Positions 1-64,000 of a stretch of 64,000 nucleotides of DNA are shown one piece after another; position 1 is the stretch's first letter, and every line of letters begins with the position of its first letter. Both the position numbers and the translations under genes were made by a program. The notes under the pieces were generated by a model that searched no databases, was not told the DNA's origin, and saw only the letters and a list, made by a program, of their open reading frames with translations. This DNA comes from Balanoglossus misakiensis (lineage: Eukaryota > Animalia > Hemichordata). Location: assembly GCA_040954595.2 (NCBI GenBank), contig CM082579.2:15166550-15230549 (forward strand). The letters are read 5' to 3'.

Positions 1-2020
1 ATGCAAATTCAAGTAATATGGCTCAATGGTGCTGATTTTAAAGGATAGGTGGATGATTTGAAAAATGTTATTGTGGAAAAAGATGTGTAAAATTTGGCAG
101 CTTGTGAGGCTTTAATTGTAAAATCTTTGAAATGTGTTTTACTCTTTAGGTCCAATTTTGTATATGTCAATATACCATTGGGACCAATGTGAAATTGTTC
201 TAAACTCAGAAACTCAAGAAGGTACTGGTCAGATTGCTTTAGAAATTGGTGTGTATTTATGTTATTGAGACTTTATACAGATTTTATTTTTCATTTTTGA
301 AGTATATTTTGGGGTGATTTTGGTCGTCATATACTCAGAAACCTCTACCCACATTTTTTTTAAAATTTGGTTTGCATGTTCTTAGGTGTGATTTTATGAC
401 AATTTAACAAACCCAGTGATGGAAGTGACAATATTTTTTTTTTTTTTTTTTTGGCAATTACTGCCATTTTTGTCTGATTGCTTTGCAATTTAGTTTGCAG
501 TTTCTAGGGAATTCTTACTGTGGTGCACAAAGTTCACAAAGGTGATTTACTATCCTCATGCGCTTTGTTGAACTGGCACCCTGTTGCAAAACAGACATTA
601 CAACACTCTTTGAATTGAATTCATAGCTACCAATTTTTCGGGGGTGTAGCACCTTTTTTATGCCTAAAACTTTGATCGAGAACTTCAAATTAAATGCAAC
701 CCTCCAAATATTTGCAATATTTCAGGTATAATGATTTAATTTTAAAGCATAAATTTTGATGTATTCATAATCATTAAGAGAAACACATTTTGAAAATAGA
801 ATATTAATCACACTAGCAGTCATAATACTTTTGAATCATCACTAAAGAACATATAGAAAAATTAAACAGGTGTTAATTATTTATATTTGAACGCAAAGCG
901 TAAATTCCCTTGTGCCATGGAATTGACAATCTGCAACTGGTGGGGTCCTTCTGCCAGTAAAAAGCATCAGATAAATTCTGCATGCTCATCACCGAGGCAA
1001 TTTAGGTGTACTTTTGTACTTTAAGAACTGTCGGTTTTCGCAACTGAAACTCTGTTCACAGGACAGAGGAAAAACTAGAATGACAACAGCTATGTAAGCT
1101 AACAAAAGGAACACAGAGCATAGTTCTCCATACTCACATTTTAATGCAATAATTTTTGCTGAAACTGGGGCGTCCGTGGGCAGGCAAAGGCAGTTCTAAC
1201 TCGACTTGCAAATAAGGCCCATGTCTCTTGTTCGCTGAGATTGTCTGGTTCTAATAATAGCTGTAAGAACTTGATCATTGACCGAACTGTTGGTTCAATT
1301 TTGCAACATTTTATGATTTCAAGCTGTGCAATATTTGCAACTCAGTTTCAACTTTGGTTGGAGGGATGATGATGAAGCCATTTCACTGACAAAATAGCGC
1401 TACTGACTGATGTCAATGTTTGTTTACAGTCAAATGCATTGCCATCATAAAAATACATGTGAGAAATTTCTTATGTGTATGATACACACTTTTGTGCATG
1501 ACTGCAAACTGTGTTACAGTTGTGAAATTCTAAGGGTTGAATTCATTGGGTAGAATTCATGTTTTTTGGATTCTTAAACAACCAGTCACGAAAGCTAAGT
1601 GGTTACCTCAGAGAAGCTGTGTTAAATTTGGTCATCAATTGCTTTAAATCACACAAGACATTCCCAGAGCTAAAGTTACTGCAGCAGTCAGTTTCAACTC
1701 AGCTTGCAAATTGGGATCATGTCTTGTGTTCATCGAGACTGTCTGTAGTCGAGTTGACAGTCCTATGGGGTCAATGATGAACCTACAAATGTTCTTTCCA
1801 ATGAAATTGTTATAAATCTAATATTCAGGATTTGCATTCATACCTTAAACAATATAACTGTATTGCAAATATGGCAACTCTTCTAAGTTACATTGGAACA
1901 CCTTCTCGGCACTGTTTGTGCCAAAATGGTGAATAAGCTTTCATTTTCAAGCCTTAACATAGGCACCCAAAACAAGACAACAGCATTGCAAATATGGCAT
2001 TTTTTGTTCAACTCTTCTCA

Positions 2021-2670
2021 TTTGCATAGTCCAAAATGGCCGCCAAACTCCTCTAACATGTAAATTTCCTATGGTCGTCTTAAATAGTGTGTAGTATCGC
2101 ATTTGAAGGGTTTTCATCAATATGGGTACCTAAAACAATTTCAACGTGGTTGACATTGCAATGTTAGACAGCTGTTCTAATTTGCATGATCTAGAATGGC
2201 CGACAAACTTCTCTAACATGTAAATTTACTATGGTTGTCTTTAATAGTGTGTAATATCGCATTTGCAGGGTTTTCATCAATATGGGTACCTAAAACAATT
2301 TCAACGTCATTGACATGGCAATATTAGACAGCTGTTCTAATTTGCATAATCCAAAATGGCCACCAAACTCTTCTTAAATGTAAATTTCCCTGTTTTGTCT
2401 TATATGGTGCCTAAAATCGCATTTGCAGGGTTTTCATCAATATGGGTAACTAAAACAATTTCAGCGTGGTTGACATGGCAATATTAGACAACTGTACTAA
2501 TTTGCATAATCCAAAATGGCCGACAAACTTCTCTAACATGTAAATTTCCCTGGTTTGTCTTATATGGTGTGTAATATCGCATTTTCACGGTTTTAATTAA
2601 TATGGGTACCTAAAACAATTTCAACGTGGTTGACATGGCAATATTAGACAACTGTTCTAATTTGCATAAT
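2021..2670. repeat. Tandem array, 160-bp unit, about 4 copies
   Basis: Units start TTTGCAT at 2021, 2181, 2341, 2501 and 2661. Related, diverged units occur at about 52830-53160. Confidence 0.9.
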
Positions 2671-3279
2671 TCGAGCACCTGCTGGATAATTTAATTTTTG
2701 CCCTTCTTGTCCCATGATTATATGTGTAATATCTCATTTTCAATGTGTTTACATGTATATATGCAGAATCCATTTCAAACTAAGTGGGCATATTGTAGCG
2801 CCAATCTTATTTCTTAATCCGCACCACAGAACTGATGCAAGGTTTAGGACTGGAAATGTATGTGGCCACTGGCCGACACCCCGGGCGAGAGGTCTCCAAT
2901 TATTTTCAGCACGTAGTGTGCTTCCCGGTTGATAACATCAATATGTGTAAATGCCAAAAACCCGACCTATTGTAATACCAGTCAAATTTTCTTTGTCATT
3001 TACCATTTTTCTCTTGCATATGAACGTTTTTCTTAAAGAGTACATACCCATATACATTTGTATGGGAGCACACATCCCCACCCCCTGCCAACAATAATTG
3101 GACAACTTTATTCTTCTTATACTTCTTTTTAGTCTAAACATTCATATAGAGAAGGCAACATGTTCTTGAAGCTGCTGACTATGGAAATATCATGAAGTAC
3201 ATTTTCCTAGTTGTACATGTACAGTATGATAGGCCCAATGTACCAATTGGAGATGTGTGCCTTACAGGCAACATACATG

Positions 3280-5564
3280 TAGCTCTGCATGGCCTGGTTA
3301 ATCAATGTTGACGCAAAGGTTGACCCTACCAAACACTCAAAATTAATGGGCACGACACTGGCCACTAGCTCTGCATGGCCTGGTTAATCAATGTTGATGC
3401 AAAGGTTGACCCCACCAAACACTCAAAACTGATGGGCACGACACTGGCCACTAGCTCTGCATGGCCTGGTTAATCAATGTTGACGCAAAGGTTGACCCCA
3501 CCAAACACTCAAAATTGATGGGCACGACACTGGCCACTAGCTCTGCATGGCCTGGTTAATCAATGTTGACGCAAAGGTTGACCCCACCAAACACTCAAAA
3601 TTGATGGGCACGACACTGGCCACTAGCTCTGCATGGCCTGGTTAATCAATGTTGACGCAAAGGTTGACCCCACCAAACACTCAAAATTGATGGGCACGAC
3701 ACTGGCCACTAGCTCTGCATGGCCTGGTTAATCAATGTTGACGCAAAGGTTGACCCCACCAAACACTCAAAATTGATGGGCACGACACTGGCCACTAGCT
3801 CTGCATGGCCTGGTTAATCAAGGTTGACGCAAAGGTTGACCCCACCAAACACTCAAAATTGATGGGCACGACACTGGCCACTAGCTCTGCATGGCCTGGC
3901 TAATCAAGGTTGACGCAAAGGTTGACCCCACCAAACACTCAAAATTGATGGGCACGACACTGGCCACTAGCTCTGCATGGCCTGGCTAATCAAGGTTGAC
4001 GCAAAGGTTGACCCCACCAAACACTCAAAATTGATGGGCACGACACTGGCCACTAGCTCTGCATGGCCTGGCTAATCAAGGTTGACGCAAAGGTTGATCC
4101 CACCAAACACTCAAAATTAATGGGCGCGACACTGGCCACTAGCTCTGGCCTGGCTAATCAATGTTGACGCAAGGGTTGACCCCACCAAACACTCAAAATT
4201 GATGGGCACGACACTGGCCACTAGCTCTGGCCTGGCTAATCAAGGTTGACGCAAAGGTTGACCACACCAAACACTCAAAATTGATGGGCACGACACTGGC
4301 CACTAGCTCTGGCCTGGCTAATCAAGGTTGACGCAAGGGTTTACCCCACCAAACACTCAAAATTAATGGGCGCAACACTGGTCACTAAGCTCTGGCCTGG
4401 CTAATCAATGTTGACGCAAGGGTTGACCCCACCAAACACTCATAATTGATGGGCACGACACTGGCCACTAGCTCTGGCCTGGCTAATCAATGTTGACACA
4501 AGGGTTGACCCCACCAAACACTCATAATTGATGGGCACGACACTGGCCACTAGCTCTGGCCTGGCTAATCAAGGTTGACGCAAGGGTTGACCCCACCAAA
4601 CACTCAAAATTGATGGGCACGACACTGGCCACTAGCTCTGGCCTGGCTAATCAATGTTGACGCAAGGGTTGACCCCACCAAACACTCAAAATTGATGGGC
4701 ACGACACTGGCCACTAGCTCTGGCCTGGCTAATCCAGGTTGACGCAAGGGTTGACCCCACCAAACACTCAAAATTAATGGGCGCGACACTGGCCACTAAG
4801 CTCTGGCCTGGCTAATCAAGGTTGACGCAAGGGTTGACCCCACCAAACACTCAAAATTGATGGGCACGACACTGGCCACTAAGCTCTGGCCTGGTTAATC
4901 AATGTTGACGCAAAGGTTGACCCCACCAAACACTCAAAATTAATGGGAACGACACTGGCCACTAGCTCTGCATGGCCTGGTTTATCAATGTTGACGCAAA
5001 GGTTGACCCCACCAAACACTCAAAATTAATGGGCACGACACTGGCCACTAGCTCTGCATGGCCTGGTTAATCAATGTTGACGCAAAGGTTGACCCCACCA
5101 AACACTCAAAATTAATGGGCACGACACTGGCCACTAGCTCTGCATGGCCTGGTTAATCAATGTTGACGCAAAGGTTGACCCCACCAAACACTCAAAATTA
5201 ATGGGCACGACACTGGCTACTAGCTCTGCATGGCATGGTTAATCAATGTTGACGCAAAGGTTGACCCCACCAAACACTCAAAATAAATGGGCACGACACT
5301 GGCCACTAGCTCTGCATGGCCTGGTTAATCAATGTTGACGCAAAGGTTGACCCCACCAAACACTCAAAATTAATGGGCACGACACTGGCCACTAGCTCTG
5401 CATGGCCTGGTTAATCAATGTTGACGCAAAGGTTGACCCCACTAAACACTCAAAATTAATGGGCACGACACTGGCCACTAGCTCTGCATGGCCTGGTTAA
5501 TCAATGTTGACGCAAAGGTTGACCCCACCAAACACTCAAAATTAATGGGCACGACACTGGCCAC
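3280..5564. repeat. Minisatellite, 86-bp unit (82-83-bp variant in the centre), about 27 copies
   Basis: Unit is TAGCTCTGCATGGCCTGGTTAATCAATGTTGACGCAAAGGTTGACCCCACCAAACACTCAAAATTGATGGGCACGACACTGGCCAC. Central copies lack GCAT. Confidence 0.97.
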
Positions 5565-6594
5565 TACATGTATTTGTGATATTTTACATGGTTAACCACG
5601 CCTTGAGAAAAGTAATCATAAGAGAACTTTGTTTCCAAAGTTAGGGGAGAATAATCTAACGGGAGATGGGAGTACCTCAGGCTACTGAGCTCGTTCCCTT
5701 CCTCATGTACTTTACTGGGCGTATTTGATGTACTATAATAATTCCGGACAATAAATGAACGTAAATCAAATACGTTTCTCCGTGGATCACGGTTCTCGTC
5801 AGAGCCCGTTACCTCATCGCTACAGATTCCCCGATGCATGAACAATCATGAGAAACCAGCGGTAATACAAGTGTCACGATTGAGTTTTAACGATCATAGA
5901 TCTTGTTTATGATTACGTAAGAAGTCATTCACTTATATGGTTTTAGTCCAGTATTGACATTGGTACTTGACCCAGAGTAAACAACATTGTGTAATTGATA
6001 CATGTCAGAACGAGATAGAGATATCACGCGCTAAGTTCATGTTTAAGAAATATCAAGATGACGTGTTCCTTTTATGACTTAATACTTGACTAACGTATTA
6101 ATAAGGTGTGGTGAAATTTGAGATCACACATTTATCACCGGAGATCCGTGATGGGAGTCAACGAGCATGGATCGAGTCGTGTAATTCTTACGTGTGACCA
6201 GTAATAAACCAGAACTTTGTGTTACTCGGAAAACTTCTTGCAAGTCTCTGTCTACGAAAGGTTTACGATCTGCCGGGTACCTCTCTCGGACTTTATGAAT
6301 ATGTTGGGTGGAGAAGGAGATGAAGAGAATGTACGCCGTCAGCTTTCGGACGTGGCTGATTCCCCACAGAAGCCGATGAGGTAAACGTCCGGAGGACGAC
6401 CGGCCGTAACAACAAACTGCATGAATTAAAGTTCAACAATCCTTAGAAGACAGGAACGTCAGAGGTTGAATCTTGATGGGAAAAGGCGAGGTATCGCTGG
6501 TTATCATCGGCGTACTGATGAAATTGTAGGATGTGGGGACGAATCGGTTTACTATAAAGTTGGGCTATATAAATGGTGAACAACAGAGGGGCAG

Positions 6595-6745
6595 TGGCAC
6601 CCCGTATACGAGAAGTGACTGTGAACTTGCAGTGTTTTCGATGATTACAGTTTGATATCTATATTGAAGGTAAGATGTAAACCATGTTAGTACTGTGTCT
6701 GAGATGCCAAGGTTCGATAGTCTACAAAGAAGTATCCTGTGATGC
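6595..6745 (-). pseudogene. Short degenerate non-LTR (L2/CR1-type) reverse transcriptase fragment
   Basis: Translation ILLCRLSNLGISDTVLTWFTSYLQYRYQTV...YGVP resembles the LINE RT region just before the GVPQGS motif, and the N-terminus of the ORF at 38287. Confidence 0.7.
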
Positions 6746-8490
6746 AAATGTACAACTGAAGAAAAAAGGAATCACAAATCTTAAAACTAAGATGCCGTTA
6801 AGAATTAAATTTCGCGATAAGGAAGTGACGAAATACGTACATTTTCAGGTGCTCTACAACAAGTAGTCTCCCTATCATCCCTATTGGAGCATGCAGCTAA
6901 AATTTACCATGACGTCATTGATTCTACGCGAACGTTTTTCTAATGGCGATAAACATATTTTGTATAAATTGTGCTCAAACGCCCGTGAATCTCACTCGCA
7001 AAAATTCACAAGTGGCGCATACAACACTAGGAAGAAAATTGTTTAGCAGTCTATAGAGTTTGTGACCTGAGATTTGGAAGTAAAAGTTAAACTTAAAAGT
7101 TGAGACAGAAGTGATTGAAGAGTAAAGAAACTTTTGAAGTGTTAAGAAAGTTATCGCATTCCTGATGAAAAGAAAAGAAAATACAATACATTCATTGTTT
7201 TAAGGAACACAAGGAAGACAAGTACTATGCAATCAGAGTATGCATGGATCATTCATCTAAAAATATATCTCCGCGTCTTTTGGCGGGTAAAAATAAAATG
7301 CTGGAACGGTCTTTTGGATGGCGGACTATTTGTGTCATTCTTGTCCTCAGAACGCAAGTGGTCGAGTAGGTTTATTTCATTAAATTCTTATATTCTCAGT
7401 TGCTACCATAAATACCCAGTGTTCGTGTCGATGTATCTGGACGTCAGCACGATTCCATATAGGTACCTCTCAGTATTAGCCAAGCGAGTTATCCCCATCG
7501 ATAGAGTTTAATTCCCCGTTACATTCCCAACACCAATCCTCCCGCGTGACATTGAGGTTGAAGGTATACAAACCTTAGGAATCATGCAACCATCCAGAAA
7601 GTGTAATAAATTTTGAAGCTATGATGTGAGTTTTCAGTTCGTTTCTTCTTTTGATTTGTTGATGTAACATTGTGCGTTTTAAATAAAAGATAAAAAAATG
7701 TACAGCAATGACGTCACAAAATTCACTGGTATTGATAAAGCTATATTATATCATATATTATATGTGTTAAATACTACCGTATCTCATTATTGCAGGATTT
7801 CGTGCTTTAACACAAAATACGCGAATAGGGTTTAATACAAAACTAAATGACACAATTTCTGTTTCTTTGCCAAAATTCTTAATCACAAGATCAACCCATC
7901 CTTACGCCTCTACTCTATTGCTAAGAGAAACCAGCGTCCGTAACATGCATTGTGAAACCCCTCAACAACATGCATGTCAACACTTCATTTTTTCTCCAGC
8001 ATTGTCAGTTTGGTACCCTGACAACTCACGGGGCATCATGGGACAATATTAAAGCTGATTCAGTGTTTATGTGCATAAAACACACGGCGGTGGAAACATT
8101 CGTTTTAAATTATTGTGGACGCGCGCACGCCCTTGTCTGTGTACAGGTACTTGATGCTTGTCTACAGTCACGTGAAACGCTGTTGGTAGTACCCTAGAAG
8201 ATAGATATCTTTAATCAGAACTTTGGTAAGGAAGGTTTGAGAAGTCCATTCTATGTAAAGAAAGTTTAAGAAGTGTGTTACCAAAGGGTGTGGGGGTGGC
8301 TGGGGGTCATCAATATATCACTCTGCATCACGTTCACAGAAAAGGTCGCGACACGCCCACAAATCCACTCACGACTTGCGTCACCGGTTACAGGAGTTCG
8401 TACAAAAGTGTGGTTTATGCACATTTACACTGAATCAGTTTTTTTGGCCCATGATGCCCATGGGCCAATACAGGCCACGATGCCTCCAGA

Positions 8491-8548
8491 ATGATGATGG
8501 CAATGATGGTGATGATGATGATTGTGGTGGTGGTGGTGGTGGTGGTGA
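8491..8548. repeat. (GAT/GGT)n microsatellite
   Basis: Read directly from the sequence. Confidence 0.85.
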
Positions 8549-9370
8549 TTGAGCTTTAATTTCCCTTTCTTCCTGTCTAACCACTTCCTCTCTCACCTTC
8601 ACTTATTCGGTCTCTCCCCTCCCCTTCTGTCAAAGTCCTCCCCTCATTCCCTTTCCATCCTGACATTCTCATTTCCGCCCTCTTGCTTTTCTTCTCCTTT
8701 CTCACATTCCTTTTCTCACCTCTCTCCCCCCTCCGTAACATGTTATGTAATATATAAAGTAAAAAAGTCCAAAGCATGATGTTATCACAGATGACATTTG
8801 GAATGTATTATTGTACTATCTGGTTTAATTTCAAACATAGTGGAGTTATTTATTGGCCAGTATTTAAGCATGTTTAAAGAAGTCAAACAGCATAATAGGC
8901 ACATTTCATATCAAACAAAATTGACCAAATAAGCTCAAAAGAGGATTTGAACAATTTGTCCCTTTAAGTAATGTTCAATATTGGATTTACACTTGTGATT
9001 GTATGTCATCTCCCTTTTGTTAGAAACCTCACAGTCATATAATAAACAGGTGACCTGACAATCATTTGAAATACCAAACTTCGGCAGCTATTCCAGTTTG
9101 GTCCAAAAACCTAATTTTAACTGGCACCTCAACTTTAGGACTATTATGGATGTTGCTGAAACTTGAAGTGGGCTGCTTGTGAAGAGGAAGACGTGGAGTG
9201 TCTCTCAGACAATGCTGCGCTCAGTCAGAGATAAAGTCAAAATATGGATTTGACTTGCAACAGTAATTTGTTAGTTAAGTCAAATTCAACTTAAATATGT
9301 CTCTTTGGGTCAGTCTTAACGGGTGTAGCATGCTGGAAGGGTGTGCTTACCCATTTCCGACACCTAGTAC

Positions 9371-9820
9371 CACAGGGGGCTGCAAACATGAAAGTTATAA
9401 ATGGCGAAGTACGTTCCATTCTGCGTTTTCCCAACCTGTCTTATCATTTGCTAATCCAGAATAAAAGCTATCCATTTCCCATTAATCACCTGCTAACGAC
9501 TTAATCTGTGTGCCCCATCCATGGATTAAGTTAATAAAGTAAACATCGGTCAGCGAGTACTGGGTATTCTCTTACCAAGTGAGAACTGACCGATGTTTAC
9601 TTAATCCACTAAATCCGTGGATGGGGCACACAGATTAAGTCGTTAGCAGGTGCTTAATTGGAAATGCAATAGTTTGTATTCTGGATTAGCAACTGCTAAG
9701 ACAGGTGGAGGTAACACAGAAAAATAAACAAGCACAAAGACTGTTCATCAATTAATGTTTATTGGGGGAAAATGCAGGAACTCCGCCATTTATAACTTTC
9801 ATGTTTGCAGCCCCCCTGTG
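9371..9820. mobile_element. Foldback/MITE-like palindromic element, about 450 bp
   Basis: Terminal IR CACAGGGGGCTGCAAACATGAAAGTTATAAATGGCG (9371-9406 vs 9784-9820), plus an internal inverted pair at about 9433-9553 / 9586-9708. Confidence 0.85.
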
Positions 9821-11459
9821 CGAGTACTACCACTTAGCAGTGGTTCAAGATGATCCTGTTGAAATTGTAAGTTTTTCTCTTATTTCTTTTTTGAACCTGG
9901 ACCTGGTAATTAGCTTAGCTTGAGTAATATTGATTATTGGACCTGGTTTGATGTCTTAATATAACAACTACAGAAGAATCTCTGGACACAGTGAAATACA
10001 CTCCAGGGTTATGGTAATGACTGACAAATTGTCAGTTTAAAAAAGTAGACAAAGAACTCAGTTAAATATTATAATAAAAATATGCTTTTAATATAAGGAA
10101 AAGGTACAATTGATATACTTGTAATTAAAACATAAATATAATGATGAAATTCTTCAACTGTTCTGTAGTTGCACCAGTATTTGTATAAGCTAAAAATGTT
10201 GACTTCTGGCAGGACAACTCAAACAGATATTAAACTTATTTATAGTACTTCCACTTCATGACTTTGTTCAAAAATTTCCCAAACTTATTTCATTGTTGAT
10301 GAGTTGTCACCTCCGAACAACACAAAAAGGAACAGTTTGTATAAAAAAGTAATTTTGCATGAATCTTAAACATACATGCACAAGTTGAGTGAATAACACA
10401 ATATAATCATATTCTACAATGAATTACAATATCAAGATTAAGGGTTTCACATATGACATTACATTGCTACATTTTATATACATGAATTTAATTTGAAAAA
10501 TTTCCATTGATCTATAACACCATGAATAATATAAAAATATGCGAATAAATACTTTGAATTATTATATATACATGTCAGGTCTCAAAGTGAGTAACTATAT
10601 TTCCATTCACCTATGAACTGGTTATTAACCAAATGAAATGATAGGATCTTTTATTTTGAGGATCTTATAATTGTGATCATACACATCCATATTCCAAAAT
10701 TCGCATGCCAAACAAATATCAGATTTATACGGCCAGTTGTAAAGACAGTACAAGGGGCAAAAAAATTGATAATAGTTAATCATCATCTCCCTTCTTTTAC
10801 AGTCTTGGAGAATGGTGACGGTTGAAGTCAAATTAAAGAAAAATATCAAGAAAAATATCAAAATTTGAAGCACTAATTCAGGAGGATATATAGCATCGGG
10901 AGGTAGTCACTGAATATATTGAGAGAAATAATTCATAATCTATGCATTTGGATGAAAAGACCTTCTATCTGATCAAGTTAAGGATAAATGCTGCCTTGTA
11001 TGAATACAGAAGCAAGTCAGCATGCAAAGGGAGAGCTGAATTGGTACACTGTTAAATTTGTCCTCCAAATTCAACAAAAATATGTTGTTGTTTAGGAATT
11101 CTCGTATTATCATATCTTTTTCATTACACAATACCTTATAATAAGTCATAACAAATTTTTAAGGAAAATTCTTTAAAATATGTAAAATATATAGCCTTAT
11201 AACCAACATACTTTAAAGATGATTATTTATGATCATTTCATTCAGATGTTGCTAAGAGTGTAATAATAAAGATCTGTTTCACTCCAACCAATTTAATGTG
11301 CGCTTATCACAGTACTGTCGTCTGACAAAGCATAACTATTATTGTTATCATTTATGGGATTATACCAAGCTTATCACAGTACTGTGTCAACTCACAAAAT
11401 GAAAACCATTCTAGTTATCATTTGAATTATACCATACATGTACACACAGAGATGGCACA

Positions 11460-14400
11460 TTAGAAGTATCTGTCTCCGTGACTCTCATGAAATAGTTCAT
11501 TTCTACTCTTAAGAGGCCTTGGTCTCCATTCCTCACTTCCACTGGCACTACCACTGTCGCCACTATACATGGGATTGTAGTGATAGATTTCTCTGAAGGC
11601 TTCCTCATCTTCCACACTTTTCCCTGCCTTGCTATCAACATCATCTGTATCATCAAACCAATGGATATCCATAGTTGCCTCTTGTTCTTCCCAGCCTGGA
11701 TGTTTCTTTCCTCCAAGAGCACACCTGAATGTCAAATAGTTGAACATCATCAATGTGGGATTTGTTGTGATGTTGTTACTACTGTAGAATAACGCAGGTG
11801 GTTGTTGGACACTTTGCGGTCTGGTCGCGTGACTTTGCCTTGTTAGCCGCCATGCATGTTGAACGCAAATTATACCATGATGCACTGCAGTTACCCTATA
11901 CGCGAATAGGTCTATGCATGAACTCTTTGAATAAATTTGCTTCCACGATACAGATGTGATTATTTTTCACGTTGCCTCATGCATGTATGGAAAGATACAG
12001 GTAAATTCCCAGTTTTCTGATGGGCAACATTTCTACAGCTGTCTCGATTCTACTCTGGTAGTACTAAATAACTTACCGTTGGTACATGAGTAACATTATT
12101 ACACCAAGCACTAACACAGCCGCTAAACCTCCCGCAACACCACCAATGATGACAGCTGTGTCAACGGAGGAATCTGTAAGAGTTTAAATATTTCTATTTG
12201 TCACGGGGGCGATATGCTACGATAAAAGCAAGACAACCATTCATTATGATGCTTAACTATTGTAAAATGGTTAGTTGACCAAAAATCTAGTTATACTGCA
12301 GATGTTGCAGTTTCACCATTTTCACAAATATTTTCAAGACAACGTAAACTGTAATCATGTAGATCAAACAAATGTGTAAACTTTAGTGAATATTGTTTTT
12401 CAATCTTGAGTTATTAAAAGACAAAGAAATGTATACACACCTTTAACTTGCATTGGTATTCTCTGGCGGCAAGTTTCACCTTGATATTCATCAGTACATT
12501 CACAAACAGGATTGCCATCACTGTCCTTGATGCAAACAGCATTGTTTGAGCAGAACCCTTCACATTTATCTAGACACAAGAATAAAATCACATCACATTA
12601 TTCTACCTGACGAACCATTTGTATTAGACAAGAACTAAACCCACTTGCAGATTCATTTCTTACAAACGGAATGGAAGTTGTGTGCTGTCGAACGTTGATT
12701 CACTATATATCCACATGTACCGGGTGAATAACATAAACAGTGTCTTGTATCAAACATAATTAATGGAAAAAGGGCAGCAAGAGAGATACTAAATCAACAG
12801 TAGTTTCTACGTTTTAGCTGTACATATTTCTGTTGACATTTCAGTTGTAGATAGTTACATACCTGTACAAGTTATTCCATCACCAGTGAAACCAGTTTTG
12901 CAAGTGCATTCATATCCTGGTACAAGATTCCTGCAAGTGACATTTGGGTGACAGTCATCCAGACCAAGACGACATTCATGTGCATCTAGAAAACAAAAAT
13001 TCTTGCAATGTCTTTAACTGACCACCAAATAAAACTATGGGATCTTCATACATATCACCAGTTAAAGGTATACGGTCACCTATGGAAAATTAGCTATAGT
13101 TACCATGGCAAAAGGAGATCTAGCCAATCACAGATTTTCAGTGGGTGGCACATGCAAAAAAGAGCGCCACCATATGTTCTTTAGAACTCTCATATACTCC
13201 ATTTCAGCCATATATGGGCGTTTGTAAATTGGAGGTGACTGTATACCTTTAAGTTAGATGACTACCCAGATGCAGTGCATGGTTATCACATTCCATAGCC
13301 TAACATGTAGAATTCTGAGAAAACAGTATTACAATATTGTTATTTCCGTGAAATTTTCAGAAAAGGTGTTAAAAGAGGAGCATTATTAAATTATATAAAA
13401 ATATTGGATCACACAACATATCAAATGATACTCTAAATAAAGAAGAAAATTTCTTATAATGAAGTGTTTGTGTCAGATTGAACAGTTAAGGTTGATCTCC
13501 ACAAGCACTTCATGCATGTTATCAGTTCTATGATTATGAAAAATTTATTCCTACCATCACATTCTGTTTCATATAGGGCACCCTCTCTGCCTGTAGTGTA
13601 GCCAGTTGGGCATGGTTGACAAGCATCCTGGTTGAATTCAAAGTTATATGTTCCAACAGGGCATTTCTCACATCTATAGGACTCCTGATTCAAGTACCAA
13701 CCAACATTGCAGTAAGCTGTTGATGGAATGGAAAAAGAGCATAGAATAAAATTGGAGGACTATCATTATTTTGAACAACTGAGGCACAATAATACAACCT
13801 TCAGTTCAGTACAGTTGAGATACAACATGAAAAGTTGTATACATAATACTTACAAACATTACAATCTTCACTTAAGGTTGAACCGACTGTTCTTGTGGTG
13901 AAGCCAAATGGGCACGGCATACAAGATGGCTGAAGTTCAGCATTTGATCGATAGGTTCCCATGGGACACGACTCACAAGACCCATTGACACTAAGTTGGA
14001 CTCCCACTGATTTACATACCTCTGTAATTGAGAAGATTAATTTTTTGATATTCACGATTATCTGCTTTTCACTCACGTGAATTTGTTAAACTGTTGAATA
14101 TGTTACATATCTGGCGGTTCTAAAGTAAAAACCTACTCGGAAAAAAGTTTACTGGATGCCGAAATATTGCTTGCCTGTCACTTACAAATGATAACGCCAT
14201 GGGTACGTCACATGGCCAGATCATGTGATTGATAGTCAAGAATAGCAAATAACACAAGTACCTACCCTGACATTGTGACTCATCAGTAGCTCCTTCAACT
14301 AATGTAAGCATTCCCTTTGGGCAAGTATTACACACAAACTTTCCTTCTTCTGATTGCCAGAATCCAATGGGGCAGCTTTGGCACTGAGAAGTCCCGTTGT

Positions 14401-17400
14401 CAAAGTAGTGACCAACATCGCACCTCTCTGCAATAGACATCATTGTTGAAAAATTATTTTTTCAACCAAAGAGATGAACATTCCAATTGTCATTCTTTCC
14501 ATATTGGATCACACCACAATAATTTGATATATACGTCACAATTCCCGGCAAGGGGTATGGGGTTTTATCGGGCCAGTGGCATGAGTGAGGCTAGACGCTA
14601 GTTTTGGAATACGGCTAGATACTAGGCTATGGCTGTGGACGAGGAGGAGATATTGCCTTCTGTTATACATACCAAAACACTGCAAGATGGATAATGATTT
14701 CTTTCCCCTGGTGACTCCATTATTTGGACAGGCATTGCATGCTGTTTGTCCTTCAAGGGGTTGATAATATCCAATTGCACAAGGATGGCACTGACTCAGC
14801 TCAGTGTCATGGTACGACCCTTCAGGACACAATACTGTGGAAATACAAAATGTTGAAGGCAGATGTATACATTGTTCATGTACTGATCATTATGCATTAA
14901 TGGTTTAAAACACAACTACAATTGTAACACACAGCATTCATTTTGGCCAGTTTTTCACTCTTGTGTCTACAAGTGGGATTGCAGTTGTGTGTGGTTGAAT
15001 GTTGATTCACTATATATCCACATGTAGAATAACATTAACTGTGTCTTCTATCAAACATAATTAATGGAAAAAGGGCAGCGAGAAAGAGACTTTGTCCCTC
15101 CTTGGTATGAGCATATCAAATCAATTATTTCCTTATATCACCTCTTGGTTGGGTTGTATTTACCACTCACACTTGTCTTTAATTTGTACACTGCGACTCA
15201 CAACCACACTCGCAGCAATACGGCCCACCTAACAGGTCATATCAGGCGATATAAACATATTAACATCTACACCTTTTTATAATATTAATTTTGGACACAG
15301 TTTTAATCCTTTCACCACCATGGTTCAGTCCAAACCAATTGTTTTCTATGGTAAGGTTTGACCTCTATAGAGGAAACTGGGAGTGAAAGGGTTAAAGTAC
15401 ATAACAACTGAGGAGTATAGGCACTCACCACATTCTTCTCCAACAAGAACACTACCATTGGAACAGAATATTGTACTTTCAACTTGTAATGTCTCAGCGT
15501 CGACCGAATATTCAGCTGTATCAAAAGGACCATTCTTGACTGCATCTTCAATAACTACAGCTGCAGCATCAGCAGAGCTAATGGATAAAACAACAGGCAA
15601 AAAATTCTTACATATGCCACATTACAATACCAACCAGAAGTGTGTACTGTAAACTGAATTGTTTTCACGACAGGAAATTTTCGCGATATTAAAAGAGGCG
15701 ACTGTTACGTGAGGACGAATTTTCGAGTTCTCGTATTTCACTAACTGCATCATTATCTCCAAAAACATTTTACACAACTTTTTATTTTAACGTTTTTTTG
15801 ACCAGCACATGTTTTGCAGAAATTTACTGCTCGCGAAAATAACACGTTTTGCAGTATATTTCGAATGCATGAATCTTTAGAATACAGGATGCCGCAACAT
15901 GAAGGAAGGTGGGCAGAAATGATGGGGTTGCCAAAAACTGAAAATGTTTGAGTGTTAAGACACAAAATAATTTGTTTTCACTTGCATGAATGGAATATTT
16001 TGCAATAATGCAAACACCAGCTGTATAGGGAATACAGAGCTGGTCCTCACACAGCCTGGGATCAGTACCCTAGACATGTCACCAAAGTCATTTCAATAGA
16101 ACAGAAGGGGAATGAAATACTCGAAAAATAACAATTACTACTCACGCATTGGTTGTGAAACTGAACTGAACCACAAGCTGAGTATCAGCCTGTCTCTTTC
16201 TTCGGTTTGAGGCGCCGCAGGTTATTTCAAGGTCATCAAAGTTGCATTCACCGCCACAAATACCAAACAAATCATTCAGATAGTTGATAGTGTTCATAAA
16301 ACTGATCCTCAATTGCTGGATGACACCATTGTTACATGTACCAGCCTGTGAATTGTATGACACGCCACAATTCACTCCACGTTGAGTCTTCCCAGGAGCT
16401 GCAGTAGAACAATACAAACAAACAAATTTTGTTAAAGATGCAATTTTCAATCTAGCGAACGATGTATTGACTTAGACTGCGAAACCGCTTAGCCAATCAG
16501 GAAAGTTGCAGCTGCTTACCCAGAACAAAATATTAAGAAAATAGCTCAAATGTACTGGAGCTTTATATTGGGGTAAGCAGATATGATGTTAACAAATTAT
16601 CTACCTGTAATCACAACCTTGACATACTGTAAAGCAAGAATTTGCATTACTCATATTTCTCTTTTCATTTATAACTAAAAGAAAATTGTCTCAATGCTGG
16701 AATACCCCCTCTCACAACTCTCTCTCTCTTTGGAGAATTTTCTGAATGTGCATGTGCAACCTGATTATATTTCTTTACTGATACCAAATCATTTTTTTCT
16801 CACCTGAACATCCAGGGAAGGTGAATTCCTCGTCTGGATTCTCAGGATTAAAAGATCCTTCACTATGGCAGAGATAGTAAGGTGCTGGCAGGCTTGCAAA
16901 CTTGTATCCTGGTAAACAATCCACCTGACAGGACACACCCGACTCAAACTCATTACAGATGGAAATACCTTTAACTGGTGGTGCTGGCTTTTCACAATCA
17001 AATGATGTAAAAGAAAGGAGAACACAGTTTATTTGTCTATATATATATTTTTAATTTTATTTCATCTATCATCCAACAGGCAAATACTACCCAAATGTCT
17101 GTGTCTCATATATCATCCAACAGGCAAATACTACCCAAATGTCCAGGTCTAGGTAACGAACCCACAACCCTAGCCACTAGGGCACAATGCCTCTTTTACC
17201 AGGTTCACACAGGGTAAAATTTGAGACACTATTTGCCAGTGCTAACCACAGAGCATTAATCCTTTGAGTCATGTTGTGTCCACACACACAAAGTTTATGT
17301 ATGGGCGCTGAGGCTCGGCCCCATAGACAATCTGAGACGTTTCAGGACCACTTACACCGTCCACACATGTTTTTTTTAAGACAGTATCAATTCTGAGATG

Positions 17401-20400
17401 CTTCAGAACTGTCTTAATGGTGTATGTGTGACACCCATATTTATTACACAGTCAAATCTTTTAAACAGAACACCAACACATTAACATGTTTCTATGTAAA
17501 AGGGACTAGGAAAAGCTGTTGGTTGAAGAGAGGTTTCCCGATTAGACAGGGTTTGTTTTAGACGGGTTTGAGTGTCCTTGTATGTTCTGAATGATGTTGT
17601 TATAATTTTTGATAGTTACATAGGGACAAAAGTGATAATGATGCAATCATATTACTGTAAAACGGCAAATTTTCCCAAACTTCGGCAAAAAAGAAGAAGA
17701 AAATAAAGTCGCATAAAATGTTTTTCAGAGATAACAGAGTAGTTAGTAAAATACTAGAATGCGGAAATTTAATTCTCGTGTCACAGTTGCCTCTTTTGAT
17801 ATATTGCAAAATATTTTCTGTCACGAAAATGTCCCGTTTTACAGTATGTGACAAGACATAACAAGGGGTAGAGATGACAATTTGTCAAGATATTAATTAA
17901 TTTGTAAAGTTTATGTATGAATGATAAAAAAATTCACTCACGCAGTACATAGAGTAAAAAGTTGCACTGTGCATTGTTGCCAGCTGTATCTGAAGCAACA
18001 TAGCTGATCTGGTAGGTTCCCCAGGAAAAGGTGTCACCTGTAAGAACAAAATTATGCACATCATTACAGGCATGGGTGCCAAAGCCAAAATAGCTTCCGT
18101 TTCTTGAATGTTTTTCATGATTTTCTTTTCAAACTTAGAATGGTCCATTTAAGTGAGCTATCTGGTGGGTATACACAGGCATATTATCAACTCCTGATTG
18201 TGACTGTACATATAAACATGAACAAGATATGTATACTAAACAGATATGGTGCCGCACACGTTTATTCAACTGCCCATTGTAAGAGAACACAACATTTGTG
18301 GTATGGGTATCCCCAGTAGTAGTGGAGAATATTAAGTACTTTACTGATTAAAGGCCTTGCTCAACAGTTGGTCAAATCTTTTGTTTCCAATAAACAATTA
18401 CGTGCAAACACAAATGCTTTCGAGTTTTAACTTCATTGTACTGCCCTGGGATCGAGGAAAGGGCCTATAAACATATGGTAATAGTATCAGCAATTGAGGC
18501 TTTAATACTTGGAAGCAAGATCATCTGTCGCACATAGGATGTGCTAGCCATATATGAGTAACGGCCACAAGAATAAACTGTACCAGTATGCTTCATACTG
18601 ACCATAATCTTAGGAAAGTTGTCTCAGCTTGTTGGTTTCTGTTTAGATCAACTCCCCACCCCACCCCGATAAAAAAAACTTAGTTAGTGTGAATGTTATA
18701 TATTATCTATAATCAGAAATGATATTTTATAGGAAACTTACCCATTGTGTAGGTTTGTGTCACATTGGCAATGGCGACATAATCTGTAAATATAGGCTCC
18801 TGCCATACTCCTGTTGTCAAGCTATTAGGACTAATTATACGGGTCGTATTGGGACAGTAAATGACTTCAGGAGCGTGTTTATCTGAAGAAAAAAAAATGA
18901 AAGAATAACAAATGTTTGTAAATTAAACAACTGGTCCACACCCCCTATGCATACACTGGTACATTTAGGTAAATGCACTACTAGATGTTAATATCTGTCA
19001 CATATTCATGAGAAATCCAGATATTGTTAAGTGCTTGTTTTCTGATACATGTGAATAGACTAGATCACTGTCAAGAAACACTACAAGATAGGACAGGAGT
19101 CATGAGATGGTATCCATAGGCATAATAACTGATATGATCAATTACACTCATGATAAGCCTAGTTCTTGGAACAGCAGAAACTGATGATGATGATGGTGAT
19201 GATGATGGTGGTGGTGGTGGTGGTGGTGATGATGATTATGATGATGATGATGGTGATGGTGGTTGTGAATAGTATCATTATATTCAGTGTTAAATACATG
19301 TACGGTAGAAACAAAAAGAGTGAGCGATACAGGCATGGGCAGATGATGATTCCCTATACTTCCTAAAGTAGGGAGATTGCAGGCTGTGTGATTGGAGTAC
19401 AACACACAGCAGCTAGGGGCTGGTGAATGTACACAGGAAAAACTACTCAAAATTTCACACAGTTTTCCCTGGACAGACACAACATTACAAGGAGAGCTGT
19501 GTTAAAGTAAGGATTTAGGATTAATCAACTCTGTGAATATGACCCAATATTTCCTCGTCAGATTATGCATAAAATTGTTTGATAGTAATGAATAAGGCTA
19601 TTTACCAACAGGTGTGCATGGTGAACCAGAGTAACCAATTGGGCACCTGGTACTTCCACAAGCTGATGGCTGGATTTTGACCACACTACCCAATAACTCT
19701 TGATCCATTTCAACCCACATGACATGATTGCCAAGTGGACTTTGTGAACAGTTCAAAGCCAGACTCTGGATTTCAACAGGAGTCAATACATAATCGTATA
19801 CATTCATCTGTGTAACATCACCATGGAAGCTAAAATAGTTGTCAAGGAGTCCATTTTCGTCATAGCTTTGACCAAGAATTACCATACAGCTGTTGAAAAA
19901 CAAGAGAATAATGAATTCATTAAAAGTGCTGGTAAGAAGTTGTCAAAAATAAACTGTGAAAATCAGTATCGTTCCGCATAAGTTTGAATTTGAAAGTGCC
20001 ACGAAGATAGCTTTGCTGATGTCCATAGTTTGCTCCCTTGATTTTTTTGGCCAGTTTTGTTGTAAGTCGCAACATGTTATGATGATATTGTATTGTCATG
20101 TAGGAGTAAGACAAGCTACCTAGCAGATAAGTTATAAACAAGATAACTGCTTCACAAATAAATGGTTCACTTCTCTTGAGGCTTGGGAAAACTTGACAGT
20201 ATAGGAAAATATAGAATTTTAACATGTGATGATGACAATTTTCTATGGCTTTGTAGGAGTTAAAATGTTCGGAGTTCCACTAGCAACTTACTTTTCTGAG
20301 TCATCGATACCTGTCCAGGATGGAAGGGGTGATGTTACTGCAACACCATTCAAGTAAACTGCCACAATGCCTTCTTCAATTACCATGACAACATTATGCC

Positions 20401-20492
20401 ACGAGTTGTCATCTACTGATACGGTTACACCATTTGTACTGACAGATAGACTTCTGTCCAGGACAAGAAGGGTACTATCAACTTGGGTTAAG
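11460..20492 (-). CDS. 3' portion of a multi-exon type-I membrane protein: pentraxin/LamG, HYR, sushi/CCP, furin-site linker, 4x GCC2/GCC3 (ephrin-receptor-like Cys-rich), 2x EGF, TM, NPxY tail (SVEP1/uninflatable-like domain set)
   Basis: Exons 20492-20292, 19889-19606, 18882-18742, 18037-17942, 17004-16804, 16398-16146, 15577-15429, 14834-14673, 14427-14266, 14021-13854, 13716-13555, 12985-12863, 12569-12441, 12173-12077, 11724-11460. All phases are compatible (about 864 codons) and introns are GT-AG except the acceptor at 17005-17006. Motifs: WHNVVMV and VILGQ..F.GDVTQMNVYDYVL (pentraxin); DKHAPEVIYCP..WQEPIFTD and FSWGTYQISYVASDTAGNNAQCNF (HYR); CPEGSY..CHPCAIGYYQ (GCC2/3); ECRLGLDDCHPNVTCRN..GYECTCKTGFTGDG (EGF-Ca); VIIGGVAGGLAAVLVLGVIMLL (TM); TAA at 11460-11462. 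Confidence 0.9.
13066..13248. mobile_element. Non-autonomous Kolobok-like MITE (intronic)
   Basis: TTAA on both sides. TIR AGGTATACGGTCACCT / AGGTGACTGTATACCT gives RR..YY ends. Confidence 0.7.
15307..15391. mobile_element. Tiny piggyBac-like MITE (intronic)
   Basis: TTAA flanks; ends TCCTTTCAC / GTGAAAGGG. Confidence 0.55.
15647..15854. mobile_element. TA-flanked MITE (Tc1/mariner-like ends)
   Basis: TA|CTGTAAA...TTTTGCAG|TA. A related element lies at 17655-17844. Confidence 0.55.
17655..17844. mobile_element. TA-flanked MITE (Tc1/mariner-like ends)
   Basis: TA|CTGTAAAACGG...CCGTTTTACAG|TA. Confidence 0.6.
19182..19262. repeat. (GAT/GGT)n microsatellite (intronic)
   Basis: Read directly; it explains the spurious poly-His and poly-Met ORFs. 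Confidence 0.9.
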
Positions 20493-20729
20493 CTGCCAAG
20501 AAATTCAAAACAGAGATTAGACATAAATCGGTGCATCAGCTGGTACTTTTGGGAAATTATCACACTTTTTTCAAACTGCACCACCTTTAGCCCATACAGA
20601 AGTATGCACTGAACTATCTACAAGTATTATGAACCCTAAGTATGAGTGCATATGCAAGTTTAAACCAGACAAATAATAAATCTTCGCCGCAAAGGAATAT
20701 GGTCGCCACCGTGAGAAAATGCAAAATAC

Positions 20730-22668
20730 AATTAAAGTTGCAAGCAGCGTTGGCGGGGCACAAGCGGTTCCCATGGTAACAAGCAAATGCCAAGGCTGTA
20801 TCTGCTGTGGATACCAAGATATTGGAAAGTAGGTCAAAGGTCACCAGAGGTCACCCCAAATTTGGGCAAAAAAATCGGACCCCATACTAGTCTAGGTCCA
20901 ACAAAAACCAAACACCTAGCTCTATTGGTTCGCCTAGAATTAGGTATGCGCATAATTAATGAGGTCTTGTGTAAGACTCCATATCTGCTCCATCGGCCCT
21001 CCAAAAGTCAGGACTCTAACTGCTGTGGATGCTGAGATATGGGAAATTAGATCAAAGGTCATCCAAGGTCACCCAAAATTTGGGCATAAAATGTTGACCC
21101 CAGAGTGGGCCATGTCCAACTAAAACCAGACCTCTAGCCCTATTGGTTAGCCTGGAATTAGATATGCAGAAAAATGATGTTTTAGAAATAGGTCAAGGGT
21201 CATTGCCAAAATTACCAAAATAGTTGTGTCATGTCCTGGCAGCATTGGTACCCATGTCCACAAAATTCATGACTGTGGTGCTTTTACAAGAGGAGGTATG
21301 GGGATATGCATATATAATTAGTTGTTTTAAAACTTGGTCAATGGTCATGTCAAAATTGCCCCGAAAAATTGTAACAACTTCCGGTCATATGATGACTCAT
21401 ATCCAAAAAAAGAATTTACGTGCTGTCAACATTTTGGCTACAAAGCAGAATTTTCATTTTTCAATTGTTTTCCGAAAATCCAACATGGCCGCCATAATGA
21501 TCGACCAATCACAGTGCGCTTCGCAAACTTGATAAAAATAGGTTAGGTGACCACATACCCCGAATCCTGTGACTCGGCAATCGCTGGTTCTGGAGAAGAA
21601 GATTTTTAAAGTTTTAAGTAGTTTTTCAGAAAAACAATTGTAGCAAAAAAACTTTATGTGTGACGTCATGATTTCAAGGGGGTAAAATGATGGACAGAAG
21701 GTAGGCTACCTGCACACCAAATTTGAACTCGATCGGCCCAGTAGTTTTTGAGAAGGACTCGTTTAACGATTGTCAGGAAATGCAATATGGCCGCCAGGTC
21801 ACGTGACTAATTAAATATTCACGAGCCACTGCACGTCTACTCATTGGCCCCTATCACCCTACCAAGTTTCAGCCCCCAAGGTGCAGCGGTTTTCCAGATC
21901 TACCTGGCCGAATTTCTCGGAAGAAGAAGAAGAAGAAGAATTAAAGCTGCGAGCAGCATTGTTGGGCCCAAGCGCTGATCTTGAATTATATATGCACAGT
22001 ATGAATGAGAAGAAACAGAATTTTCTATCGGATGTATTATCTCATGACATAACAAGGATGTGTGTATTTTTGCTGCTGAAATAGGGTGAAGTAGGTCAAA
22101 GGTCACCTGAGGTCACCCAACATTTGGGCAATTTTTTTTTACCCATACTGGTCCATGTCCAACAAAAACCAAAACTCTAGCTCTATTGGTTCGCCTGTAA
22201 TTAGGTATGTGCATAATTAATGAGGTCAGCAGAGGTCAAAGGGGTCATGAAAAGTAGCAAAATATTTTGATCACACACTAATCCACATTCATCAAAAACC
22301 AAACCTCTAGCCCTATAGGTTAGCCTGGAATTAGATATGCAGAAATAATAACGCGTGATAATTAGGTCAAAGGTCATGTGAAAAATCGCCAAAATTTTTT
22401 TATATATTTTAGTCACATGACGATTGATATCCATAAAAAAATTTGTATGCTATCAATTTTTGGACTAGAAAAAGGAATTTCAATTTTTCTCTGTTTTTTA
22501 CAAAATCCAATATGGCCGCCATAATCTTCGACCAATCACAATGCTCTTTGCAAAAATGATAGACATCAGTGTAGTGACCATACTCCCCGAATCTTGCGAC
22601 TCAGTCATCGCTCGTTCTGGAGAAGAAGATTTTTGGAGTTTAACTATGGTTTTACAAAAAAACAATAA
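20730..22668 (+). repeat. Dispersed non-autonomous repeat, two head-to-tail copies (second truncated)
   Basis: Copies start AATTAAAG(T/C)TGC(A/G)AGCAGC at about 20730 and 21939, with a (GAA)n run between them. They share internal subrepeats (AGGTCAAAGGTCA, AAAACCAAAC.TCTAGC.CTAT.GGTT). Family not identified. Confidence 0.6.
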
Positions 22669-23055
22669 ACCTGCTGTACCTCCGCATGTCTCCACAAGAG
22701 CTAGGAGCTCAAAATCGGTCGGACGCAGACCAGCGGTCTGTCAGGTGTAGTAACCGTAACACCAATAAAGGTAGGTTTTCATTGATTCTAATAGGTCTCC
22801 GTTCATCAACATTTCAAATATTCTCCATAATCCAGTAGGTGCCACTGTACTTGAATGAAATATTTCCTTTCAAACTTCCAAATGGTAACCGAATCTCAAA
22901 TCGCAAATCTTTCCATTTTAATAACGAAGTCGGATGCCGAAATTACCAACTCACTTTTTCTATCGGACTCCATCATTCTAATACTTTACTTCAATGTTCA
23001 AAAATTGTGTAAAACAATATCCACTCTCAATCTATATTTCAGGTTTAACGGCGTA

Positions 23056-24538
23056 ATGGCATCCCCGGCCTTTGCTCTATCATAGAGGCAAATGGTATTA
23101 TCTCTTCCAGTGGAAAAGTTGCGGAGCTGTACGTATTCTCCCTTCTATAATCTGTTCAGCCACTTCGGATTTTCTTTCCAGAATTTAAGTTCCAGAACGT
23201 TGCCATCGTGCTGCATACAAGGCACGCTAAACAGTTTCCCGTTGGCGGAATTCCGGATCTCGACATCCTCCATGACGCGCAATTTCACAGCCATGCCTTG
23301 GCTGGTTGCAGATGATGGAGCTAAGGTACGTAACAATCGCACCCCGAAACGCCTGGGCCCTTTTTTGTGTGTAGTCATTGTGGGTATGTTAACCTCCCAT
23401 GTCCTTCATTTTTAGAAATTTAGTATACAAAACTGGATGACCGATTATGTTTTAGAGACCTTTCCCGAATCCACCTGAAGCCCAGTCGGAATGTCTTAGG
23501 ATGTAACCTAAATTCAATATGGCCACCTCCATGCGTTCACTTGCATTTGAAAATACGTTGATTTTATCGTCGATTAGCGGTGTTTATTCTCAGTATCAAT
23601 TTAAACGCGGCACTCGCTCACAAGTCATATTCTAGAAAGAAAGAAAAAATGATAGTTTTGAGTACAGATTACATGTATTTTAAAACGAGGTTTGGTAACA
23701 ATGGTATCACTACTAAATGACTTACAATCGATGTTTTTAATTGTCTTTGCACCACAGTATGAATCCGGTGATGGTAAATCGCATTCAACTTAGAAGGCAT
23801 GGAGAAAGCGCAACTGATGGTAACTGGGATGCCAAACTGAAACTTTTGGGAGAGAAAACCTTGCCATGTACGGACGTGGGTGTCACAGTTAAACTTGGGT
23901 TAAATACTACAGCGACAACCGAAGTCCCGTTGAGATATGATATGTGGTAGTGCATGTCCACATGAGTGCCGTGTACTAGCCTCTCTCTCTGTAAATCCAT
24001 CCAGGCTACTGCTTTCTGTACATTGGAGAGAAATGAGAACAAGATGGTTAAATCATATTTTGTATAAGTTGGTGTTGACGAAAATAAGATGCATGTGAAT
24101 TGTAGGACTGAAATGTTTCTGTAATGAATACTAAATTAAAAGTTCACAACTTGCATGCAGATAGTAAGTGCTGGGGAAGTTGCAGGGTGGAGATTGCTTT
24201 GGTTTAGTTAACTTACTCAATCTTTGTGACTGTTGCATTTCTTGATTGATAGAGTAGTGTACATGCATTGGCAGGTTTTCTAATATGGCCTCCTCTGTAC
24301 CCAAGGTCTGGCATAAGGTGGGACACTGTAAGTATTTGCCGTCTGACACAGAAGATGCCACTTCTAGAAAAAAATAAAAAGGACAGAATGTGATTGGTAA
24401 GACACAGAGACGTGAACATGTACACAAAATGATAGGAAATTGGTGGAAGCAAGTACTGCAGTTAATACTTACTCATCTATGTCTATTCCCTCAAATATCC
24501 CTTCTACCATATCATCACCATTTGGTTCTTTTAACACC
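23056..24538. pseudogene. Scrambled OB-fold gene copy: ATG, inverted exon 1, degenerate exon 3 on +, exons 4-5 on -
   Basis: ATG at 23056. 23070-23308 is the reverse complement of exon 1 at 45136-45375. Exon 3 paralog at 23758-23930 (TDGNWDAKLKLLGEK..VTVKLG..LNTTATTEV). Minus-strand exons at about 24538-24472 (VLKEPNGDDMVEGIFEGIDID) and 24364-24213. Confidence 0.65.
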
Positions 24539-25725
24539 TTAGGGAAAAATTGAGAGTTACATTAGAAGCACCGACAATAGGAGGGGGGGGGGGGTAAGGT
24601 TTGCAGAGAACAGGTTTTTTTATGAACATTTGTGAAAATCAGAAATTAGTGACATGTAGGATTTCAATTTTATGATGTAACATTGTTTTCTTTTCAACAT
24701 CAGTTCTCTGAGTAAAAAGATGGCCATGTAAATTTTCTCTAAGTTTGTTAGAGAAATAAAGTACATGTACAACTTTAGTGTTTCACTAATTGAGTTTCAG
24801 TGTTCTTGTATTGTCTCCTTTGCCCCATGTCAACCTCAAAGTAAATATCAAATTTGCCATTTTTGACTTATTTGTCCTTGTAGTGGGCCACATAGCATTT
24901 TAGTGCAACTTATGAAAATCTGAAGAACCAAATGCCTAATTTACCCACTCTGCACAGATTTATGTCAATGGTACTGACTTGATGATCGGTATAGCGCCCT
25001 CTGTGGTAGGGGGTGGGGGTTAACCTTGCCTTTATATGTTTATCCCTGTCCGGTTCCATTCCAATTGTATCTATGGTAACCTTATTATCAGCAGTAAATG
25101 CCACAATTGTAAAACAGCAATAATTTTAGTATCAAGCACTCTGTGGAATTAAATATACCCTGTGTATTCTTTGTTTCCCATTAGTAATCATGCAACTTTG
25201 CCATTTTGGGCCTTCTGATTTGCTGTATGTGCTCACTAGTCCTTCCCAACGTCTCTGAATTAGAAGGCCATTGTCATTTGTATAGTGTAGACACATTTCA
25301 TTTTAGTACAACTGATGAAAGTCTCGTGAAAAACCAAATGCTTAATTTACCCACTGTGCAAAGATTATCTGAATGATATTGTGTTGATCGTCATATAGTA
25401 TAGCGCCCTCTGCGATAGTATTTGGATGATTGTGCCAGGGAGAAGGGGGTACTGAGGGAGCAGATGCAGATGACAGCAAGGCATATCCACTGAACAATGA
25501 GACGGTACGTGTTGTCAGCATTCAGGGAGAGTAAAAAGGGGAGCGCAAGAGACCAGGATGAAGAGACGAGCAGTATTGCATCATCTGTGGAAATAAATGC
25601 CAAGAGAAGGTAAATGTGGAAGACAAGCACTTAGGGGTTATAAACAAATGTTTTTTTGTGGACAGTTTTAGTATCAAGCATTGTGGAATTAAATATACAC
25701 AGTGTGTGTTGTGTGTTAGATAGGT

Positions 25726-25985
25726 ACATACATACATACATACATACATACATACATACATACATACATACATACATACATACATACATACATACATACA
25801 TACATACATACATACATACATACATACATACATACATGCATACATACATACATACATACATACATGCATGCATGCATGCATACATGCATGCATGCATGCA
25901 TGCATGCATGCATGCATGCATGCATGCATGCATACATACATACATACATACATACATACATACATACATACATACATACATACAT
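25726..25985. repeat. Compound (TACA)n/(TGCA)n microsatellite
   Basis: Read directly; it explains the MYVC and HTYI ORFs. Confidence 0.97.
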
Positions 25986-26020
25986 GGAAAACACACAGCA
26001 AATGGACTCCTTTTTTATCA

Positions 26021-26091
26021 TCCTCACCAGGAATCGAACCAGGATCCCTTATCACAAAGTGACAAGTGCGTTAACCATTACACCATGAGGA
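26021..26091 (-). tRNA. tRNA-Gln-like cloverleaf (tRNA pseudogene or SINE head)
   Basis: TCCTCATGGTGTAATGGTTAACGCACTTGTCACTTTGTGATAAGGGATCCTGGTTCGATTCCTGGTGAGGA: A box, B box GGTTCGATTCC, 7-bp acceptor stem, and an over-long anticodon arm. Confidence 0.55.
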
Positions 26092-26311
26092 TTGTTTTAT
26101 CTCCACTAACTGCCAACACACTGTCCAATTGCACATTCACTCACTGACATATTCAACACACCAGTTTTTTTATTTCAATAAAAATTCACAAATGCATGTG
26201 AGAAATAACAGAGAGTCAGAAATTGGCATCCACAGGAGTTACTGCATTGCTATATGGTATTATAGAGCAGCCAATGCAGTCTAACACTTTTATTAGCTTA
26301 TTAAAGGCAGA

Positions 26312-26605
26312 AAGTCTCTTTGCTGCCCTTTTTTAATAATTATGTGTGATACAAGAGACTGTTAATGTGGATATATAGTGAATCAACGTTCGACCACACA
26401 CAGCTTCCATCCCGTTTGTAGGATATGACAGTAAAAACTCGCCCAAAATGAATAAATGGTAAAGACCAATTATTCATTTTGGCAAGATTTTTCACTCTCG
26501 TGTCTACAAGCAGTGTGTGTTGTTGAATGTTGATTCACTATATATCCACATGTACATTAACATAAATGGTGTCTTGCATCAAACATAATTAATGGAAAAG
26601 GGTCC
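26312..26605. repeat. Foldback copy of a dispersed ~170-bp repeat (single arms in introns at about 12640-12790 and 14935-15092)
   Basis: Core GTTGATTCACTATATATCCACAT...ATCAAACATAATTAATGGAAAA is present inverted (26312-26425) and direct (26470-26605). Confidence 0.75.
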
Positions 26606-27826
26606 CTTTAATTTATATACTTATCAAATTGTAAGCTAACCAATATGGTTAGAAGTCCGATTTGCTTGGACGTGAACCAATATGATCTATCAAAATTTTC
26701 TGGTAAAAGTTTGAGTAACTATAACTTGTGCTTTCACCTTTTTTCATCATGTTGCTTGGGCCCTGACAATGCTGCTTTATAGCTACTACAGGATTAGATT
26801 ACTTCCATTTGGCAGTAGCATATAAGTGTAATGGTGTAGAAAGTTTATCCTGTTTACTGAAAGAGGAATTGCAAGAGAAACCATGTGTTATAAAAAAAAA
26901 CTAGAAGATATTAAATAGCCTTAGTAAACATTTCCCAGAAACATTTCAATGAACAGTTACCATAATGTACTTTACATTAGAGTCAGAGGTGACTAAAAGG
27001 CTAATATTGTCATTTGTGAAATGTACACAATTGTATTTATATTGTCGGTGAACTGTTTAGCTGTGTTGTCAGTTATGTTGAGCTTATTAGATTGGGTGAT
27101 TGTCTTATTGGGTGAGTGGTGTCACTGTCTGTCACTTTTCTTTACTGAAACCACGGGGCCAATTACTTTGAAATTTAGTATGCAGGTTCCTAGGGTGAAG
27201 TTGGTAGAGTTTATGTAAATTGTGGTGAAATGTGTAATTTTTGATCAATTTTAGTTGTGTTTAGTTAAATTCTTTGTACAATTACTTTGAAATTTAGTGT
27301 GTAGGTCCTTGGGGTTGATTTTACTGGAATTTGCTCAATTTGTGACAGAATGTGGAATATGTTATTTCGGAAGCAATTGCTTGTTTGGTCTTTTTTATTT
27401 CATAAACCAGATACTGTGATTGTTTTTCTGTTCTTTTTTGTATGTGTGTCTATTTTCACAATTGAAATAAATTAATATAAGGCTATATAAAATAAATTGG
27501 TGTTTTATGCTTTTTGTTATTGATATTGTTTGTATGGTTGATATCAGATATCATATGTCTTATAGTGAGAAAGAAACCACTACACAATCCCTAGTAGTAT
27601 TTGTGGTAATATATCTGTTTTGAGAATATAGCCCATTAGTATATTGTAGTCTTTGTACAACTTTTCTTCAAAATGTGTTATATGAACAAATAAAATATGG
27701 CAAGAAGATGAATTGTTTCGAAGAATGAATCATAATAAACAGTAGAATTCGGTCAATTTTTGTTCAGGCATAAAGAAATAGCTTGTACATGAGCTTGCAC
27801 GACGGTATTTGGTCAATACAGGGCGC

Positions 27827-27953
27827 ATGTATGTATGTATGTATGTATGTATGTATGTATGTATGTATGTATGTATGTATGTATGTATGTATGTATGTAT
27901 GTATGTATGTATGTATGTACCTATCTAACACACAACACACACTGTGTATATTT
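27827..27953. repeat. (ATGT)n microsatellite with the same flank as 25693-25725 (inverted)
   Basis: Followed by ACCTATCTAACACACAACACACACTGTGTATATTT. Confidence 0.9.
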
Positions 27954-30367
27954 GTTGGGCATTTTGGTTTTCTACCACATATCTCAGTAGTTTCCATGCC
28001 ATAGTGACTCTTCAGTTTTACATAATGATATCCAATATAACCCAATCTACTATTAATGCGATTTTTTTTTTCATTTTGATTGTGGAAATGGTTAAAAATG
28101 AAAAACATCTGAATTTGTACTTTAATAAATATAAGCTATATAGTATTTTAAAATGGTCATAAATTTATGTTAACATGGCAAAACATGTTTTAGTGTTTAT
28201 GTATACTTGTTTAATATAGAGAAATAATTGTACAAATAAAATGACAACTTACTTTTGCTTTTAAAAATAATTAAAAATGGTAATGTTTCTTGAGATATAC
28301 CAGGGTTTCTAGAATATAGAGGGCGCTGGCACGGGAACATTTGATGGTTGTCCCCAATACAACATTCTGGTATCATGTTTTATCATCTGTGGACATTTGG
28401 CAGCGATATCCGACAGGATGTGCATAAAATCCCGAGAAGGTCTTCTCGTTGTATTGCTTCTTGAGATATTGAAACTGTCTTGAATCCCAACGCGAATGTG
28501 ATGGTGATGCGTATGTTGTTGCACGTAGTCACATCCGAAAACGAATCAAGTGCTCTTGTTGTTCAGCAGCTGAATATAGGTTAGTGGGATATGTGTATAT
28601 TCTCGTGGTTATTTTTAATGAGTATAAATGACAGAATCGGTGGTTTGAACGTGTAAGAGTTGATGGTATTGGTTATGTAGTTGTGTTTTATCTAATGGTA
28701 GTGTGATTTTAATTGTGTATGAGGCGATGGCAGTTTTGTCAGGCTTTTTTTATTTTCGTGTCGAGCGACATCCAATATGGCGGTTGTCGTTATATACTGA
28801 AAGGGTTTCGTTTGTATGCATGTTTTGGCAAATTGTATATATGTTAAGATGGTGAAGTTTGCTTGAAGGAATAGAAACATCAGAGGCTGGGTACATCGGA
28901 GTTTCTATTTCATTCCATACAAGTTGAAATTAAGCTTATTTTTGGAGTGTATACAGGTACATATGATTATTTAGAAACGGTTTTAGGCAAGTGAATCTGC
29001 TGAATTCGGGCGATCGGTCTTGTATCGTGTGTATGAAACGTACAAGCAGTGGTAGGATATTATTTTGGGATGTGTACTTCAATAGTTTCCATGTCTCTTA
29101 TATGTATTTGTCAAAAAATAAACAGTAGTAAAAATGGATTGTATTTTCCATTATTTTTTCTGTTAATATTGTATGTTTACATGACCAAAAGCCTTAAGGT
29201 TTTCATTGGAATTTATATCAGGGTAATCAATTTGTTTATGATAATTATTTGCTTCAAATATGGAACAATCTGTGTGAGTACATAACAGAAACATTGCTAG
29301 ATAATTTGACATTTGAATTGTTCGTAAGAATGTGAGGACAAGCATAGAATGGCCAAATTATGCTGGTGACCACTCTGTTTAGTGTGTATGCTTTCTAGTC
29401 GTGACAGGCATGTTAAAAACATAGACAATGAAATCTGGTTGGAGCATGAAAAGTAGAGTTGACTTGTTAACATATTTTGATGCCATGAAACCATTATGTG
29501 GACAGGACAATTTATGTGACCAAGAATTGATTTTCTGAATATCACAAGGTTGATAGTGAATTCATTGTAATTTGTTGTCCTGTTTAAGTAGTGGGGTTAT
29601 TGTAAAAAAATCATCATTCGCTATCTTGTACTTGGAGTGATGTCATCTCGACATTGATACATTATGGCTATTGAGAGGTGTGTGTTATGCAGGCAAGTGT
29701 ATATCTTGATGTACTTGTTTAAATACACAATTATACTTAATGATTTAATTTAAAAGTTTTGTTTATTTTCTTGACAGTTTTGGCTACCAAAGAGTTCTCA
29801 AGGTGAGTGTTGGTGTACATCAGTGCAAAGTATCATGTACAAACTAAGAGATCAACACACTCAAATGTGTATTGTGTCGTGTACGAATTAGTTTCGTAAA
29901 TCATTTGTAGATGACGTGTTTAGTTTTGTGGTAAGTGACACTGAGGTTTCAGATCGGATAGGATGATTGTCCAGTGCCATGCATTGTGTGTTAACATGTG
30001 AAAGCACTAGCCTAATTTGTTTGAAATTTGGTATTCAGGGATGATGTAAGAAAAAATAATTTTAACAGTTCATAGAATCAGTGTTTATTAATACTTCAAA
30101 AAGGTATGTGACTTGAATGTGTGCAGTACATCATTGTGCTATGTGGTGTTAACACCATTGAATAGTGCCATTACTTACAGCAATCTTACAGCAATGGCTT
30201 CAGTAAAACATTGAGTATGATTTGTGTGATTCCTGATACCCCTGTCTTGTCATTTGTGATGTTTTACTGTGTACTTTTTGAAATAAAGAAACTGGTGTGT
30301 TAGTTGAATATGTCAGTGAGTGAATGTGCAATTGGACAGTGTGTTGGCAGTTAGTGGAGATAAAAAA

Positions 30368-30438
30368 TCCTCATGGTGTAATGGTTAACACACTTGTCAC
30401 TTTGTGATAAGAGATCCAGGTTCGATTCCTGGTGGGGA
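30368..30438 (+). tRNA. tRNA-Gln-like cloverleaf (second copy)
   Basis: TCCTCATGGTGTAATGGTTAACACACTTGTCACTTTGTGATAAGAGATCCAGGTTCGATTCCTGGTGGGGA; A and B boxes present and stems pair. Confidence 0.55.
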
Positions 30439-30710
30439 TGATGAAAAAAAGAGTCCATTAGCTGTGTGTTTGAGTATGAGTGTAATATATGTATGTACGT
30501 ATTTATGCATGTATGTAGCCAGCAAACACACAAAACATATTGTGTATATTCAATTCCATACAGTGTTTGATAATAAATATGTTGCTGTTTTACAATTTGG
30601 CATTCACTGCTGATAATTAGGTTTCCATAGATACAAGCGGAATGCAATAGAAGAGGGATAACCATATACATGTATAGAAAAGGTAGGTTACCCCTTCCCC
30701 TATCATCCAA

Positions 30711-31330
30711 ATACTACCACAGAGGGTGCTATACTATATGACCATCAACTGAGTATCATTCAAATACTCTGTGCACAGTGGGTAAATACACATTTGTTTT
30801 TTTAGGAGACTTTCATCAGTTGCAGTAAAATACAACATGACTACACTATATACACCAATGAGAATGGCCATGTAATTCAGAGAGTGCTTGATATTAAAAC
30901 TGTATCATAGTTGTGGCCTTTACTGCTGATAATTAGTTTACCATAGATACAAGCCCAATGCAACAGGACAGGGATAAACATATGCAAAGACAAGATTAAA
31001 CCCCACCTCCATAATCAAAATACTACCGCAGAGGGCGCTATACTATATGACCATCAACTGAGTATCATTCAAATACTCTGTGCACAGTGGGTAAAGACTT
31101 ATTTGTTTTTTTAGGAGACTTTCATCAGTTGCAGTAAAATACAACGTGACTACACTATATACACCAATGAGAATGGCCGTGTAATTCAGAGAGTGCTTGA
31201 TATTAAAACTGTTTCATAGTTGTGGCCTTTACTGCTGATAATAGGTTACCATAGATACAAGCCCAATGCAACAGGACAGGGATAAACATATGCAAAGGCA
31301 AGATTAAACCCCACCTCTGTAATCAAAATA
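30711..31330. repeat. 309-bp tandem array, left part (2 units)
   Basis: ATACTACC(A/G)CAGAGGG at 30711 and 31020; the array resumes at 38312 after the LINE/Gypsy insertion. Confidence 0.92.
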
Positions 31331-32132
31331 ATAATAATAATAATAATAATAATTTATTTGTATAGTGTCAGTATCCACAAAAATGTGATCAATGACGCTT
31401 AAAGCAAAAGTACAATACAACAAATGGCTAAAAAACAGATTTAAAAAGTAAAGTTTTAACATTTGATTTAAAAACAGATAAGTCTGGTGCCTGGCGAATG
31501 GTAAGTGGAAGATTATTCCAAAGAATTGGAGCAGCAACAGTAAAAGCACGATCACCATAACTCTTGGTGCGTGATCGAACAAGGCAGAGTTTGAACTGAT
31601 CAGCTGACCTTAAATTGCGACACGGAACATATAGATTAGTCATGCTAGAAAGATAGATTGCGCCAGTGGGGATGCAAGCCCAATTATCGATGAGTCGGAA
31701 TCACAACCAGACACTTGGAAGTTGAGAACAATAACCAGTTTAATCGATACACTTCGTCGATCGATATATAAACATACATAGAGCAATGGCGGTCCAGCGG
31801 GGAGAGAGAGGACCGAGCATGCGCAAAAGGAACAAAAGTATAAACTAGTAACTACGAGTGAGGGCGTGCTACCGAACGCACTCCAGCAACACTAATGGAA
31901 TGGCGTAGCCACCTTCTCTTACATCCACTTCTCTTTCTGTCCATCGAGCAGGAAAAAAATTTGACACAGGAAATGTGAGCATAAAATGCAAAGAAAAACA
32001 TGAACATGCATGTTGACTGAGTCCTACAAAAGTCAAAAGCTGCAATGAAAGTGAGAACATGAAAGTCAATAAAAATAAATGGGAGTACTGGGGGCAACAC
32101 TGTTCAGCACAAAAATATAAAGGTCTGAAACT

Positions 32133-35100
32133 CTAAAAGTTCACTTCATAGTCATCAAAGCGGGTGGGACGACGGCGAGCGCGGGTGGATTTTCTTGTAC
32201 CCTCAGTGGTGAGAGGTTGATCTGGTCGACTATCTTCAGCAGGAGCTGACATGTCAGTGGTTTCCATGGGGCTGCACACTGTGGGTTGGATATCACTGGT
32301 ACTGGTGTCGCATTTGGTAGTAGTAGTATCGCAGACACCAGGTGTGGTACTTTGTATGTGATCTGACTTCCTGGGCGATGCGAGTTCCGAAGGAATGCTT
32401 GGGGGTTCAGGCACTGCGGTTGGTGGCCGACACGGTGTATCGTCATCAGATGAGTGCTCCTCGTTCGCTCCCTTCATGGGTATTGAGTGATCGGTCGCTG
32501 AAAATGGCACTAAGTAGCATTCTGACTGCTTGACGCGATACGAAGTCTTACGGAGTTGGTTTCCGCGGAACTTACGGATACAACACCATGGCGGGTCGCT
32601 CTGGATGACCAAGTAGCGGTCTCGAGAACGGGATTTGTTGCGGTCTGAGTGTAGGTATACCAGGTCCCCAACTTCTAGCGACGGGGCTATTGGCATGCGT
32701 CTACTGGGAGTTTTGGAGGTCTCACTGGAGCGATGGTTGGCCTTGCGGAGGGCGTGTTGTGCAAGAATCAGCTGTTGGTCACTGATCGGTAACTGATCAT
32801 GGGTAAACTGGTCTCTTTGAGTCCACATTTCACGGGAAGACAAACCTCTAGACCTGATGCGGGAGTTGACGTGTGAGAGGGCTATGGCCAGGGAGAGTGG
32901 TGTGATGGTAGAACACAGAGGGTCCTGGCGTAGGAGCTCGTCTTCAATTTCTTGAATAGCTCTATCTGCGACAGGGTTTTTGTTACGATTCTTGATGCGA
33001 CCAATTTCAATGGTCAACCTGTGCTGACGAAGGAGGTCATCGTTGATGAGGGCTGCAAAGCCCGGAGCTGGGTCAGTACGGATAACAGCGTGTGGACCAT
33101 CTAAAGGTCGAAGTTCAATGCAAAGTCTCACGAGGGCAACACGTAGGGTATCATGGCGTTCGTCCTCAATAAGACAAGCTGACGTGAATGATGTGACGCA
33201 TTCGCGGAGTACTAGGACTAATTGACGCTCACGCTTGATTATATCAGCAGCGAAGGAAATGCCGATGACTTCAGGCGGATCTGTAGTTGACTGTGTGACT
33301 ATGGTATTGGGAACCTTGGTGAGTGAGGCGCAATGGTGGCATGTAGAGGAGACATGCTCGATGGATTTGTCCAAGTCCAGGGCGTAGAAGTAGCGATGTG
33401 TCACTTGCTTCAGTTGGTGGCATGATGGGTGACCTAGACGAATGTGAATGGCAGTCAGAAAGCCATCCAAAACTTGTCGGGGAACTACGATGCGGTCACT
33501 AGGAGGGACAAAGGGATCCGTCCGGGAGACAACAAGCAACCCATCCTTGGCAATAGTTACGTTGTTCAGGTAGCGTTTTACATCCCTGATGTTGGTGAGC
33601 TTCTTTGATGGACGCGTTCCCTGAGTTAGGTGGGCGTGAGTACGACGCAAATCTGGACAGTCGGCTTGTATGCTGAGCCAAGTCGCCCTGTTGGTAAATG
33701 GTAGCTTTGCGTTACCGGAGATGACGTCCTGTACGGACAGGGATCTGACAACAGAATCTTCGGTACGTGCGACGAATGTGCAGATTTGGCAAGTGGGAGA
33801 GTCACAATCTGGGGCATTACGACTGGCGAAGTCTGATGGGATGTTTTCGCTGCCAGCAAGATGTCTCACAGAGGCCTGGTACCGGCTCACGGTTGAGAGG
33901 AAGGTTGTTACTCGTGGGCTGGCGGAGAATTCGCCACGGCACAACTTCTCATATGCTTGTACGCATGGTTTACTGTCTGTGAGTATACATGGCTTGTGAT
34001 GAGACTGTATAATATAAGGGCTAAAATGCTTGGTGGCAACTGCAATGGATAGAGCCTCAACCTCGCAGGGGAGCCAAGTGACCTGCCGACCACGAAGTTT
34101 GGCACTGAAGAATCCAGCAACGTGGAGTTTGTCATCTCGGGAGACATATAATGTAGCGCCAATTCCGTTGTACTTCACGGCACCATCTGTGATGATCCAA
34201 AGTTGGTCGGATGGGCGTGGCAAAGTGATCGATCGGCTTGTGGAAAGTGCAGACTGGGCAGTGTGGAAAGCCTCACGGAGCTTGTCAGTCCACTCAATAC
34301 GGTCGCTAGACTGTTTCCCAGCGGCGGCATCTTCTAACGCTGTGAGGAGAAATGCGCAGCCTGGAATTACTCTAGCTAACACCTTGTATGCACCTATGAA
34401 AGATCGAAGTCCACGAACATTCTCTGGTGTAGAGCATGAGGAAAGGGGTGCGATACGGTGTTTGCTGGCACTGATTGTTCCTTGGTGCCAAATCCATCCC
34501 AGGATCATGGTAGTAGCTGGGCATTTAGCCGTTTTGGCGGCAGAAAGGCATAATGCCAACGCATGTAATGCCTGTAGCAGACATTTCCAGTTGGTCTTGA
34601 GCTCATGTATGGAATTACCACCACAGAATAAGTCGTCAGCTAGTTTAGCTACAACACCATCTGCAAGGAGATCACCTAGGACGCGACACATGAGTTCTTC
34701 GAGGGCAGTTTCAGAACCGGGCATGCCCATAGCACATCGTGTGTAGACGCGTATGCCTCGGAACGGAGTAGCTACGCCGCAATATTTCAGGGACGTCCTT
34801 GAAAGCGGTATTTGGTAGAAGGCCTTGGTTAGGTCTGTGGTAATTATGTATTTCCACTGCACGATGTGGCGAAGAGTACCATCCACATCTGGTAATACAG
34901 ACGGCTGGGGTTTGCTATAGCGACCCACGTCAGCGAAGGCAGTGACTAGTCTAGAGCCACCGTTGGCTTTTTTTACCAGGAATGAGGTGTTTATGTATTC
35001 GACGCTAACACTCAGGTCTTCTGGTCGGGCGAATACACCCATTTCTTCCAACTCATCGAACTTGGCCTGTAGTTCCAACAGCTTGTCATGTGGATAGAAG

Positions 35101-35141
35101 GGGAGGCGCCCCTTTCGCTGTGGTGGTTGCACAGGGCCCAT
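32133..35141 (-). CDS. pol: Pol (RT, RNase H, integrase) of the Troyka-like element
   Basis: [23 protein letters not shown] (RT); TDGA..GIGA, CEVEAL, TDSKP (RNase H); [31 protein letters not shown] (integrase). The frame is open upstream to about 35439. Confidence 0.93.
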
Positions 35142-35421
35142 ATTGACAACTGCTTCGAAGGGACCCGACGCACCGTTGTAGCCCTTGACGGTAGGGTTGA
35201 AAACGTCATCAAACTCTTGGTGAAGAGAGCGGAAAGCTGTACGGTCTGCTTGTGATAGGAGATTGTCAGGGTCAAGCTTAATGTCATTTGAGTAGTTGCC
35301 GACAGTGGTTGGAGACTTGGTGGGGAGAGTCTTCGTGGTGGAACTGCTGTGATCTATGACTGGGGTGAAGGTGGCGCGTACTTGGCAAAAGTGTTCGTTG
35401 CGCTGAAGTGTTTGTGGACTG

Positions 35422-37077
35422 TCAGATAAGTTGGGAATGAAGTTTTCCAGCTACACTTGTCAACAGGTCTGGTGCTGGCCATGTGTTGTTAGGCGTGAAC
35501 ATCTTGTTAGGACGTGTGTCTGATCTAGGTTCGACTGCGTACGTCGTGTCAGTGGCCTGGAGTTCTGGTGGTAACTCTACCTCGATGAAGTCACCTGGCC
35601 AAATGGTAGAAGACACGGGAGGGGCCCTGAGTACATGGGTCCTGCGGATGCTGTGGCCGGTTGCTGGTGTTGACCTGTAGGTGTATGTCGTACCGTCACC
35701 GATCATGATTTGGCACTTGGCTGGGCGGACACTGATGTCATTTAGCTCCATAAAGGGAGTCCCTGCCAATAAGTCGACATCCAGGTTTTCCACAACTAGG
35801 CCCTCGAATATGAAGTTGATGTTGTCGCGTGTCAATTGGAATCTAGTTTCGCCTACAACTTTCAAGGGGGAAGAGCCATCGGCCTGATGTGCGGATTGGG
35901 AACTGGATTTTATTGGTACATTCAGTCGTCTGGCTAAAGACAGGCGCATCATGTTACCAGTGGCACCACTGTCGATAATCGCGCGGACGGTTTGGTAACC
36001 ATAGAAAGTATCCAGGTATGGTGACTGGCGGACCTGAATTCGTAGGGCGGTGTTGGTAGTGCTTGAGTCTTGTTGTGAGAGTTCATCACTTGGAAGACAG
36101 TCATCTTCATCACTGTTAATGTCGAATATGTTAGCAACCTGTCGTGCTTTGGTCATGAACCGGCGATCTTGGTCTGGTAGGAACTCACACTCACTTAGAA
36201 AATGCTGAGCCGGTCTGCCGGCTTGCTTGCACAGGGGACAGGAGCGATATGTTTTACGGCTTCTCTGTCTTGCTTTGGGCGGACCAGTAGAGCGAGTGGG
36301 AAAGTTGTCCTTATAACGAGTGGTGTTGTGGTAGTTGGCTGCGGCGGTGCGCATGACAGTGGCGTCTTCTGTAGTGTGTATCTCATCCAGGAGAGAAGAT
36401 AATGCCTGTGATATTTCTGGCTTTACGGAGGCTAATGTACGGGTGCGTAACTCCGTGCCGTACCGTTGTTTAACAAGTCTCGGGAGATCTTTATGTATTA
36501 GCTGCAACCAGGTTAAGACCACAAAATTTTCCAAAGATGGGGAAAGCTCTTCATCCTCGGTAATGGCATCGCCGTGGTGGGATATACCGCTATCACGACG
36601 GAGTAGGTTGTCCTCAATGAATGCGGTGAGGCGTTGGTAGAGGTCTTCAGGACGCTCATCGGGCTGAAGGTGGATTTGGCAAAAATCGATGAAATGAGCG
36701 CCAGTAGACTGGAAACCATAATGTAAACGAATTACCTGCCAAATACTGTCTATGGATGTCGAGTTCTTGACAATAGTACTGCGGGCTATAACGGGGCAGT
36801 AGTTGGCTATTTGGCCCAACATAAGCTCCAGAGCATTAACCTTCTGCTGGGCTGTAAGGCGTTTGTTTGCGCTGATGTCCTCACCGTCGTTGGTAAACCC
36901 TCTCAGTGGACTAGACTTCGTTTTGTTTGTCCATTGTGCGCCCTCAGCGAGGAAAGGTGCAAAATTAGCATCAAGTGATAACGTATATCTGAGGTTTTGG
37001 CGCCAATTCTCGAAGGAATTAATAGTCTCTGATTTACTGAGACACCATTGCTTGGGTGCCCGCTGGAATGATGCCAT
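35422..37077 (-). CDS. gag: Gag-protease of the Troyka-like element (frameshifted relative to pol at about 35440)
   Basis: Zn knuckle [18 protein letters not shown]; aspartic protease [18 protein letters not shown]. Confidence 0.9.
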
Positions 37078-38311
37078 GATGTACTCTGGTAATGACTACA
37101 ACTTCTGTGCTATCCAGTTAATGTATACTGACCGGTTGTACACTATGTGTGTGTGTCCGACAACTTGTTGACCAGGCAATATATGGTCCAGCGACGACTG
37201 TTATGTCTTCAGGAGGCGTGTAGATTCGAAATCGCTGCCACCACGCCAGTGGGGATGCAAGCCCAATTATCGATGAGTCGGAATCACAACCAGACACTTG
37301 GAAGTTGAGAACAATAACCAGTTTAATCGATACACTTCGTCGATCGATATATAAACATACATAGAGCAATGGCGGTCCAGCGGGGAGAGAGAGGACCGAG
37401 CATGCGCAAAAGGAACAAAAGTATAAACTAGTAACTACGAGTGAGGGCGTGCTACCGAACGCACTCCAGCAACACTAATGGAATGGCGTTGGACCAAGTT
37501 TATGAATGGATTTAAAAATGAGAACTAACATCTTAAAAACAATACGCTGTGTAACAGGTAGCCAGTGCAACTGATACAAAATTGGAGTGATGTGACAGGT
37601 GATTTTTGAATGAGTAACAATTCTAGCAGCAATATTCTGAACGCGTTGGATACGGTTGATTGAATACTTCGGGAGCCCAAATAAAAGTGAATTACATGAA
37701 TCAATTCGAGAAGTAATGAATGCATGAACTAATTGCTCTGTAGCAGAATGAGATAAATATTTGCGGATAAGCGCAATGCGACGTAAATGAAAAGTGGCAG
37801 AGCGGCAGATCTGTCCAATATGTGGCTTCATTGTCAGACAAGAGTCAAGGATCACACCAAGGCTCTTAGCCTGACAATGGACAGGAATCAGAGAATCGCC
37901 AACACGAATTTCTGAAATCCCTCTAGCAGACAGATCACCTGAAATACCAAAGAAAATAACAAATTCAGTCTTATCATCGTATAAGCACAAGAAGTTTTCA
38001 GACATCCAAAACCTAACATCGGATATACAAAGTTCAAGATTTGAAACAGTTCTTGCTGCGTTGTCTTTACTAAAAGACATATAAAGTGAAGAGTCATCTG
38101 CATAAAAACTATAAAGACAACCATGACTTTGAACTAATTCACCAAATGGAGACGGGTACATATTGAAAAGTATGGGACCAAGAACTGATCCCTGTGGTAC
38201 CCCAGTGTCGAGCCGATAGAAAGGTGATTGGGTGGAATTTACAAGTACACACTGACTACGATTGGAAAGGTATGACTTAAACCACATGAGAACAGTATCT
38301 GAGAGACCAAA

Positions 38312-39560
38312 ATACTACCACAGAGAGTGCTATACTATATGACCATCAACTGAGTATCATTCAAATACTCTGTGCACAGTGGGTAAACACACATTTGGTT
38401 TTTTAGGAGACTTTCATCAGTTGTAGTAAAATACAACGTGACTACACTATATACACCAATGAGAATCGCCATGTAATTCAGAGAGTGCTTGATATTAAAA
38501 CTGTTTCATAGTTGTGGCCTTTACTGCTGATAATTAGGTTACCATAGATACAAGCCCAATGCAACATGACAGGGATAAACATATGCAAAGACAAGATTAA
38601 ACCCCACCTCCATAATCAAAATACTACCACAGAGGGCGCTATACTATATGACCATCAACTGAGTATCATTCAAATACTCTGTGCACAGTGGGTAAAGACT
38701 TATTTGTTTTTTTAGGAGACTTTCATCAGTTGCAGTAAAATACAACATGACTACACTATATACACCAATGAGAATGGCCATGTAATTCAGAGAGTGCTTG
38801 ATATTAAAACTGTATCATAGTTGTGGCCTTTACTGCTGATAATTAGGTTACCATAGATACAAGCCCAATGCAACATGACAGGGATAAACATATGCAAAGA
38901 CAAGATTAAACCCCACCTCCATAATCAAAATACTACCACAGAGGGCGCTATACTATATGACCATCAACTGAGTATCATTCAAATACTCTGTGCACAGTGG
39001 GTAAAGACACATTTGGTTTTTTAGGAGACTTTCATCAGTTGTATTAAAATACAACGTGACTACACTATATACACCAATGAGAATGGCCATGTAATTCAGA
39101 GAGTGCTTGATATTAAAACTGTTTCATAGTTGTGGCCTTTACTGCTGATAATTAGGTTACCATAGATACAAGCCCAATGCAACATGACAGGGATAAACAT
39201 ATGCAAAGACAAGATTTAACCCCACCTCCATAATCAAAATACTACCACAGAGGGCGCTATACTATATGACCATCAACTGAGTATCCTTCAAATACTCTGT
39301 GCACAGTGGGTAAAGACACATTTGGTTTTTTAGGAGACTTTCACCAGTTGCAGTAAAATACAACGTGACTACACTATATGCACCAATGAGAATGGCCGTG
39401 TAATTCAGAGTGCTTGATATTAAAACTGTTTCAAAGCTGTGGCCTTTACTGCTGATAATTAGGTTACCATAGATACAAGTGGAATGGAACCGGACAGGGA
39501 TAAACATACAAAGGCTAGGTTAACCCCCCCCCCAATACTACCACAGAGGGCGCTATACTG
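38312..39560. repeat. 309-bp tandem array, right part (about 4 units)
   Basis: Unit starts at 38312, 38621, 38930 and 39239. Confidence 0.95.
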
Positions 39561-39954
39561 ATCATCAAGTCTGTACCATTGAAATAAATCTGTGCAGAGT
39601 GGGTAAATTAGGCATTTGGTTCTTCAGATTTTCATAAGTTGCACTAAAATGCTATGTGGCCCACTACAAGGACAAATAAGTCAAAAATGGCAAATTTGAC
39701 GTTTACTTTGAGGTTGGCATGGGGCAAACGAGACAATACAAGAACACTGAAACTCAATTAGTGAAACACTAAAGTTGTACTTTATTTCTCTAACAAACTT
39801 AGAGAAAATTTACATGGCCATCTTTTTACTCAGAGACCTGATGTTGAATAGAAATGTGGTAGTGCAGGTCCACATGAGTGCCGTGTACTAGCCTCTCTCT
39901 CTGCAAATCCATCCACAACTTGCATGCAGATAGTGGGAGTCTGATGTAAGCAAC

Positions 39955-41385
39955 TACTGCAGTTACAGTCAGGACGTAAGTGGGATAATTAAACAGCAGG
40001 GGATCATGCAATGCAAACACTTGAACTGGCCAGTAACGTTTGAATTGCTCATTTGCATACAGTTTTTCAACTTTTTTCACAACGAAAGTTAAGCAACTAG
40101 CAACCCATTTCTGACAATTATTTCACCCCAGGCACATTACTGGTACTATGAGTGTACTACATGTGATTTTTCATGAAGTTTTATCGAGAAGAATTTCTTT
40201 ACTTCCACTGACAAAATTGTGATCTCGAAATTCAAAGTGACCTTGAAGTTACAAAAAAAAAATATCAGCCATACCCACACAAAAATTAACCCCCTCAGGT
40301 TTTAGAAACATTATTAAACTCCTCTATTCATAATTTTGACATGAATATATCCATGCCGAGAGTCAAGGACCACAATTTACTGTGCCATAGGTCAGTCCTG
40401 AGAAGTCAGTCAGCGTGAATAGTGTATAGACTCCTTATGTAATATGCTAATGAGAGATAACGACGCGTTGAAAAGGAAGCCATTACGTCATGGGTTAACA
40501 TGCGTTGACCTACTTCAATGCATACACATATGGCAAACACGGCTGTACTCGTCGATGGCGAAGGCAATTTTTACACCGTCATTACTCCACAACGGAGCGG
40601 CTCACACTATTATAATTTCACGGTAACTTAGTTCAATATCTTCCTAACCTACCCAATTTTTTTCAAGACAAGAAATCTTTGCCGAGAGTCAAGGACCACA
40701 ATTTAAACCAACATACCGAAACTGTCTTTCTCGGGAAAGCGTCGTTAAAACTTCACGAAAAAATCATCCTATCATTGACTATGGTGTTTCATACACGTCT
40801 TAGAAAAATGGGTGCACTACGATCACTTGTAGTACCGAAAATCTCCGTTTGAAAATTTTTCGAACTGGCCGTAACTGCCACTCAGCGACTTTCACATTCA
40901 AATAGATCTCTTTGATCTCACCGCCGTAATTACCCCACTTTCGTCCTGACTGGTTAATACTTACAAAGTGTATTACCTCCAACACCCCATGGACGGTATC
41001 ATGTCATCACCAGTAGCTATAGGTTCTTTTAACACCTTGAGAGAAAAAAATGGATTGTTACTGATAGATTACAAAGCACTGACAATACAAGAGGGGGAGG
41101 GGTAAGGTTTGTTGAGAGCAGTTGTTTTTTGCTAAACATTAGTGAAAATATGAAATTATTGACATGTAGGATTTCAATTTTATGATGTAAGAGTATTTTA
41201 TAATATCTCACCGGGACTTCAGTTGTCGCTGTAGTATTTAACCCAAGTTTAACTGTGCCACCCACGTCCATGCATGGCAAGGTTTTCTCTCCCAAAAGTT
41301 TCAGTTTGGTATCCCAGTTACCATCAGTTGCACTTACTCCACGCCTTCTAAGTTGAATGCGATTTACCATCACAGGATTCATACT
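39955..41385 (-). pseudogene. OB-fold gene paralog B remnants (exons 3-5)
   Basis: Exon 3 at about 41385-41212 (TDGNWDTKLKLLGEK..VGGTVKLGLNTTATTEV). Exon 4 starts AG|GTGTTAAAAGAACC at about 41036. Exon 5-like LYANEQFKRYWPVQV at about 40060-40010. Confidence 0.5.
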
Positions 41386-41865
41386 GTGGTGCAAAGACAA
41401 TTAAAAACATCGATTGTAAGTCATTTAGTAGTGATACCATTGTGACCAAACCTCGTTTTAAAATACATGTAATCTGTACTCGAAACTATCATTTTTTTCT
41501 TTCTAGAATATTAGAACGCGCTCAAAAATAAAAATGCGACCTGTAAGCGAGTGCCGCGTTTCAATTGGTACTGACGATAAACACCGCCACTCGGAGATAA
41601 AATCAACGTTTTTTTTTTAATGCAAGTGAACGCATGGAGGCGGCCATATTGAATTTAGGTTACATCCCAAGACATTCCGACTGGGCTTCAGGTGGATTCG
41701 GGAAAGGTCTCTAAAACATAATCGGTCATCCAATTTTGTATACTAAATTTCTAAAAATGTAGGACATGGGAGGTTAACATACCCACAATGACTACACACA
41801 AAAAAGGGCCCAGGCGTTTCGGGGTGCGATTGTTACGTACCTTAGCTCCATCATCTGCAACCATG

Positions 41866-42673
41866 CAGCCAAGGCGTGGCAGTGAAATTGTGCCTCATTG
41901 AGGATACAGTCTAGATCCGGAATTCAGCCAACGGCAAACTGTTTAGTGTGCCTTGTATGCAGCAGGATGGCAACGTTCTGGAACTTAAATTCTGGAAAGA
42001 AAATCCGAAATAGCTGAACAGATAACAGAAGAGAGAATACATACAGCTCCGCAACTTTTCCACTGGAAGATATAATACCATTTGCCTCTATGATAGAGCA
42101 AAGGTATGTTATAATCGCACCCCGAAACTTATGGGCCTTTTTTTTGACGTAGTCATTTTGGGTATCTTAACCTCCCATCTTCTACATTTTTAGAAATTTA
42201 CTCTACAAAATTGAATGACCCATTACATTTTAGAGACCTTTCCCGAATTCAACCGAAGCCTAATCGGAAGGTCTTCGGATGTAATCCAATATGGCAGCCT
42301 CCATGCGATCACGTACATTGAAAATCCATTGATTTCATCGCCGATTACCGATGTTTATCGTCAATACCGATTCAAACGCGGCACTCGTTTACAAGTCGCA
42401 TTTATTTTTGATCGCGTTCCAATATTTTAAACAAACTAGATTACTGATAAAAATGCTCAAAATTTTTCCTCCAAATGCCATCTTTACGGATTCAGTCACA
42501 CAACTTACAGACTACGCCAAACTTTTTTCCAGATCATACCTTGCGGGCGTAAAGCGATGGATATACCTGAAAAATTGGTAACAGAATTGTATCATCCGCC
42601 ACAAATAATGATATCAGAAGTCGAGATATCTCCACAGAAGAAGAGGGTGTGCGTTGTAGGAAAAGTCCATGAT
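41866..42673 (+). pseudogene. OB-fold gene paralog A: exon 1 (with stop), intron and exon 2
   Basis: Exon 1 ends LYDRAK|GT at 42103 and has TGG changed to TAG at 42010-42013. Exon 2 at 42533-42673 (AG..GT, phase 0) reads IIPCGRKAMDIPEKLVTELYHPPQIMISEVEISPQKKRVCVVGKVHD. Confidence 0.7.
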
Positions 42674-45105
42674 GTGAGTACTGTCAAATGTTGCACAAAT
42701 AGCCGTTAAACCTGAAATATAGATTGAAAGTGGATATTGTTTTACACAATTTTTGAACATTGAAGTAAAGTATTAGAATGATGGAATCCGATAAAAAAAG
42801 TGAGTTGGTAATTTCGGCATCCGACTTCGTTATTAAAAATGGAAAGGTTTGCGATTCGGTTCAAGTAGTATTTGCAAGTTTGAAAGGAAATATTTCATTG
42901 AAGTACAGTGGCAACTACTGCATTATTGAGAATCTTTGAAATGTTGATGAACGGAGACTTATAATAGAATAAATGAAAACCTACCTTTAACGGTGTTAGG
43001 GTTACTACACCTGACAGACCGCTGGTCTGCGTCCGACCGATTCTGAGCTCCTAGCTCTTGTGGAGACATGCGGAGGTACAGCGGGTTAACGGTTAGGAAG
43101 TGTTGATGAAAGGAATGATTAATTACATAGGCCAATCAGGATCCTGGAGTTAGATATTCGAGTGAAATGGTGGAAAAACGGGAATGCCGATTGGTTCAAT
43201 TTAACCGGAGGGAAATTGCTACATTATATGACGTCAGTTGCGAACGATAATGCATATATTAAGCTAAGGTTGAATCCGGTTTTTCCATCAAGCACAAGCA
43301 TATTTCAGTCATAAAAAAAACGAAGAGAATAACACTAAAAAAATATTTCCTTTTTAAAAACTTCACTATAGCATTATTATAATGATGTACGTCGTACATA
43401 AAATGATACACGTGACATCGACTTGTTCAGAGTTTTAAAACAGGTAGAGAGTGCCCATGGGTAACCCGAAAACACACAAACCGGGTAAAAAATGAAAGTC
43501 CTGCGAAGGCCAGGAGTATACACTGAAAAATTACAATAAATCTAGTACAAAGGTTTGTATCCTCACGAATAATTAACTCTGATTGCATAAGTTTATTTCC
43601 GTCTCATTACCTTCTGAAAGCAAATCACTCACTTGCCGGTAAAAGTTGAGTAAAATACTACATCTAAACTGCATAGCGATGGCGGCCCATAAAAATAATT
43701 GCCCAGTGTCCCACTCGCAATGCACAACTTTTTAGGCCAAGTGCTAATGATATTCGAATTTTCGAAGGTTACGCAATATACACATACATGTATAAATATT
43801 AATTTATGAACAATTTCCAGTGTTCACGCTGGGATTTCTTTCGTTCTAGTTTACTCGTTATATAATGTACCAATTCCCTCCGGTAAGTTGAGCCGATTCC
43901 CATCACTTTGAGCCAATCGATATTCATGGTTTTTCAGCATTTCAGTCGACTATATTTACACCTGTTGCATGTCTTTGCAGTTTTTGACTTGACGCTTACA
44001 ACCGAGTCGCACCGCACGCAGTACTATCTTGTTGTCTTCATGTTTAGTTGTTGTTTTGCGCACACTATTTGCACAAAAATATCTGCTCGTTTTGTTATCA
44101 ACGATCGAGTATATGTTAGGAAGTCCGACATAGAGAACTTTGTTCTAAATATTCAATGCCCCACAAATGATATACTACACTGCTCGACACAACACACCCC
44201 AGCCATACTCCATTAGTACACGCCACAAACACCGTATTTATACAGCCTGAGGGATTTCAGCTTCGAACTTATTGCCCAATCATATTCGACTATTTCCAAC
44301 CAATCCCCTTCTGACTAATTGACCAATCACACGCTTCGAGCATAATTTCCAAAAAAGGGAAAACTAACGAATTTGCTACATCTTTCCGGTTTCATCTTCA
44401 ACAGTTTCTAACATTTTTTTGGACCCCCCCCCCCCTCGATAAACACCCATACTCAAAGGGTAACTTCATTTAATTGTCAGTAAATAAAATCAATTCACAG
44501 TCTTATTACATGTACTATTTATAATATACTCAAATTTCCACTACAAAATATCTGTATATGTGCGTTAAATTCTGAAATCTTTCCACCCAAACCTCTAGTT
44601 ATGCAAATTTAAATTGCTGTCTGTTGCGTTCGCCTACGGTTTCTCATTTTCGGACATTCGAATCTAACTCCTGATTGGCCTATAAACTTATTTCTTTCAT
44701 CAACACTTTCTAACCGTTAACCCGCTGTACCTCCGCATGTCTCCACAAGAGCTAGGAGCTCAGAATCGGATGAACGAGACAAGCGGTCTCTCACGTTTAG
44801 TAACCGTAACACCGTTAAAGGTAGGTTTTCATTGATTCTAATAAGTCTCCGTTCATCAACATTTCAAAAATTCTCCATAACCCAGTAGTTGCCACTGTGC
44901 TTCAATGAAATATTTCCTTTCAAACTTGCAAATGGTAACCGAATCTCAAATCGCAAATCTTTCCATTTTTAATAACGAAGTCGGATGCCGCAATCACCAA
45001 CTCACTTTTTTATCGGACTCCATCATTCTAATACTTTACTTCAATTGTCAAAAATTGTGTAAAACAATATCCACTCTCAATCTATATTTCAGGTTTAACG
45101 GCGTT

Positions 45106-45998
45106 ATGGCATCCCCGGCTCCCGGTCCCTCATCCCCAACCAGCCAAGGCGTGGCACTGAAATTGCGCCTCATGGAGGATGTCGAGATCCGGAATTCCGC
45201 CAACGGGAAACTGTTTAGCGTGCCTTGTATGCAGCAGGATGGCAACGTTCTGGAACTTAAATTCTGGAAAGAAAATCCGAAGTGGCTGAACAGATTACAG
45301 AAGGGAGAATACGTACAGCTCCGCAACTTTTCCACTGGAAGAGATAATACCATTTGCCTCTATGATAGAGCAAAGGTACGTTATAATCGCACCCCGAAAC
45401 TTATGGGCCTGACTTTTTTTTGCCGTAGTCATTTTGGGTATCTTAACCTCCCATCTTCTACATTTTTAGAAATTTACTCTACAAAATTGAATGACCCATT
45501 ACATTTTAGAGACCTTTCCCGAATTCAACCGAAGCCCAATGGGAAGGTCTTCAGATGTAATCCAATATGGCAGCCTCCATGCGATCACGTACATTGAAAA
45601 TCCATTTATATGATACAACCATGCCTTGTCAACTCACCTCGGGTCAAAATTACTGCCATCGATTCATCATTTTGCAGTTCAAATTTTAAAAAGCAACTGA
45701 CAAAAAACAACCACTCTTGCACTATTTCTCCACAACATTTACTACTCGTAATTATTAACATTCAATGTTTTCCATTTTATTTCCACTACAGTATGAATCA
45801 GTGACACATACATCGAATTCTACAAAGAGACGTAAACTGACCATAACTGATGGCACAAGAGATGCTGAAGTCAACCTTTGGGGTGAGAAAACAGCGCTGC
45901 CACTGGATGTAGGTGCCACAGTTAAACTAGGCCCATTGGTTATCAACAGATATAAAACATCGTCCACATTAAATACAACAGCGACAACTGAAGTGGAG
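45106..45998 (+). CDS. Spliced OB-fold (RPA/ssDNA-binding-like) gene copy: exon 1 (45106-45375) and exon 3 (45792-45998); exon 2 deleted, downstream exons replaced
   Basis: Exon 1 MASPAP...VLELKFW..LQKGEYVQLRNFSTGRDNTICLYDRAK|GT. Exon 3 AG|YESVTHTSNSTKRRKLTITDGTRDAEVNLWGEKTALPLDVGATVKLGPLVINRYKTSSTLNTTATTEVE|GT carries the KR-L-I-D-T---V-LWG pattern of RPA-like OB folds. Both exons are phase 0. A 5'UTR intron spans 44821-45092. Confidence 0.65.
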
Positions 45999-46019
45999 GT
46001 GAGACATAAAATACTGTTC

Positions 46020-47440
46020 CTGATGCTCCGTGAGAACTGTCAAGTAGCCACGGTTCTAGGCGACATAGGATGGATGTCCACGGTACGGGAGGAGGCCATG
46101 CATGTATACGGGAAGGAAAAGAATGAAGCCAACCTGCCCGTACCATCCGACGCAGCCATAAAAACCTGCACACTACCTCGGGAGTTCAATCCAGGCCGCG
46201 TACGTGGGGGATTCGTTGGCCATATCTCCCCGCAAGAGCCCACAAGAACCACCACCGCAGCTGACGACCTGGAGGAAACTTTGAGCATCTTCCGGGATCC
46301 GCAGCTGGAAAAACAGGTACTCGGTGGCGACAAGGACCAGGCGATGGAGGTGTCGGAAGGGCCAGACCCACCCCGCACCCGTGTATCACCCCCAATAGCA
46401 GTAGCGAGAGACGGGGGAAACCAAGGGCTGCTGCAGGAGCCATCACCCCCACGCCAAGAAATGCTGCCGCTGCAGTCACTGATCAACCCATTGGAGCTGG
46501 AGGCGACGTTGGAGGCGGGGGAATATCTAATCCCCTGGGAACTTCGACGCCACCCCGGCAGCCCTACTAGGTCCAGATCCCCAACCCGGTCGCCGCGACC
46601 GGAGCGTTCTCGAGAGGAAAGGCGGGACCGCCCACCTTCCCGTGAACGACCATCCTTTTCACGCTGGGGAGATCTCAGCCCCAGACGTCGATCACCGATC
46701 CGGTATCCGACGCCGGAACCGCCCAAAGAAGACGAACGCCGCTGGAGGAGCGCCAGGCCGGCCCGAAGGAGCCCCCTATCCTCTGTTCCACATTACTCAT
46801 CAGGCCCTTCTCCATGTCCGTTCCCGGGAGGCCGGAGGTCCACGCGCAAACTGAAGAAACACGCCTTTCAGTGCCACCTTCCAGTTATTTTTACTGAGAA
46901 GCCGGTAGTATTCGGCGAGCGGGACGCGGTTGAGGCGTTAGAGAAACTCACCTATACTGGCTGTGTGGTCCAGGAAATGAAATACCCGACCTGCTAGACT
47001 TCTATATCCGCAGGGGCGGACCTGGACGGATCCCTACGGAATCCTTTTGTTCACCGGAGTCCATGGTGATGATGAAGCGCCTGTGCGTCTTCCAGGGGTG
47101 GGAGGTGCCGAACAGGTTCCGACTGAGCTCCCCCACCACACCAGCGATTCTCATCCACTGGCGTGTCCTTAGCATACTGCTGAGGTGGGTATCCCAATCA
47201 CGACAGGAAGAATTCCGGGAAATCCGACCTCACCGGAAAACATCATCAATCCGGACACAGCAACCAGAGAGGACGGGGGCGGAAGCAGTCGCACAGAATC
47301 CATCGACGCAGGGGGAGCGAGGACGCGCCAGGGGTTTTTGATGCATTTTTTATCCCCCAAGCGTGCGCGGAGGAGTGCCGAGTGGAAGACGCGCCCACCA
47401 CCATAGATGACCTCACTGACTACGATGTTGGTGTCCCCCC
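46020..47440 (+). other. GC-rich, TE-like coding fragment (RS/P-rich region, degenerate C2H2-like finger, PA.LIHWRVL motif)
   Basis: Sharp rise in GC content. ORF to 46997 ends CPFPGG..KLKKHAFQCHLP; after a stop and frameshift it continues as ..SPTTPAILIHWRVLSILL. Confidence 0.45.
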
Positions 47441-50400
47441 TGTTATGTTTCCATCAACATGGGAATAATAATGCGATCATAAGTTATAACAACAACCTAT
47501 TATTGATCGGCTGAAAAGACTCAACAATGTGCTTCGCCTTATCTGGGCGGAAGTGACGTCGTACAGCAATTCATAAACAAGTGGAACACCAACAATGCAA
47601 CACTAGAGGGCGCTATATTGATCGTAGCTGTCAGAATACTACATCCCCTCTTCTTTAAGATAAATTGTTTCAAAACTCTTTTTGAATACGAATGTCACTG
47701 TGAATTGTCCTGTGCAAACTCTGCATTCATCTTGAATCAGTCTTTGTCAAAATCAAACGCAACGAACATGAAAAATACTCTGGGAAAAATGTGATAAATT
47801 TTCCTCTGTATAACTCAACTTTCTGTGGAACAAATGGCGTATCTCAATATCAGAAAAAGCTATCAATCAGTCACATAATCTTTGTATCGAGACGGCTTTT
47901 GTATATTTGTTCTGGTTCGTGTTGATCTCAACGATTCTTGGGCTGGTGACGCTGGCATTGCGGGTTGTTGAGGCGGTGTTCCGTCTGTGACTGCTGGTGC
48001 AATATTGTGTTGATCCATCCCTGTCTGTGCTGGTTTCAGTTCTGCGCTGACTGGTTTCATGTGGATCCTGTTGCGTCGCATTTGTTTCCCGTTGTCTAAC
48101 TTCACGGTGTAGGACCTAGGTGTGTTTGCTGGGGCTACAACTCTCGCTGGACTCCATGTGTTGCTGATTGGGCTTTGTACATGGACTTGTTGACCTGTCA
48201 GCAATTCTGGTAGTTGTCTGGAGTGCTGGTCGTGGCTGGAAGTCTGGGCCTGCTGTTGAGATGTCAGGTATTGACGAACTTCCTCCCCGTTTCTTGCTGG
48301 GTGAATTTTGGCTGGGAGAGTTGTCTTGTATGCTCTGCTGTTCAGCAACTCAGCTGGTGATGGTATGTTGGACTTCAATGGAGTCGCGCGAAGTGCCAAC
48401 AATGCTAGATTCGGATCATCTCCGGACTCTTTGCACTTCATCAGGATGTTCTTCACGGTCTGTACATGTCGCTCGATAAAACCGTGCCCTTTGGGATAGT
48501 GTGGTGATGATGTGACTATCGCAAAACCATACTTCTCAGTTAGGCTGTGGAAGTCTCTAGCTGTAAACTGAGATCCGTTGTCACAAACTAGTTTCTCGGG
48601 TATTCCTTGCTCTGCAAATAGAATTCGGAGGGCTCTCATAATGGTACTGGCTCTGAGGTCTTCAAGTTTCCTAATGAAGGGGAACTTGGAGTAGTAGTCA
48701 GCAACTATCATGTACCATGTTTGGTTCACGTAGAATAGGTCTGCTCCAATTGTGTGCCACGGTCGTGGTGGAATTTCCATTGGAATCATCGGTTCCTTCT
48801 GCTGGGAATTCTGGAATTTCTGGCACGCGTTGCATCCTGTTACTAGTCTCTCTATATCTTTACAAATTCCAGGCCAGTACATGCTGGATCTGGCTCTCAG
48901 CTTGCATTTCTCGATCCCCAGGTGACTGCTATGAATGCGTTGTAGCATTTCATCTCTCATTACTGCTGGTATGAGGAGTCGGCTGCCTATCAGGATAATA
49001 CCATCTTCGATAGTGATATCGTCTCGAATAGACCAGTAGGGTCGAATATCAGCGTGAATGTCCTTGATGCTATCTGGCCATCCTTTCAGGACTTGCTGGA
49101 TCAATAATTGAAGAATTTCATCTTTGGTAGTTTCTTCTTTGATCTCCATCTGTCTCATTGGTGTGATCTTCACCAGGTGGTGTATCTAGACTTTCATGTC
49201 ACTGATTTCGTTCTGATCTTGTGGTGACAGTCTAGATAGTGCGTCGGCAAGTATCATCTGTTTGCCTGGCTTGTAGTGTATGGTGAAATCATACGGCTGT
49301 ATGCGCAACAGCATTCTCTGTAATCGGGGTGGTGCCTTGGTCAAATTCTTCCTCTGAATTTGCTCCAACGGTCGATGATCACTCTCTACTATGAAACTTC
49401 TGCCATAGAGATATGTGCGAAACTTCTCACATCCGTAGACTACCGCGAGTAGTTCTCTTTCTATATTGGCGTATCGGGTTTCCGCTGGTGTCAGGGCCTT
49501 GGACGCAAATGCTATAGGTCTCTGTTCCTGTATGAGCACCGCTCCGATTCCCTTTCCCGATGCGTCGACTTGTAGAGTGACAGGCTTCTTACGGTCGTAG
49601 TAAGCAAGTGTAGTCTTTGTGCTGATCAGGTCCTTGATCATATTGAAAGACTTTGTGTGTGTCGGAGACCACTCAAACTCAGTGTCGTCTCTGATGAGCT
49701 CTCTCAGTGGTGCTGTGTGTTCAGCTAATCTGGGTATGAATGAACCCATGTAGTTCACCATTCCGAGGAATGTGCGCAGTTCGGTCTTGTCTCTAGGCGG
49801 ATGCATCATCTCTATCGCCTTGACCTTTTCTGGGTTGGGTTTAACTCCGTCTTCTGTGTATAACATGCCAAAGAAACTACATTCTTTTGTCTTGATGTAG
49901 CATTTCTCTTTGTTCAGTTTAATGCCTGCTTTCCTGGTTCGTTCCATGGCTTCGTGTAGATGCAGGTCATGGTGTCGCTCTCCTGATCCGAAGACTTGTA
50001 TATCGTCTGCAATGCCGACTGCACCTTCACACTCTCTGTATGTTTCATCAATTTTGAATTGAAACACATCTTGGCTCATCCTTAGCCCAAATGGCATTCG
50101 TAGGAATCTGTAACGGCCATATGGTGTGTTAAAGGTCGTCAGGAAGGATGTTCTTCATCGATCTTTACATTCCAGTATCCGTTCCGCGCGTCTAGCTTGC
50201 TGAAAAGTGTTGCGCCTGCCAACTTTGGGGTAATCTCCTCCAATGTGGGTGTAGGGTAATGATCCCTTTTAATGGCTTTGTTCAAGTCCTTCGGGTCCAG
50301 ACAAATGCGAAGTCTTCCATTGTCTTTCTCCCGGACAACAAGAGAATTGACCCAGTTCGTAGGCTGGTTCACTTTGGCGATGATTTGCTTATCTTCCATC

Positions 50401-52327
50401 TCCTGCAGCTCGGTTTTGAGTCTATCCATTAGTTCTAATGGAACTCTGCGGGCAGGGTGTACTACTGGTTGTACTTCTGGATCAAGAGTGATGTGGTATG
50501 TGTAGTTTTCAAAACATCCGACCACGTCGTCAAAGCAATCAGGGTACATCCTCAGCAACTGTTCTTTGTTCTTTATGGGAGGGCGGTCCCTGATGGGTGT
50601 ATTACTGTCTATGTAGTCATCTGCAGGGTTTCTGTTTCTTCCTGCTGGCTTCTGTTCGTTCATCTTTCTCTTTTCCACTTCCACATTTCTTCCAGGCTGT
50701 GCTGTCTTGCACTCTGAGCTCGCCTGCACTTGTATGGCTTCTACTGAACAGTTTATTTGTATCAGGTTTAAGGCTCTGCTTGCCTTTAACCCTAAAATGG
50801 CTGGGCCTGCGGCGTCAGTTACATAGAAGAGGCATCTGATTTTCCTCTCTCTATGTTCACATGGAATGACGATGGTGCCAAGCTGTTTGATTTTGGAACC
50901 TCCATATGCGGTAAGGATTGTTTTATTTTCCTTCAAGTGCCCGCGTTTTGGATTTCCGTGTTTATCCAGTTTCTCTGGAAATATGATCTTGAAAAGGCAG
51001 AGGGGCAGTATATTGCTCTGTGCACCGGTATCAATCTTGCATCTCAGTGCTACTTTCCTTTTCTTTTCGCTCTGTGTGATTGTCAGTTTCGTGTATATTT
51101 CTTCTTGTCTGTTGATGTTGTCCAATGCATTTATTTCGATAGTTCCAACATCTAGGACTTCATCATCTATTTGATGCATGTTGCTGCTCGAGCGTGTCAC
51201 ATTATGGATTGGTTTTCCACCTCGTCTCTGCTGTGACTTCGGTTCGCTTGAGCTGGTTTTGGAACGGCATACCGCCTGCCAGTGATTAGGTTTCCCACAA
51301 TTTTGGCATTTCGAGCCATATGCTGGGCAGTTACTTTTCACTGAGGTGTCATGCTTTTTTCCGCAATGCTTACATTGTTTGGGGTGTGTCTTGTTGGGCT
51401 GCCTTTTTACTGCGTTGACAGCTTTGCTATCCACAGGATTAGCAATATGGCAATTTGTGAGCGTTTTCATGTGTTTTGTTGTGGCTTCGTGACCTCTAGC
51501 TATATCGAGCGCCTCCTTCAAGGTCAGTTTCTCATCACGCCCAATAAGTTTCTTCTGTATTTCTTGGTGACAGATCCCCCATATCAACTGATCTACGAGT
51601 CTTGCTTCCTGTTCATTTGTATCCCCAAATTTGCATTTGGCGGCTTCATTTTTCAATTTCGAAAAGAAATCATCAACTGGTTCTCCAGGGTCTTGTCTCA
51701 TATCTTGGAATTGGTATCTATGTATGCGATGATTCGACTTCGGCTCTAAGTGTTCGGAAAATTTGTCGAATAGTACTGTGGGGTCTTTCCGCTGGTCTTC
51801 ATTTTCAAACGACCAACTGTTGTATTTGTCAAGACCTGGTTCACCGGACCATAGAAGTATGTAGCTAGCCTTCTCTTCATCGTTAGCATCTTTAAGTGCT
51901 GTCTTAAATGTTAACTCACATTTTTGACGAAAACGACTGAAGGCTATTGCTAGATCTGGCGCGTCCCATTCCATCTTTGGGGCTGTGAAGGGCGTTTGTA
52001 GTGCGGCCGCCATCTTGTCAGGTCAGTTCGATGGTCTTTTCTTCTGTAGTTTTGGTGTCTTGTGTAGTCGATACTGTGTAAAGTCTGCTTACATCTGATC
52101 ACTCACGTTCACCGCTGCCACCATGTTATGTTTCCATCAACATGGGAATAATAATGCGATCATAAGGTATAACAACAACCTATTTATTGATCGGCTGAAA
52201 AGACTCAACAATGTGCTTCGCCTTATCTGGGCGGAAGTGACGTCGTACAGCAATTCATAAACAAGTGGAACACCAACAATGCAACACTAGAGGGCGCTAT
52301 ATTGATCGTAGCTGTCAGAATACTACA
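47441..52327 (-). mobile_element. Full-length Gypsy/Ty3 (Mag-like) LTR retrotransposon, inactivated
   Basis: LTRs at 47441-47643 and 52124-52327 (TG..CA; about 1 substitution and 1 indel). Inserted in a C run. PBS TGGTGGCAGCGGTG (tRNA-Leu-like); PPT AAAGAAGAGGGGA. Confidence 0.95.
47863..52013 (-). pseudogene. pol: gag-pol polyprotein with a 1-bp deletion (about 50150) and an in-frame TAG (49186-49188)
   Basis: Two Cys knuckles CKHCGKKH..C and CQNCGKPNHWQAVC; protease KIDTGAQSN; RT LDARNGYW, GIADDI; RNase H VDASGKGIG, IERELLA, SDHRPL; integrase HLG..C..C, GADLF, CDNGSQF, FIERHVQT. Confidence 0.93.
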
Positions 52328-53918
52328 CCCCCCCCCCCCCGCATGTTTAAAGGTTTCTATAGAAAAGCATTGTTGAGGTTCACAAAACTTTGAAGAAGCT
52401 TTGCAACCCTAACTTTGGCCAAAGATTTGAATGTTAAGGTTTCACAAACGTAGTTACAGCTGAGGTTCAACTAAGACTAGTATAAGAGGCTTCAGCACGC
52501 CAAGTCTTGTAGCAAGCTTCAACACAAAGCTTTTTGCAACATTGTTCAAAGCGTTGTCAAAGGTACTGCACAACCCTGGTGAAGTAGTGCTATATTTTCA
52601 ATTAAATGGCTTAAGCCATTTGTCTCTCCAACCAGAATTGCACCAGAGTTAAATACACACAGCTTGAAATTGTAAAATGTTGCAAAATCAAACGATCACA
52701 TCCTTACACCTATTATTAGAACCAGAAGTTGAGTCAAAATTTTCCTACCTAGAAATTTTCTTTCCTATGAAGTTTTTTGCTTATTGGCATTCATATGGGA
52801 GCCTAGACCTATTCCAGCTGAGTTGCCAAAATGGCAATGTTGGACAATTCTTCTAATATGCATGATCAAAAATGGCCGCCAAATACCTTCTCTAAAATAA
52901 AACTTGGCCCTTTTTTCTCAAAATTATGTGTAATATCTAAAATTTCAGGATTTGCATCCATATTGGTTATGTATTGCAAATATGGCAGTGTTTGGCAACT
53001 TTTCTATTTTGCATAATCAAAAATGGCCGCCAATCACCACTAAAAGTGAAATTTTGCCATGTTTCCCAAAATGATGCGCAATATCGTATTTTCAGGATTA
53101 GCACATTCATATGGGTACCTTTAACAATACAACTGTGTTGCAAATTTGGCAGTGTTACCGTACTAATCATGAAGCAAGGAAGTGCAACCTCTGTATCCCA
53201 AATATATGTCTATCCCCACTCACAAAGAGCCAGCCCCTCTGCATCATCCTGTTCCTCAATCTCACGATGGGAATCCTTTTCAGAATTCCGACCTCAAAAC
53301 ATCCAGGGATTCACCATCATTCACCACACCCTCGTCAGTATCCACCATGTTTAGATCCAATGCCTGAACATGTTGTCTCTTTATCTATGGATTGCGTTAA
53401 AGGCCAGTGGGAGTTTCATCTCCTTTTTTTGCAATTTTGACCATTTTTATCTGGTGCATAATGCTAGAGTACATATCATCCATACAGGATGATGCATGTA
53501 CAGTGATGGGAAATGTATCAATCCACTCCTACACTAGATTTGCATACAGTGCCATACCTTTTAGGGCTATTTTCTTGACCCTTTTGATAGTCTGCTGGCC
53601 AAAAGTGGCTGGCCAAAGTGGCCAGCAGAGACATTCTTCCAATACCCTTCATAGTGCCAACAGACAAGGCTTGGATATACAACCTGTGTTGCTTGTAAGG
53701 CACACATCTCCAATTCGCGGGTTCCGAGTTACCGAAACAGGCCACCTTGGCCGCGTGAGGGCGTATCAATGACGTCATTATAAGTACAAAGTGCATGGTC
53801 CGATGGGACCAAAATTCAAAATGGCGGCAGTGCGTGTGTGATCGATCGTGATCACTTCTGCTTGCGACTCCTTACACCTGTTTATTTAGCATTATTTTGA
53901 CAAAAACACTGCCTGAAA

Positions 53919-56138
53919 ATGGTAAATTGGTTTTGTGCGGCTCCTGACTGTACTATCAGCTTGCGCAAGAAAAGAAACGCCGCAAAATACCCAGGATTGG
54001 CAGACGTGACATTTCATGCATTCCCAACTGAGAAACATCGCCGACTTCGCCAGCAGTGGATTTCCGTGTTACGTCGGAAGGATGACTGGTCACCGAACAA
54101 TTATTCCCGTGTTTGTTCGAGGCATTTTCCGGGCAATAAAGGGCCGACCAAGGAGTTTCCAGTGCCGACACTTTTTCAGTATAACAACTGGAAACAACCC
54201 GTCACAGTTCGTTCCACTGGTGTCATTGGCAAACTCTCGCAACATCGACAAGATTCAGAGCTGCATTCAAATTCGCATGGTTTCTGTGGGGACGACGATT
54301 GTTATACACCCATCAGGGAAGTTGATATGATTGTTGACGATCTGTATGATGGTGTAGGCCTTGATATTCAGTTGGGATCTGAAGACACACCTTCCAGTAA
54401 GTTTGGGTTTATTAGTTTCACTTCACATGATATAATATATTGTCATTTTTGTAGGTCATATGAAAAGGAAAGAGAAATTGTTTGAAAATGAATTTAGGCA
54501 CTACTGTCGTACTGATTAATTTTACAGGCACATGAATGTCATGACCGCTGTGACAAAGTGCAACTGTGTGAACAACTCAGTGTCACAGTCACTTCATTTT
54601 CAATTTAAACAGAAAGCCCCATACAAATGATATGGGGTTAGATACATACACTGCAAGGATGTATAACATAGCTTGTACATGTAGTTGTAGCCATCAGGGG
54701 ATCCATGAATTAGCACGAATATAAATAATTTAACTGCAGGTTTCTCTTTGCATTTGATTTATCTTATATTATTTCTAAAAATTTATGAAAACGTTTTGAA
54801 ATTGAGTTGTAAAAATCCTGCACTTTTGTGATCTTGTTTATTAAAGTTGTGTGTTTATTATTTACAGAAATGTACTCGGCTGTAAAGTGTTGCGGTGTTA
54901 CCAAGCCACCCAGTGATCATGACTACATCTCTATGGTTGATGACACAACAGGCAAACCAAACTTGGATGGTGTTTCAAAGACCAGAGTAATGCCCATTTC
55001 AGGGGAAACACAGAAACGACATGTTGTGCATTGTGAAGAGGAGATGGATTCTTTTGTACTACCTAAACACTGTAAAATGACTGTAACCTGTGATCGTGAA
55101 ACGCAGACTGATTTGACAGGGGACCAGATCAGTAGAATGTCTGAAGCTGCAGACAGATTCAATGACAAAGATGTACTACGTCGTGAGCTGCTTCTTGAGA
55201 AAGTGTTTGAATCGGACAAATCAGTGCAGAACTATACAGGATTTCCAAACCGTAAATCACTGGATGGTTTCTTTGGTGTTTTAGATAAAGCTGAAACTCA
55301 TTTGAAATACTGGAGTAACAGCAGCAGTTCTAAGGACAAAAAGTACCAAAGACTGGGCAAGAAACCAGGGCCAGGACGAAAATTAACAAGATATCAGGAA
55401 TATATTTTAACTTTGATTCGTTTACGTTTAGGGCTAGTGGCTTTCTTTGTAGGTGATCTGTTTGGAGTTTCGAAAACACGTGTATCTCAAATATTTACAA
55501 CATGGATTTCATATATGGCAGCACTTTTTGAAAGTCTTCCTTGGCCAACTAGATCACAAATTGATAAACACATGCCCCCATCTTTTAAGCGAGATTTTCC
55601 TAAAACTAGAACTGTTATCGATTGTACTGAATTTTTTATTGAGAAGCCCAGAACACCTAAAGCCCAAATTACAACATACAGTACCTATAAATCTCACAAC
55701 ACATACAAGTGTCTTGTTGGTGTTACACCTGATGGAGGATTTAATTTTATATCCAAGCTGTGGGGAGGCAATGTTTCAGATAAATTCATAACTGCAAAAA
55801 GTGGCCTTCTAGACTTAATCGAACCTGGTGACGCTGTAATGGCTGACAGGGGTTTTAACATCCAAGAAATGCTTCTTGATCGAAGGGCTAAATTAATAAT
55901 CCCAGCATTTACTCGAAAGGGTCGTGGGGGAAAGGGAAAGCGTCTCAATGTTAAAGAAATCATTGCAGCTAGGAAAATTGCTCGATTGAGGATCCATGTG
56001 GAAAGGGCTATTGGGCGAATGAAAAAGTTTCGCATGCTTTCGCAAATTTTACCCTTGTCAATGAAAAATATCACAAATCAAATGGTCCAGGTTGCTGGTG
56101 GGATATGTAATTTTCTTCCCCCACTTTTGCGCAAATAG
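53919..56138 (+). CDS. THAP-domain DDE_Tnp_4 (Harbinger-family) transposase, join(53919..54396,54868..56138), about 582 aa
   Basis: THAP MVNWFCAAPDC..FHAFP..W..VCSRHF..VPT. HTH region LTLIRLRLG..DLFGVSKTRVSQIF. Catalytic VIDCTE, MADRGF, RIHVERAIG. The GT-AG intron keeps frame. Confidence 0.92.
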
Positions 56139-56142
56139 GTAA

Positions 56143-57147
56143 ACTCGTCACTCTACTTGTTTTACAAGAAAAGTGACTCTCACTTTTTGTTTCACTTATG
56201 AAATTAAAGAGGTTGTGACTGTAGAGAGATCAAATACAAAATATGTTGTAAGGGAATCAAGAAATGTTTGCATTAACCAACTAACCTACTAACCCAAACC
56301 AAGTTTCCCAATTCACTAACCAACTGACCAACTAACATACAATATTCCCTTACAACATATTTTGTGTTTCACACTTCTCTGCAGTCACACCCTCTTTAAC
56401 GTCATAAGTGAAACAAAAAGTGAGAGTCATGGTACTTCTTAAACTAGTAGAGTGACGAGTGAAACTCTTGTGAAAGCACTAAGATTTGAATCAAAAAGAC
56501 ACCACATGTACAGTAACAGTTTAATTTTATTGGCTGAATAAAATTCATGACATGTCTAAAAATGTAACTTTAATATTCTTTGCTTTTTTTATGTCTGGAG
56601 TAAACGTCAGCGAGTGTGAACGCGTATGTGTAGGGAACATGTAGCGACGCTACCCGAAACTCGCCTCACTACCAGAAACACGCTCAAGGCAAGCATGCAC
56701 ACAAAAAGTATTGAGATTATTTATAAAGATTAAAAAATCACTGCAAAGACACAAAGTATTGATATTCCAAAAATCACCAAGCGACTAGTGGGCTAGTCTA
56801 GGGTTTAAGTATAGTTAGAATGATTCACTTTTATTTTAGAAGTACCATGACTCTCACTTTTTGTTTCACTTATGACGTTAAAGAGGGTGTGACTGCAGAG
56901 AAGTGTGAAATACAAAATATGTTGTAAGGGAATATTGTATGTTAGTTGGTCAGTTGGTTAGTGAATTGGGGAACTTGGTTTGGGTTAGTAGGTTAGTTGG
57001 TTAATGCAAACATTCCTTGATTCCCTTACAACATATTTTGTATTTGATCTCTCTACAGTCACAACCTCTTTAATTTCATAAGTGAAACAAAAAGTGAGAG
57101 TCACTTTTCTTGTAAAATAAAAGTAAACAATTCTAAGCTATACCCTG
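56143..57147. repeat. Two self-complementary ~320-350-bp hairpins that are also inverted copies of each other
   Basis: 56143-56257 pairs with 56345-56460; 56800-56933 pairs with 57021-57147. 56160-56439 is the near-exact reverse complement of 56838-57115. Confidence 0.9.
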
Positions 57148-57175
57148 GTTATCCTTTTCACTATCAACAACAGTC

Positions 57176-59283
57176 CTATTTACAACTGACAACAATGTTA
57201 GGTACAATAAAATCCTCATAAAATGTAGAAAGTTTAGCTTCAGTTGTTTTCCAAAAAAATTCATCAAAATATATCCTCTCTATTGAAATGGCTTTTCTCG
57301 TGAATAGCACAAAATCACACCATTGCAGTTTACAAGTAGCAAGTTGCATTTGTATTTGGGTATACCATTTTGATGTCCTCCTCAAACACACTTTGCCATC
57401 TACATCCGAATATACATGGTATTTGGGATCTATGCTTGATATATCACGTGGGAATATATTGCGGTGTTTGCTGGAACATTTGATTTCACAAAGGCCTGTC
57501 CCACAACATTCACATGACACCCTCCCATCAGGACTTGAACTAAGATATGGCTTGTCAGAACTGATGACTAAGCCAACATCTTCAAATTTCACTTTCTGGT
57601 GCAACTTTTTGTATTGCTCATGATATAAATGCTTAGCAACAGGTTCATGTTTAATACCAAAATCAATATGGGTTGAAGGTATTGTCCTGTGACTGCCAGA
57701 CATGATTTTTTGGACTATGTAGTTATTCAAGTCCCGAGTTTCTCTCATGTGAAGGATATCATGTGCAATGCTGGCAGTAACTCTCCCTTGTCTATACAAA
57801 TACCAATCCTCACAATCTCTTTGATCAGCTGTCAATGATGAGATAAAATCAACATCAGCTTCTGTTACACATTCTCTAATATAGCTAGTAAAATCACCAT
57901 CATTGCCAGCTTTAAATGAGCTGCCCATTTGGAGAATTGTTTTGGGTTTTTGTGCCTCAGCGGATGGAAGTGGATCAAGCATCCTCTTCCAACATGAATC
58001 ATCACCGGCTATTTCAAACATTGCTTTTGCTAACTTAGTGTCAAAGAGTTTTTTTTCATCATTGTCTCGAATGGCACCTGGATAATAGTTGGACATGGTT
58101 GGTCTTGGTGTGTCAGGTTCAGACTTATCCTTCCTAATGTCAAGCTCATCTATTTCCATAGGAGTGGACTCTTTGCGGGGTTTATCCCACTTACAGGGAA
58201 CATCAGTACCAACTTGAGTATTTCTGTCTTTGTGGCGTCTATCGAAGTCGTTGATGCTAAACAGCAATGCAACGCAATGTTTGCATGTTCCATGCTCACT
58301 GTAAAAAAATCAGATACATGGTAAATGTTAACTCATGATTGCAGCTTTTTTGTTTATTCATTTCTGTGACTGTCAAATGAAAAATGAGGTATTCAAACCT
58401 AAAACGTCAATGCATCAAATGGAAAATGAAATCATAGAAACTATTTTCAAATATTATCTAATTTTGCAAATCCTGATTTACAGTCCTCAACAGCACTTTT
58501 AATTGGTGAACAGATACTGTTGAAAAAACATAGACAATTCTGTCAGACTCTATTGACAGTTTTCTCATCCAAACACACAGATACAGCACACCGAACTAAA
58601 AAACAAATGTCAAAATACATGTACCGGGTATAACCATGGTTATTTCAACCCACCATTTCTATGTGCCTAGTCAGACTGGTAGATCTAAAAGGCACGGTGG
58701 GTTAAAATGATAAAATTTATATTTTAAAAAATACTTACGCAACACAATTACAGCCTCCAGAGATGATTTGGGAATTTGTCTTCATTAGAAACCAGGTACG
58801 ATAAGGTTTTTCACGTTGTGAAGTTTCGCGGACACAGTCCGCCATAACGTATATGTATTGGGTATTTGAAACCTGGTGGAGTTTCATATCGACGATGTGT
58901 CCATCACGAAATAGCAGAAACCCATTATCATTTCGATATTCAGCAAGCCTTTCCCGTGTCCAATCACATTTGTCCAAAAGATATACCAAAATATCGGCAA
59001 TTTCTATTGCGGGAAGGGAATGGAGGTCGCTGACCCACTCGGCGATCGTCGCCGGATCAGGCAAAGTGAAAGAGTTTTTGGCGGGGTCGCGATCGTCTGT
59101 TACCGTCCGCCTATTTGTACTCGAAATTTCCTGGTCACCAGGCTCTAGTGGCCGAACGTCCAGTTCTATCGCTAACTCTACTAGCTGAATCAGTCTTTCT
59201 TTCCTGGTATTACTGCAAGTAATACCGCGTTCCGATAAAAACTTTCTGAGGTCAGGAACTCGCTTGCGACGGATGTTTTCCAT
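57176..59283 (-). CDS. SAP-like / SWIM zinc finger / YqaJ (lambda-exonuclease-like) protein, complement(join(57176..58298,58739..59283)), about 555 aa
   Basis: N-terminus RVPDLRKFLSERGI..RKERLIQL (SAP-like). Spliced CNCVAEHGTCKHCVALL (SWIM CxC..CxH). YqaJ motifs W..RQGRVTAS, FGIKHEP, SSPDG, EIKC, YTQIQMQL. Confidence 0.9.
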
Positions 59284-59448
59284 GACGTAACGTAAACAAA
59301 ACCCCATTCAGGACCGGAAGTGCGGTGGTCCCAACTCGCACGCCCTCAGGCGACAAGAGTCTATGAACTTTCTACTTTATTGAGAACTCGGAACCCGCGA
59401 ATTGGTACATTGGGCCAATTATACTGTACATGTGTACAGCTAGTAGTC

Positions 59449-60512
59449 AGGTGGAAATTTCAGAAAATGAGCATTTTAAAAGCATGTCAGGCATTTTTTG
59501 GTACAAGCTGGGAACAAGTTGTTTTTGGATATTTCGAATACGCTGATTTCGAATTTGCCTGTTCCCAAAAATTCTTTTCACGTTTTCATGTCGAAAATGG
59601 CAAATTAATTTGTGACGTCATAATTTCAAAATACCTAAAAGAAAACGCTGTTTGTAGCCATTATGGTGCAATATCACAGGTCAACACCATAATAGTCTAT
59701 TGAAATCATATTCGTATATTCATTTAAATATTTTTAAACAATTTTTTTAATTTAGAAACATTTTGTGAATTGGTAAAATGCTAATTTATGTTAATTAGGT
59801 CCAGGTGGAAATTTCAGAAAATGAGCATTTTAAAAGCATGTCATTCATTTTTTTTTGTACAAGCTGGGAACAAGTTGTTTTTGGATATTTCGAATACGCT
59901 GATTTCGAATTTGCCTGTTCCCAAACATTCTTTTCACGTTTTCATGTCGAAAATGGCAAATTAATTTGTGACGTCATAATTTCAAAATACCTAAAAGAAA
60001 ACGCTGTTTGTAGCCATTATGGTGCAATATCACAGGTCAACACCATAATAGTCTATTGAAATCATATTCTTATATTCATTTAAATATTTTTAAACAATTT
60101 TTTTAATTTAGAAACATTTTGTGAATTGGTAAAATGCTAATTTATGTTAATTAGGTCCAGGTGGAAATTTCAGAAAATGAGCATTTTAAAAGCATGTCAT
60201 TCATTTTTTTTTGTACAAGCTGGGAACAAGTTGTTTTTGGATATTTCGAATACGCTGATTTCGAATTTGCCTGTTCCCAAACATTCTTTTCACGTTTTCA
60301 TGTCGAAAATGGCAAATTAATTTGTGACGTCATAATTTCAAAATACCTAAAAGAAAACGCTGTTTGTAGCCATTATGGTGCAATATCACAGGTCAACACC
60401 ATAATAGTCTATTGAAATCATATTCGTATATTCATTTAAATATTTTTAAACAATTTTTTTAATTTAGAAACATTTTGTGAATTGGTAAAATGCTAATTTA
60501 TGTTAATTAGGT
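59449..60512. repeat. Tandem array, ~356-bp unit, 3 copies
   Basis: CAGGTGGAAATTTCAGAAAATGAGC at about 59449, 59802 and 60158. An inverted fragment lies at about 63955-63992. Confidence 0.95.
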
Positions 60513-61325
60513 GACACGCCCATCTAAAATCAATGGTCTACAAAAGAGAGCCAACAGTGTTAAGTGAGGTGTCTATTGCAATGTTTTCAGGGTCACGGAA
60601 TTCAAATATGCAATCGATTACCTTGTCAGACAAGGTGCAGCATGGAAAATATGCAAAATTAGCTTAATTACTCACGATGTCATGCTAAAATTGACAATTG
60701 AAAGCTAATGATACGACTATGGCCTGTGAGGTGTCTATTCACATGTTTTTTGGCAAATGTTTGCATTTTAATGAATAACTGAAATGAAACTTTTCATATT
60801 TGTATGTAATAGCATGTAAAAAACAACAAAAAACAAACAAAGAAACATACACAACGAGGATTTAGTTTAGACTGTACATGCTCGTTGGTAACATCGTGAC
60901 CGATCGCTCCATTAAAAAAACACCAGAACATTGAACGTATGAACGTTTAGGTCCACAATTCACAAGTTATTGAACTATGAATGTATGTTCAATGTTGTGA
61001 AAAGCCAAAAACATACTTTTTGCCAACAAAACTGGCATTTGTTAACGTACAAGTTGTTCATTAATAGCGAAAGCATCGTATGGCCACACTCACATTATGC
61101 CAGCACCGTATATTCATGCTTAGTTATAAGACGTTGAATGCACACTGATGGCCCGACGTCCTCGGTGTTTTATTGAAACCCGGTCTCTAACAACAATTTC
61201 TCTTCATAAGTAAAGAGTAATGTGTATTTTTATTACGGTTTTATATATGATACTGTGTGCAAAGTGAAGATTGTGTCAGTGAGGCAACATATATACATGT
61301 ATGTTTAATCCACTTGGGTGTCGTA

Positions 61326-63475
61326 CTTGGCTCAGATGTGCGTTAATGTGTACTAAACAAATTCAGATAGCGAGCCACAATATCTGTTGATGAGTTTCCA
61401 TGGCAATCATTTTTTTCATTTTTTCGAAATGGCCGCCAATACAGATAATCTCACCCGCAAAATAACAATTATAAAACACCACAATAAATTCATATTACAA
61501 TATTTGAAACAAGAAACTGCTCAAATTTTCAAAATATATATCATCACTAAACTAGTTATAGGGGTAAATACAGGATCGAGATTCAGTCGCTAAAGAAATT
61601 CAAGTTTGGTAATAACCCCGGTTACAACAAACTTATTTAAAACACTGTATAACCATATATATATTATAATAGTGGCCTGGCATAAACACAATTTTCGTAA
61701 CATTTGGGCATTTTGTGATAAAAGTTTAACAAGTAAAGCTCAGTTGATTCGTTATTTTCCCCATAAAAATATCTTTGATGAACAAAATTCCAAATTTAGT
61801 CAACCCAGGAAAAAACGGCATCTTGTTTCTCAACCTTATAAATTGATCTGACCAGTTTGAATCAGTGCAGAATCCAGCTTTTCTATTTTATCTTCATCAA
61901 ATGATTCATGCAGATAAAGAATCACTTCCCCATAAAATGATGGCAGAAATCCAGTATCATGACAGTCGATTGGTTTGTTAAAGTTACTATAGAAACTAAC
62001 TATGTCTAGGGTGCATGTACATAGATAGATGTTAGGAATCAAAATCAAAATCTGTTTCAAACTTTTCATCCAATACTTGTCCTTCGGAAAGCGTTTTGAT
62101 GAAGTCGCTTGAAGTGCTTTGTATTGCTCATGTTATCGATAATTTTAATCACACCTTGATGATAGTCAGCAGTTCTATTTTGACATGTTATTTTGTGTAT
62201 TTGTGAACCCCCAAAAGAATAAAATGATAAAGTGAAAATAAGCTTCAAAACACCAAAAGTCTTCAGGATCACAGCTTTTCTGTAAAGAGTAAGATTTCGC
62301 TTACTTCATGCTATTAAATGAAATGAAGTTTTCCGTAATATCTCTTGCAAAGTCAGATCTTTACACATTGAGATATTAGAATGGAAGTACATTCCAAGTG
62401 ACTTGTTGGGAGCCTTGGGGCACCTAATCCCAGAAAATTGCAATAAGACCTGTTTTTCCATTTACCAATCTAAAGGCCAACTGCTTGTATATTTAGTTGG
62501 GTTTCTATAATTAACACACATTTTTGACAATATTTATGGCATGATGGACACTATTCTCGACAAATAAAATAATGTTGTGTCCTCCGGTGTAATTTTTATG
62601 AGTTTGGAATCATAGACACCATTTATCTTTTGGTCAACTCTGTTAACAGTCGCCAAAATTGCTGGAGTGGAACTGATACATGATCTAAAGTATCAAGACA
62701 TATGGTCGATTATTAACGTTTCAGCAATTTGACTTAAGTTTCTTTAATTTCCTATGGCATTTTGACAAACATTAACGTCCCGAAAAAACGTTGTCAACGC
62801 TGCGGTGGCGATTGTGGTCGAAACAAAGCCGCTTGGTTCGTTACCCGGGGTCCATTTAGATTGCATTGCGTTTGAGGCCCTATGTGTATGTCTGACGACC
62901 AATAAACGTGACGACCGCGGACTAAGTTTGGATCAACGTCTATTTCGGGCAGTGGACTCTCCTATCAAGTTGATAAGGAAATTTTACCAGTCACGAGTAA
63001 GCCAAGCCCACATCCGTGTGCAATTCGAATATATCGGTGATCTGTTTATATGATTATCATTAGCTAAGGTGGTAAACTGTTGTGATTCATATGTGTAATT
63101 TACGTACTGCAAGTTAAATATCGCAATTAGCCTAATGTTTGACCATAGACAGTATGGTTTGACTTCTAGAGGAGCACCTATTAATCCGAAAGGGATTAAA
63201 AGTTGTGCCTTTAAATTGTGTTTTGATAACTTACTTACCCCTCTAAGTAGTTTAGTAACCATAATATCTTTGCAAATCATTCTTTCCACAGTTCCTTGTA
63301 TCAAATATAGTAATCTAAATTTATTTTGGTGTTTGCAGATGTTATTTGGTGGGTGAAATTATCTGTATTGGTGGCCATTTTGAAAAATTGGTTGCCATGG
63401 AAACTCATCAACAGATATTTAGTGGCTCCCTATCTGAATTTATTTAGTACACATTAACACACATCTGAGCCAAGT
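61326..63475. repeat. ~130-bp inverted repeats bracketing about 1.9 kb
   Basis: 61326-61457 (CTTGGCTCAGATGTG..CAGATAATCTCACCC) is the reverse complement of 63351-63475. Confidence 0.8.
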
Positions 63476-64000
63476 TTGGTGCTTTTATCACAAAATGCAC
63501 AATCGCTATGAAAATTAGGGTTTGGCCGCTCCACTACGGGGCTTTAGACGGCCATATTGAATTGCCACATCGAGGCTCTTGTCTCAAAATGAACTTCACA
63601 CTTGAAGTATTGTTTTGAACAAGGTTTAAGTCCTTTATTAAAATAAAGAAAAGGTAATTTTTTCCAATGCTTGTGAGTTTTCAGTACATGTACTGTTACA
63701 CCTAGCTTTATTATTATTAGGTAGCCAAAAATCAACGAATTATTCATACAATATGCAAATTTTTGCATAATTATTGTTTTATTGTTGCTATTTTGTGTTT
63801 ATACAACCAAAAAAAGTTGTTGATGTAAACATGTAGTTTAGTTTCATTGTTTAAGGAGGTACGTGAACATTTCTTTGATGCTATTCATGTGAGAATTGCG
63901 ATCCTTGGCGGCCATTTTGATTTGCCAAAACGAGGCTCTTATCTCAAAAAGATCTTTTGGGAACAGGCATTTTCGAAATCAGCGTAGTCGAATTGACCAA

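What the first reader, a model, noticed from the sequence alone, without database searches (positions are those of the whole stretch)
22669..45998. Unannotated spliced tandem OB-fold gene whose exons are scattered over several inverted, chimeric copies
No single copy is complete, but a five-coding-exon gene can be assembled from the pieces. E1 is 45106-45375 (..LELKFW..LQKGEYVQLRNF..LYDRAK). E2 is 42533-42673 (..PPQIMISEVEISPQKKRVCVVGKVHD). E3 is 45792-45998 (..KRRKLTITDGTRDAEVNLWGE..LNTTATTEVE). E4 is about 24538-24472 and E5 about 24364-24213, both on the minus strand. Splice sites are canonical and E1-E3 are all phase 0. E2 plus E3 make a recognisable RPA-like OB fold and E1 looks like a second one, a two-OB layout also seen in RPA70 and HIN-200 domains. 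At least two diverged paralogs exist. An ssDNA-binding gene amplified inside palindromes suggests cargo of an unrecognised large mobile element, or a fast-turnover nucleic-acid sensor family; that part is inference.
Basis: partly seen in the sequence, partly recalled or inferred. Interest (0 to 1): 0.8.

Follow-up and report, generated by a model that had tools for sequence, protein, structure and literature searches.

The report
Scrambled relic of orphan OB-fold gene
Three mirror-image, broken copies of a real but database-unknown animal gene lie here; the gene is predicted to encode a small RPA-like single-stranded-DNA-binding protein, and the copies were likely made and shuffled in place by replication or repair errors at a palindrome, not by a new mobile element.

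Summary
The gene is real. All five coding exons are there within 1 nt of the stated places, with GT/AG sites, phases 0,0,0,2 and one open frame of 277 codons. It also has a non-coding first exon and a CCAAT-rich, CpG-rich head-to-head promoter region. E3 of the two paralogs shows past purifying selection (dN/dS about 0.3). E1 and E3 each hit RPA-type OB folds weakly but concordantly (PDB, NCBIfam, ESM features). Structure prediction failed, so the fold is likely, not shown. No search returned a relative or a HIN match.

The pieces form three alternating arms (A forward, B reverse, C forward) built from two old paralogs, with local inversions and two separate deletions of E2. No arm can make the protein. 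Low-depth contigs in two DNA runs hint at another copy with intact exon order. I found no linked Rep/helicase, transposase or recombinase, no element ends and no sign of high copy number.

Best reading: a dead, locally scrambled pair from a low-copy orphan OB-gene family (0.5). Main rival: a derelict Helentron RPA-like gene (0.3). Genome-wide copy number and RNA could not be tested.

The parts
44673..44820 (+). Arm C promoter end (CCAAT box, TATA-like word) and non-coding exon 0, donor at 44820|44821; start of transcription not known
45093..45375 (+). Exon 1, paralog 1, open (ATG 45106; 90 codons); predicted first OB fold
45376..45791 (+). Fused intron of arm C: 5' part of intron 1 joined near 45600 to the 3' part of intron 2; exon 2 deleted (7-nt shared word at the break)
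   Evidence: joint 42621-45601
45792..45998 (+). Exon 3, paralog 1, open (69 codons); predicted strands 2-5 of the second OB fold
46016..47434 (+). GC-rich foreign fragment that cuts intron 3 of arm C; arm C has no E4 or E5
   Evidence: joint 41190-46016
43095..44720 (.). Head-to-head spacer between arms B and C: 6 NF-Y-type CCAAT boxes, CpG observed/expected about 1.1; extra inverted match 43154-43233 with 43856-43953
42702..43141 (-). Arm B promoter, exon 0 and intron 0 (93% identical to arm C), cut just before the ATG
41847..42701 (+). Inverted paralog-1 piece inside arm B: exon 1 without start (3 stops), intron 1, the only exon 2 (42533-42673, open), 28 nt of intron 2
40953..41849 (-). Paralog-2 body in arm B: end of exon 1, intron 1, exon 2 deleted, exon 3 (frameshift near its start, 36-nt deletion), intron 3, decayed exon 4
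22667..23069 (+). Arm A: part of exon 0, intron 0 and the first codons of exon 1; left end abuts a high-depth repeat
23070..23318 (-). Arm A: exon 1 inverted in place, 97.5% identical to arm C, one stop
23319..23942 (+). Arm A: paralog-2 intron 1 to exon 3, 95% identical to arm B, same lesions
24473..24537 (-). Exon 4 (65 nt, phase 2), likely paralog 1, inverted inside arm A
24213..24363 (-). Exon 5 with stop; only copy in the window
24687..26185 (+). Distal flank of arm A: 309-bp repeat units, TACA microsatellite, tRNA-like head 26019-26092 (minus)
30272..39854 (-). Distal flank of arm B: tRNA-like head 30367-30440 (plus), 309-bp array split by a LINE fragment and a Gypsy element

Best explanation
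This is the wreck of a head-to-head pair of a real spliced gene whose 277-residue product is predicted to carry two RPA-type OB folds and likely bound single-stranded DNA; the pair now lies as three alternating, internally inverted arms, likely produced in place by template switching and repair at the palindrome, and no arm can still make the protein. Steps: (1) shown: the exons, splice sites, open frame, first non-coding exon and CCAAT/CpG promoter region. (2) Shown: two paralogs split long ago (dS about 0.9) under purifying selection. (3) Predicted: two OB folds, each keeping the strand-3 tryptophan that lines up with RPA. (4) Inferred: ssDNA binding as an accessory in replication, repair or the germ line, under a proliferation-type promoter. 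(5) Inferred: arm-to-arm conversion near the palindrome centre, then inverted amplification and secondary deletions and inversions. (6) Inferred: a working copy of this low-copy, fast-evolving family sits elsewhere. No mobile element is needed for anything seen in the window.
For: Gene anatomy. OB fold: E1 best PDB hit 2k50 RPA-related protein E 0.03 (1 of 2 hits); E3 only PDB hit RPA32 6i52_B E 0.042; both hit NF009030 replication factor A, E 0.017 and 0.012, while 0 of 74 control frames hit RFA or SSB models and 3 of 74 hit anything; Pfam REPA_OB_2 E 0.035 for E3; ESM features 0.96 with 200 of 256 shared to a REPA_OB_2 cluster for E3 and OB-clan neighbours at 0.90-0.92 for E1 (one source). 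Layout forward-reverse-forward with spacers of about 4 kb and 0.6 kb matches inverted triplication with secondary rearrangement (PMC10766186, abstract and passages). Identity falls away from the B/C centre: exon 0 and intron 0 93-94%, paralogous intron 1 84-86%, exon 3 74%, exon 4 78%. Six CCAAT boxes in the spacer, reached by 0 of 148 other windows of that size. No element enzyme or ends. Joints in runs X3 and X4 at depths 40-180 link intron 1 towards E2, E2 to intron 2, and E3's intron onward, which fits another copy in intact order.
Against: Every OB hit is below its curated cut-off; AlphaFold2 gave pLDDT 47 and 38, and the E3 profile A1 did not retrieve OB chains from the PDB. No relative was found in any protein collection, although earlier notes on this genome report acorn-worm database matches for other genes; repeat-masked transposon genes would be missing in just this way. 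The cluster likely lies inside a large intron among many transposons, which needs a DNA-based move at some point. The distal flank (4-nt microsatellite, spacer, tandem array) resembles non-autonomous Helentrons (PMC7492417 passages). The other copy is known only from short joints (40-54 nt sides) at 1-5% of the window's depth and may belong to another individual or species.
Confidence: 0.5

Rival explanations
1. The gene is the RPA-like accessory gene of a rolling-circle transposon (Helentron or Helitron) that has lost its Rep/helicase; it would have coated the displaced single strand during transposition, and the arms are decayed, rearranged element copies.
For: Helentrons and some animal Helitrons encode RPA homologs, very divergent in zebrafish and sea anemone, and an RPA-only, RepHel-less rice element is known (PMC4067079, PMC6431247, PMC4683698; passages). 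Both OB exons are RPA-type. Orphan status, likely intronic site, HINE-like flank. Earlier unchecked notes report many Helentrons in this genome.
Against: No Rep or helicase frame in the window. No subterminal repeat, 5' hairpin or hairpin-plus-CTRR end at the candidate ends. The mite Helentron RPA is 358 aa, intronless and hits RPA1 domains at 1e-12 to 1e-15; this gene has five introns and E about 0.01-0.04. Depth in X1/X2 is 1-13 across the arms against 25-50 on neighbouring repeats (contig depth is no true copy number).
Confidence: 0.3
2. The gene is a non-mammalian relative of the HIN-200 domain (AIM2, IFI16): a stand-alone DNA sensor or restriction factor that turns over by birth and death.
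For: Two tandem OB folds with a linker of about 25 residues is the HIN layout (PMC3458909 passages). Paralogs diverge fast and die often. Recalled, not from any call: some uncharacterised fish database proteins of similar size carry two OB folds and a short tail; untested lead.
Against: No HIN hit for E1, E2 or E3 in Pfam at E up to 1 or the PDB at E up to 10, nor among the ESM neighbours listed. No pyrin, CARD or death-fold exon among 235 frames. Mammalian HIN is two exons and was not found outside mammals in 2012; here the two folds span three exons. No ISRE or kB consensus in the spacer.
Confidence: 0.1
3. The pair is cargo of an undescribed large mobile element that replicates through hairpin or palindromic intermediates, giving head-to-head and tail-to-tail copies.
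For: Alternating arms with both junction types; orphan protein; three groups of CCAAT boxes that may mark more than two promoters.
Against: No second gene, enzyme, terminus or target duplication found. No relatives in viral contigs, phages or prokaryote genomes. Ordinary inverted amplification explains the layout.
Confidence: 0.07
4. The inverted chimeras are an assembly or amplification artefact of one intact gene.
For: Palindromes are hard to assemble; depths in X3 and X4 are very uneven.
Against: Arms differ by 2-26% with private stops and indels, and carry private insertions; contigs of runs from two studies cross five junctions.
Confidence: 0.03

Closest known systems
RPA-family OB folds: archaeal replication factor A (NF009030; PDB 2k50), RPA32 (PDB 6i52_B), Pfam REPA_OB_2
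   Same: E1 and E3 align weakly over strands 2-4 of the OB barrel, including the strand-3 tryptophan; that this residue stacks on ssDNA in RPA is from my knowledge.
   Different: 277 residues, two folds and a 71-residue tail with no hit; no RPA70 N-terminal domain or zinc-finger DBD-C, no detectable relative, whereas core RPA is conserved and single-copy (PMC4683698 passages).
Helitron and Helentron RPA-like genes (Helentron of mite and Drosophila, PMC4067079; Mothra mother element, PMC4683698; zebrafish and Nematostella Helitrons, PMC6431247)
   Same: Divergent RPA-type protein with two ssDNA-binding folds in a transposon-rich setting; HINE-like microsatellite and tandem array in the flank.
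   Different: No RepHel, no subTIR or 3' hairpin found, a head-to-head pair of old paralogs, apparently few copies.
HIN-200 domain of PYHIN proteins (AIM2, IFI16; PMC3458909)
   Same: Two tandem OB folds, rapid duplication and pseudogene formation.
   Different: No sequence match on single exons, no pyrin domain, three exons instead of two, RPA-type neighbours in every library.
Inverted triplication with secondary rearrangement (ODIRA, DUP-TRP/INV-DUP; PMC10766186)
   Same: Forward-reverse-forward arms with widened spacers and short shared words at some junctions.
   Different: Old (arms 3-7% apart), built on a much older paralog pair, and with extra internal inversions that swap pieces between paralogs.

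Membership tests
OB-fold ssDNA-binding proteins, RPA type | Profile match to RPA or SSB OB families | tested here: met
   Weak but concordant, below curated cut-offs; control 0 of 74 frames
OB-fold ssDNA-binding proteins, RPA type | Five-stranded barrel in a confident model | tested here: inconclusive
   pLDDT 47 and 38; fold searches on the E1 model meaningless. Strand-strand-strand-helix-strand-strand order in the E1 model fits OB but is low confidence
OB-fold ssDNA-binding proteins, RPA type | ssDNA binding | not testable with these tools
   needs purified protein
Core RPA subunits or POT1 (host orthologs) | Conserved sequence readily found in other animals, with the subunit's domain set | tested here: not met
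   No relative at E 0.01-10 in three word searches and one full phmmer search; no POT1 or RPA family above cut-off
HIN-200 / PYHIN | HIN profile or PDB match | tested here: inconclusive
   None on single exons; the spliced two-fold protein was not searched
HIN-200 / PYHIN | N-terminal pyrin domain | tested here: not met
   ATG lies 15 residues before the first strand; exon 0 is non-coding; no death-fold hit in 235 frames
HIN-200 / PYHIN | HIN encoded by two exons | tested here: not met
   three exons here
Helentron / Helitron | Rep/helicase gene in the element | tested here: not met
   no such Pfam hit in 235 of 253 frames of 45 codons or more; window only
Helentron / Helitron | subTIRs with 5' hairpin and 3' palindrome, or hairpin plus CTRR end | tested here: not met
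   six candidate ends folded and scanned, none found; old ends could have decayed
Helentron / Helitron | Dispersed copies with shared ends | not testable with these tools
   no genome held
TIR transposon, Polinton or tyrosine-recombinase element | Linked transposase, polymerase or recombinase with terminal repeats or target duplication | tested here: not met
   the THAP-DDE/YqaJ element at 53.9-59.3 kb is separate and 8 kb away
Inverted triplication | Three arms in alternating orientation with two inversion junctions | tested here: met
Inverted triplication | Template-switch origin at short inverted repeats | tested here: inconclusive
   short shared words at some internal junctions; the original centres are overwritten

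The most novel reading that the evidence does not exclude
The gene is an invertebrate deuterostome member of the lineage that gave rise to the HIN-200 DNA-sensing domain, so far held to be mammal-only: a stand-alone two-OB protein family that turns over fast in palindromic pairs.
Probability: 0.1. Interest if true: 0.8.

Novelty: new member of a known kind. Interest (0 to 1): 0.36.

Why it matters
Even on the plain reading this is an unannotated animal OB-fold family with no database relative, and the pieces give its full exon map, so the living copy can be found by one genome search. The locus is also a clear natural case of a palindromic gene pair destroying itself. It would matter much more if the protein proved to be HIN-related, which would push AIM2-type DNA sensing back beyond mammals, or if intact copies marked a new element class; neither is supported at present.

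Tried and rejected
No whole genome is held. Word-based homolog searches: E1 longer (0 of 63 candidates), E3 longer (0 of 148), E3 alignment near length (0 of 3). phmmer of E1 over 1.84 billion representatives: 1 hit, a 1,856-aa repeat protein scored through 7 short stretches, rejected. Exact look-up: 0 of 5 frames in the collection. Metagenome scan with E3: 1 locus (L001), a bacterial glycosyltransferase region with no sensible ORF at the match, rejected; the scan stopped at 41 of 64 parts. Viral contigs, phages and prokaryote genomes: none. AlphaFold2 on E1 and on E3 failed; Foldseek and VIA-align on the E1 model gave only noise. Complex prediction of E2 with E3: no answer, score 0.25 against a mark of 0.34, no evidence either way. 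E1 against E3 by BLASTP: no alignment. RNA: no RNA holder listed; 2 of the 18 RNA runs listed were laid and gave 0 reads even on host exons and repeats, so no test. Earlier findings by sequence, words and relatives: nothing on this gene. Ten paper searches listed no description of this gene or of a non-mammalian HIN family; I saw listings only, apart from the six papers cited, and opened no supplements. Rescue by splicing or simple recombination was considered and rejected: E1 of arm B, which precedes E2, has three stops and no start, and E4-E5 lie on the other strand 21 kb away. Promoter scan for ISRE, kB, E2F and CHR words: 0 each in the spacer.
Full report
1. Observation. The stated exons are in the sequence. 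E4 is 24537-24473 and E5 24363-24213 on the minus strand; their phase-2 splice is in frame and ends at a stop, so the five pieces sum to 277 codons without a stop. Upstream of E1 there is an acceptor at 45092, a non-coding exon ending at 44820, and a CCAAT box near 44675. The 1.6-kb spacer between the two divergent promoters holds 6 NF-Y-type CCAAT boxes, a number reached by 0 of 148 other overlapping windows of that size (mean 0.3), and has CpG observed/expected of 1.08-1.16. Splice sites are kept at the same places in both paralogs. Over 45 aligned codons of E3, the paralogs differ at 40 bases, 20 of them third positions, dN/dS 0.27-0.30 and dS about 0.9. This was a protein-coding gene.

2. 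Layout. Self-alignment gives three arms: A forward (22667-26185), B reverse (30272-43233) and C forward (about 43856-46016). Two paralogs are mixed in them. Paralog 1 supplies open pieces: E1 and E3 in C, E2 in an inverted insert inside B, and likely E4-E5 in an inverted insert inside A. Paralog 2 supplies the body of A and B, with a frameshift and a 36-nt deletion in E3 shared by both arms and a decayed E4. E1 is inverted in both A and B at a shared breakpoint and has 1 and 3 stops. E2 is deleted from C and from paralog 2 at different points. C is cut in intron 3 by a GC-rich fragment. Identity is 93-94% for exon 0 and intron 0 among arms, 84-86% for paralogous intron 1, 74% for E3 and 78% for E4, and 93-96% between A and B in shared parts. 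No arm, and no splice path on one strand, gives the whole protein. Contigs of runs from two studies cross five of the junctions, with the caveat that they may include the source sample.

3. Other copies. No genome is held. In runs X1 and X2 the arms have depth 1-13, host exons 1-5 and neighbouring repeats 25-50; the tool warns that contig depth is no copy number, so this only argues against a high-copy family above 80-85% identity. Runs X3 and X4 hold low-depth relatives: an E3 with 30 substitutions in 225 nt, an intron 1, a promoter variant, and joints 41439-42437, 42621-45601 and 41190-46016 that fit intron 1 leading to E2, E2 leading to intron 2, and an uninterrupted intron 3.

4. The protein. 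E1's best PDB match is an archaeal RPA-related OB domain (2k50, E 0.03), E3's only match is RPA32 (6i52_B, E 0.042). In NCBIfam both hit the same replication factor A model (E 0.017, 0.012); of 74 control frames that I picked from the window, 3 hit any model at E 0.05 or less and none an RFA or SSB model. Pfam gives REPA_OB_2 for E3 at E 0.035 and two unrelated weak hits for E1. ESM features place E3 at 0.96 beside a REPA_OB_2 cluster and E1 among POT1, RFA and SSB-like clusters (one source). Against this, all hits are below curated cut-offs, E2, E4 and E5 hit nothing, the three-sequence E3 profile missed OB chains, and AlphaFold2 failed without relatives. I rate two OB folds as likely (about 0.9 for E3, 0.85 for E1; my estimate). 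In both exons the tryptophan of strand 3 aligns with the RPA tryptophan; from my knowledge this is a base-stacking position, so ssDNA binding is the inferred activity. Paralog 2 has leucine there. No search found a relative, which rules out core RPA or POT1 orthologs.

5. Element or host gene. I scanned 235 of the 253 stop-to-stop frames of 45 codons or more that lie beyond 20650 and outside the two LTR elements and the THAP element (18 microsatellite or tandem-repeat duplicates left out). Only the LINE RT and one spurious microsatellite frame passed a Pfam cut-off. Six candidate ends show no strong terminal hairpin, no subterminal repeat beyond the A/B arm match and AT-rich chance words, and no hairpin-plus-CTRR end. 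What favours an element is the setting: a likely intron of 43 kb or more in a pentraxin and ephrin-repeat gene, a high-depth repeat at A's left end, a flank with microsatellite, spacer and tandem array like oyster HINEs (PMC7492417, passages), and the precedent of RPA-like genes in Helentrons and Helitrons, including an RPA-only element (PMC4067079 passages and section 8; PMC6431247 passages; PMC4683698 passages). Earlier AI notes call this genome an acorn worm rich in Helentrons (not tested here). What favours a host gene is the six-exon structure, the CpG and CCAAT promoter, an old head-to-head paralog pair and few copies.

6. Mechanism. The simplest account is a head-to-head pair whose centre was kept alike by arm-to-arm conversion (inferred from the identity gradient), then an inverted amplification that made arm A from arm B, with template switches that dropped paralog-1 pieces, inverted, into paralog 2. 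Inverted triplications with unstable palindromic junctions and secondary rearrangements are a known outcome of fork errors (PMC10766186, abstract and passages). The order of events is inferred, not shown.

7. HIN. The domain is two OB folds, encoded by two exons, and was not found in non-mammals in 2012 (PMC3458909, passages). No single exon here matches it, there is no pyrin exon, and the promoter region lacks ISRE and kB consensus words. The spliced protein itself was not searched or folded, so a remote link stays open. I recall uncharacterised fish database proteins with two OB folds and a short tail; this comes from no call and is a lead only.

8. Verdict. Observation confirmed; interpretation partly supported. 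A real, unannotated orphan gene with likely RPA-type tandem OB folds, present here only as scrambled pseudogenes. Host family scrambled in place 0.5, Helentron-type RPA gene 0.3, HIN relative 0.1, new element 0.07, artefact 0.03. Novelty: new member of a known kind. Interest 0.36.

Noticed in passing
window 53901-59307: Convergent THAP plus DDE_Tnp_4 gene (plus) and SAP-like plus YqaJ gene (minus), with long open frames; the pairing recalls ISL2EU-type transposons (name recalled). A palindromic repeat pair lies between them at 56143-57143.
   Followed up: partly
window 31661-37489: Gypsy-type element with 100% identical 246-bp LTRs, inside a LINE RT fragment, inside the 309-bp array of arm B.
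   Followed up: partly
window 47435-52332: Second LTR retrotransposon, LTRs 98% identical, minus strand, in a run of C.
   Followed up: partly
window 46016-47434: GC-rich fragment with a 332-codon open frame holding an Arg/Ser/Pro-rich stretch; no Pfam, NCBIfam or PHROG hit of note; diverged relatives at low depth in X3 and X4. Unidentified; in frame with E3 if the donor is read through.
   Followed up: partly
window 26019-26092 (-) and 30367-30440 (+): tRNA-like heads (ARAGORN Lys-TTT; Rfam 42.5 and 51.4 bits) with a 4-nt microsatellite tail and no T-run terminator, likely a short SINE copied with the arms.
   Followed up: partly
window 11400-20492 (-): Host gene with pentraxin, EGF-like and ephrin-receptor-like repeat exons. 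Its exon at 20492 starts in mid-pentraxin and no upstream exon was found up to 64000, so everything above likely lies in one intron of 43 kb or more.
   Followed up: partly
window 44276-44330: Three CCAATC words about 24 bp apart, 350 bp before arm C's promoter, and a further promoter-like copy at 43856-43953: possibly more promoters than the two accounted for.
   Followed up: no
window 45600 and about 41439: Exon 2 was deleted twice, at different breakpoints, in paralog 1 (arm C) and paralog 2; unexplained coincidence.
   Followed up: partly
runs X3 and X4: The whole window is at depth 1,000-8,000 while diverged relatives are at 25-550; the cause is unknown.
   Followed up: no
window 3280-5566 and 59448-60512: Tandem arrays: 86-bp unit x27 (96%) and 356-bp unit x3 (98%).
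   Followed up: no
window 29780-29804 (+): A 25-nt exon-like piece with good acceptor and donor in the A/B spacer, downstream of a CpG-rich stretch near 28300-28900; perhaps part of another decayed or non-coding gene.
   Followed up: no
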